Assembly (NCBI GenBank): GCA_040757335.1
Contig: JBFLXB010000002.1
Coordinates: 36,381 to 100,380, forward strand
Length of the DNA stretch: 64,000 nt
DNA from: Nitrospirota bacterium
GTDB lineage: Bacteria > Nitrospirota > Nitrospiria > 2-01-FULL-66-17
Reading direction: 5' to 3'
This document shows, one piece after another, positions 1 through 64,000 of this stretch. The notes under the pieces are model-generated. The model made no database searches. It was not told the origin of the DNA and saw nothing but the letters and a program-made list of their open reading frames with translations. Every line of letters starts with the position of its first letter. The first letter of the stretch is position 1. The position numbers and the translations under genes are program-made.

Positions 1-618
1 GAGTCGTTGAGCCGAGCGTATCACCGCGCCTTGGAGGCGATCGACCCGGAAGGCGATTGGCCGCGGGCGGCCATCTTTCGCGCGAGCGTTTTCAAACTGT
101 TCCATGACGCAATGGATGCCAAGTTCCGCGTCAATCGCGACGAGGTCGCGGCGTTGACCGCATACCTGGGCGGTGTGCTGCCTCCCGAGCGGGATCTTCC
201 CGACGAACGCGTGATCGACGCCGGGCGCCGGGTGTTCCGTCGGTCCGGGTGCAACGATTGTCACTTGGAGGCGTGGGTGGCGGGTGGAGCGGTCGTGCCG
301 CTGGCCACGCTGGTCGCCGGTTATGGTCAGGGCCGCGAAGCGCCCACGGTCGAGAATCCCGGCATGGGGTATGACGATCGCATCGCCCTGACGCCGGGGG
401 AGGATTCGATCGCTCGTCGGGGGTACAAGGTGCCGTCGTTGTTGGGTCTTTCGTGGTCCGCGCCGTACTTGCACGACGGATCGGCGCCGACGTTGGAGGC
501 GTTGTTCTCTCCCGAGCGGGGCGCCGGCGCGCCGCACCCGTACTTCATCGCTTCAGCCAGGGAACGGAAAGAGTTGGCGGCGTTCTTGATGGCGTGGGAC
601 GGGCGGGTGTATCCGTGA
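1..618 (+). CDS. Di-haem cytochrome c peroxidase / MauG-family protein, C-terminal portion (5' end lies outside the window)
   Basis: The ORF runs off the left edge. It has a CxxCH haem motif (CNDCH) followed by the conserved C-terminal block KVPSLLGLSWSAPYLHDGSAPTLEALF typical of bacterial CCP/MauG second haem domains. Confidence 0.6.
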   Translation, partial: ESLSRAYHRALEAIDPEGDWPRAAIFRASVFKLFHDAMDAKFRVNRDEVAALTAYLGGVLPPERDLPDERVIDAGRRVFRRSGCNDCHLEAWVAGGAVVPLATLVAGYGQGREAPTVENPGMGYDDRIALTPGEDSIARRGYKVPSLLGLSWSAPYLHDGSAPTLEALFSPERGAGAPHPYFIASARERKELAAFLMAWDGRVYP

Positions 619-640
619 GGATAAAGATCGACCCCGTCTC

Positions 641-1564
641 TTACTGGATCTTTCCCGCGTAGATCTTCATGATCGTGTCCAGGAATTTGAGCGCTTCGGG
701 CTTGGGCCGTTGGAAGGAATTGCGGCCGATGATGGAGCCGAAGCCTCCGCCGTCGCGGATCGCCCGGACTTCGCTGAACACGCGCTCGTCGTCTTCCTTG
801 GCGCCCCCGGAGAAGATCACGATCCGTCGGCCGTTGAACGCGGCCTGGACCACGTGCCGGACGCGATCGGCCAAGGTTTTGATGGGGACGCTTTGCGACT
901 CATAGACCTTCTTGGCCGCCGCCTGCTCGAGGTGGTCGGTCGGGAGTTTGACCTTGATGATGTGCGCGCCCAGTTGCGCCGCGATCTGCGCGGCGTAGGC
1001 GACCACGTCGATAGCGGTTTCCCCTTCCTTGCTGAGGCCGGAGCCGCGGGGGTAGGACCACACCACCACGGCGAGCCCCACGGCCTTGGCTTCCTCCGCG
1101 ATAGCCCGCAGTTGCTCGTACATACTCTGGCTGCGTGACGATCCGGGGTAGATGGTGTAGCCCACCGCGGCGCATCCCAACCGCAGCGCGTCGCGGACCG
1201 ATGCGGTTTGCGACGGCAGCGGATCCTTCTCGTCGTAGAGCACATCGTGATTGTTGAGCTTCAGGATCATAGGTACGTCGCCCGCGAACTCAGCGGCCCC
1301 GGCTTCCAAAAAGCCGAGCGGAGCCGCGTAGGCGTTGCAGCCCGCGTCAATGGCGAGCCGAAAGTGATAGTGGGGATCATAGCCTGACGGGTTCTGGGCA
1401 AAGCTCCGGGCCGGGCCGTGTTCAAACCCCTGGTCCACCGGCAGGATCACGAGCTTCCCGGTGCCTCCCAGGACCCCGTGGTTCAGGATACGAGCCAGGT
1501 TGGTCTTGGTGCCGGCTCCGTCGTTGGTGTACCCGTTCAGGATGGCGCGGATTCGGTCCTGCAT
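641..1564 (-). CDS. fbaB: Class I fructose-bisphosphate aldolase (DhnA/FbaB archaeal-type family)
   Basis: Strong motif agreement with E. coli FbaB: ILPVDQGFEHGP, KLNHxD, GYTIYPGS, VVWSYPRG, IIKVKLP. Start chosen at the Met preceded by GAGGAGG (MQDRIRAIL). The longer ORF-track start at 1588 is unlikely. Confidence 0.85.
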   Translation of the reverse strand: MQDRIRAILNGYTNDGAGTKTNLARILNHGVLGGTGKLVILPVDQGFEHGPARSFAQNPSGYDPHYHFRLAIDAGCNAYAAPLGFLEAGAAEFAGDVPMILKLNNHDVLYDEKDPLPSQTASVRDALRLGCAAVGYTIYPGSSRSQSMYEQLRAIAEEAKAVGLAVVVWSYPRGSGLSKEGETAIDVVAYAAQIAAQLGAHIIKVKLPTDHLEQAAAKKVYESQSVPIKTLADRVRHVVQAAFNGRRIVIFSGGAKEDDERVFSEVRAIRDGGGFGSIIGRNSFQRPKPEALKFLDTIMKIYAGKIQ

Positions 1565-1580
1565 GGCAGCCTCCTCAGGC

Positions 1581-1946
1581 TCACTCAAATGCCAAGGTGA
1601 GCAGTTGCTGGGCCGGTGCGGGTTGCGCGAAGCTGTAACTGCACAGATAGTTGACGTCCGCCAAATCCCGTTCGTCGATCGGGAAGGCCGCGCATTGGTT
1701 GGGCCGCGCGCTGTGATAAATCAAGCAGCGGGGGTTCTCGTCGGTGCCTCCCAGGAACGGGCAATGAAAGACCAACTTGCAGCATCGTCCGCAGCCCACG
1801 CATTCTCCCTGGCGGAGGGCAGCCTGGCGTCGGACGTATTCCGACGGAACCAGACAAAGAAAGAACCGCCGAATCTTGCCCCGGACCTTGGTGAAGCGCG
1901 TGGCCGACGCGCTGGGCATCAGGCGGCGTAACCGAGCCATTCGCAT
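1581..1946 (-). CDS. YkgJ-family (UPF0153) putative Fe-S/zinc-binding protein
   Basis: CxxCxxCC signature (ECVGCGRCCKLVFHCPF) plus further Cys residues. Start taken at MRMARL, which follows GAAGGAG. The ORF-track N-terminal extension is Arg/Gly-rich and probably not coding. The stop lies 16 nt upstream of the aldolase start, so they are probably one operon. Confidence 0.5.
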   Translation of the reverse strand: MRMARLRRLMPSASATRFTKVRGKIRRFFLCLVPSEYVRRQAALRQGECVGCGRCCKLVFHCPFLGGTDENPRCLIYHSARPNQCAAFPIDERDLADVNYLCSYSFAQPAPAQQLLTLAFE

Positions 1947-2023
1947 ACGAGCTCCTTCTCGTGAGTCGATAAACGCGCCACTTGTACCACAACGACGCGC
2001 GCTCTGCAATCGGGTCGCGGGTG

Positions 2024-2523
2024 TCAGGTCGAGGACGCGCCGGCCAGGTCGGCCGCCACGGCGTTGAGCGTTCGCGCGTGGTCCGCCAACCGACCCGTCA
2101 CGTCCCGCAGGCGTTGCTCCAGCCCGCTCATGCGCTCCTCGGTCAAACGCCGCTCGTGGTGCCACTTGGCTTCGGCTTCCTCCCAGCCCCGCTGGCGGTC
2201 CTCGAGCGTCCGCCGGGTATGATCGAAGGCCGAGCGGATCTCGCCTAGTTCCCGCCGGGCCGTGTCGGCTTCCACGCGCAGCGCGTGAAGCTCGGCGTCA
2301 CGCGTCTCGATGTTCTGCCGCAGCGCGCCCAGCTCGGTGCGCTGAGAAGCCAGAGTGTCCTGAATGCGGAAGTACGCGCGCATGATCTCGCCGATGGCGT
2401 GGTCGGGGAACGTGGCGGTCGGGGACAGGGGGCGACCCTCGGCCAAAGCTTGCGAACTGGCGTGCAGCCAGTCGAAATGGGTGCAGAGATCCTTGAGCCA
2501 GTCAAACGGGGATGTCGTGGTCA
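2024..2523 (-). CDS. Hypothetical coiled-coil protein (about 166 aa)
   Basis: Start at MTTTSPFDWL, preceded by AAAGGAA. The C-terminal two thirds is heptad-like and Arg/Glu/Leu-rich (RTELGALRQNIETRDAELHALRVEADTARRELGEIRS...). No recognisable family. It lies downstream of glgP on the same strand. The rest of the long ORF-track reading frame (to 3385) is antisense to glgP and rejected. Confidence 0.45.
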
Positions 2524-2625
2524 TGGCTGAATTCCTTTCTCCGCTTCGCGGGCACGGGAGTTCCGGGACGGCGGGTTCCACCACGGAACGCGCGGGCTCG
2601 CGAAGACTCCGGCATAAGGTTGAGG

Positions 2626-4338
2626 TCATCGCAGATAGGCATCGGTCACGTACCGGCGCATCATCCGGTGACTGTTGAAATACGAGGCATTCTTGCCGAT
2701 CGCGTGTTTCATGACGGCCGCCCACCCTTTGCGGTTTTCGGTATACAGCGGCAGAATCACGCGCTCGAGCTTTTCGTACAGGTCGTTCGCGTCCCGCTGG
2801 TCGTCGCCCTCGGCCGGCGCCGTCTCGCGCGGCGGCGCCCCGATCGACCAGCCGGTGATCCCTTCGATGTGCCCCTCGATCCACCAGCCGTCGAGCACGC
2901 TGAAGTTGGGCACCCCGTTGTGCGTGGCCTTCATCCCGCTCGTGCCCGAGGCTTCCAACGGCCGCCGCGGCGTATTCAGCCAGACGTCGGATCCGGAGAT
3001 GATCGTGAGCGCCATGTCCATGGTGTAGTCGGCCAGATACGCCACCGCGATCTGGCCTCTCAACGTCTCGATGGCGTTGAACAGGCGCTCGATGATCCGT
3101 TGTCCCGGGACGTCTTGGGGATGCGCTTTTCCGGCGATCACGACCTGGAGGCGGCCCTTCCCGATTTCGGCCAAGCGTTTGGGATCCGAGAACAGGAGAT
3201 CGGCTCGTTTGTACTGGGTCACCCGACGGGCGAACCCGATCGTGAGCACGTCCGGCCCCATCTCCACGCCGGTCGTCTGCTTGACCAGGGCGAGCAGACG
3301 GGCTTTGGCCGATTGGTGCGCCAGCCAGAGCGCGTCGTCCGGGATGTTGTCGACGCGAACCAGCAGTTCGGGGTCGTTGGCCCATCCGGGAAGGTAGGCA
3401 TCATACAGCGCCGCCATGTCAGGCCCGGTCCAACTGAAGCTGTGCACGCCGTTGGTGATGGCCGAGATTTCGTACCCTGGGAACAAGGCGCGCGAGACTT
3501 CGCCGTGCCGTTTGGCCACGCCGTTGACGAAGCGGCTCAGGTTGAGCGCGAGCATGGTCATGTTCAGCTCTTGTTCCCCGGCAAATCGCTTCATGACCGG
3601 AACCGGCACCGGCGCGCCGAGAACCTGTTCGACCAGATCGTACGAAAATCGGTCGTGGCCGGCGCCCACCGGCGTGTGGGTCGTGAACACACACAAGTCC
3701 TTGATTCGCTCCGCGTCCCAGATCAGATCCTCGTGCCACACGCTCTCGATAGGACGCCTGAATCGCTCCAGCAACTCGAGGGTCAGCAGAGCCGAGTGCC
3801 CTTCGTTGAGATGGTACTTCCGCACGGTCACGCCCAGGGCCTGGAGCATCTTGCCGCCGCCCATCCCGAGCACGATCTCCTGCCGCAGCCGGTAGGCCGC
3901 GTCGCGTCCGTACAGGAACGACGTGAGCTCGCGGTGCTCCGGCGTGTTCTCCGGGAGATCGGTGTCCAAGAACAACACCGGGATCCGGCCGCCGGTCGGA
4001 CTCTGCACCCAGTACAACCACGCCGCAACCGCGACCGGCCGGCGGTCGATCGTGACTCGCACCTGGGCGGGCAACCGGGTCATCAAGCGGCTCGGATCCC
4101 ACGGCCACGGGTGCGCCGATTGTCGCCCCCGATCGTCCAGCTTCTGGTGGAAGTACCCCTGACGGGTGACGAGGGTGACCGCCACCAACGGCAGCTTGAG
4201 ATCGGCGCTGCTCTTGATGGTGTCGCCGGCCAGGACCCCGAGCCCGCCGCTGTACGTCGGAATATCGGTCCGCAGACCGATTTCCATCGAGAAGTACGCG
4301 ATCTTGGGTTCGTTGGTCAGCGAATCGAGGGTCGACAC
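2626..4338 (-). CDS. glgP: Alpha-glucan (glycogen/maltodextrin) phosphorylase, GT35
   Basis: Pyridoxal-phosphate attachment signature EASGTSGMK is present (RRPLEASGTSGMKATHNGVPNFSVLDGWW). Length about 570 aa, typical of short-type alpha-glucan phosphorylases. Apparent GTG start. Confidence 0.9.
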   Translation of the reverse strand: MSTLDSLTNEPKIAYFSMEIGLRTDIPTYSGGLGVLAGDTIKSSADLKLPLVAVTLVTRQGYFHQKLDDRGRQSAHPWPWDPSRLMTRLPAQVRVTIDRRPVAVAAWLYWVQSPTGGRIPVLFLDTDLPENTPEHRELTSFLYGRDAAYRLRQEIVLGMGGGKMLQALGVTVRKYHLNEGHSALLTLELLERFRRPIESVWHEDLIWDAERIKDLCVFTTHTPVGAGHDRFSYDLVEQVLGAPVPVPVMKRFAGEQELNMTMLALNLSRFVNGVAKRHGEVSRALFPGYEISAITNGVHSFSWTGPDMAALYDAYLPGWANDPELLVRVDNIPDDALWLAHQSAKARLLALVKQTTGVEMGPDVLTIGFARRVTQYKRADLLFSDPKRLAEIGKGRLQVVIAGKAHPQDVPGQRIIERLFNAIETLRGQIAVAYLADYTMDMALTIISGSDVWLNTPRRPLEASGTSGMKATHNGVPNFSVLDGWWIEGHIEGITGWSIGAPPRETAPAEGDDQRDANDLYEKLERVILPLYTENRKGWAAVMKHAIGKNASYFNSHRMMRRYVTDAYLR

Positions 4339-4451
4339 GAGAGTTCACTATACGGCCAAGCGCGGCGCGAGTGCAAGCGGGTCGGCTGCAGGGAACGCTC
4401 GCAATACACTTTTGCTTGAAAATGCGAGAGGCTTGCGATACAACTAGCGCC

Positions 4452-5408
4452 ATGCCGGGACCAGACGAAAACGGCCGCCTCGTCGAAAACGAAATCTGGG
4501 CGATCGGCGGGGGCAAGGGGGGGACGGGGAAAACGTTTCTGGCCGCGAGCCTCGCCATCGGTCTCGCCCGCCTCGGCAAGCGCGTGATCGCCATCGACGC
4601 CGATCTCGGCTGCGCGAACCTCCACACCGCATTGGGCGCCGACCCGCCCTCGGCTACGCTGTCGGACTTCGTCAAGGGCCGGGTGAAGCACCTGGCCGAC
4701 GTGCTGGTGGATACGTCGCTGCCCACCCTGCGGCTGATCAGCGGCGCCCACGACTTTCTGGAGATCGCCAATCCCCGCTACACCGAGAAGATGAAGATGA
4801 TCCGCCAGATGCAGGAACTGGACGTGGATTACATCCTTCTCGACCTCGGCGCGGGGACGTCGTTCAATTGCCTGGATTTCTTCCTGGCCGCGGACCGCGG
4901 CATCCTCACGGTCATCCCCGAGCCCACGTCGATCGAGAACGTCTACCGCTTCATCAAGAGTTCCTTCTATCGCCGGTTCAAGCGGGCGGTGCGCAATCCC
5001 GAGATCAAGGCGCTGGTGGCCAGCGCCATGGATCAGAAGAACGAACGGGGCATTCGCACCCCCCATGACCTGATCACCGGCGTCGAGGCGATCGATCCGG
5101 AAGTCGGGGGACGGCTGCGCAAGACCATGGCCCAATTCTCGCCCAAGTTGGTGGTCAATCAAGTCCGTTCGCAGGATGACGCCGCGCTGGGGCTGTCGAT
5201 GCGGAGTTCGTGCTCGAAGTATTTCGGCATCCAGGTCGAGTATATCGGCTACATCGAGTACGACGACACCGTGTGGCGCGCCAACAAGCGCAAGCGGCCG
5301 CCGGTGCTGGAGTTCCCGGACGCCAGTTCCTCGCGCGGCATGGAGCGCGTGTTGACCAACCTCCTCAAAGGCGAACAGATCGCGCTCGATCTCTGCGTTC
5401 GGGGATGA
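4452..5408 (+). CDS. MinD/ParA-family P-loop ATPase (FlhG/MinD-like)
   Basis: Deviant Walker A GGGKGGTGKT, DxD Walker A' (IDADLG) and Walker B (ILLDLGAG). Start placed at MPGPDENGRL. Upstream in-frame residues are not conserved-looking. No strong RBS, so the start is uncertain (alternative ATG at 4422). Confidence 0.75.
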   Translation: MPGPDENGRLVENEIWAIGGGKGGTGKTFLAASLAIGLARLGKRVIAIDADLGCANLHTALGADPPSATLSDFVKGRVKHLADVLVDTSLPTLRLISGAHDFLEIANPRYTEKMKMIRQMQELDVDYILLDLGAGTSFNCLDFFLAADRGILTVIPEPTSIENVYRFIKSSFYRRFKRAVRNPEIKALVASAMDQKNERGIRTPHDLITGVEAIDPEVGGRLRKTMAQFSPKLVVNQVRSQDDAALGLSMRSSCSKYFGIQVEYIGYIEYDDTVWRANKRKRPPVLEFPDASSSRGMERVLTNLLKGEQIALDLCVRG

Positions 5409-5983
5409 AGCCGTTCCGGGAGCAGAACTTCTATGAGCTGCTTGAAGTGGCTCCGGACGCGTCCTACGAGCAACTCGCCCGCGCCTACGCGACGGTCAAG
5501 CGAACGTTCAGCCACAACTCGTTGGGGGCCCACTCGCTCTTCGACGCCAACGAGCGGAGCGAACTTCTGAAGCGGCTGGACGAGGCGTGGCACACGCTGT
5601 CGAATCCCGAGCAACGGGCGCGTTACGATCGGGAAGTCCTCGGTCTGACACCCGCGTTTCTGACCTTCGGCGACGAACGCCACGGGTCGGCTAGGCCGCC
5701 CCAGCCGCCGGCTCCGCCGCTGGCGCTGTCCGAGGTGACGGGCGCGACGCTGCGCGCCCGCCGTGAATCCATCGGCGTGCCGCTGCAGGAGATCGCCAGA
5801 AACACCCGCATCAGCATCGCGTATCTGCAGTTCATCGAAGAAGACCACGTCAAAGGCCTTCCCCACGACGCCTACCTTCGCGGCTACCTCACCCAATACG
5901 CCAAGGCCCTCGGGCTCGACCCGAACGTGGTCGCCGAGGGGTACCTCCAACACGCGAAAACGCTGCGAGGGCACAAGGGCTGA
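5405..5983 (+). CDS. Protein with N-terminal J-like domain lacking the HPD motif and C-terminal RodZ-like helix-turn-helix (HTH_25-like)
   Basis: ATGA start/stop overlap with the upstream ATPase gene, indicating translational coupling. The N-terminus FYELLEVAPDASYEQLARAYATVKRTF...NPEQRARYD follows the J-domain helix II-IV pattern, but HPD is replaced by HNS. The C-terminus ATLRARRESIGVPLQEIARNTRISIAYLQFIEED resembles RodZ/XRE-type HTH. The ORF-track start at 5210 is rejected because it overlaps the ATPase in another frame. Confidence 0.6.
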   Translation: MKPFREQNFYELLEVAPDASYEQLARAYATVKRTFSHNSLGAHSLFDANERSELLKRLDEAWHTLSNPEQRARYDREVLGLTPAFLTFGDERHGSARPPQPPAPPLALSEVTGATLRARRESIGVPLQEIARNTRISIAYLQFIEEDHVKGLPHDAYLRGYLTQYAKALGLDPNVVAEGYLQHAKTLRGHKG

Positions 5984-5991
5984 CGTGTGAC

Positions 5992-6025
5992 CCCGTGGCG
6001 CTTCTGCTAGTTGAAGCGCCACGGG
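5992..6025 (+). terminator. Perfect 13-bp stem / 8-nt loop hairpin 9 nt after the stop of the J-like/HTH gene; candidate intrinsic terminator
   Basis: CCCGTGGCGCTTC-tgctagtt-GAAGCGCCACGGG, followed by ..CTCTTATT. The T-tract is weak. Confidence 0.45.
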
Positions 6026-6097
6026 CGACGCCCTCTTATTGCATAACCGCTTCAAGGAGTGTACACTGCGTCGTGTGCACTTGATTGTGGGGGCGCG

Positions 6098-6340
6098 ATG
6101 AAGACTGCTACGGCGAAGGACCTCAGGCATAAGACGGCTGCGCTGCTCCGAGAGGTGCGTCGGGGCAAGCGCATCGGCATTACGTATCGTGGGAGGACCG
6201 TAGCGGAACTCGTTCCCCACGAGCCGGTCAAGGAGAAACCCTTCGAGCCGATCGGATTCGGTATGTGGCGTGATCGCAAGGACCTTCGAGACGTCGAGCG
6301 ATGGATGACCCGACTACGCAAGCCACGGTACACCCGGTAA
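6098..6340 (+). CDS. Phd/YefM-family antitoxin
   Basis: About 80 aa. MKTATAKDLRHKTAALLREVRRGKRIGITYRGRTVAELVP fits the Phd/YefM N-terminal pattern (...ItrrGkpvAvLvP). It overlaps the downstream PIN gene. Start at the internal ATG (6098), not the ORF-track 6059. Confidence 0.65.
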   Translation: MKTATAKDLRHKTAALLREVRRGKRIGITYRGRTVAELVPHEPVKEKPFEPIGFGMWRDRKDLRDVERWMTRLRKPRYTR

Positions 6341-6678
6341 TCCTCGACACGGACATTCTGATCTGGTACTTCCGAGCGAGCGCAAAGGCTCGGCGGTTTA
6401 TCGAAGGGGTGCCTCATGAGCAACGCATCACGTCATCGCTCGTCCTCATGGAGCTCGTTCAGGGGTGTCGGCGTCCCGAGGAGGTCGAGGAGGTTGAGGC
6501 GTTTCACCGCCAGAACATCGCGCGGGTCGTGATTCCGGATGAGTCCGTCTGCAGCCGAGCGATCGACTTGCTCAAGCGGTTTGCAGCCTCTTCAGGCTTA
6601 AGAGTTGTTGACGCGTTGATCGCGGCAACCGCGCTCGGACATCGCCTCAGCCTTGCGACTGCGAACACCAAGCACTAG
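6301..6678 (+). CDS. vapC: PIN-domain toxin (VapC family)
   Basis: 125 aa. N-terminal VILDTDILIWY with the conserved acidic Asp, plus later D/E residues (LMELVQG, DALIAAT). Overlaps the antitoxin gene by 40 nt, the usual TA arrangement. Confidence 0.65.
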   Translation: MDDPTTQATVHPVILDTDILIWYFRASAKARRFIEGVPHEQRITSSLVLMELVQGCRRPEEVEEVEAFHRQNIARVVIPDESVCSRAIDLLKRFAASSGLRVVDALIAATALGHRLSLATANTKH

Positions 6679-6766
6679 CGCGCCATTCCTGGTCTTCGAC
6701 TCGTCCCGTTCAGGCCTTAGCCGCTCTTCTCCTGCAACTTGGTCAGGTCGATCACGCTCCAGCCGA

Positions 6767-8137
6767 TCAATCGTCGCCCAGCACCCGGCTGATCGCCCCG
6801 CGGAGGGAAGAGACCATTTCCGAGAGATCATCCGTCGTTGACGCCAGCGGGGGCACCAGGACGAGTACGTCCCCGAGGGGGCGGGTGAGGAGTCCGAGTT
6901 CTCGCGCCGCGCGGCTGACCGTCCATCCGACGCGGTCGGGAACCGGAAACCTCGCCTTGGTCGCGCGGTCCCGGACCAGTTCGATGCCCGCCATCAGGCC
7001 GCACTGGCGGATCTCTCCGACGTGGGGATGTTTTTCCAGAGTGGCGAGCGCGTCGCGCAGGTGGGCGATTTTGGTGTCCAGGCCTGCAAGGACGCGGTCG
7101 TGGACAAAGATGTCGAGCGTCGCCAGTCCGGCGGCGCACGCCAGCGCGTTCCCGGTGTAACTGTGGCCGTGAAAGAACGTCCGAAACTCCGGATACTCGC
7201 CTAAAAACGCGTCGTAGATCTGTTGGGTGGCCAACGTGGCGGCGAGGGGGAGATAGCCGCCGGTCAATCCCTTGGCGACCGCCATCAGATCGGGCGTTAC
7301 CCCTTCCTTGATGCACGCAAACATCGCGCCGGTTCGGCCGAACCCGGTGGCCACTTCGTCCGCGATCAGCAACACGTCGTAACGGGTGCAGAGGTCTCGA
7401 AGGCGCTTCAGGTAACCGGGCGGCGCGGTGATCATCCCGGCGGCCGCATACACGAGCGGCTCGACGATCAGGGCGGCGATCTCTTGGTGATGTTCGGCGA
7501 GGGTTCGCTCCACATCGCCCAAACACGCTATCTCGCACGCCGGGTAGGTCAGGTCCAAATGACACCGGTAACAATACGGCGGCCGGCCGCGATACGTAGG
7601 GAACAGGTAGGGCGCGAAGCGGCTGTGGAACACGTCGATCCCCCCCACGCTCACGGCACCGACCGTGTCGCCGTGGTAGGCCAACGAGTACGCGAGCACC
7701 TTGGTCTTTTGCGGACGCGGGGGCGACGCCTGTTGCCAGTACTGGAGCGCCATCTTGAGCGCGACTTCGACGGCGGTGGAGCCGTCGTCGGAGTAGAACA
7801 CCTTGGTCAACCCGGGCGGTGCCAGCTGCACCAGGCGCTGGGCCAGGAGGATCGCGGGCGGGGAGGAGCAACCCAGCAGTGTGGAGTGGGCGACGCGCCC
7901 GAGCTGTTCGGTGATCGCGCGGTCGATCTCCGGGCGCCGATGGCCGTGAACGTTGACCCAGAGAGACGACACGCCGTCCAGATACCAGCGGCCCTCGTGA
8001 TCGCGCAGGCGCACGCCCTGTCCCTCGGTGATGATCAGGGGAGGCTCGGTCACCCATTCGCTCATTTGGGTGAACGGGTGCCAGAGGTGGGCGTGGTCTA
8101 GGTTGACGAGGGTGGCGGGGTCTTGGAGCCTGTCCAT
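6767..8137 (-). CDS. bioA: Adenosylmethionine-8-amino-7-oxononanoate aminotransferase (class III aminotransferase)
   Basis: WHPFTQM N-terminal signature, IADEVATGFGRTG PLP-lysine region, about 456 aa. No other bio genes adjacent. The overlapping 450-aa ORF 6828-8180 in another frame is a high-GC artefact. Confidence 0.85.
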   Translation of the reverse strand: MDRLQDPATLVNLDHAHLWHPFTQMSEWVTEPPLIITEGQGVRLRDHEGRWYLDGVSSLWVNVHGHRRPEIDRAITEQLGRVAHSTLLGCSSPPAILLAQRLVQLAPPGLTKVFYSDDGSTAVEVALKMALQYWQQASPPRPQKTKVLAYSLAYHGDTVGAVSVGGIDVFHSRFAPYLFPTYRGRPPYCYRCHLDLTYPACEIACLGDVERTLAEHHQEIAALIVEPLVYAAAGMITAPPGYLKRLRDLCTRYDVLLIADEVATGFGRTGAMFACIKEGVTPDLMAVAKGLTGGYLPLAATLATQQIYDAFLGEYPEFRTFFHGHSYTGNALACAAGLATLDIFVHDRVLAGLDTKIAHLRDALATLEKHPHVGEIRQCGLMAGIELVRDRATKARFPVPDRVGWTVSRAARELGLLTRPLGDVLVLVPPLASTTDDLSEMVSSLRGAISRVLGDD

Positions 8138-8331
8138 GAAAGGCCATCTGCGGCGTTGCCGCTTGCGCTCCGGTGCTCACGTACGTACCCAGTACGCTCC
8201 GCTCCGGTGCTCAGCGGCGCCTGGCATCTGGCCTTCCCTGAACAGGCTCCGCTTTCGCGGTGAGTCGGACGGGTTCCTATCCGATCGGCCAAGGCGGTCA
8301 AGGGACCACCCCGGCGGCGACATGCGCGCTG

Positions 8332-9723
8332 CTACTTGTCATTGAGCACGACGAACAGGCCTCGTTGCTCGCGGATGATGCGAAGCAGCACGCCGTCCTC
8401 GGGTTTGAGGCCTTCGCTGGTCTTGCGAAAGTCGCCGGAATCCGTGATCGCGTGTCGGTTGATCTCTTTGATCACGTCGCCTTCTTTGAGACCGCCGCTA
8501 TCCGCCAGGCTGTCGGCTTCCACCTTGGTGATAATGACCCCCTGGGTATCCTTCAGCTTAAGCCGATCCGCGGCTTCCTTGGAAATATCCTCGATGGTGA
8601 GGCCCAGAATCGACTCGGGCGTTTTAACCGGCACCACCTCGGGCGCGTCCGACTCCTCCTTGCGTTCGCTCAAGACCACGGACAGCTCACGCGGCTCCCC
8701 GTTCCGGAGGATTTTCAGGCTGGCCGCCTTCCCCGGGGTGAGGGCCGCGACCGCTTTGGCGAGACTGGTGGGAGTGTCGACCACCGCGTTGTCCACCTGC
8801 AGGATGATATCCCCTGGTTGGATTCCCGCCTTCTGGGCGGGTTCGCCGTCGAACACTTCGTTGACCAACACGCCTTCTTCCTTTTCGAGGTTGAATTGCG
8901 CCGCGAGCTCTTCGGTCACGGTTTGGATGCCCACCCCCAGCCAGCCGCGACTGACGCGGCCTTTGGCCACCAGTTGCGGGTAGATGTCCTGCACCATCTT
9001 GGAGGGAATGGCGAAACCAATGCCTTGGGCGAAGTTGATGATCGCGGTGTTGATGCCGATGACCTCTCCTTTGATATTGAAGAGCGGCCCGCCGCTGTTG
9101 CCGGGGTTGATGGACGCATCGGTCTGGATGAAGTCCTCGTAGCGGGAGAGGTTGACGTTTTCCCGCTTGAGCGCGCTGACCACGCCCACGGTGAGCGTGT
9201 GCTCCAACCCGAAGGGGTTGCCCACCGCGATCACCCACTGACCCACCTTGACCTGGCTCGAATCACCCAGGGGGACCGTGGGGAGGGGGGTCTTGGACTC
9301 GATCTTGACCACCGCCAGGTCCGTGTCGGGATCTCGGCCCACGACTTTCCCCGTGAATTTGCGTTTGTCGAGCAGGCGAACCTGGACCTCGTCGGCGTCG
9401 CCCACCACGTGATTGTTGGTGACGATGTAGCCGTCTTTGTCGATGATCACGCCCGATCCGCTGCTGGGTGAGTCGGGGCGCTGGCGGAACCGCTCGCTGC
9501 GCGGAGGCGGCGTGGCGCCGGTCGAGATGTTGACGACCGAGGGCTTCACGTGTTCGGCAAGGTCGACGAACACGTCCTGCAGTTCGGTCACGGCTTTCAG
9601 GCCCGAGGTTTCTTTGACTGCGGCGGCGGGCGGAACAGCGCCGACCAGTGTGGCCGCGAGGAAGAGCGCGACGAGTGCGGAAACGAATCCCGGAAAGGGG
9701 CGGTGAGCGGAACGAACGGTCAT
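8332..9723 (-). CDS. Periplasmic serine endoprotease DegP/HtrA (Do family) with two PDZ domains
   Basis: Signal peptide. Catalytic triad context TNNHVV, D (DLAVVKI), GNSGGPL. Two PDZ-like regions (GVLVNEV..GDIILQVDN; GVIITKV..GDVIKEINR). RBS AAGGAG is 7 nt upstream of the ATG. Confidence 0.9.
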   Translation of the reverse strand: MTVRSAHRPFPGFVSALVALFLAATLVGAVPPAAAVKETSGLKAVTELQDVFVDLAEHVKPSVVNISTGATPPPRSERFRQRPDSPSSGSGVIIDKDGYIVTNNHVVGDADEVQVRLLDKRKFTGKVVGRDPDTDLAVVKIESKTPLPTVPLGDSSQVKVGQWVIAVGNPFGLEHTLTVGVVSALKRENVNLSRYEDFIQTDASINPGNSGGPLFNIKGEVIGINTAIINFAQGIGFAIPSKMVQDIYPQLVAKGRVSRGWLGVGIQTVTEELAAQFNLEKEEGVLVNEVFDGEPAQKAGIQPGDIILQVDNAVVDTPTSLAKAVAALTPGKAASLKILRNGEPRELSVVLSERKEESDAPEVVPVKTPESILGLTIEDISKEAADRLKLKDTQGVIITKVEADSLADSGGLKEGDVIKEINRHAITDSGDFRKTSEGLKPEDGVLLRIIREQRGLFVVLNDK

Positions 9724-9754
9724 GGTGCGACTCCTTGTGTGCGTGACGGACGGG

Positions 9755-11593
9755 TCAGCGCTGCAACGCCTGCAGCAGCGATTCGTCGAGTCGGTGTTGG
9801 TGGAAATATTCGCGCTCCAATTCTTCGAGATCGTATCGATCCACGCCGCTCGACGCGAAAAACGCGTCTCGTCGCCCGTCCGATCCCTCGGGCGAAGCCA
9901 CGAGCGTGGGCAGGACTTCGTAAAAGTAGACCGCCTCCCGGTGCAGATCGCGGATCACTTTGCGGAACGTGGCTTCGGGGATAGGCGCCGTGATGACGCC
10001 CTTGTTCAGCAACTCCTGCGAGAGCTGATCCCGCAAATGCGTCATCGCTTCGGCCTGGGGTTCCTTGATGAATTGTTTGAGGAACCGCTTGAGGTGTTTG
10101 TGAACCTGGCGGTAGCCTTGGGCGTCCAGATTGACCTGACGAACCTGATTGGCCACCTCCTGCAGGGTCAGCCGCCCCTCGTCGATTTCCTTTAACCCCT
10201 GGAACACGATGAAGATTTTCCGGCGACCGAAATCCGTGAGGTACCGATCCTTGACGATCGAGTCGATGAACAGTTCCTTGAAAAGCTTCGGCGCCAGATC
10301 GTCGAAGATCTTTTTGTTGGCGTGAATGGTCTTCAGCACGGAATCAGTGGTCTGATCATCGTCCATAAAGACCATTTGATTCAAGTAGGTGTAGGTCGCG
10401 TCGAACCGGTCGAAGCACGTGACGATGAGGCTGAAGCGCTCCAGGATCCCGGAATCCCCGGTTTGCGAGGCGTATTCGTCGCAGCTCTTGCCCACGTCCA
10501 GCAACAGGGCGTCGAACGCGAAGTCGCGCCGCTCGATGGCCTGTCGCTTGGCGCGCAGCAGCGTGGCCAGTTCCTCCTTGAGCACCGAGCCGTCGCTGGA
10601 CTGGCGTTGCAGGAACATGCTGTCGAGGAGGCTCCGCGCGGCCGCGAGGTGCTCCGGTTCTTCGAAGCGCTCGGCCGCTTTGTCCTTGAGGAAGATACCG
10701 TCCAAAGTGTGAAACACTTCCAGCGGAATCGCGTGGCGCACCGAGAGCGTGCGCAAACGGTTGAGCTTGGCGAGAATCGCCTGGGTGGAGCTGGGATCGA
10801 TGAGCATCTCGGCCAACAGGTCTTTATATTCATCGATCAACCGCTTGTTGTCCGGGTGTTGATAGACCACGTCGATCTGCATGCGGGTCTGCTGGTAGAG
10901 ATCGATGGTGTGTTGCTGCGCGATCTCTTCCAGCCGCCGTGAGACCGGTTCGTCGTTCTGCGTGTGGGCGGCGTAGACGTGTTGGAACGAGTGGTAATAG
11001 GTCGTGTGCCCGCGGTGCGTCAGCTTGAAGAGGTACAGAATCGCCCGAGGCTCCTTGAGCGCCTCGTAGAGTTGGTGGACCATCTGCACGTCGTCCTGGA
11101 TCGACACCAGCGCCGAGTGTTTGACGACGCGGCCGATCCGCCGCAACAGGAATTCCTGCTGTTTGTGAAGCGGCTGCTGCTCGGGGAGATGGACGAAGAA
11201 ATAATAATTGCACACCGCGTTGCCGCTGCGGAACACTTCCTCGAAGGTCTCGCGGCCCTCGGTTTGGTCCGTGAATCGGATCGACTGGCCGGTAGGATCG
11301 AGAATGGCGCCGTTGAGCACCAGGCGATTGACGACTTCTTTCTTGACCAGGTCCTTGAGCGGGAGGTTGACCCCGAACATGTACCGGCAGAAGCTTCCGC
11401 CGTTGCCTTTGTACCGGATGCCGTCGTGTCCGATGAGAAATTCGTTGCCTGCCGCGAAGAATCGGATCGTCCCGGGTTTCCCGTCGGGCGACGGCTCGTA
11501 GAAAAACTGGTGCCCGACCGAGCGGCCGGCGATCGTGGCGAAATACTCAATCTCCGGGTTGACCTGTCCGTGAAGGCGGATGTCTTCGATCAT
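9755..11593 (-). CDS. Hypothetical protein, 612 aa, no family recognised
   Basis: Long uninterrupted ORF with protein-like composition (mixed charged/hydrophobic, no low-complexity bias), unlike the antisense Arg/Gly-rich ORFs that overlap it. Cytoplasmic-looking (no TM or signal peptide). Confidence 0.5.
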   Translation of the reverse strand: MIEDIRLHGQVNPEIEYFATIAGRSVGHQFFYEPSPDGKPGTIRFFAAGNEFLIGHDGIRYKGNGGSFCRYMFGVNLPLKDLVKKEVVNRLVLNGAILDPTGQSIRFTDQTEGRETFEEVFRSGNAVCNYYFFVHLPEQQPLHKQQEFLLRRIGRVVKHSALVSIQDDVQMVHQLYEALKEPRAILYLFKLTHRGHTTYYHSFQHVYAAHTQNDEPVSRRLEEIAQQHTIDLYQQTRMQIDVVYQHPDNKRLIDEYKDLLAEMLIDPSSTQAILAKLNRLRTLSVRHAIPLEVFHTLDGIFLKDKAAERFEEPEHLAAARSLLDSMFLQRQSSDGSVLKEELATLLRAKRQAIERRDFAFDALLLDVGKSCDEYASQTGDSGILERFSLIVTCFDRFDATYTYLNQMVFMDDDQTTDSVLKTIHANKKIFDDLAPKLFKELFIDSIVKDRYLTDFGRRKIFIVFQGLKEIDEGRLTLQEVANQVRQVNLDAQGYRQVHKHLKRFLKQFIKEPQAEAMTHLRDQLSQELLNKGVITAPIPEATFRKVIRDLHREAVYFYEVLPTLVASPEGSDGRRDAFFASSGVDRYDLEELEREYFHQHRLDESLLQALQR

Positions 11594-11887
11594 TCGGGCA
11601 TCAGCTCAATGCGAGTCCGGCGGCATCGTGGAACCGTGGTAAGACGCACGCCACATTATAGCAAATTCGACGGGTGAGCAATGTTGAACACCCGAGCGGT
11701 GCACGCACGGAGCGGCGCACGCCACCGGATGTTTCTTGACAGCATTTTCCGACGTCTGTTACGGTAAACCGTTGCGCTATGTTGCGATCCGACACGCCGA
11801 GAGTGCTTGTTCCGGGGGACGGGACGCCCGTCGCGGTCCGTGTTTGACGACCGAGCCTCCCTGACGGTGGACCGCTCGGGCCCGCCG

Positions 11888-12703
11888 ATGGTCGAACTCC
11901 GCGGCATCCAGTGCGCCTACGACGACAAGGTCGTGTTCGAGGGAGTCGATCTGGCGATTCCCCGCGGCATGTACACGGGTATCGTCGGCCCCAGCGGGTC
12001 GGGGAAGACCACCTTGCTGAAGGTGATCCTGGGCATCGTCAACGTCACCTCCGGCGACGTGCGGGTCTCGGGCGTTCGGATCAACGGCTCCACCAGCCGC
12101 GGCGTCGGGTACGTTCCCCAGATCGAGACCGTCAACTGGAACTTCCCGGTGACGGTCGAGCAGGTCGTGCTCATGGGGAGGCAACGCGAAATGGGTTGGC
12201 TCCCGTGGCCGAGCCGTGAGGACCGCCGGGTGGCGCTCGACCTGCTGGAGCATTTGGGAATCCGGCAATACGCGCAGCGCCAGATCCGCGCGCTGTCCGG
12301 CGGGGAGCAGCAGCGGGTGTTCCTGGCCCGGGCGCTGATCAGCCGACCGCAGGTGTTGATCTTAGATGAGCCCACCTCGGGCGTTGATCTCAAGACCCAA
12401 CACCACATCCTTCACCTGCTGTCGCAACTGAACCGCGAGGGAATTACCATCATTCTCACCACGCACGATCTCAACAGCGTGGCGCGCCACCTGCCGTGGG
12501 TCATTTGTTTCAATCGTTCGCTCGTGGCGCAGGGCGATCCGCAAGAGGTATTCACGTCCGAGATCCTGAGCCGGACGTACAACTCGGAGATGGTGGTGGT
12601 CAGGCAGAACGGGCTTCTACTCATCGCCGACAGCCCCAACGCGGGCGCGCACTACGCGCCGCGCAAGGTCGGCGGGGAGGACGGCGATCGAGACCCTGTT
12701 TGA
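11888..12703 (+). CDS. Metal (Zn/Mn)-type ABC importer ATP-binding protein (ZnuC/MntB/TroB-like)
   Basis: Walker A GPSGSGKTT, ABC signature LSGGEQQRV, Walker B ILDEPTSGVD, H-loop TTHDL. Start at MVELRGIQCAYDD. C-terminal tail ..GAHYAPRKV resembles the His-rich tails of ZnuC/TroB. Confidence 0.8.
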   Translation: MVELRGIQCAYDDKVVFEGVDLAIPRGMYTGIVGPSGSGKTTLLKVILGIVNVTSGDVRVSGVRINGSTSRGVGYVPQIETVNWNFPVTVEQVVLMGRQREMGWLPWPSREDRRVALDLLEHLGIRQYAQRQIRALSGGEQQRVFLARALISRPQVLILDEPTSGVDLKTQHHILHLLSQLNREGITIILTTHDLNSVARHLPWVICFNRSLVAQGDPQEVFTSEILSRTYNSEMVVVRQNGLLLIADSPNAGAHYAPRKVGGEDGDRDPV

Positions 12704-12737
12704 ACCCCTGCAGTACGAATTCTTCCGCAACGGGCTG

Positions 12738-13904
12738 TTGGCCGCGGCGATGACGGGCGCGATCTGCGGGTTGATCGGCGTCTACATCGTGCTCCGGAAC
12801 ATGAGCTACATCGGACACGGGCTGTCGCACTCCGTGTTCGGAGGCGCGGTGGTCAGTTACGTGATGAACTGGAACTTTTACCTCGGCGCCGGGCTGTGGG
12901 GATTTCTATCCGCGCTCCTCATCAACTCGGTGGCCAAACGCAAAAAGATCGGAGCCGATGCCGTGATCGGGATCGTCACCACCGCCAGTTTCGCGGTGGG
13001 GGTGGTGTTGATCAGCCGGGTGCGAAAGTTCACCCGCAACTTCGAGGCCGCGTTGTTCGGCAACATCCTCGGCGTCACCGTCGAGGACCTGATCGTAATC
13101 GCGGGCGTCTCCCTTCTGTCGGCGTTGGTGATTTTTGTGCTCTACAAACAGCTCCTGTTCACGACGTTCGACCCCGAGGTCGCGCGGGTGTACGGCGTCC
13201 CGGTGGAGTGGGTGGACACCGCGTTCGCCCTGGTGCTGGCCGCGACGATCGTGGTGTCGATGCAGGTGCTGGGCGTCATGTTGATCGTGGCGGCGATCGT
13301 GATTCCCGCGGCGACCGCGCGGCTCCTGACCCATAGTTTCCATCGGCTGGTGTTTTATTCGGTGGGGATCGGGGTCCTGTGCGGGGTGGGCGGCATGTAC
13401 CTGAGCTTTACCTCCAACGCCTCTTCGGGAGCCACGATCGTGCTCTTCGCCGCAGTGGTGTTCGCGCTGGCACTCGGGTATGACTCGTTTCGCCGAACCA
13501 CGGTGCGTCCCCTGCCGGCCTCACCGGTGGCGGCGGTCCGCCACCAGCATTCGCACCAGCACGGAGACATCCTCCACCAACACGAGCACGAGACAAAACT
13601 TGATCTGGAGCACAGCCACCACCCGGGCGCCGAAGACGCGCAAATCGTGGCCCGGCCGCCGGCTGCGGACGTTCCGCTTAGGGGGCCGAACGGCACCAAC
13701 CGGCTGCACCTGGTCATCGACGGCATGACGTGCGCGTATTGCGTCCGGGCCGTGGAACGGGCCATCGGCCGCGTTGACGGCGTCACGGCCGTGCAGGTGG
13801 ATCTCCCGTCGCGGTCGGTGGATGTCACGGTGGACGGCCCTGCCGGGGCTACGGAGCGGGTGCGCGAAGCCATTCGCCTGGCCGGCTACCAGCCTCGCGG
13901 CTAG
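12738..13904 (+). CDS. ABC-3 family metal permease (ZnuB/MntC-like) fused to a His-rich linker and a C-terminal heavy-metal-associated (HMA) domain; start uncertain (see finding at 12684-12740)
   Basis: Multi-TM ABC-3 core (MSYIGHGLSHSVFGG, AALFGNILGVT). The His-rich stretch RHQHSHQHGDILHQHEHETKLDLEHSHH is followed by a ferredoxin-like HMA fold with GMTCAYC (MxCxxC). The conserved ZnuB N-terminal peptide ETLFEPLQYEFF is encoded in-frame upstream of the first canonical start (TTG 12738). Confidence 0.75.
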   Translation: MAAAMTGAICGLIGVYIVLRNMSYIGHGLSHSVFGGAVVSYVMNWNFYLGAGLWGFLSALLINSVAKRKKIGADAVIGIVTTASFAVGVVLISRVRKFTRNFEAALFGNILGVTVEDLIVIAGVSLLSALVIFVLYKQLLFTTFDPEVARVYGVPVEWVDTAFALVLAATIVVSMQVLGVMLIVAAIVIPAATARLLTHSFHRLVFYSVGIGVLCGVGGMYLSFTSNASSGATIVLFAAVVFALALGYDSFRRTTVRPLPASPVAAVRHQHSHQHGDILHQHEHETKLDLEHSHHPGAEDAQIVARPPAADVPLRGPNGTNRLHLVIDGMTCAYCVRAVERAIGRVDGVTAVQVDLPSRSVDVTVDGPAGATERVREAIRLAGYQPRG

Positions 13905-13914
13905 CCATTTACTG

Positions 13915-13931
13915 CGCCTGTGGGCGGCGCG
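13915..13931 (+). terminator. Weak GC hairpin after the permease stop (GCGCC-tgtgggc-GGCGC) followed by a T-containing tract
   Basis: Short 5-bp stem, gtgtatctcttt downstream. Low confidence. Confidence 0.25.
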
Positions 13932-14439
13932 TGTATCTCTTTGACCTACTCACAGATCATTTCACTCAGCTTTCATATGCGCTTGATATAGCTGAAACAT
14001 TCAACCTCTACACTATTGCCGACCAACCTTGTCATGGGCGGGTGGGTTCTCGATCTTCCGGAGCCGAGTGAGCTCTGATCGCGGGACGTGGTTGGCGAAT
14101 GATCTCTGTCGGAACCTCTGCAAGGCCAGTGCTGCTGCGGGTTGATACGGATAGACGTTGCATTGTTGTTCAGGGTTCGGATATTATTTGGCCCATCTAG
14201 GTTGTAACTGTCCGGCGATCCACGCATGGCGTCTGGCCGCCCCTTTCTGGCGGACGTCGGTGGTGACTCCGTATCAACCATCGGAATAAAGGCGGAACGC
14301 GTCAGGTCTGACGTGTAAACCTCGGAGGAGTAGTTTCTGTGAACTCCGGCGTGCGTTCCGACCGTAGCGACATATTTGAACACTCCGTGCTTGTCGGGTC
14401 CCTAAGTGAACGGGCTCCCGGGGGAAGGTCATCGGTAGC

Positions 14440-15036
14440 GTGAAGCGTCGGTTCCTCTGGGCCAACTGTGTGGTCGCGCTCTGGCTGGGTGCCTGCGCGT
14501 CCAGTCCTGCGCCGGCGCCCGCGCCGAAGGAATCGCGGGTACCGCTTCCGAGCTCGGAGTATCGGATCGGTCCGGAGGACGTGCTGGAAATCGTGGTGTG
14601 GAAGAACGCTGATTTGTCCAAGACCGTGTCGGTGCGCCCCGACGGGATGATCACGCTTCCGTTGATCGGGGAGCTGCGCGCGGGGGGCCTGACCGCGGAT
14701 GAGGTGCGGACCGAGATCAAGAGCCGCCTGGAACGGTACAAAGAGACCCCAGAGGTATCCGTGACCGTCGCGGATATCCGAAGCTACAACCTGTTCATTC
14801 TTGGCGAGGTCCGGACCCCGGGCCGTTATCAAGTCAAGACCTCCACCACCCTGCTACAAGCGCTGGCATTAGCCGGCGGGTTTACGGAGTTCGCCGATAC
14901 CGACGGCATCGTGGTCGTGCGGCGGGATACACGGGAAGCGGTCTCGAAAGAGCAGCGGATCAGGGTCCGATATCGGGATTTGGTCCAGCGGGGGGACGTG
15001 GCGTTGTCTCCCGGCGATACCGTCATCGTTCCGTAG
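14440..15036 (+). CDS. Polysaccharide export outer-membrane lipoprotein, short Wza/EpsA-like (SLBB domain)
   Basis: GTG start preceded by GGGGAAGG. Lipobox WLGAC. YRIGPEDVLEIVVW..ITLPLIGEL..GLT..E typical of Poly_export/SLBB proteins. About 198 aa, like EpsA of PEP-CTERM loci. Confidence 0.8.
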   Translation: MKRRFLWANCVVALWLGACASSPAPAPAPKESRVPLPSSEYRIGPEDVLEIVVWKNADLSKTVSVRPDGMITLPLIGELRAGGLTADEVRTEIKSRLERYKETPEVSVTVADIRSYNLFILGEVRTPGRYQVKTSTTLLQALALAGGFTEFADTDGIVVVRRDTREAVSKEQRIRVRYRDLVQRGDVALSPGDTVIVP

Positions 15037-15045
15037 CAGGGCGAT

Positions 15046-16602
15046 ATGGCACAATCCAGCACACGCGACGGAGTCGATCACTACCTGGAGGTTTTCAGCC
15101 GGAGACGCTGGTGGGTCATCATTCCGGCGATCGTCATCGCGACGCTCACGGTCCCCATCGTGATGTGGCTGCCGGCCACCTACCGATCCACCACGCTGAT
15201 CACGGTCGAAGCGCAAAAAGTGCCGGAAGAGTTTGTGCGTTCGACCGTCACGATCCCGATCGAAGAGCGCCTCCAAGCCATCAGCCAACAGATTCTCAGC
15301 CGAACTCGCCTCGAACGGGTCATCGAGAAATACGGCTTGTACCGAGAGGACAGACAACGCGGGTGGGGATGGCTCACCACGTGGTTCGGACGAAGCGAAG
15401 ATCGAGAACAAGCGGCCCGTCCGGGCAGTCCCCAGATGCTCGACCTTGTGGTGCTCATGAAGAGCAACATTGAAATTGAGGTTCCACGGGCGCGTGATCG
15501 CGGTAACACGATTTCGATCTCGTTCAGCGGCGAATCGCCCCAGACCGTCCAGGCCGTGACGAACGAACTCGCATCGCTGTTTATTGAAGAGAACCTGAAG
15601 GCCCGTGAGGCCCAGGCGGAAGGCACCACCGAATTCCTCGAAACCGAGCTTCAGCAGACGAAGGTGCAGCTGGAGACCCACGAGCAGCACTTGCGCGCGT
15701 TCAAAGAGCGCTCGATGGGCGAGTTGCCGGATCAGCTGGACGCCAACCTGCGGACCCTCGACCGACTCCAGTTGGAACGACAGGTCCTGCAGCAAAGCTT
15801 GAAGAGCGCGGAGGACCGCTACGCGGATCTAAGCCGGCAGGTTCTTGCGGCATCGTCAGCCTCAGAGGAGGCTACGCCGTCCGATCTGGCGCGACGGCTT
15901 CAGACGTTACGCACTCGTCTTGCGGACCTGCGGACCGAATACCGGGACGAGTATCCGGACATCATTCTGCTCAAGAAGGAAATTGCCTCGGTGGAAACCG
16001 AACTCGCCTCGCAGGGGTCACGGGAGGCACAAGAAGTGACTTCGGCTTCGGCTGCCGGTCAACTTCCGGCCGGGAATCCGCTCGCGATGCAGCTGGCCGA
16101 CCAGCAGCGGGAAATCAACGCACTCAGACTTCGTCAGCAGACGGTCTTGGAACAGATCCGCGAGTATGAGCGGCGGGTCGAGAATACCCCGGTCCGCGAA
16201 CAACAGTTGGCCGCGATCCTCCGCGACTACGAGAACGTTCAGCGCAGCTACCAGAGTCTGCTCGCGAAACGTCAGGATGCCAAGATCTCCGAGAGTCTGG
16301 AGCGAAGGCAAAAGGCCGAATTTTTCCGCATCCTCGACCCGGCGAATCTGCCGTCTCGCCCCGATAAACCCAACCGTCCGCTCTTGATGCTGTTGGGGAT
16401 TTTCGGGGGACTTGCGGCCGGCTTGGGTCTCGCCTATTTCCGCGAGCAGCTTGATCCCTCGATTCAAAGCGAGGAGGACCTGGTCGCGGCGACCACCGGT
16501 CTTCCGCTCCTCGCGGTCATTCCGGTCATCCCCGCTTCGGTCAAGAAGAAATCGCGCTCTGAATCGTCGCCGACGGTCCACGTGGGCTCCGGGAAACCAT
16601 GA
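15046..16602 (+). CDS. Polysaccharide chain-length determinant protein (Wzz/GumC family; PEP-CTERM-locus EpsF-like)
   Basis: N-terminal TM (WWVIIPAIVIATLTV), long periplasmic coiled-coil region, second TM near the C-terminus (LLMLLGIFGGLAAGLGLAYF). Classic PCP-2a N-terminal architecture without the kinase. Confidence 0.8.
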   Translation: MAQSSTRDGVDHYLEVFSRRRWWVIIPAIVIATLTVPIVMWLPATYRSTTLITVEAQKVPEEFVRSTVTIPIEERLQAISQQILSRTRLERVIEKYGLYREDRQRGWGWLTTWFGRSEDREQAARPGSPQMLDLVVLMKSNIEIEVPRARDRGNTISISFSGESPQTVQAVTNELASLFIEENLKAREAQAEGTTEFLETELQQTKVQLETHEQHLRAFKERSMGELPDQLDANLRTLDRLQLERQVLQQSLKSAEDRYADLSRQVLAASSASEEATPSDLARRLQTLRTRLADLRTEYRDEYPDIILLKKEIASVETELASQGSREAQEVTSASAAGQLPAGNPLAMQLADQQREINALRLRQQTVLEQIREYERRVENTPVREQQLAAILRDYENVQRSYQSLLAKRQDAKISESLERRQKAEFFRILDPANLPSRPDKPNRPLLMLLGIFGGLAAGLGLAYFREQLDPSIQSEEDLVAATTGLPLLAVIPVIPASVKKKSRSESSPTVHVGSGKP

Positions 16603-17408
16603 GCGACTCGCGATCTCCCGAACCGTACGCCTCGTGGTTATCAAGGATCCGGCAACGCGTGGAGTCTCCAAGCGGGGTCAGCAACGCTCAGACCAACGAC
16701 GATCTGTCAGCGTCGTCAACCGGTCAGCGACCCGCAAGGGGAGACAAGGTTCAGCTCCCGTTTATCGCAGCGATCGATGAGCCAGACTCGGTGGTCGCCG
16801 AGCAGTACCGGCTGTTCGCTGCCAGACTGGAGGGGTTGTGGAAACAGCCCGGCTTCAAGATGGTGGGCATCACGAGCACACTGCCTAGCGAGGGTAAGAG
16901 CTTGACCAGCATCAACGTGGCCTGCGTGTTGGCCAAGGACTTCGGACGCCGCGTGCTGGTAATCGATGGCGATTTTCGCAAGCCCAGCCTTTGGCAGTAC
17001 GTTGGCAACAAACCGTCAAAGGGGCTATCGGACGCAATTGCCAACCGGCGGGACGCGGATTCGATGGTTCGACGGCTCCGATACGAGCACCTCGCGGTTC
17101 TCCAAACCGGTCAGGTGCCGATCAACTCCACGCGATTGTGGAAGTCTGACGCGATCAAGCACTTGCTGGCGCATTTCGGTGGACAATATGACTATGTGAT
17201 CGTCGATACGCCTCCGGTCTTGACGGTCGTCGATACGACCTTGATCGCGGATCTAATGGATGGGGTGGTGGTGGTGGTGCGGTCCGGCGTGACGCCGACG
17301 GCCATGCTGCAGAAGGCCCTGGCGTCGCTGCCTCGGGCCAAGTTGGTTGGGACGGTGTTGAACGCGGCGAAGGGGTATTCGCCCTCATACTACTATCACG
17401 TGCGATGA
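16599..17408 (+). CDS. BY-kinase-type ATPase (CpsD/CapB-like; PEP-CTERM-locus EpsG-like) with C-terminal tyrosine cluster
   Basis: ATGA overlap with the upstream gene. Walker A TSTLPSEGKS, Walker A' VIDGDFRKP, Walker B YVIVDTPP. C-terminal Y-cluster YSPSYYYHVR. Confidence 0.75.
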   Translation: MSDSRSPEPYASWLSRIRQRVESPSGVSNAQTNDDLSASSTGQRPARGDKVQLPFIAAIDEPDSVVAEQYRLFAARLEGLWKQPGFKMVGITSTLPSEGKSLTSINVACVLAKDFGRRVLVIDGDFRKPSLWQYVGNKPSKGLSDAIANRRDADSMVRRLRYEHLAVLQTGQVPINSTRLWKSDAIKHLLAHFGGQYDYVIVDTPPVLTVVDTTLIADLMDGVVVVVRSGVTPTAMLQKALASLPRAKLVGTVLNAAKGYSPSYYYHVR

Positions 17409-18646
17409 GAACCGAAGACTCGGCGGGTGTAACTGGTTTGGCATCAACAGGGATGGCGAAAATGATTCCACCAAAGAAGAAGCTGAAACGCGGACGTGGA
17501 CCGGCGGGTCCACACGATCCGGTGTCGTTTCTCGTTGACCCGGAATTCGACATTTATATCGAAGACTACTTCATCGAAAGGCTGTGTTCCGAGCGGCAAA
17601 GGACGGCGCGGTCCCAAAAGCCGCTGTTGATGATGCTGTTGGACATCGAGCGGCTGCCCGAGCGCGAGCGGAGGGACACGATCAAGAAAGTCGTGACGGT
17701 CTTATCCGCAACGGTGAGAGAGACCGATCTCAAGGGTTGGTATAAGAACGACTCCGTGATCGGGGTGCTCTTTACCGAGGTCGCCGACGTGGATAGGGAG
17801 TCTTTGCGGCAAAAGATTTACGCGAAGCTTTGTGACAAACTGAAATCGGCTCAGGCCAGTCGAATCGACATCTCCTTTCATGCGTTCCCCGAGGACCCAC
17901 CGGAGGGCTCCAATGATCGAGAACAAGGTCCTCACAAACAGACCACTTCGGATGATCCCGTGTTCTATCCGGATCTCACCAGGCCGAAATTGTCCAAGAG
18001 CGTCTATCTCGGGAGCAAACGGGCCATCGACGTGCTGGGAAGTCTCGTCTGTCTGACCGTTTTTTCCGCGGTCTTTTTGGCGATTGCGATCGCCATCAAA
18101 GCGTCCTCCCGCGGTCCAATCATCTTCAGGCAGGAGAGGATCGGGTTGTACGGACGAAAGTTCGTTTTCTTGAAGTTCCGATCGATGTACATGAACAATG
18201 ATCCCGCCATCCACAAGGAGTATGTGCACAACCTGATCCTTGGGCAGAAGACCAACGGCAATGGAGGAAACGGATCGAACGGGAACGGCGTCTACAAGAT
18301 TACGAACGATCATCGGGTCACTCCGCTTGGCCGGTTCCTCAGGAAAACGAGTCTGGATGAGCTTCCTCAGTTCTTTAACGTTCTGATGGGACATATGTCA
18401 CTGGTCGGGCCACGGCCCCCAATTCCCTACGAGCTGGAGAAATACGAAGTGTGGCATCGGAGGCGTGTGCTGGAGGTCAAGCCGGGGATATCTGGCCTCT
18501 GGCAGGTGAGGGGCAGGAGCAGAACCACCTTCGACGAGATGGTGAGGATGGACATCAAGTATCTCAGGGAGCAATCGCTCTGGTTGGATCTGAAGATCCT
18601 CCTGCAGACTCCCTGGGCGATGTTCACGGCAAGGGGCGCGTACTAG
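17405..18646 (+). CDS. Priming sugar transferase (bacterial sugar transferase / PglC-WbaP C-terminal domain) with N-terminal degenerate GGDEF-like domain
   Basis: ATGA overlap with the BY-kinase gene. The C-terminal catalytic domain has hallmark motifs (RFLRKTSLDELPQFFNVLMGHMSLVGPRP, KPGISGLWQV). A single TM precedes it (VLGSLVCLTVFSAVFLAIAIAI). The N-terminal ~190 aa aligns to the GGDEF core (PLLMMLLDIERL.., VRETDLKGWYKNDSVIGVLF), with GG(D/E)EF replaced by KNDSV and an RxxD (RETD) at the inhibitory-site position. Confidence 0.8.
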   Translation: MRTEDSAGVTGLASTGMAKMIPPKKKLKRGRGPAGPHDPVSFLVDPEFDIYIEDYFIERLCSERQRTARSQKPLLMMLLDIERLPERERRDTIKKVVTVLSATVRETDLKGWYKNDSVIGVLFTEVADVDRESLRQKIYAKLCDKLKSAQASRIDISFHAFPEDPPEGSNDREQGPHKQTTSDDPVFYPDLTRPKLSKSVYLGSKRAIDVLGSLVCLTVFSAVFLAIAIAIKASSRGPIIFRQERIGLYGRKFVFLKFRSMYMNNDPAIHKEYVHNLILGQKTNGNGGNGSNGNGVYKITNDHRVTPLGRFLRKTSLDELPQFFNVLMGHMSLVGPRPPIPYELEKYEVWHRRRVLEVKPGISGLWQVRGRSRTTFDEMVRMDIKYLREQSLWLDLKILLQTPWAMFTARGAY

Positions 18647-18686
18647 CCCGGGACTATTCACTGAACGTTCGTAGAGGTAAACGGAA

Positions 18687-19691
18687 ATGATTGGCGTTGG
18701 CGTCGTCGGATACGGGTACTGGGGCCCGAACCTGGTACGGAACTTTCACGCGCTTGAGAACGCGAAGGTGGTCAAAGTTTGCGACCGGAACCCGGCGGCC
18801 TTGAAGCGTCTCGCCAAGACCTATCCGGGTATTGAAGGTGTGACGAGTGCCGATGAGATCATGAAGTCGACGGAGATCGATGCGGTGGTAATCGCTACGC
18901 CGGTCTCCGCGCATTTCGAGTTAGCGAAAGAGGCGCTCCAACACGGCAAGCACATCTTTGTGGAGAAGCCCTTCACGGTAACCTCGGCGCAGTCCGAGAG
19001 GCTCATCGAATTGGCGGAGAAAAAGAACCTCAAGATCATGGTCGACCACACCTTCCTGTTTACCGGCTCGGTCAGGAAGATGAAACAGCTGATCGATGAC
19101 GGCGTGCTGGGTCAGCTCTACTATTACGACTCCACCAGAGTGAACCTCGGCTTGTTTCAGCACGACGTGAACGTCATCTGGGATTTGGCGCCGCACGACC
19201 TGTCGATCATGGATTTTCTCCTCAAGGACAAACCAGTGGCGGTGACGGCCAACGGGAGAGCCCATTTCGGAAACGGATTGCAGGATATCGCGTATATCAC
19301 GGTGTACTTCGCGAACGATATGCTGGCCCACTTCAACGTCAACTGGCTCTCGCCGGTGAAGGTGAGAACGACGCTGATCGGCGGCGAGAAGAAGATGCTT
19401 GCCTGGAACGACTTGGAGGCTGATGAGAAGATTCGAATCTATGACAAGGGGATTGAGGTCAAGAGCGGGGAGGGGATCTACAATCTGTTGGTGAGTTATC
19501 GCTCGGGGGACATGTGGGTCCCGAGGCTTGAACAGACCGAGGCACTGAAGACCGAGACCGAGTATTTTGTGCACTGTGTGTCGAACAACGAGACCCCGTT
19601 CAATGACGGGCGTGCCGGGCTCAGGGTGGTGAGAATGCTCGAGGCGTGTACGGAGTCGCTGGCAAAGGACGGCGGGATGGTTACGCTATGA
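18687..19691 (+). CDS. Gfo/Idh/MocA-family NAD-dependent sugar dehydrogenase (WbpB/WlbA-like UDP-GlcNAcA 3-dehydrogenase)
   Basis: N-terminal Rossmann VGVVGYGYWGPN, EKP motif (HIFVEKPF), about 334 aa. Followed directly by the acetyltransferase and aminotransferase partners. Confidence 0.8.
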   Translation: MIGVGVVGYGYWGPNLVRNFHALENAKVVKVCDRNPAALKRLAKTYPGIEGVTSADEIMKSTEIDAVVIATPVSAHFELAKEALQHGKHIFVEKPFTVTSAQSERLIELAEKKNLKIMVDHTFLFTGSVRKMKQLIDDGVLGQLYYYDSTRVNLGLFQHDVNVIWDLAPHDLSIMDFLLKDKPVAVTANGRAHFGNGLQDIAYITVYFANDMLAHFNVNWLSPVKVRTTLIGGEKKMLAWNDLEADEKIRIYDKGIEVKSGEGIYNLLVSYRSGDMWVPRLEQTEALKTETEYFVHCVSNNETPFNDGRAGLRVVRMLEACTESLAKDGGMVTL

Positions 19692-20173
19692 GCGAGGTGG
19701 CTGTCGCGCCGGATGTGCGCTTGGGCAAGGATGTTAAGCTGTCGAAGTTTATCAATCTCTATGGATGTGAGATCGGCGACTGCACGAAAATCGGACCGTT
19801 CGTTGAAGTGCAGAAGAACGCGACGATCGGGAAGAACTGCAAGATTTCCAGTCACACCTTCATTTGTGAAGGGGTGACGATCGAGGACAACGTGTTTGTG
19901 GGGCACAATGTGTCGTTCGTCAACGACACCTACCCACGAGCCACCACCGCGGACGGCACGTTGCAGACGGAAAAGGACTGGAAGGTGGAGAAAACGCTGG
20001 TCAAGAAGGGGGCGTCCATCGGGTCCGGGGCGACCATTCTTGCGAACGTCACCATCGGTGAAAACGCCATCGTGGGGGCCGGCAGCGTCGTGACCAAAGA
20101 CGTCCGCCCGAACTCCGTGGTTGCGGGCAATCCCGCAAAGTTTCTGAGGAACCTGACCAGTGACAATCGATAA
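19688..20173 (+). CDS. Hexapeptide-repeat (LbH) N-acetyltransferase (WbpD/WlbB-like)
   Basis: ATGA overlap with the upstream gene. Repeated [LIV]-G-x-x-x-x hexapeptides (IGKNCKI, IGSGATI, IGENAIV, VGAGSVV). About 161 aa. Confidence 0.8.
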   Translation: MSEVAVAPDVRLGKDVKLSKFINLYGCEIGDCTKIGPFVEVQKNATIGKNCKISSHTFICEGVTIEDNVFVGHNVSFVNDTYPRATTADGTLQTEKDWKVEKTLVKKGASIGSGATILANVTIGENAIVGAGSVVTKDVRPNSVVAGNPAKFLRNLTSDNR

Positions 20174-21350
20174 GACTCATGTACCGTTTGTCGACCTGAT
20201 CACGCCCCATGTGGAACTGGAGCGGGAGTTGACGGCGGTGTTTCAACAAGCTGTCAGGTCAGCTGGATTCATCGGCGGACCGATGGTCAGCGAGTTTGAA
20301 AAACGCTTCGCGGAATTCTCCGGGACGTCGCAGTGTGTCGGCGTGAGCAGCGGGACGGACGCCTTGCGATTCGCGTTGATGGCCGCGGGGGTCCAAAAAG
20401 GCGACCGGGTGATCACGGTCCCGAACACCTTCATCGCCACGACCGAGGCGATCACCCAAGCGGGCGCCGTACCGGACTTCGTTGATATCGATGAACGCAC
20501 CTACAACATGGATCCCGAAAAACTTCGCGAGTACATCGAGATCCGGTGCGCCGTCGACAAGAAAACCGGCAGGATCGTCAACCGCGCCACGGGACAGCCG
20601 GTATCGGCCGTCGTCCCCGTGCACCTCTACGGCCAGCCGGCCGACATGGACCCCATTTTGGAACTGGCCGAACGGTATGGATTGATCGTGGTTGAAGACG
20701 CGTGCCAGGCGCACGGGGCCGAGTACTTGTCCAAGGCGGCTGGAGGGTGGAGGAAGGCCGGCTCGATCGGAAAAGCCGCGGCCTTCAGCTTCTATCCGGG
20801 GAAGAATCTGGGGGCGTGCGGAGAAGCGGGGGCGGTGACGACGAACGATGAGGGGATCGCGAGTAAGATTCGGATGCTCCGGGACCACGGACAGGTCAAG
20901 AAATACGTCCACGACGTGGAAGGATACAACGGACGGCTCGACGCCATACAGGCGGGTATCCTATCAGTGAAACTCAAACGCTTGCCTGAATGGAATGAAG
21001 AGCGCCGCCGCCTGGCGGCTCGTTACAACGAGCTGCTTGGAGACGTTGATGATCTGGTGAGGCCGGTTGAACCAGAATGGGCCAAGTCAGTCTATCACCT
21101 TTATGTGGTGCGCGTCCCGGATCGAGATGACGTGCAGAAACACCTCTCGGAGAACGACATCGCCACGGGTTTACATTACCCCGTACCCCTCCATCTTCAG
21201 AAGGCCTATGCCGACCTTGGGTACAAGAACGGCGACTTTCCGGTGACTGAGAAGGTCTCCAAGGAGATTCTGTCACTTCCCATGTACCCGGGGTTGGCGG
21301 AAAGTCAGCAGCAGCGTGTGGCCGAATGTCTCCAAAAACAGAGATCATAA
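20160..21350 (+). CDS. DegT/DnrJ/EryC1/StrS-family PLP aminotransferase (WbpE/WlbC-like)
   Basis: GTG start overlapping the upstream stop. Motifs SSGTDAL, FSFYPGKNLGACGEAGAV (PLP lysine region), VPLHLQ. Confidence 0.85.
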   Translation: MTIDKTHVPFVDLITPHVELERELTAVFQQAVRSAGFIGGPMVSEFEKRFAEFSGTSQCVGVSSGTDALRFALMAAGVQKGDRVITVPNTFIATTEAITQAGAVPDFVDIDERTYNMDPEKLREYIEIRCAVDKKTGRIVNRATGQPVSAVVPVHLYGQPADMDPILELAERYGLIVVEDACQAHGAEYLSKAAGGWRKAGSIGKAAAFSFYPGKNLGACGEAGAVTTNDEGIASKIRMLRDHGQVKKYVHDVEGYNGRLDAIQAGILSVKLKRLPEWNEERRRLAARYNELLGDVDDLVRPVEPEWAKSVYHLYVVRVPDRDDVQKHLSENDIATGLHYPVPLHLQKAYADLGYKNGDFPVTEKVSKEILSLPMYPGLAESQQQRVAECLQKQRS

Positions 21351-22372
21351 ATCCCCTTGATTATCTAGGATGGGATGACCTAGTTCTCGCCACTGAAGGC
21401 TATTCGTTTTTCCACTCCTCAAACTGGGCAAGGGTGTTGCACGAAACATACGGGTACAGGCCTGTCTACTTGACGGCGATGGACGCCGGGAAAATCGTGG
21501 CCTCACTCCCGTGTATGGAAATCAAGAGTCTCCTGACGGGAGCGCGAGCGGTTTCTCTCCCCTTTACGGATTACTGCGAAGCTATCGTTGCCCCTGGATC
21601 CGAGCACACCGCTCAGTCTCTGTTCGATGAACTCATGGGGTACGGCAAACAAGCCGGCTGGAGGTCCATCGAGATCAGATGCGGCAACCGGCTCTCGGAG
21701 GAGGTTCCACCGTTTGCCGTCCACTACGGCCACGTCGTCGACGTTGCGAGGGATGCCGAGGAGTTGCTCTCGGGGCTCCGCGAGAGCACGAGACGCAATA
21801 TCAAAAAGGCGATCAACGAAGGCGTTCGAGTCGAACTCTCCGATTCCATGGAGTCGCTCCGGACGTTTTATCGGCTGAATTGTCTAACCAGGAGAGAGCA
21901 CGGGTTGCCTCCGCAACCGTTTCGATTTTTCGAGAAGCTGCATGAACACGTGTTGTCCCAGGGCCGGGGCTTCGTGGCGCTATCGTCGATTCGGAATGAG
22001 AGCATCGCCGGCGCCGTCTTTCTGCACTTCGGCGGGACGGCGATCTACAAATACGGCGCCTCGGACAAGAGTTACCAGCACCTCAGGGCGAACAACCTGG
22101 TCATGTGGGAGGCGATCAGGTGGTGCTCTGAGAACGGAGTTCGGAATCTTTGTTTGGGAAGAACGGAGCCGGAGCACGACGGTCTCCTGCAATTCAAGCG
22201 CGGGTGGGGTGCTCGGGAACGGCGCGTGCACTACTACAAATATGACGTGAGAAGCGCATGGTTCGTCAGCGAGCGGCCCAAGGCACTCGGAGGCCATAAG
22301 AAGATCATCCATCGCGTGCCAATTCCTTTGCTGCGGCTTGCAGGTACAGTCTTGTACCGACACATCGGATAG
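21326..22372 (+). CDS. FemAB-family / GNAT-fold protein (PEP-CTERM-locus FemAB-related type)
   Basis: About 348 aa, two acyl-CoA N-acyltransferase-like halves. Overlaps the upstream aminotransferase stop by 25 nt. Resembles the FemAB-related proteins that accompany PEP-CTERM EPS loci. Assignment by resemblance only. Confidence 0.55.
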   Translation: MSPKTEIINPLDYLGWDDLVLATEGYSFFHSSNWARVLHETYGYRPVYLTAMDAGKIVASLPCMEIKSLLTGARAVSLPFTDYCEAIVAPGSEHTAQSLFDELMGYGKQAGWRSIEIRCGNRLSEEVPPFAVHYGHVVDVARDAEELLSGLRESTRRNIKKAINEGVRVELSDSMESLRTFYRLNCLTRREHGLPPQPFRFFEKLHEHVLSQGRGFVALSSIRNESIAGAVFLHFGGTAIYKYGASDKSYQHLRANNLVMWEAIRWCSENGVRNLCLGRTEPEHDGLLQFKRGWGARERRVHYYKYDVRSAWFVSERPKALGGHKKIIHRVPIPLLRLAGTVLYRHIG

Positions 22373-22384
22373 TGGTAACCGGCG

Positions 22385-24556
22385 TTGCGAGCGATGATCA
22401 GCTATCGAGCCAGATTGTTCTATGCCGTCAAGCCGTTCATTCCCAGACGGTTGCAGATACTGCTCCGACGAGCGCTCATTGCCGTGCGGGCGCCGCGGTA
22501 TCGACACGTGTGGCCCATCAACGAACGATCAAACCGACACCCCGACGGCTGGACCGGCTGGCCTGAACAAAAACGCTTCGCCCTCGTGCTCATGCACGAC
22601 GTCGAGACCGAGCGGGGTCAAGGCAAGTGCCGCCAATTGATGCAGCTCGAGCAGTCGATGAGTGTTCGGTCCTCGTTCAACTTCGTTCCGGAACGATACG
22701 CGGTGTCGTCCAAGCTGCGGCAAGACTTGGGGAACGAGGGATTCGAGATCGGCGTACACGGGCTCAAACACGACGGCAAACTGTTCCTGTCGCGAAAGAG
22801 GTTCGATCGACACGCCGCTCGTATCAATCAGTACCTGAAAGAATGGAGAGCCGTCGGGTTTGTCTCGCCGTCGATGCACCGGAATCTGGATTGGATGCAT
22901 GAACTGGAAATCGAGTACGACACGTCGACATTCGATACCGATCCATTTGAACCGCAACCTGATGGGGTCCAGACGATCTTCCCGTTTGCTGTTCAAGGGG
23001 ATCAGGGCAGGAGAGGATACGTTGAACTGCCGTACACACTCCCGCAGGACTTCACCCTGTTTGTCCTCATGCGGGAAACGAACATCGATATTTGGAAACG
23101 GAAACTAGATTGGATTGCTGACAACGGGGGCATGGCGCTCCTGATCACGCATCCCGACTATATGGCTGACAGCCATGCTCCGATGGCGCCTGATGAGTAC
23201 CCGATGACACGGTACCGGGAGCTGCTGGAGTACGTTCGGAGCAGATACGACGGTCAATATTGGAACCCCTTGCCACGAGAAATCGCGCGATTCTGGCGAG
23301 CACAGTGTGATAATCGAATCGTGACGAGGAGCACGACGCCGGCGCAGATATCACGGCCAGACCGAACAGGTGGGAAGAGAAGACTACGTGCGTGCATGGT
23401 GGCCTACACATTTTATGACACGGATAACCGGGTCAAGCGATATGCCGAGACGCTGAAGCGGCATGGAGCCGATGTAGACGTGATCGCATTGCGGAAGGAG
23501 GGGGAGGCATCGTGCGCCTGCATCAACGGGGTTGATGTCTCGCGCGTCCAGAAGCGGGTTGTGAACGAACGGGGGGCGCTGACGTATCTCACGCGGCTTC
23601 TCGCGTTCCTGATTAAGTCGACGGTGCTTTTGACCGGCAGGAGTCTCACCAAGCGTTACGATCTCATCCATGTCCACAACGTGCCGGACTTTCAGGTGTT
23701 TGCCGCGCTCGTGCCCAAGCTCGCCGGGTCCAAGATCATCTTGGATATCCATGACATTCTCCCGGAGTTTTATGCGAGCAAGTTCAGTGCGGGGCAGCAA
23801 TCAATCGCGTACCAGGCGTTGCTGCGCCTTGAGAAATGGTCGACCGCGCTGGCCGACCACGTGATCATCTCCAATCACCTTTGGGAACAGCGGCTCGTGG
23901 CTCGCTCGGTCAAGAAAGACAAGTGCACGACGATCATGAACTACCCCGATCCGAGGGTGTTCTCGCAGCGACGCAATGGCAAGGTGCCCGACAAGTTCAT
24001 CATGATCTACCCCGGCACGCTCAACTGGCATCAGGGCGTCGACATCGCGGTCAGGGCGTTTGCCCTGATTAAAGACAACGCGCCGCACGCGGAATTCCAC
24101 ATCTATGGCGACGGGCCGATGCGGGGGGACCTCCAACGGCTTATCTCGGATCTTGGTGTACGGGATAGAGTGTTCTTGAGGGGGGCTCTGCCGTCGGAGG
24201 AGATTGCAATGGTGATGGCGAAGTCGGATCTGGGGGTGGTTCCGAAGAGGAATGATTCATTCGGTGGCGATGCGTTCAGCACCAAGATATTCGAGTTCAT
24301 GGCCCTGGGTGTTCCAGTTGTCGTGGCGGAAACGCGGATCGACCGCTACTACTTCGACGATACCATCGTGAGGTTTTTTGAGCCTGAGAATGCCGCGAGC
24401 CTGGCGATGGCGATTGAGGAGTTGGTCCGCAGCAAGGAACAGCGGGATCGGTTAGCAGCCAACGCCGCGGCGTTTGTCAGTTCCTACACATGGGACAGGA
24501 GAGAGAACGACTACCTGTCGCTCGTCGGCCATCTCGTAGGACAGGGCACACGCTGA
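22385..24556 (+). CDS. Bifunctional protein: N-terminal polysaccharide-deacetylase-like (NodB-fold, PEP-CTERM-locus type) domain fused to C-terminal GT4 glycosyltransferase
   Basis: N-terminal half has LMHDVETERG and HGLKHDG, resembling the DVEDxF/HxxxH motifs of locus-associated deacetylases. C-terminal half has the GT4 EX7E region (FEFMALGVPVVVAETR) and a Rossmann layout. Confidence 0.7.
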   Translation: MRAMISYRARLFYAVKPFIPRRLQILLRRALIAVRAPRYRHVWPINERSNRHPDGWTGWPEQKRFALVLMHDVETERGQGKCRQLMQLEQSMSVRSSFNFVPERYAVSSKLRQDLGNEGFEIGVHGLKHDGKLFLSRKRFDRHAARINQYLKEWRAVGFVSPSMHRNLDWMHELEIEYDTSTFDTDPFEPQPDGVQTIFPFAVQGDQGRRGYVELPYTLPQDFTLFVLMRETNIDIWKRKLDWIADNGGMALLITHPDYMADSHAPMAPDEYPMTRYRELLEYVRSRYDGQYWNPLPREIARFWRAQCDNRIVTRSTTPAQISRPDRTGGKRRLRACMVAYTFYDTDNRVKRYAETLKRHGADVDVIALRKEGEASCACINGVDVSRVQKRVVNERGALTYLTRLLAFLIKSTVLLTGRSLTKRYDLIHVHNVPDFQVFAALVPKLAGSKIILDIHDILPEFYASKFSAGQQSIAYQALLRLEKWSTALADHVIISNHLWEQRLVARSVKKDKCTTIMNYPDPRVFSQRRNGKVPDKFIMIYPGTLNWHQGVDIAVRAFALIKDNAPHAEFHIYGDGPMRGDLQRLISDLGVRDRVFLRGALPSEEIAMVMAKSDLGVVPKRNDSFGGDAFSTKIFEFMALGVPVVVAETRIDRYYFDDTIVRFFEPENAASLAMAIEELVRSKEQRDRLAANAAAFVSSYTWDRRENDYLSLVGHLVGQGTR

Positions 24557-24558
24557 CC

Positions 24559-25458
24559 ATGCCGAGGCTCGATCGCCTGCTTTCTTTGTACTGTTTCAGC
24601 CCTCTGCGGAAGCTTGGGGCGCCGACACATCCTGCGATTCGTATCCTGATGTACCACAGCATCTCCGATCGTAACGAAGAGGGCGCCCATCCCTACTTTA
24701 GAACATGTACGTCGCCGCGAAGATTTGTGGAGCATATGTCTTGGCTGCGGGACCACGGATACCAAATCATCAGTCTTGGCCAAGCGGTGGGGTTGCTATC
24801 GGGAAGGAGCGCCGATCGAGTCGGAGCCAGAGACTCGAAGTACGCTGTCATTACCTTCGATGACGGTTTCGAGGATGTTTATACCGATGCTTTTCCGATC
24901 CTTGCCCGGTACGAATCTACCGCAACTCTCTTTCTGCCAACGGCGTTTATTAGCGATACGAATACGACAGTCATGGACAGAAGGTTTCTGTCATGGAGCC
25001 AGGTGCGCGACCTGATCAAGGCTGGCATAACCGTTGGGTCCCACACTGTCACACACAAATACCTTGCCGAGCTGTCTCGATCACAGGGGGAGGATGAGAT
25101 TCGGCGGTCAAAGGAAACCATTGAGGATCGAACCGGAGCACCGGTTGACACCTTCTCAGTGCCCTACGCTTTTCCTGAAAATGATAAGGACTTTATCTCC
25201 TTTATGCGTAAGACTCTGCACGCTTGTGGATACTCTTGCGCCGTCACTACCAAAATCGGTATTGCTGTGCGCGGGGATGACCTGTTCGCGCTCAGGCGGA
25301 TACCCATGAACGGAGATGACGATTCCCGGCTGCTTCACGCAAAGATGGCTGGGGGCTATGATTGGCTACACACAGTGCAATATATGGCCAAAACCCTTAG
25401 GGGGATTACGGGAATCAAAAGGAGGAGAAGTTTCGAGAAATGGGCGTCGCGGTATTGA
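24559..25458 (+). CDS. Polysaccharide deacetylase (CE4 / NodB homology domain)
   Basis: Start at MPRLDRLL immediately after the upstream stop. NodB motifs ITFDDGFEDV, HTVTHKYL, RIP. Confidence 0.8.
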   Translation: MPRLDRLLSLYCFSPLRKLGAPTHPAIRILMYHSISDRNEEGAHPYFRTCTSPRRFVEHMSWLRDHGYQIISLGQAVGLLSGRSADRVGARDSKYAVITFDDGFEDVYTDAFPILARYESTATLFLPTAFISDTNTTVMDRRFLSWSQVRDLIKAGITVGSHTVTHKYLAELSRSQGEDEIRRSKETIEDRTGAPVDTFSVPYAFPENDKDFISFMRKTLHACGYSCAVTTKIGIAVRGDDLFALRRIPMNGDDDSRLLHAKMAGGYDWLHTVQYMAKTLRGITGIKRRRSFEKWASRY

Positions 25459-25507
25459 GTGCGGCGGAGCTTCACTTGAACCGGTTTGACTCCTTGAAGA
25501 GCGGCCA

Positions 25508-26368
25508 ATGACATACGTTGTGATCACACCGGCCAGAGACGAGGGGCGGCACATCGAGAAGACGATCTTATCGATGCTAGCCCAGACGATACGTCCTAAA
25601 CAGTGGATCATAGTTAACGATGGTTCCACAGACGATACAGGGGCGATTGCTGATAGGTATGCTGAGCGGACTTCGTGGATTAAGGTGTTGCATCGGGAAA
25701 ACAGGGGCTTTAGGAAGTCTGGCGGCGGGGTAGTCGAGACCTTTTATGAGGGCTACGATGCACTGGCGTCTAGCGATTGGGGGTTCGTCGTCAAGCTTGA
25801 TGGAGATCTTTCATTTGCACCGGACTACTTTGAGGGCGTGCTCAGGCGTTTTACTGCAGACCCTCAACTTGGCATAGGGGGCGGTGATATATATCACATA
25901 GTTGGGGGTCGGTTGGAGCGGGAGAGAACTCCAGCCTTTCACGTACGAGGCGCGACAAAAGTCTACCGAAGGGAGTGCTGGGTGGCTGTGGGAGGCCTAA
26001 TACGGGCTCCAGGATGGGATACGCTTGATGAAGTAAAAGCAAACATGCTGGGGTGGAAAACGTATTCTTTCAATGAATTGAGGCTAATCCATCATAAGTA
26101 TACCGGATCGGCCGATGGGACCTGGGGGAACTCCGTGAAGAACGGCAGGGCAAACTACATAGCTGGATATCATCCAGTCTTCATGCTTTTGAAGTGTATC
26201 AAAAGGGCTTATGAGAAGCCGTATCTCATTAGTGCGCTCGGCCTACTCTACGGATTTGTCACGGGTTATACGAAGAGAATTCAACAGGTTCCTGATGTTC
26301 AACTTATTCTATATCTACGGAAGCAGCAAGTAAGGAGGCTTCTGTTTAGGGAAAGCATCTGGAAATAG
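25508..26368 (+). CDS. Glycosyltransferase family 2
   Basis: N-terminal GT-A motifs VVITPARDE..IVNDGSTDDT, DxD (KLDGD). Confidence 0.75.
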   Translation: MTYVVITPARDEGRHIEKTILSMLAQTIRPKQWIIVNDGSTDDTGAIADRYAERTSWIKVLHRENRGFRKSGGGVVETFYEGYDALASSDWGFVVKLDGDLSFAPDYFEGVLRRFTADPQLGIGGGDIYHIVGGRLERERTPAFHVRGATKVYRRECWVAVGGLIRAPGWDTLDEVKANMLGWKTYSFNELRLIHHKYTGSADGTWGNSVKNGRANYIAGYHPVFMLLKCIKRAYEKPYLISALGLLYGFVTGYTKRIQQVPDVQLILYLRKQQVRRLLFRESIWK

Positions 26369-26370
26369 GC

Positions 26371-27324
26371 ATGGATCTTTCGATCATTGTCGTAAATTGG
26401 AATTCTGTGGCCTATGTACGCAAATGCCTGGGCGCCATTGCCCACAACTCTGGAGGACTCGACATCGAGGTAATTGTCGTTGACAATGCTTCATTTGACG
26501 GTTGTCACGAAGTCGTCAGTAGGGAGTTTCCAGAAGCTGTTTTCATACAAAATAAGGATAATCTCGGATTCGGCGTCACCAATAACCTCGCCGCGGCAAG
26601 GGCAAAGGGATCAAGATTGTTGTTTTTGAACCCAGATACCGAAGTGCTTGGAGATGCTCTTGCGCAGATGGCGTCTATCTTCGAGCGTCGGCCTGAGGCC
26701 GGTGCAGTGGGGTGTGCGCTTCGCAACACTGATGGCACCATTCAAACCAGTTGCATCCAGCCATTCCCAACGATTTTGAACCAAGCTCTCGATTCGGAGA
26801 TCATTCTGCATATGGCTTCTAAGTTTGGCTTCTGGGGTGTTGGGCCGCTCTTGTCTAGCGCAAAAGGTCTCTACAAAGTCGATGTGATATCCGGTGCCTG
26901 CCTAATGGTTCGCAAGGCTGCCTTCCAGGCAATCGGAGGATTCAGTCCGGACTATTTCATGTACACGGAAGATATTGATCTCTGCTACAGGATGAGGTTG
27001 GCCGGCTTCGTGAACTACTACATATGCAGCGCAGCCGTTGTCCATCACGGTGGTGGGAGCTCGAGCAACAGAAAGGAGAGATCTTTCGCGAACGTTCAAA
27101 TGCGGGAGTCGGTCTATAAGTATTTTAGAAAAACGAGAGGGAGGCTCTACGCGAGCTGTTATCGTTCAACTATGTTGACAGTTGCACTCGCTCGGCTCGG
27201 ACTTCTGGCGGCTTTGTCCGTCCCATTCGCATTCGTGGGACGGTTTCCATCGATCCGGTCCTCACTCATAAAGTGGCTCAGTATCCTTCGGTGGTCGCTG
27301 GCTCTTGAGAAGTGGGCACGGTAG
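26371..27324 (+). CDS. Glycosyltransferase family 2 (WbbL/rhamnosyltransferase-like)
   Basis: LSIIVVNWNS, VVDNASFDG, NLGFG, DPD and TEDIDLCYR motifs. Confidence 0.75.
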   Translation: MDLSIIVVNWNSVAYVRKCLGAIAHNSGGLDIEVIVVDNASFDGCHEVVSREFPEAVFIQNKDNLGFGVTNNLAAARAKGSRLLFLNPDTEVLGDALAQMASIFERRPEAGAVGCALRNTDGTIQTSCIQPFPTILNQALDSEIILHMASKFGFWGVGPLLSSAKGLYKVDVISGACLMVRKAAFQAIGGFSPDYFMYTEDIDLCYRMRLAGFVNYYICSAAVVHHGGGSSSNRKERSFANVQMRESVYKYFRKTRGRLYASCYRSTMLTVALARLGLLAALSVPFAFVGRFPSIRSSLIKWLSILRWSLALEKWAR

Positions 27325-27371
27325 CCTGACAGGGCGGGGACCAGTTGTGAAATGAGTGGAATACCATCGTA

Positions 27372-29279
27372 ATGTGTGCGATCTGCGGTAAGCTTGTTCT
27401 CAGCGGTCGCGGAAGGGTCGAGCGTGAAAATATTGAACGCATGACCAACGTCATGCGACACCGTGGTCCCGACGATGGCGGCATTTACCTGTCGCAAGGG
27501 GTTGGACTAGGGCATCGACGACTCTCAATCATAGATCTCCAGACCGGCGGGCAGCCGCTGTCGAACGAAGACGGAACGGTCTGGGTAGTCTTCAATGGCG
27601 AGATCTATAATTTCAAAACGCTTCGCGAAGGCCTATTGGTGAAGGGACACCGGTTCATTACGGAATCGGATACCGAGGTTATCGTCCATTTGTACGAAGA
27701 GTATGGTGTCGGTTTTGTATCGAAGCTGCAGGGGATGTTTGCCATTGCTGTTTGGGATGACCAGCGTAGGACACTCGTGCTGGCGAGGGACCGTGTCGGT
27801 ATCAAACCCCTCTATTACTGTAAAACAGAAGATTGTCTGATCTTTGCTTCCGAGTTGAAGGCAATTCTGGCCGAAGGGACAATCAACCGTAGTGTCGATT
27901 TCAGAGCTATCGATTCTCTTTTTCGGTACCACTACATTCCAGGCGAAGCGACGCTCTTCAAGAGCATTAAGAAGCTACTCCCCGGCCACTATCTGCTCTG
28001 CAGAAACGGTGTGATACAGGATATTGAGTATTGGGATCTTATATTTCCTTCGGTGAAAACTGACAAGAATGAGAAGGCGGTCAAGGAAGAACTGATGGGA
28101 CTGCTGGAGAGGGCTGTTCGTGATCATATGATCAGTGACGTCCCGGTTGGCTTTCTGCTGAGCGGCGGGATGGATTCAACGGCGCTGTTGAGTATTGCCG
28201 TCGAGCAGACGGACAAGACGATCAGCACATTTACGATTGGGTTCGACTCCCCAGCCTTCGCAGACGAGCGAAAGTATGCGCGAATTGCCGCAGACAGGTT
28301 TGGCACAAGACACTACGATATGACTATAGATGCGCATGATTTTGCGGAGTGTCTGCCCCAATTCATCTGGCATATGGAGGAGCCGATCTGCGAACCTCCT
28401 GCCGTTGCGCTCTATTACGTGACAAAGCTGGCAAGCTCTCACGTCAAGGTGCTTCTCTCCGGAGAGGGCGGAGACGAGGCCTTTGCCGGCTATCCGAACT
28501 ACAGAAATCTGGTGTGGCTGGAACGGATCAAGAAAGCGCTTGGCCGGCTCTCGCCCGCCGCAGGATCGCTTCTACTAATGGCAAATGGGATGGCGGACGG
28601 GGGTAGGATCGCGAAGTATGCGCAACTGATGAGCGCGGGCTTCGACGACTACTACTATAGTAGGACGTCAAGCCCTTTTTCCTTAGTGAGCCGCCATTTG
28701 CTGGATCTCTATACGGATGAGTTTCGACGTCTATTAGCGCAGGGAAAGAAGGAGGACTACAGGGAGTCCCTTCTCGGCAGGATCCAGGATCTGGAAATTC
28801 TTGACAAGATGCTTTACATCGACACGAAGACCTGGCTTCCTGACGATCTTCTGGTCAAGGCCGACAAAATGACCATGGCGAATTCCGTTGAACTAAGGGT
28901 TCCCCTTCTTGATCACCGCATCCTGGAATACGCGGCTTCACTGCCGACACGTTTCAAAGTTAGCGGTATGACTACCAAGTACATTCTGAAGAGGACATTC
29001 GACAAACGAGTCCCGACCGAGATCATTCACAGAAAGAAGACGGGACTCCCAGTGCCATATGATCAGTGGTTCGCCGGGGAGCTGCAAGAGCATATCCGCA
29101 CCATTTTGCTCGACGACGCGGCCGTAAGGAGGGGATATTTTCGGCGGGAGGCGGTGGAGCGTATGCTCAATGCAAGCCTGGAACAGGCGGCCCACTCGAA
29201 GAGCCTTTTTATTTTGATTGCCTTGGAGTTGTGGCACCGATCCTTTATCGACACTTCAGCGTCTCTGACACGAGTTTAG
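27372..29279 (+). CDS. Asparagine synthetase (glutamine-hydrolysing) family amidotransferase (exosortase-locus AsnB-like)
   Basis: N-terminal MCAICG (Cys2 Ntn nucleophile), HRGPDD, GEIYN. PP-loop SGGMDST in the synthetase domain. 635 aa. Confidence 0.85.
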   Translation: MCAICGKLVLSGRGRVERENIERMTNVMRHRGPDDGGIYLSQGVGLGHRRLSIIDLQTGGQPLSNEDGTVWVVFNGEIYNFKTLREGLLVKGHRFITESDTEVIVHLYEEYGVGFVSKLQGMFAIAVWDDQRRTLVLARDRVGIKPLYYCKTEDCLIFASELKAILAEGTINRSVDFRAIDSLFRYHYIPGEATLFKSIKKLLPGHYLLCRNGVIQDIEYWDLIFPSVKTDKNEKAVKEELMGLLERAVRDHMISDVPVGFLLSGGMDSTALLSIAVEQTDKTISTFTIGFDSPAFADERKYARIAADRFGTRHYDMTIDAHDFAECLPQFIWHMEEPICEPPAVALYYVTKLASSHVKVLLSGEGGDEAFAGYPNYRNLVWLERIKKALGRLSPAAGSLLLMANGMADGGRIAKYAQLMSAGFDDYYYSRTSSPFSLVSRHLLDLYTDEFRRLLAQGKKEDYRESLLGRIQDLEILDKMLYIDTKTWLPDDLLVKADKMTMANSVELRVPLLDHRILEYAASLPTRFKVSGMTTKYILKRTFDKRVPTEIIHRKKTGLPVPYDQWFAGELQEHIRTILLDDAAVRRGYFRREAVERMLNASLEQAAHSKSLFILIALELWHRSFIDTSASLTRV

Positions 29280-30931
29280 TGAAAACCATTGGGATTGCAG
29301 CCCCCCTGAAGTCAGGGCATTGGAGGTTACTCGATGCCTTGGGAGAAGTCTTCGGCGTTCGTCTTGAAGAACGTCCTTTTGGCAGCGACGCTGGGCTTGA
29401 TGCATGGATTCGCCACGAAGGGGATTCAGAGATTCGGCGGCGGCGTGCCCATAGTGACTGCCCATCCTACACCATCATCCCTGATGATCAACTTGTTCCA
29501 TGTGGGATGTCCTCCACCATCGAATTCGGTCGGCATTCCGCGCTTCCTGCTGTTCTATCCGGCAGACGTGTCGAGGCTGCTGAGGCCTCGAAGTTGCAAT
29601 CTCTGCCGTTGAACTTAAGGAACGATATTGTAGTTCTTGCCTCTAAAGGGGGGGCCCCGTTCTGGGCGATGCAGGAAGTTGATGGGCGGCAGCATCACTA
29701 CGTCGCCTCACCCCTTCCAGAGTTGAACGAAGGGGAGCCACTGTTTCGATACTTCCACGGGCGGGAATTCTTGCAACTGCTTCCCTTAATTCTCTTTCTG
29801 CGCAATCTGACTGAGGATAAGCGCTGGGAACAGCCCCCTCTGCAAGCGTGTTTTATGTTTGACGATCCAAATCTGCATTGGCGAACATACGGTTTCGTCG
29901 ATTTCGCGGAAATAGCGATGCATGCAGAAAGGCACCGGTATCACGTGTCATTTGCTACGATTCCGCTCGATACATGGTTCGTCCACAAGTCCACATCCGT
30001 AATATTTCAGCAGCAGCGTGATCAACTGTCACTGCTGATCCACGGGAATGATCACATAGCAGAGGAATTTGCCAGGCCGTACTTGGCTGAAGAGCTCGAC
30101 ACAAAGTTGTGGCAGGCACTCAGACGAATTGGCGAGTTTGAACGCCGTTCCGGTGTAGAAGTAGCCAGAGTGATGGCACCTCCCCACGGAGCGTGCAGCG
30201 AAAGTACTCTTCGGGCGATGGCACAGTTGGGGTTCGAAGCCGCCTGTGTGTCCCGAGGATCGCTTCACCACTATAACAAAGAGGCGACCTGGGTCCGTAC
30301 CCTCGGCATGAGACCATCTGAGATGATTGGGGGGGGGCCTGTGCTATTAAGATTTCCTCTTAAGCGAAGTTGTCATAACAGCATTCTGATTGCAGCACTA
30401 CTCCATCAACCTGTCATCGCGGTTGGGCACCACCACGATGTTGCGGAAGGGTTACATCTCCTTTCTGACTTAGCTGGATTTATCGATTCAATCGGAACCG
30501 TGCGGTGGGGAAATATGAGGCAGATCTGTCGGGGGCACTATGCACGGAGGCTGGATGGGAAAAGCCTTTCTATTAGAATGTTTACAAAACGCGTAGAGGT
30601 TTGTATCCCTGATGGAATAAATGAACTCTGGGTGGAGGAGCCGAGGCTGCGAGTGGCTCAGTCCGCGCCATTTTTGTGGAGACTGTTGGGTGAGAGGTCA
30701 GGATGGAATCCGCACCTCCCAGATGCGCCGATTACCGTGCGACCTCTGCAGAGACTTGAGATCGTATCTGAGTTTCCGACATCGCCCGTGATCGACGCAA
30801 TGAAGGGCAATGGCCTTCGCCTTTGGCCCATGGTGCGCAGACAAATCACGGAAGTGAGGGATCGGATATCACCTGTGCTGAGACGAGCTACCGGATTTGC
30901 AGCGAAAGCGAAGATAGATCGAGGTGCGTGA
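29279..30931 (+). CDS. Hypothetical protein (about 550 aa); possible divergent NodB-like fold; start uncertain
   Basis: Long ORF whose frame opens at GTG 29279, overlapping the AsnB stop. First in-frame ATG is at 29507. Weak deacetylase-like motifs: FMFDDP, HGNDH, RVMAPPHG. The upstream part of the ORF-track reading frame (29066-29278) overlaps AsnB and is rejected. Confidence 0.45.
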   Translation: MKTIGIAAPLKSGHWRLLDALGEVFGVRLEERPFGSDAGLDAWIRHEGDSEIRRRRAHSDCPSYTIIPDDQLVPCGMSSTIEFGRHSALPAVLSGRRVEAAEASKLQSLPLNLRNDIVVLASKGGAPFWAMQEVDGRQHHYVASPLPELNEGEPLFRYFHGREFLQLLPLILFLRNLTEDKRWEQPPLQACFMFDDPNLHWRTYGFVDFAEIAMHAERHRYHVSFATIPLDTWFVHKSTSVIFQQQRDQLSLLIHGNDHIAEEFARPYLAEELDTKLWQALRRIGEFERRSGVEVARVMAPPHGACSESTLRAMAQLGFEAACVSRGSLHHYNKEATWVRTLGMRPSEMIGGGPVLLRFPLKRSCHNSILIAALLHQPVIAVGHHHDVAEGLHLLSDLAGFIDSIGTVRWGNMRQICRGHYARRLDGKSLSIRMFTKRVEVCIPDGINELWVEEPRLRVAQSAPFLWRLLGERSGWNPHLPDAPITVRPLQRLEIVSEFPTSPVIDAMKGNGLRLWPMVRRQITEVRDRISPVLRRATGFAAKAKIDRGA

Positions 30932-30964
30932 TCGTTTGCGTAAGATAATAAAGGGGTCGAATAG

Positions 30965-32218
30965 GTGAACTCTATTGCCATATCGTTTCTACTCATCAAC
31001 GCGGCGGCGTTGCTGCTATTGCCCCGTCGTTTAGCTGCACTGCCTCTTTTGGCGGGAGCGTGCTATATGACCCGTGGCCAGGGGATTGAGGTCGGACCGT
31101 TCCACTTTATGGTGCTCAGAATGTTGATTGCCGTTGGGCTCGTACGGATCATGTCCCGAGGCGAGCGGATGACGGGTGGAATGAACGGCCTGGATTGGCT
31201 GATGCTGGCATGGGCCCTCTGGGCCTCGACCAGTAGCGTCTTTCACAGAGATCCTTGGGGGGCGTTGGTATATCGACTAGGGGTCGTTTACGATGCGTAC
31301 GGAATCTACTTTCTGATTCGGGTTTTTTGTCAGTCCCTCGATGACGTTATAGGGCTGTCCCGCCTAACAGCGATCCTGTTGGTACCGGTTGCTGCTGAAA
31401 TGGTTTATGAAAAGCTCATGTCCCACAACTATTTTGCGGTGTTCGGCGGCGTGAGCGCCGATCCGTACATCCGAGAAGGCCGTGTCCGAGCAAATGGACC
31501 ATTTGCCCACGCCATATTGGCTGGGACTGTGGGTGCTGTTTCTGGGCCCCTTATGGTGGGGCTGTGGAGAGATCACCGGTTTTGGGCTATCGCCGGGATT
31601 GTAGCCTCTCTAACAATCGTGATTGCCAGTACGTCGAGCGGCCCGATCATGAGCAGTGCTGCGGCTGTGGGAGCTCTGGTTATGTGGCGGTTTCGCCGAC
31701 GGGTTCATCTCGCCCGATGGCTTGGGTTAGCAGCGTATGTCGCCCTTGATTTGTACATGAAAGACCCAGCATATTACATTATTGCGCGAATCGATTTAGT
31801 TGGCGGTAGCACCGGTTGGCACCGAGCTAGACTAATACAATCGTCGATCGAGCATATCTCTGAATGGTGGTTTGCTGGAACTGACTATACCAGACACTGG
31901 ATGGCGTCAGGCGTCTCATGGAGTGCAGAACACACTGACATTACGAACCATTACCTTCAAATGGGAGTTATAGGTGGGTTGCCCCTGATGTTGCTCTTCA
32001 TCGGCACCCTTGCCAAGGGATTTTCCTTCGTGGGTCAGGCGGTTCGGCATACGGATGACTTCTCACCCCACTCACGGTTCGTGGTCTGGACCCTTGGAGC
32101 GGCGTTATTCACACATGCCGTAACATTCATTTCAGTCTCGTACTTCGACCAGTCGTCACTATTCATTTATCTCAATCTTGCTCTCATCGGATCTGTAAAG
32201 TCTGGAATACGATCGTGA
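30965..32218 (+). CDS. O-antigen ligase / polymerase-like membrane protein (Wzy_C family; exosortase-locus O-ligase-like)
   Basis: About 10 predicted TM segments. The conserved periplasmic-loop signature ITNHYLQMGVIGGLPLMLLFIG matches the HNxyL...G..G motif of O-antigen ligase family proteins. Confidence 0.7.
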   Translation: MNSIAISFLLINAAALLLLPRRLAALPLLAGACYMTRGQGIEVGPFHFMVLRMLIAVGLVRIMSRGERMTGGMNGLDWLMLAWALWASTSSVFHRDPWGALVYRLGVVYDAYGIYFLIRVFCQSLDDVIGLSRLTAILLVPVAAEMVYEKLMSHNYFAVFGGVSADPYIREGRVRANGPFAHAILAGTVGAVSGPLMVGLWRDHRFWAIAGIVASLTIVIASTSSGPIMSSAAAVGALVMWRFRRRVHLARWLGLAAYVALDLYMKDPAYYIIARIDLVGGSTGWHRARLIQSSIEHISEWWFAGTDYTRHWMASGVSWSAEHTDITNHYLQMGVIGGLPLMLLFIGTLAKGFSFVGQAVRHTDDFSPHSRFVVWTLGAALFTHAVTFISVSYFDQSSLFIYLNLALIGSVKSGIRS

Positions 32219-33660
32219 AAGGCCTAGTAGCGATTGCGAACTTCGGAAGCAAGAATGCTAAGTATCTAGAGAGACTGCTTGATGAATATCGTTCGATGAA
32301 GCGGTATGAGGTCTCTATCGCTGTCCTGTCGAATGTCCCAAAGGAGCTTGGTTCAGACGTCGAAGTCATCGTGGGTCTTCCGGCGAAGGATCCATGGTCG
32401 CTCCCGTTTGGCCATAAGACCTTATTTGCTAAGCGGATAGAGGAATATGATTTTTTTATCTATACAGAGGACGACACTCTCATAACTGAACGTAATATTG
32501 ACGCCTTTATTCAGGTTACCCGAGTTCTGCCAGACCGATACATTTCGGGATTCATTCGCTACGAGATATCCCCAGAGGGGAAGAAGTTCTTCACGACGTT
32601 TCATGATCATTTCCATTGGGACCCGAATTCGATAGTAAAGATCGGAGAGTATATCTTCGCTCACTATACCAACGACCATTCGGCATGCTTTATCTTGACT
32701 CGAGGACAGCTAAGAAAGGCGATCGAATCTGGTGGGTTCCTTTTGCCGCCGAGGAAAGGGCGCTATGACATGTTGGTAACAGCGGCGACGGATCCCTACA
32801 CTCAGTGCGGAATGAAGAAGCTAGTCTGCATTTCTCATTTGAATGACTTTTGTCTTCCGCATCTCCCTAATGCCTACATTGGCAGGATAGGACTTGAGGC
32901 CAAGTGGGCGGATAGGGAGATCGAGGCCCTTAAAGTGCTCTCCGGCACGCCCACAATCCGAGGCCCTTTGTTTGATACGAGCACGCTCCTCGATGATGCT
33001 AGGTGGGATAAAAAGTACCACGAGCCCCGCCGAGACGATATTCTGTCCCTTATCCCAAAAGGCGCGAACCGGGTCTTGTCAGTCGGATGCGGATGCGGAT
33101 CAACTGAGGCCGACTTGGTGATGCAAGGCGTGGAAGTGATTGGAATTCCGTTGGATTGCGTAATTGCGGTAAGCGCTGCCGCAAAAGGGATCAAAACAGT
33201 TAATCCGAGTTTCGAAGCTGCCAGGGAGGCCCTGCGGGGTATGCACTATGATTGCATCGTATTCCAGGATGTACTTCAGCATGTAGCTGATCCAATTGCG
33301 ACGCTGAGGGACTTCCGGCCGTTTCTGTCGGAAAACGGTTCCATGATCATCAGTGTGCCAAATTTCAACTACCCCTCGCTACTACGCGAAAGAGAGCTTA
33401 TGAGGCTTCGCGCTCGAGGCGTTAGCGACGGTCAGTGCTTCAATCGTTACAGGCTACATTTTACTACGCGAAGTATGCTCTCGTTATGGTTGGATAGAAG
33501 CGGGCTTGTGGTGACCAAATCGTGCTCCGTGGTCGAACCTCGCTACGAGGTGTTAGGTTGGGTCTGCCTGGGTCTACTGAATAACTGGTTCTCGCGAAAT
33601 ATCGTTGTGCGCGCCGAACCGCTGCCACATGAGTCTGGGGTGGCGTGGAAGAACAAATGA
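32215..33660 (+). CDS. Two-domain protein: N-terminal uncharacterised (GT-A-like?) domain + C-terminal class I SAM-dependent methyltransferase
   Basis: GTGA overlap with the upstream gene. C-terminal MTase motif I VLSVGCGCGSTEADLV and post-I acidic residue (DCIVFQDVLQHV). N-terminal ~260 aa contains FIYTEDDTLI (DxD-like) but no recognised family. Confidence 0.6.
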   Translation: MKGLVAIANFGSKNAKYLERLLDEYRSMKRYEVSIAVLSNVPKELGSDVEVIVGLPAKDPWSLPFGHKTLFAKRIEEYDFFIYTEDDTLITERNIDAFIQVTRVLPDRYISGFIRYEISPEGKKFFTTFHDHFHWDPNSIVKIGEYIFAHYTNDHSACFILTRGQLRKAIESGGFLLPPRKGRYDMLVTAATDPYTQCGMKKLVCISHLNDFCLPHLPNAYIGRIGLEAKWADREIEALKVLSGTPTIRGPLFDTSTLLDDARWDKKYHEPRRDDILSLIPKGANRVLSVGCGCGSTEADLVMQGVEVIGIPLDCVIAVSAAAKGIKTVNPSFEAAREALRGMHYDCIVFQDVLQHVADPIATLRDFRPFLSENGSMIISVPNFNYPSLLRERELMRLRARGVSDGQCFNRYRLHFTTRSMLSLWLDRSGLVVTKSCSVVEPRYEVLGWVCLGLLNNWFSRNIVVRAEPLPHESGVAWKNK

Positions 33661-34598
33661 ACAACCCCATGGTAAGCATTGGTCTCCCTGTTTTTAATGG
33701 TGAGAGATTTATCGAGAGAGCTCTGGTTTCACTTTTAAATCAGGACATCGATGACATTGAGATAATTATTTCCGATAATGCCTCGGATGATGAGACCGAG
33801 GTCATTTGTAGGCAATATGCTCGGAACGACAAACGGATACAATATTCGCGCAATAGGGCCAATGTTGGCGCAGCCGGGAATTACAACAAAGTATTTCAGT
33901 TGGCGAAGGGAAAGTATTTCAAGTGGGCGGCCCATGATGACGAGTGTTATCGCACGATGTTGCGGCGTTGTGTCGAGGTTTTGGAGGAGGCACCTGAGTC
34001 CGTGGTAATGGTTTATCCGCAGGCAGAGTTAATTGACGAAGAGGGACGAACACTAGAGACGGGTTCAGATCGAATTGGCTTCAGTGACCCGCGGCCGCAT
34101 CGCCGTCTGGCGAAAATTCTCTGGTCGTTGAACCTCTGTGACCCGGTGTTTGGATTGATCAAGGCGGAGGTCCTACGGAGGACAGGGTTGATCGGCCCTT
34201 TTTTCGGCGCAGACAACGTCCTGCTCTCTGAGTTGGCGATGCTTGGAGAGATTCGGGAATTGGATGAGGTTCTCTTCCGGATGCGGATGCACCGGGGGCG
34301 GTCCATGAAAGCGAATCCGAGCCACCGTGCTCGAGCCGCATGGTATGATCCCACCGCCGCACAGAAGGTGTTTATTCTTCCAAGCTGGGAACGGATGGTG
34401 TGGGAAATGTTGCGGGCGGTTTCGCGTGCGCCGCTTAGCTCCGCGGAGAAGTTGAGATGTGGTCTGGTCGTGACGACGGTGCATTACTGGAGGCGCTTTA
34501 AAAATGCGGGAGGCCGGCTCAAGGGCCGAGTGAGGGACGTCGTCGGCGGACAGCCAGCGGATCAAGTAAAGCAGCAGTTGGGGAGGCGAGGGTCCTGA
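33657..34598 (+). CDS. Glycosyltransferase family 2
   Basis: ATGA overlap. RBS GGAAGAA. VSIGLPVFNGERFIERAL, IIISDNASDD, HDDE motifs. Confidence 0.75.
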   Translation: MNNPMVSIGLPVFNGERFIERALVSLLNQDIDDIEIIISDNASDDETEVICRQYARNDKRIQYSRNRANVGAAGNYNKVFQLAKGKYFKWAAHDDECYRTMLRRCVEVLEEAPESVVMVYPQAELIDEEGRTLETGSDRIGFSDPRPHRRLAKILWSLNLCDPVFGLIKAEVLRRTGLIGPFFGADNVLLSELAMLGEIRELDEVLFRMRMHRGRSMKANPSHRARAAWYDPTAAQKVFILPSWERMVWEMLRAVSRAPLSSAEKLRCGLVVTTVHYWRRFKNAGGRLKGRVRDVVGGQPADQVKQQLGRRGS

Positions 34599-34622
34599 GG
34601 TGATTCGAGGCGATCGCGGGGT

Positions 34623-35255
34623 GTGTTGGCCGTGTTCGGGATTCTTTTCTGGCTTCCAAACGTCTTCATTGACCCGAGCACAACGTTCGTCTGGACTGTG
34701 GGCCTGACTTGGGACGCTGCTGGGCTCGGGGGCGTTTTTTGTGGCGGCGTATCACACGCATTCCGGAGATTGGGGGCGCCTCGCGCCCGTCGTATCACGC
34801 GCGGCATCACTGATAGGTTGATCGGCGTGTACTCGTACGGGATTTATCTCTGGCACGTAACCGCTATTGGAGTTTTGGAGCGAGAATTTGGTGGACGTTT
34901 AGTGGCGTTGGCCGGCGGCCCGAACCAGTTTGTGTGGCTGGTAAGCGTGCTTGTGGTTGGCAGCGGGGCAATCGTGGCGGGAGCTATGGCGAGCAGACTG
35001 GTTGAGTGGCCCGTGTTGCGTCTACGAGATCGGATTGTGCCATCGCGTACAGGATCACTCCAGCCGGCTACAACGAGAGTGCACGCGGATACGGGATCGT
35101 TCCCCGTGTCCCGGCCTGAAGAGCCGGTGCGCACGGTCGGCAGACGCAGAGCGGGATTCTGCGACTGTCTGGTGAGGAACAGACGGAATGGCACGTGGTT
35201 CGAGTTAGAGCCGGGCGTGCGTAGGAAGGATGCTCTTGGCGGCGATTGGCGATAA
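34623..35255 (+). pseudogene. Probable remnant: C-terminal fragment of an acyltransferase-3 (OafA-like O-acyltransferase) family gene
   Basis: Only the conserved C-terminal block of acyltransferase_3 is present (IGVYSYGIYLWHVTAIGVL...LVEWPVLRLRDRI). The N-terminal ~200 aa with its TM helices is missing. The gene sits immediately after a GT2 gene with no room for the missing part. Confidence 0.4.
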
Positions 35256-35274
35256 AGAGGTGACAGAAGCTCCG

Positions 35275-36849
35275 ATGGCCAGCACCACGAGTGTGCAAAA
35301 CGCCCGTCCAATGGGGGCACTAACGAACGCTGGTTGGAATGCGTTTGCCACCATTTGCAGCATCGCCATCAGTTTCCTGTTGGCTCCTGTGCTGATCCGT
35401 AACCTGGGAACGGAGCAGTACGGCCTTCTGCTGGTGGTATGGTCCGTAACCGGCGTTTTGAGCATCACGAACCTCGGGGTCGGCGAGGCCACACTTCGTT
35501 ATGTGGCTCACTATCTCGGAGATCGAGATCTGGCAGGCGTCAATCGGGTCTTCGGAGCCACGCTGTCCTTCTATGTGGTGGTCTGTGGCATTGTTACAGG
35601 GGTCTTTCTTTTTGCGGGCCCGGTGGTGGCAACGTTGTTGAAAGTACCTGCCGGCGAATATCCGTTGGTCGGTTCGCTGTTGCGTCTTGCGGCCCTGCTG
35701 TTTTCGCTCGGAATGATCTCGAACGCATTCCAGTCGATTCCCATGGCCCTGCAGCGATATGATATCAGCAGCAAGGTCGGAACTGGCCAGGGTATAATTC
35801 GTTCCATTGGTTTTGTAGTTCTCGCGATCTCAGGGTTTGGGGTTCTCCATGTGGTCCTGTGGGATGTCCTGATTGCTTTTGCGACACTGTGCGTGCGAGT
35901 GGGAGTGGCTCGAACGCTTTTGCCGGGAGTGCTGTGGGTGCCCAAGGCGTCGTTGGCGGGACTGCGGGAGATCTTCGGCTACGGAATGTTTTCTTTTCTG
36001 ACTCAAATCTTCCTTTCCCTCTACCGCGAGTCTGGAAAACTTATCCTGGGAAATCGCGTTGGTCCATCCGGTGTAGCCTATCTCGGAGCGCCCGACAGTG
36101 TTGCTTATAACATTTATATGGTCGTCATTAGCGGCATTGAAACCTTGATGCCCAGATTCAGCGCCAACCGGGACGCAAGGACTGCGAATGCTCTCGTTGT
36201 GAATGCTACTTGGGCTGCTTTGGCCGCTGCCGTGGCGCTGTTCATTCCCCTCGCTACGCTTATGGCTGACTTCTTGCGGCTTTGGATCGGACCGGAGTTT
36301 GCGCGAGAGGGTGCTCCAGTGGGGCAGTTACTGGCTATAAGTTTTATTGCACCGGCTGGATTTGCCCCGATTGCCACATTCTTTCGAGGAAGCGGGAAGC
36401 CAGGGTATGTGACGATTGTAATGGCTTCGGCAGGAAGCGCAGTTCTATTTGCCAGCGTGTTACTGGTGCCCGCACACGGACCGGTCGGGGTTGGATACGG
36501 TTATCTGCTGAGCTCAATCGGGTGGCTGTCGGGCCTGTTATGGGGCTGGTTTCGCATCTTCGGGGGCCGTTCGATCATACTGCTAACTAGGACAGTGGGT
36601 GTACCTCTGTTGCTGGCGGGTGCCGTGTTTACAGCCCAGGTTGCTATTCGGGGGCATTTCGGTGAGGTCGGATGGCTCGGCTTGTTTGTCCTGGGCGGCG
36701 TATTCGCGGGGTTGACGGGTCTACTGGTCATCGGTGCGGATCTGCTCTTCGGCGGCGACTCGCTATCAAGAAGGGTACTGGAACGAGCCTTTCGCTCGAG
36801 GCAGATCGATGCGATCTGCAACCGCATCCGCCTTTGGCAAGCTCGGTGA
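35275..36849 (+). CDS. Polysaccharide biosynthesis protein / oligosaccharide flippase (MOP superfamily, Wzx-like)
   Basis: Start at MASTTSV preceded by AGAGGTGA. About 12-14 hydrophobic segments. Conserved N-terminal ...NLGTEQYGLLLVVWSV pattern typical of Wzx/polysacc_synt proteins. Confidence 0.7.
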   Translation: MASTTSVQNARPMGALTNAGWNAFATICSIAISFLLAPVLIRNLGTEQYGLLLVVWSVTGVLSITNLGVGEATLRYVAHYLGDRDLAGVNRVFGATLSFYVVVCGIVTGVFLFAGPVVATLLKVPAGEYPLVGSLLRLAALLFSLGMISNAFQSIPMALQRYDISSKVGTGQGIIRSIGFVVLAISGFGVLHVVLWDVLIAFATLCVRVGVARTLLPGVLWVPKASLAGLREIFGYGMFSFLTQIFLSLYRESGKLILGNRVGPSGVAYLGAPDSVAYNIYMVVISGIETLMPRFSANRDARTANALVVNATWAALAAAVALFIPLATLMADFLRLWIGPEFAREGAPVGQLLAISFIAPAGFAPIATFFRGSGKPGYVTIVMASAGSAVLFASVLLVPAHGPVGVGYGYLLSSIGWLSGLLWGWFRIFGGRSIILLTRTVGVPLLLAGAVFTAQVAIRGHFGEVGWLGLFVLGGVFAGLTGLLVIGADLLFGGDSLSRRVLERAFRSRQIDAICNRIRLWQAR

Positions 36850-36917
36850 CCTTGGAGCGGTATGGCAGCGACAGAAAGCGAATGTGGGCGGTTCATGGTG
36901 AGTGGTAGACAAGGAGA

Positions 36918-37775
36918 TTGATGACCACTATGCGGACGATGCTTGGAAAGCTCAAGAGGCGTGGTGCTTCCGCTCTAGAGGGTCTCATCGTTGGGACGCC
37001 GATGCCTCTGGCGGTTCAAACGTGGGCGATCAAGTGGTTGTTGCCGATGGACCCTTGGCCGAAATCGCTAGCCTATCAGCAGTGCCTTGCGGATCGCGTC
37101 ATGAGGAACTACGGCGCCATCACCCAGAGCGGTCCGTTTAAGGGTATGGTCTGTATCCGAGACGCGAAAGAAGGATGTCTGGTTCCGAAGCTGCTCGGGT
37201 GTTACGAAGAAGAACTCGCGTCGACGATTGAGGCCTTCCTCCAAAGGGGATTTGACCGCATTATTGATGTAGGTTGTGCGTCGGGTTATTGGCTAACTGG
37301 GTTGGCCCTTCGAATGCCGAAAGCCAAGGCGTTTGGCTTCGATGGCGACAAGGAGGCGCTGGCGCGCTGCTCAACGCTGGCGGCGTTAAACAACGTTCAG
37401 TCTAGGATCACGTTGCTTGGCCTCTGTACTCCAGCGGAACTTGAGAGGCTCATAACAGATCGGACTTTCGTGTTCATGGATTGTGACGGACCGGAATACG
37501 AATTGCTGGATCCTGGCGCGGCACCGTCTCTTCGCAAGGCCGATATCATCGTCGAGTGCCATGATTATCTCAACCCGAAGATTTCATCCACCATCCAAGA
37601 GAGGTTCAGGGCGTCCCACTTGATTGACAGGATAGAGAGCCGAACTAGGGAGCCGAGTGTCGAGCGGTATCCCGGGCTTAAGGTCCTTCCACGCCAACAC
37701 TGGGCAGGCGCGCTCGACGAACGGCGGCCAGCTGTTCAGGAATGGCTGATAATGCGCTCCAAACATCTGCCATAG
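36918..37775 (+). CDS. SAM-dependent methyltransferase (class I; FkbM-like)
   Basis: Motif I IIDVGCASGYWLTGLAL. Acidic post-I (FGFDGD). Confidence 0.6.
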   Translation: MMTTMRTMLGKLKRRGASALEGLIVGTPMPLAVQTWAIKWLLPMDPWPKSLAYQQCLADRVMRNYGAITQSGPFKGMVCIRDAKEGCLVPKLLGCYEEELASTIEAFLQRGFDRIIDVGCASGYWLTGLALRMPKAKAFGFDGDKEALARCSTLAALNNVQSRITLLGLCTPAELERLITDRTFVFMDCDGPEYELLDPGAAPSLRKADIIVECHDYLNPKISSTIQERFRASHLIDRIESRTREPSVERYPGLKVLPRQHWAGALDERRPAVQEWLIMRSKHLP

Positions 37776-37802
37776 GTGGTCGGGCGAAAGGGGCACTAAT
37801 AG

Positions 37803-38645
37803 ATGATCAGCGTCTGGCTTCGAGAGATCCTATACGAACGTTTCATTCGCGGAATACAGGGAGGATATGCGGACGAGGAGGGCAGTCTGTGTGGCAGTAG
37901 GTCGGCCATGGTCTTCTCGCCTCACTTCGACGACGAGACACTCGGGTGTGGCGGCACGATTATAAGGAAAACCCGTGTTGGGACGAGAGTTCAAATCGTT
38001 TTCATGACCGATGGGAGCACGTCGCATCGGAGTCTGGTGTCCGGGGAAACGCTGACGAAGATGCGCTCGGCTGAAGGCGTGAATGCGGCCATCAATCTCG
38101 GGTTAAAGCCTGACAATGTCACTTTACTAGGCTTCAAAGAAGGGGCCCTTGCGTCCGAGTCAGAGAGAGCAGCTAAAAGAGTCAGTGAATTGATCGAGGA
38201 AGAGAATCCCGATGAGATTTTTATTCCTCACCGTAGCGAGCCGTTGCTATGGTCTGCTGACCACCGCGAGACGACGCGGATCGTGAAGAAAGCGTTAGGG
38301 CTCTTGGGAAGGAATCCGATAGTCCTCGAGTACCCCGTATGGTACTGGTATCACTGGCCTTGGGTGGGGATAGATATACTGGAGCACAACTATAGAAAGG
38401 TGATCCTGAAGAACACTCTTTCTCAGTTGTTCGGGCTAAGAATCGGGAGGGATTTTAATTATGGCGTTCGGATAGGCGGTGTGTTGGCGCAAAAGGAAAA
38501 GGCCTTGGAGGAGCACAAGTCCCAAATGTCACGGATCATACCTGACAAAGAATGGATCACGCTCAGGGACATTTCTGGCGGCCAGTTTCTAGAGTGTTTC
38601 TTTAGGGAGTATGAGATATTCCTTCGATACAAATTTCAAGGATAA
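37803..38645 (+). CDS. PIG-L / LmbE-family N-acetylglucosaminyl deacetylase
   Basis: Signature FSPHFDDETLGCGGTI (HxDDE), downstream His/Asp ligands. Confidence 0.75.
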   Translation: MISVWLREILYERFIRGIQGGYADEEGSLCGSRSAMVFSPHFDDETLGCGGTIIRKTRVGTRVQIVFMTDGSTSHRSLVSGETLTKMRSAEGVNAAINLGLKPDNVTLLGFKEGALASESERAAKRVSELIEEENPDEIFIPHRSEPLLWSADHRETTRIVKKALGLLGRNPIVLEYPVWYWYHWPWVGIDILEHNYRKVILKNTLSQLFGLRIGRDFNYGVRIGGVLAQKEKALEEHKSQMSRIIPDKEWITLRDISGGQFLECFFREYEIFLRYKFQG

Positions 38646-38657
38646 GGGAGTCGACTA

Positions 38658-39635
38658 ATGAGAAATCTGATCACAGGCGGAGCTGGGTTTATCGGAAGTC
38701 ATCTCGCAGACTATTTGTTGAAGGAAGGGGAGGAAGTGGTTATCTTGGATGACCTTTCCACCGGAAGTTTCGACAATATCAAGCACCTGGTAGACAACAA
38801 GCGATTTAGGTACTACATAGGCAAGGTTGAAGACGGAAGGTTATTCGAGGGCATCGTAGACTCCGTTGATCGAATCTACCACCTAGCCGCTGCGGTAGGG
38901 GTTCAATTGATCGTGGAAGACCCGGTGCGGACCATCGAGAACAATATCAATTCAACCCAGGTGGTGTTGGAACATGCCGTAACCTACGGGAAGCCGGTCT
39001 TGGTTGCGTCCACATCGGAAGTGTACGGCCGGAGCGACAAGCTCCCCTTTTCGGAGGAGAGTGAAGTCGTATACGGGCCGACGAGCCGTTTCCGGTGGAG
39101 CTATGCCATATCAAAGGCTGTCGATGAATTTCTCTTTCTCGCGTACAACCGGCAGAAGGGACTCCCCGGCGTTATCGTGAGGCTGTTTAATACCGTAGGG
39201 CCGAGGCAAACCGGTCGCTACGGTATGGTGATTCCCCGATTTGTCAAACAGGCGCTGACTGGGGAACCGATCACCGTATACGGGTCGGGAGAGCAAACGC
39301 GATGTTTTACCCACGTTCTTGATGTTGTGCCGGCCCTACGGAATCTGATGAAGACGAAAAAGGCACAAGGACTCGTTGTGAATATCGGCAACGATGAGGA
39401 AATCACGATCAATGACCTTGCCGAGAAGATTCAAAAGAGAGTAAATCCAAAGGTAGAAATAGTCCGGCTCCCCTATGAAAAGGTCCTGGGGAAAAACTTC
39501 GAGGACATGGATGCTCGGAGGCCTGATCTCACCCGCATCCGCCAGCTCATTGGGTACCATGCCACCAAGACGTTGGACACGATTATCGAAGACGTCTACA
39601 ACTACTACCGGGAGGAGTGGAAGCCAGAGATATAG
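38658..39635 (+). CDS. NAD-dependent epimerase/dehydratase (short-chain dehydrogenase/reductase (SDR) family, UDP-glucuronate decarboxylase/ArnA-like)
   Basis: [11 protein letters not shown] Rossmann motif. STSEVYG and YxxxK (YAISK) catalytic motifs. Confidence 0.8.
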   Translation: MRNLITGGAGFIGSHLADYLLKEGEEVVILDDLSTGSFDNIKHLVDNKRFRYYIGKVEDGRLFEGIVDSVDRIYHLAAAVGVQLIVEDPVRTIENNINSTQVVLEHAVTYGKPVLVASTSEVYGRSDKLPFSEESEVVYGPTSRFRWSYAISKAVDEFLFLAYNRQKGLPGVIVRLFNTVGPRQTGRYGMVIPRFVKQALTGEPITVYGSGEQTRCFTHVLDVVPALRNLMKTKKAQGLVVNIGNDEEITINDLAEKIQKRVNPKVEIVRLPYEKVLGKNFEDMDARRPDLTRIRQLIGYHATKTLDTIIEDVYNYYREEWKPEI

Positions 39636-39682
39636 GCCTACACGCCAGGAAGGCAAAGCTCAGAGAACCTAAGGAAAGGAAA

Positions 39683-40981
39683 ATGAGGATCGCTTTTGTG
39701 TCTCAGGGGCTAGGTCGCATCGATCCGCCCAGAGCTTACGGTTCGATTTCGATCTGGACCTATGGCGTTCTTAAAGAGTTGGCAAAGAGCGAGCATATCA
39801 TTGCATACGAAATGGAGGGGGGGCTCCTTCGGAGCAGGACAAAATATGAGCGAGGGGTGACGTATATTTATGCCCCCACACTGTTGAATCGCCTCATCAA
39901 CCGATACCATCGGGCGTTGCATCGCGTAAAAAGCATGACGGGATATATCACTGGTTCAAGAGGCACCCCCATTTTTGCTTCGTCTATTCACAATGTGGGC
40001 TATGTTCTCTGGGTGGCGCTCAATCTGCGCAAGCAACAGTGCGATGTAATCCATATCCATCAGTTCTCTCAATATGTCCCTATTGTTCGATTCTTCAATC
40101 CCAAATCCAAAATCGTCCTCCACATGAATTGTGAATGGCTTTCGCAGCTTGATCCAGCTATGATCGCGGGACGACTTGAAGCCGTGGATGCGATTGTCGG
40201 ATGCAGCACTCACATTCTTCGCCGAATACTTGAGAAGTTCCCGCATCTTGATAAGAAGTGCAGTGTGGTCTTCAATGGCGCAGATGTCGGGCTCTTCGTC
40301 CCTTCCGTAGGCGCAGTCGCGATGAATTCTCCCGACACACTTCGGATACTCTTCGTTGGTCGCATTTCGCCGGAAAAGGGAGTGCACATCTTGGTTGAGG
40401 CGTTCAAGCTTGTAGCTGCCGAATACCCCACGGCACGTCTCGAACTGGTAGGCGGGACCGGCAGTATGCCTGAAGAATTCCTGGTGTCCTTAAGTGACGA
40501 TCCCGCGGTGAAGGGCCTGAAGAGATTTTACGGCAGAGATTACCTGGAGGACTTGAGGAATCGGATTCCCGAGGGGCTAGCCGATCGCGTCAGGTTCCAC
40601 GGAAGTGTGGCTCATGGAGAATTGGCAGGACATTATAGCCGGGCGACGGTCTTCGCTATCTCGTCGCTCTCAGATGCATTTCCGCTAACCGCTATTGAGG
40701 CCATGGCCGCCGGATTGCCAGTAGCAGGCAGCGCCGTCGGTGGCATCGCGGAGGCGGTGGTCGACGAAAGTACGGGGCTGTTGGTCGAGCCTGACAATCC
40801 CGAGGCGCTGGCTGCGGCATTATCCAGGCTTCTTGGGGACAGCAACCTACGCAGACGGATGGGCTCTGCAGGACGTGAGCGGGCGTTGAGGTTGTTTTCG
40901 TGGCGCGCCATCGCCGACCAGGTTTCGCGTGTGTATGACACGGTAGTGGAGACCGAGTCCACGCATAAAGGCGTGTGTTGA
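39683..40981 (+). CDS. Glycosyltransferase family 4
   Basis: Start at MRIAFVSQG, preceded by AGGAAAGGA. C-terminal GT4 region ISSLSDAFPLTAIEAMAAGLPVAGSAVGGIAE (EX7E). Confidence 0.8.
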   Translation: MRIAFVSQGLGRIDPPRAYGSISIWTYGVLKELAKSEHIIAYEMEGGLLRSRTKYERGVTYIYAPTLLNRLINRYHRALHRVKSMTGYITGSRGTPIFASSIHNVGYVLWVALNLRKQQCDVIHIHQFSQYVPIVRFFNPKSKIVLHMNCEWLSQLDPAMIAGRLEAVDAIVGCSTHILRRILEKFPHLDKKCSVVFNGADVGLFVPSVGAVAMNSPDTLRILFVGRISPEKGVHILVEAFKLVAAEYPTARLELVGGTGSMPEEFLVSLSDDPAVKGLKRFYGRDYLEDLRNRIPEGLADRVRFHGSVAHGELAGHYSRATVFAISSLSDAFPLTAIEAMAAGLPVAGSAVGGIAEAVVDESTGLLVEPDNPEALAAALSRLLGDSNLRRRMGSAGRERALRLFSWRAIADQVSRVYDTVVETESTHKGVC

Positions 40982-40994
40982 TCCGGGGCCCCGA

Positions 40995-43109
40995 ATGGAC
41001 AGCAGCACAAGCCCAGAAGGTGTAGAACGTGAGCAAACTGATTCGATGATTGATCGATTCCTTGACGAGCGGCCACCGGGTGGTGTGATCGGGACGGAAG
41101 TGAAGGCGCGGGTTGCGCGTAAGGGTGTAGACGAGGAGCGGGTGATCAGCATAGACAATGGAGCCCTCCGGATCCAGCCCTTGATTCGACCAGGGTGGGG
41201 GCGCTCTGGAATCGCCTACGGGCCATACGCGAGAAGGAACGGGTTGGCCTTTGGCGCCTTTCTCACCAATGGTCATAACATATCTCAATCCGAGCCGCTT
41301 CCCGACGGATTCAGGGCCAGACTCGTGCGCTGGGTTCGAGGGAGTGAGACGGACAAGCCGCTCACACGAATTATACGATGGCTACGAGGCTCGCAGAAGA
41401 AGTTCACGTGGCGGCGATTGTCTCATTGGTTTAGACACGGATCACGATTTCTTAAGGTGGACCCTCTCCGTGAGAATCTTGCCGTAGGGTGGTTTCCTAG
41501 TGATAGACCCGGCGATCCCTTAAGCGAGGGCAATTCGCTTATCGTCCATGCTCTCACGTCTGAGGGCGGTGAGCTCTGGGCGCGATCGGGGTTAGGCGTC
41601 GTCCGGACAGTTCGCGGACTTCAGAATGTTCCAATGTACTACTTCGTCGTATTGCGCGAAAAAGGGGCCGCATACTATGGTGCTTCGGTTCCGGGTGTGC
41701 CAGGCCTTACGGCCTATCCGAGGATGCGATTGCTGGCGGTCGACGCGGTGCACGCCGACAAAGAGGTGTACGCAGGGGTCCACCAGAGTGTCCTCGGTGA
41801 GATCGGCTTCCGGGCTGACACGAGAGTCTATAGTACGCAAGTGGAAATGCTATCCGAGTTCGACAAATGGTACGGTTCAGCGCACGGCGCTGATTCGTTG
41901 ACCGGCGAGGGGAAGCTTCACCTGTCTAATGCTGAAATCGGAGGGAACTGGACGGTCTACGAGGGAGAGTTTGCTAGGACTAAGCGAGGGTTGATCGCAA
42001 CAGGTGCCACGAACGTGGCTATGCTGAAGTTGAACGCGCCTGTGGGGTTGGTTCATGTTGTGATCCACACATCCGATAAGGCTATGGGAGGAATGGCATT
42101 GATCTGGCGTGCCAAGGATGAGAAGAACTACTGGAGTTTCGAGGTGGGAAGCCGGCAGTGTAAGCTGTCCGTCAATGAAGACGGATCGTGGCACAGCTTT
42201 CCCGCCGCCAAGGGCCACTACCTTGCGCCCAATGCGGAGAATGTTGTGCAGGTCGCTGATGATGGCGAGAATATCCGATTGCACCTCAATGGAGACCTGG
42301 TATACGGGACGAGTTTATCGGACACTAGGTTGGGGGACGGAACTGGAGTCGGAGTTCGAGTCGCCGGTAGCACTGACAACGCCACGGTGCATTCGTTTGA
42401 GGCCCATCCACGTGATATGCCGATTCCTAAAGCGTTCGACCTTGGGAACGCATGGTTCGAACAAGGGAATCATGTCGTTGTGGAGTGCGCCTTCGAGGGT
42501 CCACCTGGTGACCTCGCTGGGCGTACTACAAAGGTGGGAGCCAGGATCTGGAAAAAGGATATTGGACGAGGCGTTATTCAGTCGATTGGTGGACGAGGTG
42601 CAAAGGTACTTGCCACCGTCGAGAAGCCGTGTCCTGATCGGACGGCGTACACAATCGAATGGCATAACCCCACGTTTGCTGACGTCGAGGTGAAGATCAC
42701 GCCCCCTGGGATGCGAAAAGGCATGAGGGAGAAAGGGCGAGGAGGCCTAATATTTTGGCAGGATGGATTAAATTACATCACTCTGAGTCTATTCCTGGGA
42801 GATTTTCCCGCCATGTCCATTGCGGCCTTCTTTTATAGGGACGGATACGAGGAGCTATATGATGCCGTATGGAGTAACATTGGCAACCGAGTCCACTGGG
42901 GAGTGCCTTATGACTTCAGAGTGGTATTCGACGGGAAGCGATTTCTGGCTTTTATAAATGGCGAGCCCGTACTCTACCGAGCGCTCTCCGACGTTTACGC
43001 GGACTGGAAGGAGCTTGTCATAAGCCGCGTTGGCATTGTCGCGAACTGGGAATGGGGAACCGACACGGGAAGTGTCTTCCACAACTTTGTCGTGAGAGAT
43101 CGAGCATGA
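40995..43109 (+). CDS. Hypothetical protein, 704 aa, no family recognised (cytoplasmic-looking), embedded in the glycan locus
   Basis: Uninterrupted ORF with balanced, protein-like composition. Its stop is coupled to the next gene start by an ATGA overlap. No TM, no signal peptide, no known catalytic motif seen. Confidence 0.5.
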   Translation: MDSSTSPEGVEREQTDSMIDRFLDERPPGGVIGTEVKARVARKGVDEERVISIDNGALRIQPLIRPGWGRSGIAYGPYARRNGLAFGAFLTNGHNISQSEPLPDGFRARLVRWVRGSETDKPLTRIIRWLRGSQKKFTWRRLSHWFRHGSRFLKVDPLRENLAVGWFPSDRPGDPLSEGNSLIVHALTSEGGELWARSGLGVVRTVRGLQNVPMYYFVVLREKGAAYYGASVPGVPGLTAYPRMRLLAVDAVHADKEVYAGVHQSVLGEIGFRADTRVYSTQVEMLSEFDKWYGSAHGADSLTGEGKLHLSNAEIGGNWTVYEGEFARTKRGLIATGATNVAMLKLNAPVGLVHVVIHTSDKAMGGMALIWRAKDEKNYWSFEVGSRQCKLSVNEDGSWHSFPAAKGHYLAPNAENVVQVADDGENIRLHLNGDLVYGTSLSDTRLGDGTGVGVRVAGSTDNATVHSFEAHPRDMPIPKAFDLGNAWFEQGNHVVVECAFEGPPGDLAGRTTKVGARIWKKDIGRGVIQSIGGRGAKVLATVEKPCPDRTAYTIEWHNPTFADVEVKITPPGMRKGMREKGRGGLIFWQDGLNYITLSLFLGDFPAMSIAAFFYRDGYEELYDAVWSNIGNRVHWGVPYDFRVVFDGKRFLAFINGEPVLYRALSDVYADWKELVISRVGIVANWEWGTDTGSVFHNFVVRDRA

Positions 43110-43912
43110 CATTTCAAGAAGGCCTTCTGAGGTTACTCTCCTTGAGGTTGCTTGGAGATGTCGGGCAGCGATTACTGCGCGGGCGACTCTGGACGATTGA
43201 GCGGGGGGAAGGGGCGGGTCTGAAGGTGGTCTATCCCCAAAACCATGACTACATTCTGGGGTCAAGCGAGCGCCCAGTTCAGAACGCCTTGGCGACGCAA
43301 CTCCATTCGGGCGATGTGTTCTATGATGTCGGTGCCAACGTGGGATTCTTCTCCATCGTTGCCGCGAGGCTGGTGGGATCAGAGGGGTACGTTTACTCGT
43401 TCGAGCCTGTGGAAGAGAACATTACATCCATCCGTGAGAACGCCAAAGTCAATAAGCTAGAAAATATGAAATCCTTTGAGGTGGCTGTGGGGCGAATGTC
43501 CGGAAACGAGGACCTGCTTTTGACGGAATGGAATGGTGGAGCCAGCCTCTCGACGTCGGTCGTCAAACCGGCTGTGCCGGCTTCCACAAGGAATGTGCGT
43601 GTTGTGGCGTTGGATGACTTCATACAGGCGCATAATTTGCGGGCTCCGACCCTGGTAAAGATCGACGTTGAAGGCTCTGAACTCGATGTGGTGCAAGGGA
43701 TGTCAAGAACGATTGCTACGTCAAGGCCGATCCTCTTGTACGAGATTGACGATGGAAACAAGAAAGCCTTCAGCAGCCGTTGGCAGGAACTTGATCAATT
43801 GGTCGCCGGATTCGGTTACCGGATCCTCCATCTCGAAGAGTCATATCCTACCCTCAAATGGAACGTCGGGCACTCCCTGGCGGTGCCGGTGGAGTCTCCG
43901 GATGCGGGCTGA
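43106..43912 (+). CDS. FkbM-family SAM-dependent methyltransferase
   Basis: FYDVGANVGFFSIVAA motif I typical of the FkbM family. ATGA overlap with the upstream gene. Confidence 0.7.
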   Translation: MTFQEGLLRLLSLRLLGDVGQRLLRGRLWTIERGEGAGLKVVYPQNHDYILGSSERPVQNALATQLHSGDVFYDVGANVGFFSIVAARLVGSEGYVYSFEPVEENITSIRENAKVNKLENMKSFEVAVGRMSGNEDLLLTEWNGGASLSTSVVKPAVPASTRNVRVVALDDFIQAHNLRAPTLVKIDVEGSELDVVQGMSRTIATSRPILLYEIDDGNKKAFSSRWQELDQLVAGFGYRILHLEESYPTLKWNVGHSLAVPVESPDAG

Positions 43913-43973
43913 ATTGTTTGGAACCCGAGGGCGCCTGCTATACGTGTTTCAGAGACTAGCTGCTGCGAGAAGT

Positions 43974-44159
43974 CCTAGCCCGGATTATTCATGAACGTTC
44001 GTAACGAACCCGCGCAGACGCCAGCGAAACGGGCGCTCAGAGCCGCGAGGAAGGGAGGCGTACTCAGTGCAGTACGTTGACCGACTGAGCGGCGAGACCG
44101 CCCGGTGCAGCCGCGTATCCGCGGGTACAGTAGAAGGTTCATGAATAGTCCGGGCTAGG
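43974..44159. repeat. About 186-bp intergenic element bounded by 23-bp inverted repeats (22/23 match), with internal palindromes
   Basis: Left arm 43974-43996 CCTAGCCCGGATTATTCATGAAC. Right arm 44137-44159 GTTCATGAATAGTCCGGGCTAGG. The interior contains GAACGTTC / GTTCGtaaCGAAC and GTATCCGCGGGTAC palindromes. Sits between two gene blocks. Confidence 0.6.
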
Positions 44160-44185
44160 TCCAGGTAACATTCGTCAGAGACAGA

Positions 44186-45598
44186 ATGGAACTCTCATCC
44201 CTCGGCACACTTCACTGTCCGTTTTGTGGCTCTGGCCTCGATGTGCTGTTTCGGTCGTCGGGTGAGGGTGGCGAAGGCGATGCGGACAGCGTTCGATATG
44301 GGGTTCTTCGCTGTGCCTGCAGTCGTTATCCTGTCGTTGGGGGCATACCGATACTGCGGCACATTGATGGACTACAGAGCGTAGTGGATCTGATCACGGG
44401 CCGGGATGAACGAAGAGCACTCCTTCAGTGCATGAACGTTTTTCGAATAAAATGGGCACATCGCACACGATGGCACCAAGCCCGGTATTACCTTAACTGC
44501 CGCCGCCTTGTTGCGGATCGAGATTTGTGTTTTAGAGATGCGGTCGACCTGGTCAGGAGGCCGAGGGTGTTTGCCGACTACCTTTTCCACAGGTATGCGA
44601 ATCCGAGTTTCCTGGCAGCGGCAGGGCTTCTTCAATTGCTAGGGTCGTTGGACCAAGATTCCGCAGGGGCCCCGACGGAGCGCTCAGCGCCAAAGGGGAC
44701 GCTAGAACGATCCCAGGCGCCAAACTGGCGAGGCAAGGTTACCTCCGATTCTGTGATTCGCGTGATTGATTTGGCCTGCGGAACAGGGCACAGCAGTTTC
44801 CTGATGCGGCGTTTGTATCCAGAGATGTCTGTGGTGGCAGTGGATTCAGATTTTATAAGTCTCTATCTTGCCAAGCGGTTTATGGCTCCCGAGGCAACGC
44901 ATTTGTGTCTCGATGCGGAATGTCCCAGTCCGTTTCCTGATAGGTACTTTCATGCGGTTTTCTGCCTTGATGCGTTCCATTACCTTCACTCAAAGAGAGC
45001 GGTCATTGGAGAACTTAGGCGCATCCTGACCTCCAGCGCAGTCTGGTTGTTCCCACATTTACACAATGCACTGCAAGACAACATAGTCGCCGGAGTTCCG
45101 CTGAGCCCTGAAAAGTATTTGGAGTGCTTCGCTTTCCTTGAGGCGAGACTCTTTGATGAGGGTGAGATCCTCCACGGATTGTGCGAGAAACGTATGCTTG
45201 ACCTGGGAACGAGTTCGGCTTTATCTCGGCTGAACGAGTCTCCGACCCTAACACTGATCGGAGGCCAACCGAAACTTTGGGGCATCCACAAAGGATTTCC
45301 CTCGGCGTTTTACAGAGACCGAACTAGCCTAGAAATTAACCCGATTTACCGCGTCAAACGATCGGGAGACAAATTGGATCTGAGCTTGAAATGGCCAAAT
45401 CCAGTTATGAAGAGAGAGTGCTCCGTTACGGAATCTATCGTGCCGCGTGAATATCAAGTTGATAGGAATGAATTGTTACAGTTGCTTGAGGAGAAGCGAG
45501 ATCCAAATGATGAAAGACTTAGTGAACTCGTGAGTAGATTTATCCTCGTTCCGCTCCCTTCTAACTATATGGGGGAAAGGTGGAGGGCGCAGGGTTGA
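44186..45598 (+). CDS. Trm112-like zinc-ribbon + class I SAM-dependent methyltransferase fusion protein
   Basis: N-terminal CPFCGSGL...LRCACSRYPVVGGIPIL (Trm112/DUF343-type zinc ribbon). MTase motif I VIDLACGTGHSS. About 470 aa. Confidence 0.65.
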   Translation: MELSSLGTLHCPFCGSGLDVLFRSSGEGGEGDADSVRYGVLRCACSRYPVVGGIPILRHIDGLQSVVDLITGRDERRALLQCMNVFRIKWAHRTRWHQARYYLNCRRLVADRDLCFRDAVDLVRRPRVFADYLFHRYANPSFLAAAGLLQLLGSLDQDSAGAPTERSAPKGTLERSQAPNWRGKVTSDSVIRVIDLACGTGHSSFLMRRLYPEMSVVAVDSDFISLYLAKRFMAPEATHLCLDAECPSPFPDRYFHAVFCLDAFHYLHSKRAVIGELRRILTSSAVWLFPHLHNALQDNIVAGVPLSPEKYLECFAFLEARLFDEGEILHGLCEKRMLDLGTSSALSRLNESPTLTLIGGQPKLWGIHKGFPSAFYRDRTSLEINPIYRVKRSGDKLDLSLKWPNPVMKRECSVTESIVPREYQVDRNELLQLLEEKRDPNDERLSELVSRFILVPLPSNYMGERWRAQG

Positions 45599-45638
45599 TT
45601 GCAGAGCACCACAACTTTCCATCGAATAACGATCTGCC

Positions 45639-46607
45639 ATGCTGATTAGCTTCGGGAGCGCCCTGGTCACAGGAGGCGCTGGCTTCATCGGGTCACACCT
45701 CGTAGAATCGTTAGCTGCCGAGGGCTGCCGGGTGACAGTCTTGGACAACCTTTCCAGCGGCAAAATGGCCAATCTCGGGTCAAGCGCCGGGCACGTGCAT
45801 TTCATCCACGGGGACATCCGTGACCGGAAGACCCTGGCCCAGGCCGCCGCTGGCTGCGAAGTCGTTTTCCATTTAGCGGCGGTTGTCTCCGTGGTGCAGA
45901 CAACAGAGGATCCGATCGGCACAGCTGCTATTAACGAGGCGGGCTCGCTCCATGTGCTCGAGGCTGGGCGCGCCGCCGGGGCACGTCGGGTGGTTTTTGC
46001 GAGCTCCTGTTCCGTATACGGCGATGAACCGACGTTGCCCAAGCGGGAGGATATGCGGCCTAGACCCCTCAGCCCCTACGCTGTGCAAAAGCTGGCGGTG
46101 GAGCACTACCTCCGCGTCTATCAATCGCTCTACGGCCTGGAAACCGTGAGTCTGCGCTTTTTCAATGTATTTGGACCGAGGCAGGATCCTTCGTCGCCAT
46201 ACTCCGGAGTCATTTCCATTTTTATCGTGAAGGCGTTGACGGGCGAGCAACCGGTAATCTATGGTGACGGTCTGCAGACCAGGGATTTTGTCTTCGTAGG
46301 GGACGTGGTTCAGGCGTTGATCTTGGCAGCGCACTCGCCGTCCGCTCCCGGCAGGATCTTCAACGTGGGCACCGGCCAATCGGTCTCAATCAACGGACTG
46401 TGGGCAACGATTGCATCCCTGTCTGGAGGGAGTGCCAAACCTGTTCATGCGCCGCAGCGGCCGGGAGAAGTCCAGCACTCTTTGGCCGCGATCGATTTTG
46501 CGCGCGAACATCTGCAGTTCGCTCCGTTGGTGAGCTTCGAGAAGGGGTTGGAGATGACGATGCGTTGGTATCGGAAATCGCTCACTTCCCGAGAAATGAT
46601 CCTGTGA
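45639..46607 (+). CDS. NAD-dependent epimerase/dehydratase (UDP-hexose 4-epimerase, WbpP/GalE-like)
   Basis: [24 protein letters not shown] (YxxxK). Confidence 0.8.
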   Translation: MLISFGSALVTGGAGFIGSHLVESLAAEGCRVTVLDNLSSGKMANLGSSAGHVHFIHGDIRDRKTLAQAAAGCEVVFHLAAVVSVVQTTEDPIGTAAINEAGSLHVLEAGRAAGARRVVFASSCSVYGDEPTLPKREDMRPRPLSPYAVQKLAVEHYLRVYQSLYGLETVSLRFFNVFGPRQDPSSPYSGVISIFIVKALTGEQPVIYGDGLQTRDFVFVGDVVQALILAAHSPSAPGRIFNVGTGQSVSINGLWATIASLSGGSAKPVHAPQRPGEVQHSLAAIDFAREHLQFAPLVSFEKGLEMTMRWYRKSLTSREMIL

Positions 46608-46671
46608 GTAGCAGTACGAAGAGAATCGCTCATTCTGTCAATGCGCGGAGTTACCAGTGCGGTTTTTGTGA

Positions 46672-48939
46672 GTGCAGTTGGGAGTGGTCGCGGTGAAAAG
46701 GGCGATTCCCCTTGTTCGAATCGGATTGGGCCTTTTCCTTTTGTTCGCATGCGCGCAACGAGAGAAGTCTGTCGAGGTCTTAGAACACTGGGTCATCGAC
46801 CCTCACCCAGACGCTGGGGAGGACTGTTGCACGGACATTTTGATGCTGGGAGATGTTAGTGGGGACGGGAACATGGACGTGGTGATTGGCAGTCAAGGAG
46901 CCCAGGTTGCGGGTCTGGTGTGGTATCAATACCCCACGTGGGAAAGACACGCTGTGGCGAGCGGAGAATTCACAACCGATGGACAGTTGGCGGACATTGA
47001 TGGAGATGGCGATCTCGACATAGTGATTAGCTCACTCGGTGAGAAGGAAGGGAAGATTGTCTGGTTTGAAAACGATTCCGGATCTGACCCGAGAGAGTGG
47101 ATCCCGCATGTCGTTGGGAGCGCCTATGGGCATGATGTCGTAGTCGGTGACATGAATGCGGACGGAAAAATGGATATCGTAACCTGCGACAAGAAGGAGG
47201 TCGTACTTTGGACGCAGGTCAGCCTTGATGTCTTCAAAGGGCATATTATCATCGAGCGCCAGGGTGAAGGCATCGCCTTGGAGGATATGGACGAGGACCG
47301 TGATCTAGATATCGTCTTTGGAGGATCGTGGCTGGAAAACGCTGGTACGGGGGCACAGGGGTGGACGCGTTACCCGATTGCTCCGAAGTGGTCTCCCGAC
47401 ACCAGGGTGGCGATCGCAGACATGAACGACGACGGCTTGCCTGATGTCGTCCTGAGTGTTTCGGAGGGAAAGGGGGGGATATCCTGGTTCGAATCCCCCA
47501 AAGATCCCCGAACCGATCCCTGGGCCGAGCACTCTATCGAGAAGGGGGGCCTTGACGGGGCTCACTCGCTCCAGGTCGCTGATATTGACGGAGACGGCGA
47601 TTTCGACATCGTCACGGCAGAGATGCACACTTCCTGGAAGAGGCGGGTGCTGGTCTATTTCAACAAAGGGGGATCGTTTGAGCCCGCCGTGCTGGCCAGA
47701 ACCGGCTCTCATAACATGCGCTCGGCCGATATTGACAACGATGGAGACATAGACATTCTTGGCAAGAACTACGCGGGCAGAGGAAGGGCCATAGAGATGT
47801 GGGAAAACCTCTCCAGCGCGGAGGGGAGTTGGGAGTACGTGTCCGTCGACCAGAGGCGCCCCAAGAGCCAGAGGGGCAAGATGGGCACGACCTTTGGGGA
47901 TGCGGATGGCGACGGCTTTGCCGATATCGTGGCCGGATCGTTCCTCTACCTGAATCCGAAGGGAAATATGCAGCAGCCGTGGAAGAGAATCGAACTGCCA
48001 GGGAACATCGACGGGTTCTTTGCCATAGACGTGAACGGCAATAACCTCTTCGATTTGGTTGGAATCGACGGCGACACCGTGCAGTGGATTGAGGCCGAAA
48101 GTGACCAACTAGCCTCCTGGAGGACCATAGCAGTTGGTAGAGTGGAAAAAGGCCGTACCCAGGGGTATTCTACTGCGAGCCTCATTCCCGGGAAAAAGCC
48201 ACAACTGATTTTCACCCGCGGCAAACGCCTTTATGTTCTTCAAGTCCCTGAAGATCCGGAACGGGGTCTGTGGCCGCTTCACGCGATTTCCACAGAAAAT
48301 GAAGAAGAAGGCGTGGGTGTCGGAGATATCGATGGAGATGGGGACCTGGACATTGCTGCTGTCCGTGCGGATGGACAACAATTCATCTGGTTCGAGAATC
48401 CGGGCTCCTTGGCCGGGAAATGGAGAATGCACGTCGCAGGCAGATTGATCGATCCCTCCAGGACTTTCCTGGACCGCATCGCCCTGGCGGACCTCAACAG
48501 CGACGGAAAACTTGACATCATCGCTACGGAGGAAAGGCAGGATTGGGAGTTAGCCGCCCACCTCTATTGGTTTGAGTCCCCTGCTGATTCCACCAAGACG
48601 GGGGAATGGAAACGCCACATCATCGGCAGACACCGGTCCTTAAACAGTATGGATACTGCTGATATTGATGGTGACGGCGCCATCGATATCGTCGCCGCTG
48701 AACACACGGACCAAAAGGAGGAAGCGGCGGACGACAACCTCACCCTGGTATATTTGAACAGGAACAGGGGTCGGAACTGGATTCCACATGTAGTTGAGAG
48801 AGGCCCGCACAGCAGCCACTTAGGGGCTAGGCTAGTGGATCTTAACAATGATGGGGTTTTAGAAATTGTTTCCATGGGGTGGAGCCAATACCAGTTCGTT
48901 CACTTGTGGAAAAAGGCCAACCCCGGGAATGGAGGATGA
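46672..48939 (+). CDS. FG-GAP repeat (integrin-alpha-like beta-propeller) lipoprotein
   Basis: Signal peptide with lipobox LLFAC. More than 10 repeats of the D-x-D/N-x-DG-x-x-D-I/V calcium-binding FG-GAP motif (DIDGDGDLDIV, DMNADGKMDIV, DIDNDGDIDIL ...). Alternative GTG start at 46693. Confidence 0.7.
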   Translation: MQLGVVAVKRAIPLVRIGLGLFLLFACAQREKSVEVLEHWVIDPHPDAGEDCCTDILMLGDVSGDGNMDVVIGSQGAQVAGLVWYQYPTWERHAVASGEFTTDGQLADIDGDGDLDIVISSLGEKEGKIVWFENDSGSDPREWIPHVVGSAYGHDVVVGDMNADGKMDIVTCDKKEVVLWTQVSLDVFKGHIIIERQGEGIALEDMDEDRDLDIVFGGSWLENAGTGAQGWTRYPIAPKWSPDTRVAIADMNDDGLPDVVLSVSEGKGGISWFESPKDPRTDPWAEHSIEKGGLDGAHSLQVADIDGDGDFDIVTAEMHTSWKRRVLVYFNKGGSFEPAVLARTGSHNMRSADIDNDGDIDILGKNYAGRGRAIEMWENLSSAEGSWEYVSVDQRRPKSQRGKMGTTFGDADGDGFADIVAGSFLYLNPKGNMQQPWKRIELPGNIDGFFAIDVNGNNLFDLVGIDGDTVQWIEAESDQLASWRTIAVGRVEKGRTQGYSTASLIPGKKPQLIFTRGKRLYVLQVPEDPERGLWPLHAISTENEEEGVGVGDIDGDGDLDIAAVRADGQQFIWFENPGSLAGKWRMHVAGRLIDPSRTFLDRIALADLNSDGKLDIIATEERQDWELAAHLYWFESPADSTKTGEWKRHIIGRHRSLNSMDTADIDGDGAIDIVAAEHTDQKEEAADDNLTLVYLNRNRGRNWIPHVVERGPHSSHLGARLVDLNNDGVLEIVSMGWSQYQFVHLWKKANPGNGG

Positions 48940-48996
48940 AGGGGAATCAACTATGTCCTGTATGGTAAGGCATTTAAGTCCAAGCAAGAAGCAAAC

Positions 48997-49026
48997 TTGA
49001 ACTGGCAATTTCAAAACTCGGATAAT
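48997..49026 (+). promoter_or_regulatory. Sigma70-like promoter candidate upstream of rfbF (TTGAAC-N18-GATAAT) in an AT-rich spacer
   Basis: Read directly from the sequence. The spacer 48940-49113 is markedly AT-rich relative to its flanks. Confidence 0.3.
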
Positions 49027-49113
49027 TGATTCTTGATCGAGATGTCACAATAGCAGTTCCTTTCAGAATTGAAACTTGAATAGATCATCTTCCTTGTCAA
49101 GGAGGCAGGAGAT

Positions 49114-49884
49114 ATGAAAGTAGGAATCCTGGCAGGCGGACATGGGACCAGACTTGCGGAAGAGACAGAAACGAAACCAAAACCAATGGTTGAGATCGGA
49201 GGACGACCGATTCTGTGGCATATCATGATGATCTATGCGCACCAGGGCTACAAGGACTTTGTAATAGCTCTTGGATACAAGGGCGAGATCATCAAGAGGT
49301 ATATGTTGGACTACTGCACGCTATCCAGTGATGTGACAGTGAATTTAGGCAGTGGGAGCGTAAAATATCACGACGGGAACAAAGTGGACTGGACGGTAGA
49401 TCTTATCGATACGGGCCTCCACACCCAGACCGGCGGGCGGATTAGGCGCCTTGCGCCCTATGTCGGCAAAGAAACGTTCATGGTTACCTGGGGAGACGGA
49501 GTGGCGGACGTCGATCTCAAGCAACTATTGGCGTTCCACCGTTCTCACGGGAAGCTCGCGACCTTGACAGCCGTTCGGCCACCGGCACGATACGGGCATC
49601 TGAAACTTAACGGTGACAGGATCTCAGAGTTTTCAGAAAAGCCGCAGATTGGCGAGGGGTGGATCAATGGCGCCTTTTTTGTCCTCGAGCCTGGAGTGTT
49701 CGATTATATCGCCGGGGACGACACGCAATGGGAGAAGGAGCCAATGGAAAACCTCGCGAGAGACGGCCAGCTGATGGCCTACAAACATACCTCGTTTTGG
49801 CAGTGCATGGACACGTTGCGCGAGAAACACATCCTGCAGAACTACTGGCAGAGCGGGAAGGCCCCCTGGAAGATCTGGGAGTAA
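49114..49884 (+). CDS. rfbF: Glucose-1-phosphate cytidylyltransferase
   Basis: RBS AAGGAGG. N-terminal MKVGILAGGHGTRLAEET, KPKPMVEIGGRPILWHIM, about 256 aa. Matches RfbF/DdhA closely. Confidence 0.85.
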   Translation: MKVGILAGGHGTRLAEETETKPKPMVEIGGRPILWHIMMIYAHQGYKDFVIALGYKGEIIKRYMLDYCTLSSDVTVNLGSGSVKYHDGNKVDWTVDLIDTGLHTQTGGRIRRLAPYVGKETFMVTWGDGVADVDLKQLLAFHRSHGKLATLTAVRPPARYGHLKLNGDRISEFSEKPQIGEGWINGAFFVLEPGVFDYIAGDDTQWEKEPMENLARDGQLMAYKHTSFWQCMDTLREKHILQNYWQSGKAPWKIWE

Positions 49885-49946
49885 CCGGGACCGACTGAAG
49901 GCAGAGTGTCCGCAAAGTCTGGACGTCTGACTCGAAGGAGAACACG

Positions 49947-50993
49947 ATGAGAGTGCTTGTGACAGGGTGCCTAGGATATATCGGGACGGCTCTGGTGCCG
50001 ATGATGCAGAAAAGCGGCATCGAGGTGGTTGGTCTGGACTCGGATCTCTATAGACGGTGCACATTCAGCGGATCGCTCCCGGAGCTTCCGATCATCAGGA
50101 AAGACGTCCGGGACGTGATCCAGGACGAGCTTGCAGGGTTTGATGCGATCTTGCATCTGGCGGGCCTGTCCAATGATCCCCTGGGGGACTATCGCCCCGA
50201 GCTGACGGACGAAATCAACGCGAAGGCGTCGATCGCATTAGCCCGCATGGCCAAATCCGCAGGGGTGAAGCGGTTCGTGTTTGCGTCGTCTTGCAGCAAC
50301 TATGGTGCGGCAGGGGCAGAGTTCCTGACCGAAGAGGCGTCGTTCAATCCTGTGACGCCCTACGGGGTTTCCAAGGTGAAGGTTGAGGCGGCGTTGGGGA
50401 AAATGGCAGATGAGAACTTTACCCCGACCTATCTCCGGGCTTCCACGGCTTATGGCGTATCGCCCCGCATCCGGTTCGACCTGGTAGCCAACAATCTGAC
50501 TGCGTGGGCGTTTACAACGGGCCGGGTGTTCATCAAGAGCGATGGAACACCGTGGCGGCCGATTGTCCATATTGAGGACATCTCCCGTGCCTATATTGCC
50601 GTTCTGCACGCGCCGCGGGAAGTAGTCCATAACGAAGGCTTCAATGTGGGTACCACCACGGAGAACTACCAGATCCGTGAAATAGCCGACATCGTCAAAG
50701 AGGTTGTCCCGGGCTGCAAAGTCGAGTATGCGGCGGATGCCGGACCGGATAAGCGGTGTTATCGCGTGGACTGCAACAAGATTGCCAGGGTGCTTCACGA
50801 GTTCAAACCGCAATGGACGGCCCGGAGGGGAATCGAACAGTTGTACGAGGAGTACAAACGGGTCGGCCTGACGTTGGAGGAGTTCGAGGGGCCGAAGTTC
50901 ATGCGAATCGCCCACGTAAAGAGCTTGATCAAAGAGGGGGTTCTCGACGAGAGCCTGCGTTGGCGCGGCGAAACCGCTAAAGGCCCTCGCTGA
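49947..50993 (+). CDS. NAD-dependent epimerase/dehydratase family protein (SDR); exact NDP-sugar substrate unclear
   Basis: VLVTGCLGYIGT Rossmann motif, ASSCSNYG, YGVSK (YxxxK). It does not carry the RfbG-type N-terminus. Confidence 0.75.
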   Translation: MRVLVTGCLGYIGTALVPMMQKSGIEVVGLDSDLYRRCTFSGSLPELPIIRKDVRDVIQDELAGFDAILHLAGLSNDPLGDYRPELTDEINAKASIALARMAKSAGVKRFVFASSCSNYGAAGAEFLTEEASFNPVTPYGVSKVKVEAALGKMADENFTPTYLRASTAYGVSPRIRFDLVANNLTAWAFTTGRVFIKSDGTPWRPIVHIEDISRAYIAVLHAPREVVHNEGFNVGTTTENYQIREIADIVKEVVPGCKVEYAADAGPDKRCYRVDCNKIARVLHEFKPQWTARRGIEQLYEEYKRVGLTLEEFEGPKFMRIAHVKSLIKEGVLDESLRWRGETAKGPR

Positions 50994-51081
50994 GTGCGCA
51001 CGTCAACTCGTTCTAGACGGCTCTGGGACCGGCAAACGCTGTGTGGCGTCATCATCCACGAAATCACCTTAGAGGTCTGAT

Positions 51082-52311
51082 ATGAAAAAACACGATGCGT
51101 CCTGTCGCCTGTGCCGGACGAAGGGACTCGACATCTTTCTTGATTTGGGGAATATGCCCCTGGCGGATCGGCTGTTGAATGACGAGCAGCTTCTTCAAAA
51201 AGAGCCCAAATTCCCTCTCCAAATGGCGTTCTGCTCGAGCTGCGGTCTGGTGCAGATCCTGGAGACCGTTGATCCCCAGGTGCTGTTCCGAGACAACTAT
51301 CCGTACTATTCCTCCTTCTCGCCCGCCTTGCTTCAGCATTCGCGCGACAATGTGATGGAACTCATTCAGGCCAGGAGCTTGAGTGCCAAGAGTCTGGTGG
51401 TGGAGTTGGCAAGCAACGATGGGTACCTCTTGAAGAACTACCGGGAGATGGGAATCCCCTGCCTCGGAATCGATCCAGCGGAGGGTCCGGCGCGAGCCGC
51501 GGAGGCCTCGGGTGTCCCGACGCTCTGCGACTTCTTTACAACGGACCTCGCAAGCCGGTTGGTGACCCAAGGCAAGTCGGCCGACGTCATCCACGCCAAC
51601 AACGTTCTGGCGCATGTGGCTGACACCAACGGTTTTGTGGAAGGAATCCGCACCCTGCTGAAGGACGACGGGGTGGCGGTGATCGAGTTCCCGTACGTGA
51701 AAGATCTCATTGACCACGTAGAGTTCGACACGGTCTATCATGAACATCTCTGTTATTTCTCGGTCGTAGCCGTGGACCGCCTGCTCCGGCGTCATCGCCT
51801 GTACCTGAACGACATCAGGCGCCTTCCGATTCATGGCGGGTCGTTGCGGCTCTACGTCGGAAAACACGAAGACGTTCGCGATTCGGTCCAATCGCTGATG
51901 GCGACCGAAAGGCAGGAGGGGGTTGATCAGCTCTCGTACTTTAAAGACTTCGGTGTCCGGGTTGAAGCCCTTAAGAAGCGGCTGCTGGCAATTCTGGCAG
52001 ACCTCAGAGCCCAGGGGAAGCGAATCGCCGCGTACGGGGCCGCGGCGAAAGGGACGACACTGATCAACTACATGGGAATCGGAAAGGACCTGATTGATTT
52101 TGTGGTGGACCGCAACACGTTCAAACACGGACTTTATATGCCGGGCCAACACATACCGATTGCTCCGGTAGAGAAGCTGCTTGAGGCGCTTCCGGACTAC
52201 GTGCTGGTTCTGGCCTGGAATTTTGCGGACGAGATACTCAAGCAGCAGGAGGCGTACCGCAAGAACGGCGGAAGATTCATCATTCCTATTCCGGAACCGA
52301 GGGTCGTCTGA
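51082..52311 (+). CDS. Zn-ribbon C-methyltransferase family protein (Methyltransf_13 + class I MTase + Methyltransf_14 C-terminal domain; NDP-hexose C-methyltransferase-like), paralogue 1 of 3
   Basis: N-terminal CxxC...CxxC (CRLCRT...CSSCGLVQ). MTase motif [15 protein letters not shown]-terminal domain with [12 protein letters not shown]. The long antisense ORF 51064-52152 is rejected. Confidence 0.75.
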
Positions 52312-52343
52312 AGTCTACCGGCGGAAGCCGTTAGAGGTATCGC

Positions 52344-53540
52344 TTGAGGAGGATTCGCGTGGATGCTGCGTCGGGACATATCTGCCCCGCCTGTGAACAA
52401 GGGGAAATGTCGGTTTTCTACGAACTCAGGGATTTCCCCGTTCACACCGTGCTCAATATCGCGGCGAAAGCGGAGGCGTTTGGCTTTCGGCGTGGCGACA
52501 TCGTACTGGCGTTCTGCCGCGATTGCGGGTTCATCACCAACACTGCCTTTAAGCGGGAGTTGCTCGAGTACGGGGCGGACTGTGAGGAGTCGCAGGGGTT
52601 CTCGCCGACATTCAGGTCTTTTGCCAGCGGGTTGGGTCACGAGTTAGTGGAACGATACCAGCTCAGGGGGAAGACCATATTGGAAATCGGTTGTGGAAAA
52701 GGAGAGTTTCTCTCAATGCTGTGCGCGTATGGGCACAACCAGGGGGTCGGATTTGACCCGGCGTATGTGGAAGGCAGGCACGAGCCCATCGAAGGCGGGA
52801 GTGTCCGATTCATCAAGGACTACTATTCCGAGAAATATTCCCAGTACCAGGCCGACTTCGTTTGCTGCCAGATGACGCTGGAGCACATCCATCAGGTCGG
52901 CCCATTCATTCACATGGTGCGGGGGGCGATCGGGAATAGAGGGTCGACGGTGGTGTACTTCCAGGTTCCGGATGTGACCCGTATCTTGCGGGACTGCGCC
53001 TTCGAGGATATCTACTACGAGCACTGTTCCTACTTCAGTCCGGGATCTCTGGCGCGCCTATTCCGTAAAAATGGGTTCGACATTCTCGACCTTCGCACGG
53101 AATACGACGGACAGTATTTGATCATTGAAGCTCGAACCGCGGGGGCTAATCCGAAGGGCGTGACCGCCATGGAGAATGACCTGGCGCAGCTCGAGGGGTA
53201 CGTGTCAACCTTCTCCCGGAGAGTGAAGGAGAAGCTGTCATCTTGGCGCAAGAGCCTGGACGGTCTGACTGGGAAACGGAGCGTGGTCTGGGGGTCGGGG
53301 TCGAAGGGTGTGGCCTTCCTGATCAATCTTGGACTCGACAAGCTGGTCGAATATGTGGTGGATATCAATCCGCACCGACAAGGCATGTTCATGCCGGGGA
53401 CCGGGCACGAGATCGTGGCGCCGAGCGCCCTTATGACGATTCGGCCGGATGCGGTCATCGTGATGAACCGCGTCTATGAGCCGGAGATCAAAGCGGAACT
53501 GCAGAAGATGGGGCTGAACCCGAAGGTGCTCTCGCTATGA
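52344..53540 (+). CDS. Zn-ribbon C-methyltransferase family protein, paralogue 2 of 3
   Basis: CPACEQ...CRDCGFIT. ILEIGCGKGEFL. WGSGSKGVAFL. Start uncertain (ATG 52344 or GTG about 52359). Confidence 0.75.
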   Translation: MRRIRVDAASGHICPACEQGEMSVFYELRDFPVHTVLNIAAKAEAFGFRRGDIVLAFCRDCGFITNTAFKRELLEYGADCEESQGFSPTFRSFASGLGHELVERYQLRGKTILEIGCGKGEFLSMLCAYGHNQGVGFDPAYVEGRHEPIEGGSVRFIKDYYSEKYSQYQADFVCCQMTLEHIHQVGPFIHMVRGAIGNRGSTVVYFQVPDVTRILRDCAFEDIYYEHCSYFSPGSLARLFRKNGFDILDLRTEYDGQYLIIEARTAGANPKGVTAMENDLAQLEGYVSTFSRRVKEKLSSWRKSLDGLTGKRSVVWGSGSKGVAFLINLGLDKLVEYVVDINPHRQGMFMPGTGHEIVAPSALMTIRPDAVIVMNRVYEPEIKAELQKMGLNPKVLSL

Positions 53541-54817
53541 CCAGCCCAGAGCCCGCCTCCCAGAAGGGCCCGCCTCCCGATTCTGCGTTCGCCCAGCAGC
53601 CAAGGGCCATTCCCGGGGCTTCGGATGGAGGGTGCGTCGTCTGCGGTTCCGGAAGTGTCTGGACCTTTGCCGAGATGAAGGGCGTGCCCGTGCACAGCAA
53701 CGTTCTGGCTGCTTCTCGGGCGCAAGCACTCCAGGTCCCCACAGGGGATCTGGAGATGCGCTGTTGCAGGGATTGCGGGCACGTGTACAACGCGGCGTTT
53801 CGGCCCGAGCGGATGACGTACACTTCGGACTACGAAAACTCGCTCTTTGTCTCTCCCACGTATCGAGCGTATGCCGAGGCCCTCGTCGCTGACCTGATCA
53901 AGCGGTTTGGTCTTCGGGGTAAGCGGGTGGTTGAGATCGGTTGCGGTTCGGGCGAGTTTCTGAAACTGCTCTGCGACCAAGGAGAGAATGACGGCATCGG
54001 CTTTGATCCCAGCGGGCTGGCGGGTCGTTGCATCGAGGGCCATCCAAAGATTCGCTTTGTGCGCGAGCACTATACTCCCAAGCACGCGGATGTCGACGCC
54101 GACTTCCTGTGCTGCCGGCAGGTGCTGGAGCACGTGCCCGCGCCTCGGGCCTTTCTTCGGGAAATCAAGAACGCACTGCCGACACGGAAGAGAGTTGGCG
54201 TGCTTTTCGAAGTGCCTGACGTGTTGTTCATGCTCGAGGCGCACAGCAGTTGGGACTTCATCTATGAACACTGCTCGTACTTTTCAATGTCATCTCTGAA
54301 CCGGTTGTTCGCGATGGCCGGGTTTACGGTGTTGGATGTTTGGAGGGCCTTCCATAATCAGTTTCTCTGCGTCTGTGCAGAACCGCTTCGCGAAGGGGCG
54401 GTGGCGAAGGGAGCAACCGCGGAGTTCGATCCGCACGAGGTGGTGCGCAACGCGCAGGCCTTTGCCGAGGTGTTTCGAGAGCAACGGCACGCCTGGAATC
54501 AGACCCTGCGATCGTATGCGGAGTCGCGAGCCAAGGTCGTGCTCTGGGGCGCGGGATCGAAGGGGGTGACATTCCTCAACGTCGTGCAGAGCAGCCGCTC
54601 GATCGGGTATGTCGTCGACATCAATGACCAAAAGTGCGGCAAATTCATCCCTGGAACTGGACAGCGGATTGTCTCCCCAGGTTTCCTAAAGGAGCATCGA
54701 CCGGATGTCGTGATCCTCATGAATCCTGCGTACGAGACGGAAGTGAGAGCAACCCTTGCGGGGATGAAGATCAACCCGCGGATTGTGGCGGTCAGTCAGC
54801 CAGCGCTGGCGTCGTAA
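53537..54817 (+). CDS. Zn-ribbon C-methyltransferase family protein, paralogue 3 of 3
   Basis: ATGA overlap with paralogue 2. CVVCGS...CRDCGHVY. VVEIGCGSGEFL. WGAGSKGVTFL. Confidence 0.75.
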   Translation: MTSPEPASQKGPPPDSAFAQQPRAIPGASDGGCVVCGSGSVWTFAEMKGVPVHSNVLAASRAQALQVPTGDLEMRCCRDCGHVYNAAFRPERMTYTSDYENSLFVSPTYRAYAEALVADLIKRFGLRGKRVVEIGCGSGEFLKLLCDQGENDGIGFDPSGLAGRCIEGHPKIRFVREHYTPKHADVDADFLCCRQVLEHVPAPRAFLREIKNALPTRKRVGVLFEVPDVLFMLEAHSSWDFIYEHCSYFSMSSLNRLFAMAGFTVLDVWRAFHNQFLCVCAEPLREGAVAKGATAEFDPHEVVRNAQAFAEVFREQRHAWNQTLRSYAESRAKVVLWGAGSKGVTFLNVVQSSRSIGYVVDINDQKCGKFIPGTGQRIVSPGFLKEHRPDVVILMNPAYETEVRATLAGMKINPRIVAVSQPALAS

Positions 54818-54873
54818 CCTCGTTGCGCCCTGGCACAGCGCTAACCATCCCGAACAAATCAGGAGGGAAGGCC

Positions 54874-55398
54874 ATGGCTGCTCCCATTTGGAATATGACA
54901 AAGGACAGATCAGGTCGGTTCACGACGTGGGTCGATCATCGGCCCAACAAGCGGTTTGCGATCTTTGACCCCAACACCCCCAACAACGCATCCGATGACT
55001 TAGTTCTCGACAAGGAGACAGGCCTGGTGTGGACCCGTGACGCGAACCTCCACGGCCAGCGCAACTGGCTCGATGCCAGCACGGTGTGCAGAGAGTTGGA
55101 GCTTGGAAACCGGATGGGTTGGCGTCTGCCGGCCATCGAAGAACTGGCCAGCCTGGTCGATCCCAGCCAACAGGATTTGGCGTTGCCCTCCGGTCATCCG
55201 TTTGTCAACGTCCAATACGGATCCGGCGTTCCGGCATACTGGTCGAGCACCAACTACGAAAACCCCACAGGCGCGGCCTGGTTTGTGAATTTTTGGCGTG
55301 GGGCTGGTCCTCACCTCGCCGGGCTGGGGAACAAATCGCTCCCGGGTTTTGTGTGGCCGGTGCGTGGGGGTAGGGGAGGAAACAGTTGGAACTGGTAA
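54874..55398 (+). CDS. DUF1566 (Lcl C-terminal domain-like) protein, 174 aa
   Basis: RBS AGGAGGGAAGG 3 nt before the ATG. DKETGLVWTRDANL...WLDASTVCRELELGNRMGWRLPAIEELASL matches the DUF1566 pattern (D..TGLmW......w..A...C..L...G...WRLP...EL.sL). The upstream ORF-track extension overlaps paralogue 3 and is rejected. Confidence 0.55.
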   Translation: MAAPIWNMTKDRSGRFTTWVDHRPNKRFAIFDPNTPNNASDDLVLDKETGLVWTRDANLHGQRNWLDASTVCRELELGNRMGWRLPAIEELASLVDPSQQDLALPSGHPFVNVQYGSGVPAYWSSTNYENPTGAAWFVNFWRGAGPHLAGLGNKSLPGFVWPVRGGRGGNSWNW

Positions 55399-56744
55399 CA
55401 GGCCGCCAGGCCGTGCGACCCGCCGACCCGGCCAACGCGGGCAGCCGCAATCCGACCATTTGCCTGCTCGGTGCGTCGTTCGGAACCGGGAACATGGGCG
55501 TGAGCGCCTTGACGGCTGGTACGATCAAAGCGCTCTTTTCCCAGTTCCCCCACGCGGAGCTGTTCCTGCTCGACTATGGCAAGGAACGCAAAGCGTACAT
55601 CGTCGACGTGTCGGGCAAGAAGGTCGCCGTCCAGCTCGAAAATATCCGATTCTCGAAGAAGGTGTTCCTGAGAAACAATATCGCGCTGCTGCTGGTGTTG
55701 GCGTTTGTCGCTCGGGCAATGCCGTTCGAGAAGTTGAAGCACAAGATCATCTCTGGCAATCCTTGCTTGAAGCGCCTCTCAGAGGCCTCCGTGGTCGCGT
55801 CACTTGCAGGGGGGGACAGCTTTAGCGACATCTACGGCCTTGGGAGATTCATCTACGTGGCGTTGCCACAACTCCTTGCGTTGTTAGTGGGCAAGAGGCT
55901 TGTCTTGCTGCCACAGACCATTGGTCCGTTCAAGGGAGCGATCGCACGCAATATCGCAAGGCACATCTTGATGAGAGCGGATCTCATCTATTCTCGGGAT
56001 TATGACGGTCTTGACGAGACGAGGAGCCTCGTAGGAGCCGGGAGCAACGGGAGCCGCAGGGTCAGATTTTGCTATGACGTTGGGTTTGTCGTGGATCCGG
56101 TGAAGCCGGACAACGCGAATCTTCCAGAGCATGATCATCAGCGAGACGTGAGGCCTCTGATTGGGCTCAACGTCAGCGGGCTGCTGTGGATTGGTGGGTA
56201 TTCACGCGACAACATGTTTGGGTTGAAGATCGACTATCGGACCTTCATCGCAGATCTCATCGACTTCATGGTCCGAAAGAAGGATGCGATGGTGATGCTC
56301 GTTCCTCATGTTTTCGGCACAGGCGGGGAGAGCGATGCAGTGGTTTGCAGTCACGTGTATGCAGCTCAGAAAGCGCGCTACAATGAACGGCTGCTGATAG
56401 CCAGCGGGGAGTACAACCAGAGCGAGATCAAATACGCGATCGGATTGTGCGATTTCTTCGTTGGATCGCGAATGCACGCGTGCATTGCGGCGCTTTCCCA
56501 ATGCATTCCAACGGTTTCGATCGCGTACAGCCGGAAGTTCGTTGGTGTTATGAGGACCATCGGAGTTGGGGAGCTTGTGGCCGATCCTTGCACGCTGGAG
56601 AACGAGCAGATCTTGACGGTCATCGACCGGGCGTTTGACCAGCGAGCGGTTCTAAGAGCACGTTTGGAGCAGACGATGCCGCGGGTGAGAGAAACTGTGC
56701 TCAATCTGTTTGGCGGTATCGGGGACTGTGGAAAAGGAGCGTAG
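55386..56744 (+). CDS. Polysaccharide pyruvyl transferase family protein (WcaK/CsaB-like)
   Basis: N-terminal ICLLGASFGTGNMGVSALTAGTI resembles the conserved glycine-rich start of PS_pyruv_trans proteins. About 450 aa. Start ambiguous (TTG 55386 / GTG about 55413). Confidence 0.7.
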   Translation: MELVTGRQAVRPADPANAGSRNPTICLLGASFGTGNMGVSALTAGTIKALFSQFPHAELFLLDYGKERKAYIVDVSGKKVAVQLENIRFSKKVFLRNNIALLLVLAFVARAMPFEKLKHKIISGNPCLKRLSEASVVASLAGGDSFSDIYGLGRFIYVALPQLLALLVGKRLVLLPQTIGPFKGAIARNIARHILMRADLIYSRDYDGLDETRSLVGAGSNGSRRVRFCYDVGFVVDPVKPDNANLPEHDHQRDVRPLIGLNVSGLLWIGGYSRDNMFGLKIDYRTFIADLIDFMVRKKDAMVMLVPHVFGTGGESDAVVCSHVYAAQKARYNERLLIASGEYNQSEIKYAIGLCDFFVGSRMHACIAALSQCIPTVSIAYSRKFVGVMRTIGVGELVADPCTLENEQILTVIDRAFDQRAVLRARLEQTMPRVRETVLNLFGGIGDCGKGA

Positions 56745-56774
56745 GTCCTGAAACTCCGCGATGTCCAGGATGTT

Positions 56775-58028
56775 GTGGAGTGGGGGCTCTGCATCGGCTG
56801 CGGAGCCTGCGCCTACGTCTGTCCAGAGAACATCACTCTGGTCAACGTGGTCAGCCAGGGAATCAGGCCACGCCTTGCAAAGAGGCCGTGTGAACAGTGT
56901 GACGAGTGCTTGCAGGTTTGTCCCGGCATCACTCTCTCGCATCAGCCCGGATCAAGCTGGAACCAAGTCATCCCCGACTTGAAGGGGGGCTGGGGTCCAA
57001 TTTTGGAGGTCTGGGAAGGCTATGCGGCTGATCCGGAAGTCCGATTCAACGGATCATCCGGAGGGCTGGCCAGCGCGCTTGCGCTCTATTGCATCGAGAA
57101 GGCCGGGATGCACGGTCTCCTGCACATCGGCCAGGATGACAGTGCTCCGTTACGTAACAAGACATTCTTCAGTACGTCTCGAAAGGAAATCGTGGCGCGG
57201 ACGGGGTCGCGCTACGCGCCGGCTTCGCCCTGTGACGGTCTTGCAACGATCGCGGGTGTACCGGGTCCATCTGCCTTCATTGGCAAGCCCTGCGACGTTG
57301 CTGCGGTCAGGATGGCGCAGTCCCTGAGGAGCGAGCTCGCCGAGAAGATCGGCGTGACCATTGGGTTTTTCTGCGCCGGGACTCCGTCGACCCAAGGGAC
57401 CATGGACCTGATCAGATCCCTGGGAATCGCTCCCGACACGGTGGAGGAGATTCGCTACCGCGGACGGGGATGGCCGGGACGATTCTCGGTCAAGCTGAAG
57501 GGTGAACAGCAGCCGCGGGAAGTGATGAGGTACATGGATTCGTGGGGCTTTTTGCAGAAATACCGACCCTATCGCTGCCACCTCTGCCCGGACGGAACCG
57601 GCGAGTTCGCGGACCTGGCGTGCGGCGATCCTTGGTATCGCAATATCAAAGAGGGGGAACAGGGCCACTCGCTCGTGCTTGTGCGGACCGAACGCGGCAG
57701 AGAGACCCTAAGAGGGGCAATGGATGCCGGATATGTGATCCTGAAACCGGCCGACCCATCGATTCTTGAGGCGTCGCAAATAAATCTGCTCCACAAACGG
57801 GGGGCAGTTTGGGGTCGCGTGCTGGCTATGAGGATGTTTGGGATACCCACGCCACGATTTGAGGGATTTTCGTTGTTCCGAAACTGGCTGCGCCTGTCGT
57901 TCAAAGACAAAGCGCGTTCTGTTCTCGGCACCGCCAGGAGAATTATCCTCCGTGGCTACTTCAGGCCGCAGCGGGTGCACACGGCGTTGACGATCTTGCC
58001 AACTGACTCTCGTGAGACCGACGCTTAA
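56775..58028 (+). CDS. Coenzyme F420 hydrogenase/dehydrogenase beta-subunit (FrhB) family Fe-S flavoprotein
   Basis: Two 4Fe-4S ferredoxin motifs (CIGCGACAYVCP, CEQCDECLQVCP), followed by FrhB N- and C-domain-like regions. GTG start. Confidence 0.7.
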   Translation: MEWGLCIGCGACAYVCPENITLVNVVSQGIRPRLAKRPCEQCDECLQVCPGITLSHQPGSSWNQVIPDLKGGWGPILEVWEGYAADPEVRFNGSSGGLASALALYCIEKAGMHGLLHIGQDDSAPLRNKTFFSTSRKEIVARTGSRYAPASPCDGLATIAGVPGPSAFIGKPCDVAAVRMAQSLRSELAEKIGVTIGFFCAGTPSTQGTMDLIRSLGIAPDTVEEIRYRGRGWPGRFSVKLKGEQQPREVMRYMDSWGFLQKYRPYRCHLCPDGTGEFADLACGDPWYRNIKEGEQGHSLVLVRTERGRETLRGAMDAGYVILKPADPSILEASQINLLHKRGAVWGRVLAMRMFGIPTPRFEGFSLFRNWLRLSFKDKARSVLGTARRIILRGYFRPQRVHTALTILPTDSRETDA

Positions 58029-59220
58029 TACCGACATCCTGATTGTTGGGGGTGGAATCATTGGCCTCACCATCGGGCGAGAATTGTCCGTCAGGTCGCC
58101 AGCGACGAGTATTACGTTGATTGAGAAAGAGCCTTCTGTCGGTGCGCATGCAAGCGGGAGAAATAGCGGTGTTCTCCACGCCGGGTTCTATTACTCGCCC
58201 GACAGCCTGAAAGCAAGATTCACGGTCGAGGGCAATCGCCTCTTGACCGACTACTGCAAACAGCATCAGCTCAAGATCAATCAATGCGGGAAGGTTGTTG
58301 TCGCAAAAGACGACAAAGAGATCGAGTTGTTATACGAGCTGAAGAGCCGAGGGGAGAAGAACGGTGTGGCCCTCCAGCTGGTCGACGAAGCCGAGCTTGC
58401 GAAAATCGAGCCCAATGCCAGGACGCGCCGAGCCGCTCTCTTTTCGCCATCCACCGCCACCGTCAACCCGAAAGAGGTCGTTGCGCATATCGCGGAATCG
58501 CTCAAGGGCAAGGTCAGCATCCTCCTGAATGAGCGACTTGAGCGCAGGACCGACGACACTACGGTGGACACCACCAGTCGGCGAATTCGCTTCAAGTATT
58601 TGGTCAATGCCGCCGGACTCTACGCGGACAAGATCGCCCAGCAGTTCGCCGTCGGCCGGCAATACACAGTCGTGCCCTTCAAGGGGCTCTATATGCAGTA
58701 CAGCGACAATAGCTTGATCGGTAAACACATCTATCCGGTCCCGGATTTGCGGATGCCATTTCTCGGAGTCCATTTCACCAAGACCGTGGACGGAAGGGTG
58801 AAGATCGGCCCCACGGCGATTCCTGCGTTCTGGCGTGAAAACTATCGAGGAGTGGAAAATTTCAAATTCACGGAGTTTCTGACGACAGTGTTCCACGAAG
58901 CGGGCCTGTTTATCTCGAATCACTCGAACTTCAGAGTGCTCGCTCTCGAGGAGATCAAAAAATATTCCGGAACGTATCTGAAGGATCAGGCCTCTCTTCT
59001 CGTCAAGAAAATCGACATACGGCGATTCGGGGAATTCCTGCAGCCTGGAATCAGGGCCCAGCTGGTTGATACGACAACACGATCGCTCGTGATGGATTTT
59101 GTGGTGGAACATCGAGAAAACTCCACTCACGTTTTGAACGCGGTGTCTCCTGCATTTACTTGCTCGTTCTCGTTTAGCAGATTTCTCGTTGATGAGATTG
59201 AAAAGAGGTGGGTCAGATGA
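58012..59220 (+). CDS. FAD-dependent oxidoreductase, L-2-hydroxyglutarate oxidase (LhgO)-like
   Basis: N-terminal DILIVGGGIIGLTIGREL FAD fold. GRNSGVLHAGFYY block typical of the LhgO/DAO family. GTG start overlapping the upstream gene by 17 nt. Confidence 0.7.
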   Translation: MRPTLNTDILIVGGGIIGLTIGRELSVRSPATSITLIEKEPSVGAHASGRNSGVLHAGFYYSPDSLKARFTVEGNRLLTDYCKQHQLKINQCGKVVVAKDDKEIELLYELKSRGEKNGVALQLVDEAELAKIEPNARTRRAALFSPSTATVNPKEVVAHIAESLKGKVSILLNERLERRTDDTTVDTTSRRIRFKYLVNAAGLYADKIAQQFAVGRQYTVVPFKGLYMQYSDNSLIGKHIYPVPDLRMPFLGVHFTKTVDGRVKIGPTAIPAFWRENYRGVENFKFTEFLTTVFHEAGLFISNHSNFRVLALEEIKKYSGTYLKDQASLLVKKIDIRRFGEFLQPGIRAQLVDTTTRSLVMDFVVEHRENSTHVLNAVSPAFTCSFSFSRFLVDEIEKRWVR

Positions 59221-59317
59221 CGGGAACCCACACACGGCTTGCCAATTCAAGGACTTGGGCCTGGCTACGTTTTGCCGTTGTGCGAGATCGTCCTAAAGTT
59301 GGTAGCGGCTCCTGACG

Positions 59318-60628
59318 TCAGTTGACTTGGAGATTGGAAGGCGCAGCAGGAGGGATACTAGCAGAGCTAGAGCTATATTCGAAAGCGCCTATATCCCATG
59401 TGCCGTCGACGCCAAATTTTGTTCCTTCCATATCTACCGCATAATATAAAGAAAGATCCATACCTATGTTTCTCGGATAGCCACTCCCTGTCGTGCTAAC
59501 AATACGATAGTCGTGGCCAGCCCGATTGACAAATGGGTTAGGTGATGTCAGTGCCAGATTGTTCGAGCTTGCTCCGCAGCTTCCACCACTGGAGTAATAG
59601 AGCAAGTTGTTTCGGAATTCAGAACCAGGTCCGCAGTACGTCGATCCGCCATAAGTGACGTTGACAACATTATCAAATGTGTTGTTAAAAATTTTGAGGT
59701 TTGGCACCGTAGACTGTATCTCAATAGCCTTAAGGTTCCCGCTGTCGAGATCATAAAAAATGTTGCCATAAATCTGCCAATTGCTGGCTCCTCCGCCTTG
59801 CTCAAAAAAGATCCCTTCGCCGGTACCATTTGTTTCTTTATGAAAGTCAGAATATCTGACGATTCCGTCCTTAGCGCTCTGAATGTAAATGCCGTTTGGA
59901 TGAAAAGCTTGCCAGTTTACGGCCATTAGATTGTACATTTCTATATATTCGAATATACTGCCATCTGCCCACACGTTGTAGGCACCGGACTCCCAATTCC
60001 AGATCTTCATATGGCTAAACGTGTTTCCTGTGGAGAGAGTCGGAGAGGCAAACGGTGTGACATCTAATCCCCGGCCATCACCGGAATAAGTGACCTCGCC
60101 AGGTCCTTGAATATCGATATACTCAAACGTATTATAATCAGCATCGGCGCCATCGATAAGTGCTATACCTGCCCCTGCAGTGGCTCCTGAGAAATTGATA
60201 TGCCATCCGTGACTTCCACCGCTTCCAGTAGTCCTCCCAGATACCGTTATGTAGTCAATGTCGCCATTTACCACAATGCCGGCCCGCGTTTGTGTGACCG
60301 TCGAATCAAACCCAGCGGACCAACCTGATGCTCCAGCGGAGTCCGGAGCGTCGGCCCTTGCGCGGCGAATTGATAACCTGGAATTGCTGGTACATTTCTT
60401 TTGGAGATTAAGGTCTTGAGTATACATTCCACCAGCGATCCAGATGGAATCGCCACATGACACGGACGCCCAAGTGATGCCTGAGAACCCGTCATAGGCA
60501 TTGCTCCAACTGGTCCCATCCTCCTTCCCATATGCTCCACCATTGGGTCGGACATACCAGTTAGCGGCTTGTACGTCTATAGTGTGAAAGAGGAGTGTTA
60601 AAAGAGTTACAAAGAAAAGACGTATCAT
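59318..60628 (-). CDS. Secreted right-handed parallel beta-helix (pectin-lyase-fold) protein
   Basis: Start taken at MIRLFFVTLLTLLFHTIDVQA (signal peptide) preceded by GGAGGTG. The ORF-track upstream extension is rejected. Gly/Asn/Ser/Thr-rich repetitive beta-helix-like repeats. Locally low GC (about 40-45% by hand count). Confidence 0.6.
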   Translation of the reverse strand: MIRLFFVTLLTLLFHTIDVQAANWYVRPNGGAYGKEDGTSWSNAYDGFSGITWASVSCGDSIWIAGGMYTQDLNLQKKCTSNSRLSIRRARADAPDSAGASGWSAGFDSTVTQTRAGIVVNGDIDYITVSGRTTGSGGSHGWHINFSGATAGAGIALIDGADADYNTFEYIDIQGPGEVTYSGDGRGLDVTPFASPTLSTGNTFSHMKIWNWESGAYNVWADGSIFEYIEMYNLMAVNWQAFHPNGIYIQSAKDGIVRYSDFHKETNGTGEGIFFEQGGGASNWQIYGNIFYDLDSGNLKAIEIQSTVPNLKIFNNTFDNVVNVTYGGSTYCGPGSEFRNNLLYYSSGGSCGASSNNLALTSPNPFVNRAGHDYRIVSTTGSGYPRNIGMDLSLYYAVDMEGTKFGVDGTWDIGAFEYSSSSASIPPAAPSNLQVN

Positions 60629-60816
60629 CGCACACCTCCGTTTTCTGTCTTGAGTTCTTCTGGGTTGTTTGTTGGCGAAACTTTCGTTTGTAGGGCTGGC
60701 CCCCTCGCGAAAGAAAACCCAATCGATCTTCGCAGCGATGACATAGTGGATGGCTATCGCGCGGCGTCTCTGCGTGTTCAGCAACACCTTGAGAAAGAGA
60801 TGCCAAAGTGAGTGAT

Positions 60817-61254
60817 TCAATCGACCGTTTTAATTGCCTCATTTGACATTGGACTTTCACTTCCCTGCAAATTAACAGCCGTAACTGCGAAGTGGTATGT
60901 GCCCGGCGCAAGACCTGCTACCACGTAGGAGATTTGGTTCGGGTTGAGCACTGAGATCAACTGGCTGTCAGCCGTTGTGACCGGCGTTGTCTGGCTATAG
61001 TAGATTTGGTATCCCGCCAGATCTGTCAAGGGTGTGCCGTCTTGATTGGTGGCGGGTTTTTCCCAGGAGAGCGTTGCGGAGCCGACACCTGCTGGGATGG
61101 GGTTCGCTGGGGGGCTCCCGGTGCTTCCCCCTCCGCCCCCACATCCGGGGGCTGTGAGGAGGACGGAGAGGACGGAAATGAGGCCGAGGAGACGTGCCCC
61201 GTGCCTCACGGTCGTTCCGTGGATTGCTGCACCCGCTCTCAGAGTCCGTTTCAT
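60817..61254 (-). CDS. Small lipoprotein/secreted protein with fibronectin type III-like domain
   Basis: Start at MKRTLRAG.. Signal peptide ending LLTAPGC followed by GGGGGSTGS linker. ATLSWEKPATNQDGTPLTDLAGYQIYYSQT..YHFAVTAVN is FN3-like. The 4-nt overlap with the downstream beta-helix gene frame suggests an operon. Confidence 0.55.
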   Translation of the reverse strand: MKRTLRAGAAIHGTTVRHGARLLGLISVLSVLLTAPGCGGGGGSTGSPPANPIPAGVGSATLSWEKPATNQDGTPLTDLAGYQIYYSQTTPVTTADSQLISVLNPNQISYVVAGLAPGTYHFAVTAVNLQGSESPMSNEAIKTVD

Positions 61255-61820
61255 AACTGTCGGCACCCCATCGTTTGGGTGGCCATCGCCCGCCCGCTTC
61301 ACCGGCACTTTGGATGGCTCACCAGTCTCGTTCGGGATTAGCAATACATGTGCCGAAAGATCCGCCAACACCAACTGCTCATAGTATATTGAAATTGCTG
61401 AATTTAGCGATCGTCAGTCCCGCGAGTTGTTGCCAGAAATCCGGCAATATCGCCGAAATCGAGTTCACATCACAAAACTGAGATTTCGCAACCGTAACTA
61501 AGCAACGATATGTCCTTGCTGCGAAGAAGTCAACGATGACGCTCTAAGTTTAGTGGTTCTATACATGAGGTCTTCCGATCACGGGCCAGTCTGTTTGCAG
61601 GGGAGGGGTGCGTCGACGACCGGTTGTCGTTGTCCATGTCTGCGCGGTTTGACTCCGCCGGGAGCGTTGTGTACTCTGCGGCCTCAGCGGTCTTCGGATT
61701 CCGGCGGCGGATTTGGTCCATGCTCGGTCGCAAAGTGAGAGCAGAATTCCGAATCGGTTCAGCGTTCCTCGATTGGTGAGCCCCACGACGCTGCGGGTTT
61801 CGAGACCGCTCCATCGCTCT

Positions 61821-63179
61821 GTGGGGGGCGCGCGGTCGACTTCGTTCAGGCCCACGCGGTCGGGGTCATCAATCCTCTGCCCGACGATCATCTGGTGTCT
61901 GCTCTTTGGCGTTGGCTTGCCGGCCATTGTGGAGACGCGACCCGCTTTCTCGGCACCGCGGTCCCTCGGTTCTGCTGTTGCTCGGGTGGAGGGTTCGGAA
62001 ACACGGCCTGCTTACTCGGCCCCGATCAGCCTTGACTCATCGCTCACCTTGGTGGCGCGTTACGACAACAATTTGTTCCTGTCGGAAACTGACCCGGTTG
62101 GTGGCTTCAGCACGGTCGTCGCTCCTCGGGTCAACCTTCAGCTCGATGAGCGCCTCATTCGGAGTCAGATTCGGTATCAGGCGGCGGCAGAATGGTATCG
62201 CCAGCAAGCCGACCTCAACCGGTTCACGCACCAGGGCGAGATTGAGGCGGCACTGAAGGGGTTGAAACGGTGGGTTCGCCGTCTCGACCTCAGGCTAGGG
62301 GGGTCATACACGCGAATGACGGAATTGCCCGGGACCTCCCTCAGTGGTCAGGCGGTGTCTCGAGGCGGTGTGCTCTTTCCGGCCACCATCGAAAGTACGG
62401 AATGGCGCGGATCCGTGATTGCCGGCTACGCGTGGTCCAGGCGTCTCGAATCCAGCCTTGAGTACACGTACGTGGCGACCTACTTCGAGGAGGTCGAAAC
62501 GAGCCTGGTGACATCCACGGCGCCCACGTATGACTCGATTGTTCACGATCTGCAACTAGGGCTCGGCTATCGTCGGTCCACGCGTACGACCCTGACGCTG
62601 AGACCCGCCGTGAGTACGACCCGTACGGTGCCATCCGGCACGGCGTTCGCGGCAAACACGGATTCCCGGACGGCGGCTCGGCTCACGGCTGGTGTTGAGT
62701 ATTCGTCGGCATCGAGTTTGAGGTTCAGGGGCGAAGCCGGCGTCTTGGCGATTGAGGACGACCAGACCCGCCTTGCCTTAAACCTGGATCTCGTCCGGAA
62801 CTGGAGTGACACCCAGTTTCGTGTCAGGGCTCAACAAGACTCCGGCATAGGAGGGGGTGTGACCGATACTGTTTCGGTCACGCGGAGCCTGACCGCCGAC
62901 GCGTTACGGGGGATGGGACGGCACACACAGGCCAACGTGCAATTGGGCATTGTGGGAAACTTGGCGGCTCCGACGCTTGGGACCGATGCCTCGGTCCGCG
63001 TGGTGACATTCATGGCGGGCGCCGGCGTGGAGCACGACCTGACGCGCTGGCTCACAGCTCGTCTGGACTACAGGTCGCTGACCCAACGTTCCTCCGGCAT
63101 CCCCAACGTGGGCGGGCAGCGTCACCTGTTCCTCGTGACCTTGACGGCCACGGCACCGCAATGGCAGTCACGTCCGTGA
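61821..63179 (+). CDS. Predicted outer-membrane beta-barrel protein (unknown family); start uncertain
   Basis: In-frame GTG at 61821 gives an N-terminus with a signal-peptide-like n/h region (..RPTRSGSSILCPTIIWCLLFGVGLPAIV). Body has alternating-hydrophobic amphipathic strands with Y/T/R/S/G-rich loops. Ends ..APQWQSRP. The ATG at 61713 is an alternative start. Confidence 0.45.
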   Translation: MGGARSTSFRPTRSGSSILCPTIIWCLLFGVGLPAIVETRPAFSAPRSLGSAVARVEGSETRPAYSAPISLDSSLTLVARYDNNLFLSETDPVGGFSTVVAPRVNLQLDERLIRSQIRYQAAAEWYRQQADLNRFTHQGEIEAALKGLKRWVRRLDLRLGGSYTRMTELPGTSLSGQAVSRGGVLFPATIESTEWRGSVIAGYAWSRRLESSLEYTYVATYFEEVETSLVTSTAPTYDSIVHDLQLGLGYRRSTRTTLTLRPAVSTTRTVPSGTAFAANTDSRTAARLTAGVEYSSASSLRFRGEAGVLAIEDDQTRLALNLDLVRNWSDTQFRVRAQQDSGIGGGVTDTVSVTRSLTADALRGMGRHTQANVQLGIVGNLAAPTLGTDASVRVVTFMAGAGVEHDLTRWLTARLDYRSLTQRSSGIPNVGGQRHLFLVTLTATAPQWQSRP

Positions 63180-63250
63180 CTCCTGTGTGTAGCCCGTGCT
63201 GTGCCACATCCAATGATCTCAGAGTGTTACAATAGCCTGCATGCAGACAG

Positions 63251-63271
63251 AACCCGGAACGGGTTTCGGTT
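63251..63271 (+). terminator. Candidate hairpin terminator (AACCCG-gaa-CGGGTT followed by TCGGTT)
   Basis: Seen directly. Lies between the outer-membrane barrel gene stop and the rfbB start. Weak T-tract. Confidence 0.3.
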
Positions 63272-63317
63272 AAGAGGACCTGACCCAGCACCGGCATCTC
63301 CTTAGAGGAACGACGAC

Positions 63318-64000
63318 ATGCATCATGCCACGGCGAACATCATGGTGACGGGCGGCGCCGGATTCATCGGCTCCAATTTCATCAGGCACGTGTTGGGCCG
63401 ATCGGACTTCACGGGCACGATTGTCAACTATGACAAGCTGACGTATGCCGGGAATCTTCTGAGCCTGTCGGACGTGGCGGATCAACACGGCGGGAAGCGG
63501 TATTTCTTCGAGCGCGGTGATGTCTGCAACTACGAACACGTCAAGACGGTCTTGGCCAAGTACGACATCGGGGTCATTGTGCACTTTGCGGCTGAAAGCC
63601 ACGTGGACCGCTCGATCTTCGGCCCCAAGGAGTTCATCGAGACGAACATCAGCGGCACGTTCAGCATGCTCGAAGCCGCGCGGCAGTTCTGGGCGACGAA
63701 GAAGGCCGTTCGGTTCCATCACATCAGCACCGACGAGGTGTACGGCTCCCTGGGAGAAACGGGATATTTCTTCGAATCCACGCCGTACGACCCGCACAGT
63801 CCGTACTCCGCATCGAAAGCGGCCTCGGATCACCTGGTCAGGGCCTACTCTCACACCTACGCGTTGCCGGTCACCATTTCAAATTGCTCGAACAACTACG
63901 GCCCGTATCATTTCCCGGAAAAGCTCATCCCGCTCATGATCCTGAACGCCGTGGAGGGAAAAAAGCTGCCCGTGTATGGCGACGGGAAGAACGTCCGCGA
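63318..64000 (+). CDS. rfbB: dTDP-glucose 4,6-dehydratase, N-terminal about 227 aa (3' end outside the window)
   Basis: [41 protein letters not shown] (YxxxK), [17 protein letters not shown] are near-canonical RmlB motifs. Not in the ORF track because it has no stop within the window. Confidence 0.85.

Follow-up and report, generated by a model that had tools for sequence, protein, structure and literature searches.

The 64,000-nucleotide stretch analysed here (hereafter the window), from the metagenome-assembled genome (MAG) of an uncultured Nitrospirota bacterium, carries a very large surface-polysaccharide cluster. It is probably the arm that builds and exports the polysaccharide in a surface system of the PEP-CTERM/exosortase lineage, and it has no exosortase at the syntenic junction. 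Its layout is rather likely that of a very long Wzx/Wzy-dependent operon (positions 14440-59220) with an adjoining surface block (59318-63179). The 37 genes of the operon form a single co-directional run on the plus strand, with overlapping or abutting genes at 14 junctions and no gap larger than 273 nt. An initial examination of the letters alone (the sequence-only reading) had proposed one long operon ending at 43912. The ATGA/GTGA overlaps that it described are real (16599, 17405, 19688, 32215 and 53537), but that end is arbitrary, as the run reaches 59220. The genes that it listed are all present on the plus strand, at or near the positions it had assigned, and these include the Wzx, PIG-L, glycosyltransferase and methyltransferase genes. 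Features below are on the plus strand unless marked otherwise, and scores are in bits.

The run opens with an export and priming core (14440-18646). Its first gene (14440-15036) encodes a short lipoprotein OPX of 198 residues and of the D1D2 or class-3 type, which has a Poly_export domain (Pfam, 91.6), one SLBB domain (51.7) and an N-terminus reading ...LWLGAC, and lacks an outer-membrane-spanning helix. Its top NCBIfam model is TIGR03027 (139.5; cut-off 180), and EpsY scores 119. The polysaccharide co-polymerase or chain-length determinant (PCP; 15046-16602) has two predicted terminal transmembrane helices and a long coiled-coil periplasmic part; it reaches 275.4 with TIGR03007 (cut-off 278.85) and is 69 % identical to its counterpart in the sister locus L004. 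The start of a separate BY-kinase gene (16599-17408) overlaps the PCP stop codon (ATGA), and the encoded protein ends in a tyrosine cluster (...GYSPSYYYHVR), passes TIGR01007 (131.6 against 108) and stays below TIGR03018 (136.1 against 230.65). The core closes with a priming polyprenyl-phosphate sugar-phosphate transferase (PGT; 17405-18646; Bac_transf 217.6, TIGR03025 280.8 against 295.55, TIGR03013 145), whose N-terminal extension of about 200 residues matched no family.

The next three genes encode a Wbp-like trio. The first product (18687-19691) is a WbpB/GnnA-like nucleotide-sugar 3-dehydrogenase of the Gfo/Idh/MocA family. Its top NCBIfam model is the archaeal UDP-GlcNAc 3-dehydrogenase (NF040723; 178.5, below cut-off), and it matches PDB entries 7bvj (1.9e-18, full length) and WlbA 3q2k (2.7e-13). 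The second (19688-20173) is a WbpD/WlbB-like N-acetyltransferase of the left-handed beta-helix type, acting on a 3-amino sugar (7s43, 4e-28; 4mzu, 2e-26; WlbB 3mqg, 2e-18; also QdtC), and the third (20160-21350) is a WbpE/QdtB-like PLP-dependent sugar 3-aminotransferase of the DegT family (7b0d, 1e-110; QdtB, 7e-98; WbpE, 2e-70). The sequence-only reading took this trio for a separate, interleaved addition that makes uronic acid precursors. It is rather a conserved neighbour of the FemAB-like gene that follows, since in 45 of 67 loci WbpB, WbpD and WbpE all lie within 4.5 kb upstream of that gene. The uronic acid goes beyond what the sequence supports: as neither WbpA nor any other UDP-GlcNAc 6-dehydrogenase is encoded in the 64-kb window, such a product is unproven.

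The FemAB-family, VimA-like protein (21326-22372; Pfam Acetyltransf_6 and FemAB) has TIGR03019 as its top and nearly sole NCBIfam match (142.6; cut-off 260.35). Its profile retrieves FemX from the PDB (2e-12), and its AF2 model (pLDDT 89) has FemX, FemA and Sbb17/Sba18 as leading Foldseek matches (E about 1e-15), suggesting that it is probably an aminoacyl-tRNA-dependent aminoacyl transferase. It is followed by a fusion protein (22385-24556) with a CE4/NodB-like, VimE-like N-terminal domain of about 325 residues and a VimF-like GT4 part (residues 349-695). No Pfam model covers the N-terminal domain, which has at least 7998 homologues, stand-alone in most cases, and in which D72, H125 and H129 are invariant. 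All 34 Foldseek matches of its AF2 model (pLDDT 74) at E<=1e-3 have the polysaccharide-deacetylase/NodB fold, the top one being 3rxz (2.9e-8). A second, canonical CE4 polysaccharide deacetylase (24559-25458; Polysacc_deac_1 83.2, PgaB N-domain 79.8) comes next. Further downstream, a WbpS-like AsnB-type glutamine amidotransferase (27372-29279; TIGR03108 568.7, cut-off 816.9; TIGR01536 508.5 against 267) presumably amidates a sugar carboxylate. The PGT, WbpB/D/E, FemAB-like, CE4-like and GT4 genes, together with AsnB at some distance downstream, make up a module common to most of 81 related loci. In the published Wbp/Vim "linking-sugar" pathway, vimA, vimE and vimF are contiguous, VimA is tied to TIGR03019 and AsnB to TIGR03108 (PMC7468200, PMC8003790). 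The Wbp trio and the CE4-like, GT4 and AsnB genes of the window match this pathway (PMC7468200); the proposed likeness to VimA, VimE, VimF and WbpS of P. gingivalis is drawn from family, fold, gene order and statements in PMC7468200.

Two GT2 glycosyltransferases (25508-26368 and 26371-27324), with L005 orthologues at 62 % and 54 % identity and others in further loci, lie ahead of AsnB. After it comes a conserved protein (29066-30931; about 549 residues if it starts just past the AsnB stop) that had no match in Pfam, NCBIfam or the PDB. Its gene always adjoins the Wzy-like gene in sister contigs, and its L088/L089 orthologue (548 residues, 54 % identical) lies between GT2b and Wzy. The Wzy or O-antigen-ligase-like polymerase itself (30965-32218) is a polytopic membrane protein with at least six transmembrane helices, a Wzy_C score of 26.9 (below the Pfam threshold of 31.7) and an L088 orthologue at 60 % identity.

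The remainder of the operon consists of two variable blocks, whose genes were assigned by HMM family matches. The first (32215-43912) has ten genes, orthologues of which are nearly absent from 83 related loci, and a GC content of 0.54 versus 0.64 in the flanks. In order, they encode a methyltransferase-domain protein, a GT2 (33645-34598), an acyltransferase-3 fragment (34623-35255), the Wzx flippase (35230-36849; Polysacc_synt model passed), a weak FkbM-like methyltransferase, a PIG-L family deacetylase (37803-38645), an SDR (38658-39635), a GT4 (39617-40981), an orphan of 704 residues (40995-43109) and an FkbM methyltransferase (43052-43912). The second block (44186-59220), beyond the span of the sequence-only reading, begins with a methyltransferase and a TviC/GalE-like SDR epimerase, followed by an FG-GAP repeat protein (46672-48939), a glucose-1-phosphate cytidylyltransferase (49114-49884; TIGR02623 369.5 against 300), another SDR, three C-methyltransferase paralogues (51082-54817; Methyltransf_13/14), an Lcl_C-domain protein, a pyruvyl transferase (55386-56744), an FrhB-like Fe-S protein (56775-58028) and, as the last operon gene, an L-2-hydroxyglutarate oxidase-like flavoprotein (58012-59220). 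NF008726 is also passed in this block (329.9 against 299), and the pyruvyl transferase and FrhB pair is found in L048 as well.

The surface block beyond the operon holds a secreted beta-helix protein (59318-60820, minus strand; 26 % identical to its L090 orthologue, E 4e-16) and an fn3 lipoprotein (60817-61374, minus strand; 57 % identical to its L084 orthologue), a pair that recurs in L084, L087 and L090. Next to them is an outer-membrane beta-barrel (61713-63179; annotated by NCBI as 375 residues, AB1451_02490) that is distantly TIGR03016-like (29-30; cut-off 90.85), scores 24.9 with Pfam OMP_b-brl and matches a profile built from relatives at E 1.9e-4. Only 12 homologues were retrieved. In L084, L085, L086, L087 and L090 its neighbours are fn3/beta-helix genes, response regulator-histidine kinase (RR/HK, in places with PrsT) genes, or both, and L084 and L090 have an exosortase as well. 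Translocons of a short OPX and a beta-barrel have been described (PMC9601211, PMC9603273), and relatives in which both genes are adjacent make this barrel a candidate for the pore that works with the OPX of the window. The window ends within an rfbB-like dTDP-glucose 4,6-dehydratase gene (63318-64000; TIGR01181 321 over 227 residues).

The sequence-only reading also reported that an exosortase, its ATPase, PrsK/PrsR and PEP-CTERM tails are missing from the 64 kb, and this holds. No called gene of the window matches an exosortase, TIGR03015 or PrsK/R/T model in NCBIfam or Pfam. Exosortase HMMs and phmmer gave no match at E<=10 in the six-frame translation, and an XrtA-type ATPase profile gave none at E<=1e-3. 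Equally, tblastn of the window with the exosortase, response regulator, kinase and PrsT of a sister MAG returned no match, and no ORF in six frames carries a PEP-CTERM-like tail (hydrophobic helix plus basic C-terminus). Two observations concern the barrel gene. The lone tail-pattern match (62570-62830, minus strand) was rejected as antisense within it, and the weak TIGR03016 likeness of its product (30 bits) qualifies the list of absences.

Judged by families and gene order, the locus belongs to the exosortase-associated lineage. The earlier comparison with an exosortase-type gene set stands insofar as XrtA/PEP-CTERM models rank first for the OPX, PCP, BY-kinase, FemAB-like and AsnB-like proteins and syntenic relatives hold the markers, but all five scores are below the curated XrtA cut-offs, which places the window proteins outside strict equivalog membership. 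Across 81 GTDB loci the order is OPX, (barrel), PCP, (ATPase), BY-kinase, PGT, WbpB/D/E, FemAB, CE4-like, GT4, polysaccharide deacetylase, GT2, GT2, AsnB. The origin from a Nitrospirota MAG is shown by protein P0001, which is 100 % identical to MEW6681744.1 on a 173-kb contig. The closest locus (L001/L004) is syntenic with the window from a TIGR04442 gene to FemAB at 69-89 % identity. L005 exceeds the cut-offs of TIGR03007 (493.7), TIGR03018 (267.1), TIGR03015 (409) and TIGR03016 (187.7), and FemAB and AsnB proteins of clearly XrtA-type loci score 142.0 and 568.3 (the latter the L005 orthologue), the same level as in the window. Among the relatives, L046, L077 and L060 have an exosortase, and L017, L026 and L060 a PEP-CTERM protein. 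Absence of an exosortase near FemAB is the rule for this locus family: 78 of the 81 loci have none within 10 kb, and of the 36 loci for which both flanks are present, only one has an exosortase no more than 10 kb away from FemAB, in part because sister contigs place the exosortase at the operon's far end.

Two arrangements of that far end can be distinguished. In the first, which occurs in the closest sister MAG and in JGI contigs (L084 and L090), the order is rfbB-like, exosortase, beta-helix, fn3, barrel, RR, HK, PrsT; L089 likewise runs from GT2b, the 548-residue protein and Wzy to rfbB-like and exosortase. In the second (the window and L086), the rfbB-like gene follows the barrel, and both junctions that hold an exosortase in the first arrangement are without one. 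In the window, the beta-helix gene is preceded by the junction that matches the sister exosortase site; this spans 97 nt and is empty.

With a chance that we put slightly under even, the system is complete, and the exosortase, PrsR/K/T-like regulators and tagged substrates lie just past the 3' end of the window or elsewhere in the genome, acting in trans. The rfbB-like gene at the window end is 89.9 % identical to that of L084 (173-1285), and an exosortase directly follows its orthologue in L084, L089 and L090. The sister MAG (GCA_049325295.1), whose core is 69-89 % identical, has an exosortase and PrsT (384.9 against 312.2) adjoining the orthologous barrel, the exosortase of most related loci is either unlinked or lies over 10 kb away from FemAB, and the window covers 64 kb of a 173-kb contig. 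However, L086, the sole contig sharing the gene order of the window, passes from the rfbB-like gene straight into RR/HK genes without an exosortase, the syntenic junction is empty, and 64 kb contain no tagged protein.

It is unlikely, if by no means far-fetched, that a rearrangement placing the rfbB-like gene behind the barrel removed the exosortase, and that the product is only a decorated exopolysaccharide or capsule whose aminoacyl sugar serves structure or charge rather than anchoring. The lack of an exosortase at both junctions in the window and L086, the missing XrtA-type ATPase and the reported vimA/vimE and wbp clusters without exosortases in Pseudomonas, Aeromonas and Vibrio (PMC7468200) are consistent with such a loss. 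However, a gene missing from the window is not thereby missing from the genome, and L086 keeps the barrel and RR/HK neighbourhood of the exosortase arrangement, which argues that the system is still regulated as one unit. A conventional O-antigen or capsule locus of the Wzx/Wzy type that merely shares generic OPX, PCP, BY-kinase, AsnB and GNAT families is very improbable: although the generic models (TIGR01007, TIGR01536, Bac_transf, Polysacc_synt) pass where the XrtA-specific ones fall short, and nearby exosortases are rare, the first-ranking XrtA-associated models (PCP missing its cut-off by only 3.5 bits), the exosortase and PrsT beside the sister barrel and, above all, gene-by-gene synteny with loci that pass TIGR03007, TIGR03015, TIGR03016 and TIGR03018 or hold exosortase or PEP-CTERM proteins largely refute it.

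Returning to a polysaccharide-building and export arm, we infer a mechanism from what was observed directly, namely which genes are present or absent, the families they fall into and their synteny. The PGT would prime undecaprenyl phosphate, and the 3-dehydrogenase, 3-aminotransferase and N-acetyltransferase would convert UDP-GlcNAc (or its uronic acid) to a 2,3-diacetamido-2,3-dideoxy sugar. Within the fusion protein, the CE4-like domain might then strip one N-acetyl group, the VimA-like enzyme transfer an amino acid from aminoacyl-tRNA to the freed amine, the fused GT4 install the aminoacylated sugar and the AsnB-like enzyme amidate a carboxylate. The low-GC variable region would supply CDP-hexose-derived and C-methylated sugars and methyl and pyruvyl groups. 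The repeat unit would be flipped by Wzx, polymerised by the Wzy-like protein under PCP/BY-kinase control, and handed by the short periplasmic OPX to the barrel for passage across the outer membrane. In sister genomes, an exosortase gene forms the operon end, with a sigma-54 response regulator, a histidine kinase and PrsT after the barrel. PorU and the Wbp/Vim linking sugar offer an analogy, under which the aminoacyl amine might be the acceptor for exosortase-ligated proteins. Against this reading, no sorting-tagged substrate was seen even in those sister contigs that have an exosortase. The genes of the window are proposed to make and export a decorated polysaccharide, and any protein ligation would need a gene outside the 64 kb, if there is one.

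At its 5' end, the operon is preceded by an untranslated leader of 535 nt (13905-14439) that matched no Rfam family. A terminator-like hairpin at 13913-13931 belongs to the preceding ABC permease gene.

The window opens with housekeeping genes at a GC content of 0.64 (1-13904), including those for a class I FBP aldolase, an alpha-glucan phosphorylase, BioA, DegP and a Mn/Zn-type ABC transporter. A minus-strand gene for a TIGR04442-family protein (9755-11593; 584 bits) immediately precedes the ABC genes and the EPS locus, and this position is kept in the sister MAG GCA_049325295.1. The ABC-3 metal permease (12738-13904) carries a fused C-terminal HMA/CopZ-like metal-binding domain, and the identical fusion is found in the sister MAG. 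Following a 535-nt leader (13905-14439), 37 genes run in one direction from 14440 to 59220 with a GC content of 0.54-0.58, and they are closely packed, with 14 junctions that overlap or abut and a maximum gap of 273 nt. The sequence-only reading of this DNA had ended the locus at 43912. Its start at 14440 holds and each gene that it listed was correct on a gene-by-gene check, but the end is arbitrary because the operon reaches 59220.

This is a locus of the exosortase lineage with no exosortase in view. HMM classification, which had been proposed as a check, was run, and the top NCBIfam model is XrtA/PEP-CTERM-associated for five proteins, every one of which falls under the curated cut-off. 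These are the short lipoprotein OPX (14440-15036; TIGR03027, 139.5 against 180), PCP (15046-16602; TIGR03007, 275.4 against 278.85, a near miss), the BY-kinase (16599-17408; TIGR03018, 136.1 against 230.65), the FemAB-like protein (21326-22372; TIGR03019, 142.6 against 260.35) and the AsnB-like protein (27372-29279; TIGR03108, 568.7 against 816.9). The claim of an exosortase-type gene set is thus supported by the top models and by synteny with loci that meet the XrtA/PEP-CTERM definitions, and is not supported by the OPX, PCP and BY-kinase cut-offs.

The syntenic locus L005 from Nitrospirae JdFR-86 served as a control. Its PCP (493.7) and kinase (267.1) pass TIGR03007 and TIGR03018, and it also encodes an ExeA-like ATPase (TIGR03015, 409 against 324.5) and a barrel (TIGR03016, 187.7 against 90.85) that pass. 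Its FemAB (142.0) and AsnB (568.3) proteins score level with those of the window, and FemAB genes adjacent to real exosortases also score low with TIGR03019 (129.6 in L046 and 126.8 in L060). Because equal FemAB and AsnB scores occur in XrtA-type loci, the TIGR03019 and TIGR03108 cut-offs do not discriminate for the subfamily of the window, and the two proteins would then represent a sister subfamily outside the coverage of these old models. The export genes of the window are, as far as sequence comparison indicates, diverged members of the XrtA-associated clade. In a neighbor-joining tree of FemAB-like proteins, exosortase-linked and unlinked members are mixed.

Like the XrtA/PEP-CTERM EPS loci (Haft et al. 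2006, PMC1569441), the window carries the same families in the same order, from OPX through to an outer-membrane barrel. The order is OPX, PCP, a separate BY-kinase, a priming transferase, the FemAB-like protein, a deacetylase, glycosyltransferases, the AsnB-like protein and a Wzy/ligase-like protein, and its syntenic relatives pass the cut-offs, sometimes together with an exosortase, PEP-CTERM proteins and PrsT. In contrast to those loci, the 64 kb lack an exosortase, the TIGR03015 ATPase, PrsK/R/T and a tagged protein, the barrel is about 47 kb away from OPX, and a Wbp-type trio from outside the classical TIGRFAM set is integrated. The exosortase of the sister clade also differs: XrtC, XrtW and XrtA are its nearest families, and the generic TIGR02602 is the only model that it passes.

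Within the 64 kb these absences are genuine, as the sequence-only reading had stated for the exosortase, the ATPase, PrsK/R and tailed proteins. Models for exosortase (TIGR02602, PF09721 and TIGR04178), TIGR03015 and PrsK/R/T gave zero matches among the called genes. HMMs built from three and four seeds, which were verified exosortases of related loci (TIGR02602 scores of 118.6 and 125.5, both above 105.55), and phmmer found nothing at E<=10 in the six-frame translation of the window, although each search recovered its positive controls. An ExeA-like ATPase profile seeded with six relatives found the gene in 30 related loci and nothing in the six frames of the window at E<=1e-3. This gene is also missing from the sister locus on contig 44, and in the window the PCP and BY-kinase genes overlap by 4 nt and therefore leave no space for it. 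The MinD/ParA-like ATPase at 4371-5408 was rejected as a substitute for the XrtA ATPase or kinase, since it is MinD-like (81 bits) and located among the housekeeping genes. For PEP-CTERM-like tags (TIGR02595), none of the six-frame ORFs of the window (50 aa or longer) has a C-terminal TM helix followed by a basic tail. The same scan recovers genuine PEP-CTERM proteins in three related loci (L017, L026 and L060; the control L060_9235_9843 scores 27.9 against 16). The sole pattern match, an antisense ORF (62570-62830) considered as a VPDG-type sorting-tag protein, was discarded because it lies antisense to the barrel gene, within its limits.

A comparison with contig 42 of the sister MAG (L084) shows where an exosortase is located in a close relative. 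Among available genomes, this MAG is the closest, with contig 44 syntenic from the TIGR04442 gene to FemAB at 69-89 % identity and diverged thereafter. Contig 42 carries, in order, an rfbB-like gene (89.9 % identity with window 63318-63998), a 298-aa exosortase, a beta-helix protein, an fn3 protein (57 % identical to that of the window), a barrel (a 61 % identical orthologue), a sigma-54 response regulator (401.8, below 502.6), a histidine kinase (76.9, below 300) and PrsT (TIGR02917, 384.9 above 312.2). Of these, the beta-helix, fn3, response regulator, histidine kinase and PrsT genes are on the minus strand. The same order is seen on the JGI contig L090, whose exosortase shares 73 % identity with that of the sister. 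In contig L089, a GT2 gene is followed by genes for a 548-aa protein (54 % identity with window 29282-30931), Wzy (60 %), a second GT2, a Glyphos_transf protein and the rfbB-like protein, and then by the start of an exosortase gene. This order indicates that, in the sister clade, the same EPS operon ends with the exosortase gene. A search of JGI metagenomes with the sister exosortase gave one distant match (41 %), and the 90 % cluster of this protein has a single member.

The window has a different arrangement. The end of the operon at 59220 is followed by a 97-nt gap, two minus-strand genes, one for the beta-helix protein and one for an fn3 lipoprotein (59318-61374), the barrel (61713-63179) and the start of the rfbB-like gene (63318-64000), which runs off the window end. 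Only one other contig, L086, shares this configuration. Its barrel is 73 % identical, its rfbB-like gene is directly followed by the response regulator and histidine kinase, and it lacks an exosortase. Orthologues of the window barrel are located between the exosortase and the response regulator, histidine kinase and PrsT in the sister contig and L090, and beside the regulator pair with no exosortase in L085 and L086. By this comparison, the exosortase is missing in the window from the position that it occupies in the sister genomes, in which it adjoins the rfbB-like gene that the window cuts. By analogy with L086, regulators of the response regulator/histidine kinase/PrsT type may be found just beyond position 64000. 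A 50-mer from the 3' end of the window is absent from JGI metagenomes. Elsewhere, locus L064 shares its order of WbpE, WbpB, WbpD and FemAB with L046 and L077 and has 159 nt where those two carry an exosortase, an apparent second case of a single junction that either has or lacks this gene.

A broader view comes from 81 distinct loci in species-level genomes, which were gathered with a FemAB profile and represent Nitrospirota, Thermodesulfobacteriota, Ignavibacteria, Bacteroidota and Planctomycetota. The order that recurs across them is OPX, sometimes a barrel, PCP, sometimes the ATPase, BY-kinase, priming transferase, WbpB, WbpD, WbpE, FemAB, a CE4-like gene, GT4, a polysaccharide deacetylase, two GT2 genes and AsnB/Wzy. 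Of the 67 loci with enough flanking sequence, 45 have a complete Wbp trio in the 4.5 kb upstream of FemAB, and 57 have at least one Wbp gene there. Similarly, a CE4-like gene is found on the FemAB strand in 54 of 68 loci with sufficient flank, starting less than 400 nt past the FemAB end in 31, and a homologous GT4 gene is directly 3' of it in 18. The trio at 18687-21350 had been described as interleaved. These neighborhood counts argue against an interleaved extra and establish it as a habitual partner of FemAB and an integral part of a Wbp/Vim-like module. Only 3 of the 81 loci include an exosortase, a value that underestimates the linkage because the 10-kb flank stops short of the operon end, where the exosortase is located in the sister contigs. 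As a separate observation, a giant protein of about 2,200-2,300 aa replaces the variable block of the window after the sugar genes in the closest relatives (L001 16955-20942 and L002 12283-15933). Pfam identifies Big_2, DUF4082 and He_PIG repeats in the L002 protein and has no match for the L001 protein, from the sister MAG.

The trio enzymes were compared with solved relatives. The aminotransferase is nearest to C3-aminotransferases in a PDB search (7b0d, 1e-110; QdtB, 7e-98; WbpE, 2e-70), and the acetyltransferase to 3-amino-sugar N-acetyltransferases, including WlbB (2e-18). The dehydrogenase belongs to the Gfo/Idh/MocA family, scores best in NCBIfam with the model for the archaeal UDP-GlcNAc 3-dehydrogenase, and matches over its full length the PDB entry 7bvj, which we take to be the UDP-GlcNAc 3-dehydrogenase GnnA. 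Families and nearest solved relatives fit the 3-oxidation, 3-transamination and 3-N-acetylation activities of WbpB, WbpE and WbpD, with either UDP-GlcNAc or UDP-GlcNAcA as candidate substrate. The proposal that these genes make diacetamido-uronic acid precursors is sustained only in part, since the families fit and the uronic acid is unproven. Specifically, the called genes of the window contain no UDPG_MGDP_dh-type match that could represent WbpA, a motif scan of the window was also empty, and such ORFs occur in just 7 related loci.

Downstream of the trio, the FemAB-like protein is 100 % identical to MEW6681744.1 from a Nitrospirota bacterium MAG. Its structural model (pLDDT 89) has as its top matches the aminoacyl-tRNA-dependent transferases FemX, FemA and Sbb17/Sba18, the last of which use an amino sugar as acceptor. 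The adjacent gene (22385-24556) encodes a CE4::GT4 fusion. Its N-terminal domain (22385-23374; 325 aa) belongs to a family of domains of about 310 aa with no Pfam or NCBIfam model, which has at least 7998 homologues at 56-82 % identity, most of them stand-alone, and in which Asp72, His125 and His129 are invariant. The model of this domain (pLDDT 74) gave 34 structure matches at E<=1e-3, all with the polysaccharide-deacetylase/NodB fold. The predicted fold is CE4/NodB-like, and the family databases seem to have missed this large family.

Taken together, VimA-, VimE- and VimF-type genes are consecutive in the window, as judged by family, fold and gene order. In Porphyromonas gingivalis and Tannerella forsythia, the Wbp/Vim pathway produces a 2-N-seryl/glycyl-3-N-acetyl-glucuron(amide) linking sugar, to which T9SS cargo is joined by the sortase-like PorU (PMC7468200); the gene set and the vimA-vimE-vimF order have been described (PMC7468200, PMC8003790). 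Veith et al. 2020 (PMC7468200) noted that VimA matches TIGR03019 and that AsnB proteins of exosortase loci match WbpS, and speculated that these loci produce an acceptor of a comparable kind. The window shares with this system the families for 3-oxidation, transamination and N-acetylation (WbpB/E/D), for CE4 (VimE), FemAB/TIGR03019-like (VimA) and GT4 (VimF) proteins and for an AsnB-type amidotransferase (WbpS), and its order of FemAB followed by CE4::GT4 corresponds to vimA, vimE, vimF, a likeness of family, fold and order. It differs in that WbpA is not in view, the VimE-like and VimF-like parts are fused, and the genes form one operon with the OPX, PCP and BY-kinase export genes, whereas the Wbp/Vim genes are dispersed and belong to an LPS context. 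An exosortase, rather than the T9SS protein PorU, would here be the partner transpeptidase.

The Wbp trio together with the FemAB/VimA-like, CE4/VimE-like, GT4/VimF-like and AsnB/WbpS-like proteins forms the conserved core of the exosortase-lineage EPS locus, and this enzyme set is found in most of the 81 species-level genomes. To our knowledge, the acceptor to which exosortases attach their substrates has been an open question since 2006, and no comparable ligation has been worked out except that of the T9SS protein PorU on the Wbp/Vim linking sugar. The Wbp/Vim-like module is therefore a concrete candidate for producing the exosortase acceptor, the present data give the published speculation a broad comparative base, and close relatives with and without an exosortase at a defined junction provide natural plus/minus comparators. 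Considered alone, the locus is another large environmental polysaccharide cluster whose key absence applies to the 64 kb; its main value is as comparative evidence on the exosortase acceptor and not as an oddity per se. A more specific reading, which we regard as unlikely, is that a PEP-CTERM-type super-locus has naturally lost its exosortase in this genome while retaining the entire Wbp/Vim-like module, and that the aminoacylated diamino sugar is the long-sought acceptor of the sister exosortases. In that event, the sugar would here either have an independent role in a polysaccharide or be used by a different, unrecognised ligase.

For polymerisation and export, the Wzx/Wzy-pathway set with PCP, OPX and BY-kinase is complete (Bac_transf, 217.6; Polysacc_synt, 51.9 against 28.2; TIGR01007, 131.6 against 108; Poly_export, 91.6). 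Its weak point is the Wzy-like protein (Wzy_C, 26.9 against 31.7), which is nevertheless polytopic and conserved. OPX has 198 aa with Poly_export and one SLBB domain and nothing else, features that assign it by sequence to the short class-3/D1D2 type. Such proteins require a partner beta-barrel (PMC9601211, PMC9603273). TIGR03016-type barrel genes are located beside OPX or PCP genes in three relatives (L048, L021 and L005), and the barrel of the window, although about 47 kb from OPX, is the obvious candidate for this partner. It scores 29-30 bits with TIGR03016 against a cut-off of 90.85, matches the profile of its relatives weakly (E 1.9e-4) and has only 12 detectable homologues.

The predicted apparatus resembles the EpsY/EpsX translocon of M. 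xanthus and VpsN/VpsM of V. cholerae in its short lipoprotein OPX (119 bits with the EpsY model), its PCP with a long periplasmic coiled coil and its candidate dedicated barrel within the super-locus. The 198-aa OPX also fits the OPX half of a composite translocon (at most 280 aa, without an outer-membrane-spanning domain), the other half of which is a coupled outer-membrane beta-barrel. Unlike in those systems, the barrel is distantly TIGR03016-like, and it is not beside the OPX gene. For the neighboring beta-helix protein, PDB sequences yielded just a local match of 63 residues, to CFA/I fimbrial subunit B, which is uninformative.

Regarding the control of the operon, an Rfam search of the window gave no match, and a sigma-70 promoter scan found 7 sites against 9.4 expected, which is not above chance. 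Relatives carry a UpxY/RfaH-type NusG-like antiterminator (128.7 against 100) in or ahead of the operon (L005 4116-4649; L002 330-821); the window has none, and its operon is preceded by the 535-nt leader.

Beyond 43912, the operon encodes additional methyltransferases and SDR enzymes, a LhgO-like flavoprotein and a pyruvyl transferase with a FrhB-like protein, its usual partner. A CDP-glucose-forming glucose-1-phosphate cytidylyltransferase (TIGR02623, 369.5 against 300) adjoins three tandem paralogues of the NDP-hexose C-methyltransferase type with Methyltransf_13/14 domains (51082-54817), a combination that suggests C-methylated, branched-chain deoxy sugars. As annotated here, the Lcl_C-domain ORF (54634-55398) shares 184 nt with the methyltransferase gene before it, and its true start is therefore probably more downstream. 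Within the sugar-biosynthesis genes there is also a 755-aa FG-GAP/VCBS-repeat protein (46672-48939) with an N-terminal signal or anchor.

Several further ORFs lack family assignments. Family, domain and PDB searches were all empty for a protein of about 549 aa (29066-30931), whose 54 %-identical 548-aa orthologue is located between a GT2 and a Wzy-like gene in L088 and L089, a position that points to a conserved unknown partner of the polymerase. A 704-aa orphan ORF (40995-43109) has no Pfam, NCBIfam or PDB match and no orthologue among 83 related loci, and its start codon is uncertain because the exact sequence is absent from the protein collection. The 210-aa ORF at 34623-35255 is probably a gene remnant, matching just the C-terminal third of Acyl_transf_3 (23.6 bits). 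From FemAB to the barrel, NCBI protein numbering gives one fewer than the ORF count here. Finally, the priming transferase (17405-18646) has only one predicted TM helix and an N-terminal extension of about 200 aa with no family match, and a low-complexity NGNGGNGSNGNG insertion is present within its Bac_transf domain.

Follow-up and report, generated by a model that had tools for sequence, protein, structure and literature searches.

The window analysed here (the whole 64-kb stretch of DNA) contains a forward-strand gene whose product joins a GGDEF-like domain, a putative sensor, to a monotopic phosphoglycosyl transferase (PGT). Its start ATG overlaps the stop of the upstream kinase gene (ATGA). 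The gene, its parts and its neighbors are listed by position, with residues of the fusion protein given as aa.

14440-15036, + strand: Wza-like exporter, upstream (Pfam)
15046-16602, + strand: Wzz/GNVR protein, upstream (Pfam)
16599-17408, + strand: P-loop kinase-like protein, upstream (Pfam)
17405-18646, + strand: fusion gene, 413 aa, GGDEF-like putative sensor domain plus monotopic PGT (ORF list, Pfam)
17405-17536, + strand: N-terminal leader, aa 1-44, basic, Gly/Pro-rich and predicted disordered
17537-17890, + strand: shortened dead GGDEF-fold domain, aa ~45-162, in the order alpha1-beta1-alpha2-beta2-beta3-alpha3-beta4
17591-17614, + strand: basic motif in helix alpha1, E63-R-x-R66-x-x-R69-S70 (family consensus ERKRTERS)
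17717-17728, + strand: RxxD motif, R105-E-T-D108, at the alpha2/beta2 junction in the inhibitory-site position (translation, HMM alignment)
17735-17740, + strand: G111-W112, a family-specific signature right behind RxxD
17744-17758, + strand: KNDSV hairpin turn, aa 114-118, replacing GG(D/E)EF (HMM alignment to GGEEF)
17813-17815, + strand: K137 in helix alpha3, candidate third I-site residue
17891-17989, + strand: flexible linker, aa 163-195, with pLDDT below 50 at residues 171-181
17990-18106, + strand: predicted re-entrant membrane helix, aa 196-234 (helix-break-helix, AF2 model)
18017-18625, + strand: Bac_transf catalytic domain, aa 205-407 (Pfam PF02397, E 1.2e-64)
18687-21350, + strand: downstream sugar-modification triad of Gfo/Idh/MocA oxidoreductase, hexapeptide acetyltransferase and DegT aminotransferase (Pfam)

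The AF2 model of the full-length fusion protein has a pLDDT of 81.6 and a pTM of 0.73. Leader residues 1-40 are modelled at pLDDT 46-61, and the leader is unconserved, its alignment columns consisting mostly of gaps among homologues. The C-terminal end of the linker carries a conserved (L/F)YPDL motif immediately ahead of the membrane helix, in which Y188 is nearly invariant.

The C-terminal half had been predicted to be a PglC/WbaP-type catalytic domain, and this assignment was confirmed. The Bac_transf match spans profile positions 1-178 of 179; a TIGR03025 match (E 2.4e-83) involves the C-terminal part only and falls under that model's full-length cut-off. The Asp-Glu dyad (D318-E319 within LDELPQ) is intact, and both the dyad and the PRP motif at 336-338 (GPRP, 335-338) are invariant across 46 full-length homologues. 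The domain is an intact monotopic PGT of the PglC/WbaP superfamily with a PglC-like fold, as seen in Foldseek matches to the PglC structures 8e37 and 8g1n (E 6e-12, 33-36% identity) and to WbaP 8t53 (E 5e-10). The single transmembrane helix of the original prediction probably needs revision: in the AF2 model this segment, flanked at either end by basic residues, forms two helices (196-219 and 221-234) and is predicted to be re-entrant, not membrane-spanning. Ser221-Ala222 lie at the helix break, where the family, like PglC, has Ser-Pro (in at least 90% of members, with P222 nearly invariant); L001, one of the related loci, has Ser-Thr. The N-terminal module is predicted to be cytoplasmic, on the same membrane face as the transferase domain.

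The N-terminal domain had been proposed to be GGDEF-derived, a claim to be checked by hmmscan against Pfam GGDEF (PF00990). For the single protein this search stayed below threshold, scoring 11.7-15.5 bits where the cut-off is 23.8; an NCBIfam scan likewise gave no GGDEF match above threshold, and such scans are insufficient alone. Among relatives the best E value is 2.2e-6, with E ≤ 1 in 40 of 80, and the module has a GGDEF/nucleotidyl-cyclase palm-like fold with the signature beta-hairpin. Profile, recurrence and structure together bear out the module's homology to GGDEF domains.

Recurrence became apparent from an exhaustive HMMER search, which gave the family where a word-indexed search had given only two relatives of the N-terminal domain. 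The family comprises at least 1,608 clusters at 50% identity, almost wholly unannotated, in Nitrospirota, Acidobacteriota, Desulfobacterota and Fibrobacterota, with many of the hosts in Desulfobacterota. The module is fused to two PGT architectures, small and large monotopic PGTs, and also occurs as tandem duplications and stand-alone genes. The possibility that the stand-alone copies are split genes was considered and rejected: L034 proved to be a fusion broken by a frameshift and L014 a paralogue in tandem, but L006 and L021 genuinely stand alone, with no PGT nearby. No exact copy of the fusion protein turned up in public assemblies. Related loci were found with a core-trimmed alignment and a scan pattern that included RxxD, so these loci do not provide independent evidence on RxxD conservation.

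The catalytic features of a diguanylate cyclase are absent from the module. HMM alignment to c-di-GMP-bound GGDEF structures confirmed that KNDSV replaces GG(D/E)EF; positions 114-117 vary freely, and GGDEF is present in none of 348 module domains. The proposed match of LLMMLLDIERL to LxxxDxDxFK held in part, with D80 matching the first Asp (a residue that is Asp in just 184 of the 348 domains), but the GTP/Mg-binding DxFKxxND...GH..GD loop that should follow is deleted, leaving a gap of 6-7 residues in the same alignments. Also missing is everything from alpha4/beta5 onwards, which makes up the last ~35 residues of a canonical GGDEF domain. Judged by its sequence, the module is not an active diguanylate cyclase, because with both the catalytic loop and the GTP-binding loop lost it cannot make c-di-GMP.

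The residues of the putative inhibitory site are conserved to a very different degree. The sequence runs RETD (aa 105-108), LKGWY, then KNDSV, and RETD aligns with the I-site RxxD of 6zxm, 5euh and 3ign, which confirms the predicted register of five residues upstream of the GGDEF position. In the homologue survey, over sequences at 39% identity, R105 and D108 were each found in 348 of 348, as were both residues of G111-W112, whereas the remainder of the domain drifts. An RxxD motif by itself is no guarantee of c-di-GMP binding. Position 137 is Lys or Arg in 337 of 345 sequences (238 Lys, 99 Arg), and K137 aligns with the first Arg of (E/D)R(I/V)R in 3ign and 6zxm, the third alignment being shifted by one helical turn. 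By transitive alignment, K137 is presumably the counterpart of PleD R390 and of PelD R402. The latter is required for the c-di-GMP site of PelD (PMC8461298). The basic motif in helix alpha1 is also strongly conserved (E63 337/339, R66 335/339, R69 336/339, S70 319/339) and is a candidate secondary ligand or interface site.

The best explanation of the gene product as a whole, held with modest confidence, is a priming PGT of a Wzx/Wzy-type exopolysaccharide cluster with an N-terminal regulatory module. The interpretation originally placed on it, a degenerate GGDEF domain wired as an I-site sensor onto a PGT, is supported, and we consider it somewhat probable that the dead module senses c-di-GMP through its retained I-site and so controls the fused transferase. 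According to this model, the I-site pocket would have been kept under absolute selection after catalysis was lost. c-di-GMP, most likely as an intercalated dimer, would bind R105 and D108 together with K137 on helix alpha3, and binding would either shift the seating of the module against the transferase domain or pair two molecules; high c-di-GMP would thereby switch on the first sugar-phosphate transfer to the lipid carrier. The ligand, the coupling mechanism and the direction of control are inferences, the last of them (activation) drawn from the analogy with PelD, PssE, BcsA and Alg44. Counting against the model are the missing C-terminal residues of the domain, the predominance of Lys over Arg at position 137 and the invariant Gly-Trp, which is foreign to known I-sites.

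The downstream triad adjoins the fusion gene across phyla (Gfo/Idh/MocA at 68, acetyltransferase at 63 and DegT at 59 of 80 loci). No diguanylate cyclase, phosphodiesterase or PilZ genes were found across the whole 64-kb window, and just 2 of 80 loci have a canonical GGDEF gene near the fusion gene, so the model gains no support from linkage to enzymes of c-di-GMP metabolism.

Alternatively, the module might bind no small molecule and instead act as a protein-protein or oligomerization scaffold, with RxxD-GW and ERKRxERS forming the interface to, for example, a tyrosine-kinase/Wzc-like co-polymerase, sugar-modifying enzymes or a second PGT. Translational coupling to the kinase-like gene, the very tight synteny with the triad and the pTM of the full-length model, which hints at a defined two-domain arrangement, are all consistent with such a role. 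Precedents are CapM-type small PGTs, which are activated by a kinase (PMC10312794), and EpsZ, which a partner protein activates through dimerization (PMC12802240). However, just 21-23 of 80 loci have the kinase and Wzz genes next to the fusion gene (23 for the kinase), and kinase docking was rejected as a general function. Moreover, the invariant residues persist in stand-alone copies that lie far from any PGT, and an Arg/Asp pair that stays absolutely invariant over four phyla is what one expects of a ligand pocket more than of an interface. We regard a scaffold as unlikely.

A GGDEF-derived sensor of another ligand (3'3'-cGAMP, (p)ppGpp, a nucleotide or a nucleotide-sugar), with a retuned RxxD-GW pocket, appears distinctly unlikely. 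The invariant G111-W112 has no counterpart in described I-sites, which may mean that the pocket was put to a new use, and Lys is preferred to Arg at position 137. The abundance of Desulfobacterota among the hosts also fits, since cGAMP signalling through variant GGDEF enzymes occurs in that phylum. PDB entries 9g85 and 9g86 show PleD with (p)ppGpp alongside c-di-GMP, and the accessory domain of WbaP senses UMP (PMC10312794). Against this, the conserved residues are precisely the three that define a c-di-GMP I-site, the GTP/nucleotide substrate site is deleted, and nothing points to one specific alternative. That the module is an evolutionary relic which only helps the PGT to fold, stay stable or reach the membrane is very improbable: degenerate GGDEF domains without known function are common and no c-di-GMP enzymes are encoded nearby, but the pocket is invariant while the rest drifts, the module recurs on two PGT architectures, in tandem and alone, and most small PGTs, such as PglC, work without it.

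Several known systems come close to a putative c-di-GMP-sensing module on a PGT. PelD serves the Pel polysaccharide system of Pseudomonas aeruginosa as a c-di-GMP receptor built on a degenerate GGDEF domain. PssE (Listeria), YdaK (Bacillus subtilis) and BcsE (enterobacterial cellulose) are I-site receptors of polysaccharide machines, but these are stand-alone accessories of processive synthases, with no fusion to a PGT and no known action on one. PleD, WspR, DgcR and GcbC are canonical product-inhibited diguanylate cyclases, whereas the module is without the GGDEF motif and GTP-binding loop, so that its I-site could serve only as a sensor. The regulated monotopic PGTs (EpsZ/EpsW of Myxococcus, the WbaP DUF, CapM and 'Bi-PGT' fusions) follow the logic proposed here, post-translational control of the first membrane-committed step by an accessory domain or partner (PMC12802240, PMC10312794), but the regulators described for them comprise a receiver protein, a DUF of the CoA_binding_3 type and a kinase. 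Regulatory PGT fusions have been reported with receiver domains (PMC12802240), and a GGDEF-derived module is unmentioned in these two papers. The monoPGT-fusion survey of O'Toole et al. 2021 might include one; the fusions named in articles that cite it are confined to sugar-modifying and receiver-domain ones (PMC12802240).

c-di-GMP is firmly established as a post-translational regulator of synthase-dependent polysaccharides such as cellulose, alginate, Pel and Listeria Pss, and Wzx/Wzy-dependent pathways are far commoner than synthase-dependent ones. To our knowledge, the first direct PGT regulator was reported only in 2025. Regulation after transcription is incompletely understood in Wzx/Wzy-dependent pathways (PMC12802240). 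The broader proposition, that c-di-GMP gates their first membrane-committed step through a widespread, unrecognized I-site module, fused or in trans, is in our estimation evenly balanced. If c-di-GMP is bound, the messenger would act on the enzyme by which scarce undecaprenyl phosphate is committed to the polymer, the logical control point; pathways of this class would thereby gain their first c-di-GMP checkpoint at the post-translational level, and the module would represent a new subfamily of shortened GGDEF receptors with the signature RxxD-x-x-GW. The soluble domain, of ~125 residues, is easily expressed, which makes the c-di-GMP hypothesis directly testable. Because the family is large and nearly unannotated, a family model of its own would give a new annotation to thousands of proteins now called 'sugar transferases' or 'hypothetical proteins'. 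The hosts belong to abundant uncultured phyla of soil, sediment and groundwater, in which biofilm regulation is essentially unstudied.

The fusion gene (window 17405-18646, + strand) has an intact reading frame of 413 aa, and its ATG shares bases with the stop codon of the preceding gene (gcgATGAga), suggesting translational coupling between the two. As originally predicted, its C-terminal half is a PglC/WbaP-type catalytic domain of a phosphoglycosyl transferase (PGT): Pfam Bac_transf matches residues 205-407 (E = 1.2e-64), NCBIfam polyprenyl glycosylphosphotransferase models match only within the C-terminal part, and the same half of the full-length model (pLDDT 81.6, pTM 0.73) matches PglC (E = 6e-12, 33-36% identity) and WbaP (E = 5e-10). 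The protein has both the Asp-Glu dyad (318-319) and the PRP motif (336-338), neither of which varies among 46 full-length homologues. Within the catalytic domain, a Gly/Asn-rich low-complexity insert, NGNGGNGSNGNG (window 18254-18289, aa 284-295), is variable among homologues and predicted to be disordered, with pLDDT below 50 at residues 284-289.

The hydrophobic segment had been taken for a single TM, but the model divides it into two helices (196-219 and 221-234) with basic flanks on both sides, and on this geometry it is read as the re-entrant helix of monotopic PGTs rather than a spanning one. The N-terminal domain and the active site would then both lie on the cytoplasmic face, as a c-di-GMP sensor needs. 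At the break the window protein carries Ser221-Ala222 (window 18065-18070) and its closest relatives (protein P0002 and that of locus L001) carry Ser-Thr, whereas Ser-Pro, the helix breaker, occupies these positions in at least 90% of the family; the helix is still broken at residue 220 in the model of the Ser-Ala protein. Ser-Ala and Ser-Thr may be lineage-specific variants of this determinant of monotopic topology.

Homology of the N-terminal domain to the GGDEF core held by profile, recurrence and predicted structure, but not by a Pfam scan of the window protein alone, which scored 11.7-15.5 bits (E = 0.016-0.22) against a cut-off of 23.8. Searched against PDB sequences, a three-sequence N-domain profile matched GGDEF domains in seven of seven cases (best E = 0.0034) and an 80-sequence profile in 14 of 15 (E ~ 1e-3), all in a single common register. 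Half of 80 family members, each just ~28-41% identical to the window protein, individually matched PF00990 at E ≤ 1 (40/80, best 2.2e-6), and no other Pfam family recurred in more than two of them. An AlphaFold2 model of residues 38-203 based on 80 homologues (mean pLDDT 86, core >90) has the topology α-β-α-β-β-α-β; the domain falls short of canonical GGDEF length, ending after β4 at residue ~162 and continuing into a disordered linker. These lines of evidence settle its GGDEF identity despite the sub-threshold Pfam score, and we conclude that it is almost certainly a dead GGDEF fold.

The motifs quoted in the original prediction are present, nucleotides 17717-17758 translating as RETDLKGWYKNDSV. 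KNDSV aligns under GGEEF in HMM alignments to PDB sequences, a 6-7-residue gap replaces the cyclase loop bearing DxFKxxND..GH..GD, positions 114-117 vary freely, and GG(D/E)EF occurs in none of 348 distinct homologous domains; from these alignments the domain is judged catalytically dead and, as proposed, incapable of cyclising GTP. By contrast with positions 114-117, the RxxD that precedes them is retained throughout a pooled set (exhaustive HMMER search, second database search and 80 genomic loci; 348 distinct domains, mean pairwise identity 39%).

Conservation of module residues in the pooled set
R105, D108, G111, W112: kept in 348/348
Y113: 327/348
G120: 345/348
T124 and E125: 320 and 316 of 348
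Position 137 (helix α3): K or R in 337/345
E63, R66 and R69 (helix α1, consensus ERKRTERS): 337, 335 and 336 of 339 (~99%)

R105 and D108 are thus invariant as expected, although the genomic loci were retrieved with an RxxD-containing pattern and carry no independent weight on this point. The 54 invariant columns of the seed profile A1 shrank to a few (R105, D108, G111, W112) in the pooled set, and selection bias does not account for the conservation. RxxD lies at the α2/β2 junction (helix 86-103, strand 109-114 in the full-length model), the inhibitory-site location of cyclases, and aligns with the RxxD of c-di-GMP-bound 6zxm, 5euh and 3ign. In two of three printed alignments K/R137 falls under the leading Arg of the (E/D)R(I/V)R motif, an Arg that we take to be PleD R390; K/R137 is thus a candidate counterpart of that residue. 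K/R137 is 32 positions downstream of RxxD; PelD requires R367, D370 and a third basic residue, R402, 35 positions downstream (PMC8461298).

The N-domain profile retrieved 1,608 clusters (50% identity) at E ≤ 1e-3 and 761 at E ≤ 1e-10. In one-genome-per-species data the module is encoded at 142 loci, all in MAGs, from Nitrospirota, Bryobacterales/Acidobacteriota, Syntrophales and other Desulfobacterota, and Fibrobacterota/Chitinivibrionales. The window protein shares 71% identity with its L001 counterpart, which is encoded in a Nitrospirota MAG with collinear synteny, and the window itself is probably Nitrospirota DNA. The second-best genomic match, L002 (JAADFO010000064.1), carries the sole archaeal label ('Nanobdellati archaeon' MAG); its synteny is fully bacterial-type (Wzz, kinase, PGT, WbpB/D/E-like genes), and it is probably a mis-binned bacterial contig. 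Fusion to Bac_transf accounts for 77 of 81 module occurrences. Three large WbaP-type PGTs (L015:5755-7827, L071:5800-7812, P0030; 658-690 aa) have the order module, CoA_binding_3 region, Bac_transf, which pairs the module with another accessory domain of putative nucleotide-sensing function, and four PGTs (P0003, P0004, P0008, L065:2591-3637) carry two tandem modules, each with RxxD-x-x-GW. A few stand-alone ~160-aa module genes occur in Nitrospirota (L021:2395-6423 region, L006:323-832, L014:5914-6417). The L014 copy lies directly upstream of a fused paralogue; the L021 gene has no PGT within 6 kb and is preceded by a sigma54-type response regulator, a single receiver domain and a sigma-70-family factor. 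P0121 (905 aa), which joins an amino-acid kinase and ACT to the GGDEF-like module and Bac_transf, may be either a genuine fusion or the product of read-through in gene calling. Family proteins are publicly named 'sugar transferase', 'glycosylphosphotransferase' or 'hypothetical protein'; a precomputed PF00990 match exists for one of 120, and a single entry bears the name 'GGDEF domain-containing protein'.

The polysaccharide cluster that contains the fusion gene exceeds 45 kb.

Gene neighbourhood of the fusion gene and large ORFs without a Pfam match at the thresholds used
Upstream: Wza-like exporter, Wzz/GNVR protein, P-loop kinase-like protein (Pfam)
18687-21350, directly downstream: Gfo/Idh/MocA oxidoreductase, hexapeptide acetyltransferase, DegT aminotransferase (Pfam)
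Further downstream: FemAB-like, GT4 and GT2 enzymes, deacetylase, AsnB-like protein, Wzy, Wzx; many methyltransferases, epimerases/dehydratases, pyruvyl transferase
9755-11593 (-): candidate ORF, 612 aa
29066-30931 (+): candidate ORF, 621 aa
40995-43109 (+): candidate ORF, 704 aa
59318-60820 (-): candidate ORF, 500 aa

The downstream triad, which resembles WbpB/WbpD/WbpE, follows the fusion gene across four phyla (oxidoreductase at 68, acetyltransferase at 63 and aminotransferase at 59 of 80 loci), and by this analogy suggests that the PGT subfamily primes with a conserved, probably 2,3-diacetamido-type UDP-sugar. Methyltransferases are unusually numerous in the cluster (window 51082-54817, 32215-33660, 36918-37775, 43052-45598), including three consecutive C-methyltransferase-type genes (Methyltransf_14); together with a pyruvyl transferase and an FrhB/FdhB-like Fe-S protein (55386-58028) they point to a heavily decorated polymer. 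Two of the four Pfam-less ORFs lie inside the cluster. Diguanylate cyclase, phosphodiesterase and PilZ genes are absent across the entire window. Two Fibrobacterota/Chitinivibrionales loci have a canonical-GGDEF ORF divergent from and just upstream of the fusion gene (L011:4743-5699 (-), L058:2303-3196 (-)), the only such neighbours in 900 kb of loci.

We propose that the module would act as a portable cytoplasmic sensor for PGTs. That it regulates the PGT is quite likely, and we infer its coupling to the transferase. The best-supported ligand is c-di-GMP, narrowly favoured, which would bind at R105/D108/K137 with a secondary site perhaps provided by the α1 arginines or a second protomer; in cyclases the I-site ligand cross-links domains. 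One rival is a pocket retuned for another nucleotide, given the unusual Lys preference and invariant Gly-Trp. A protein-interaction scaffold and a structural relic are the other readings of a protein in which fold, lost catalysis, pocket invariance, an intact PGT and recurrent fusion are all observed. The original prediction is supported in structure and conservation, with c-di-GMP binding as a proposal. If c-di-GMP is the ligand, high levels would activate the priming step, activation being expected by analogy with PelD, PssE, BcsA and Alg44.

Several polysaccharide machines are already known to be controlled by I-site receptors of the degenerate-GGDEF type (PelD (PMC8461298), PssE, YdaK, BcsE), but these receptors are separate subunits of synthase-dependent systems, whereas the module is fused to the PGT. 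Known PGT regulation involves a receiver protein (EpsW-EpsZ; PMC12802240), the WbaP DUF and a kinase acting on CapM (PMC10312794), and the regulatory fusions reported for small PGTs are receiver domains (PMC12802240). No link of GGDEF or c-di-GMP to a PGT was found in the literature searched, the coverage of which excludes the fusion survey of O'Toole et al. 2021. Within that literature the coupling is undescribed; the components and logic are familiar, and the coupling falls in a class of pathways whose post-translational control is only partly understood.
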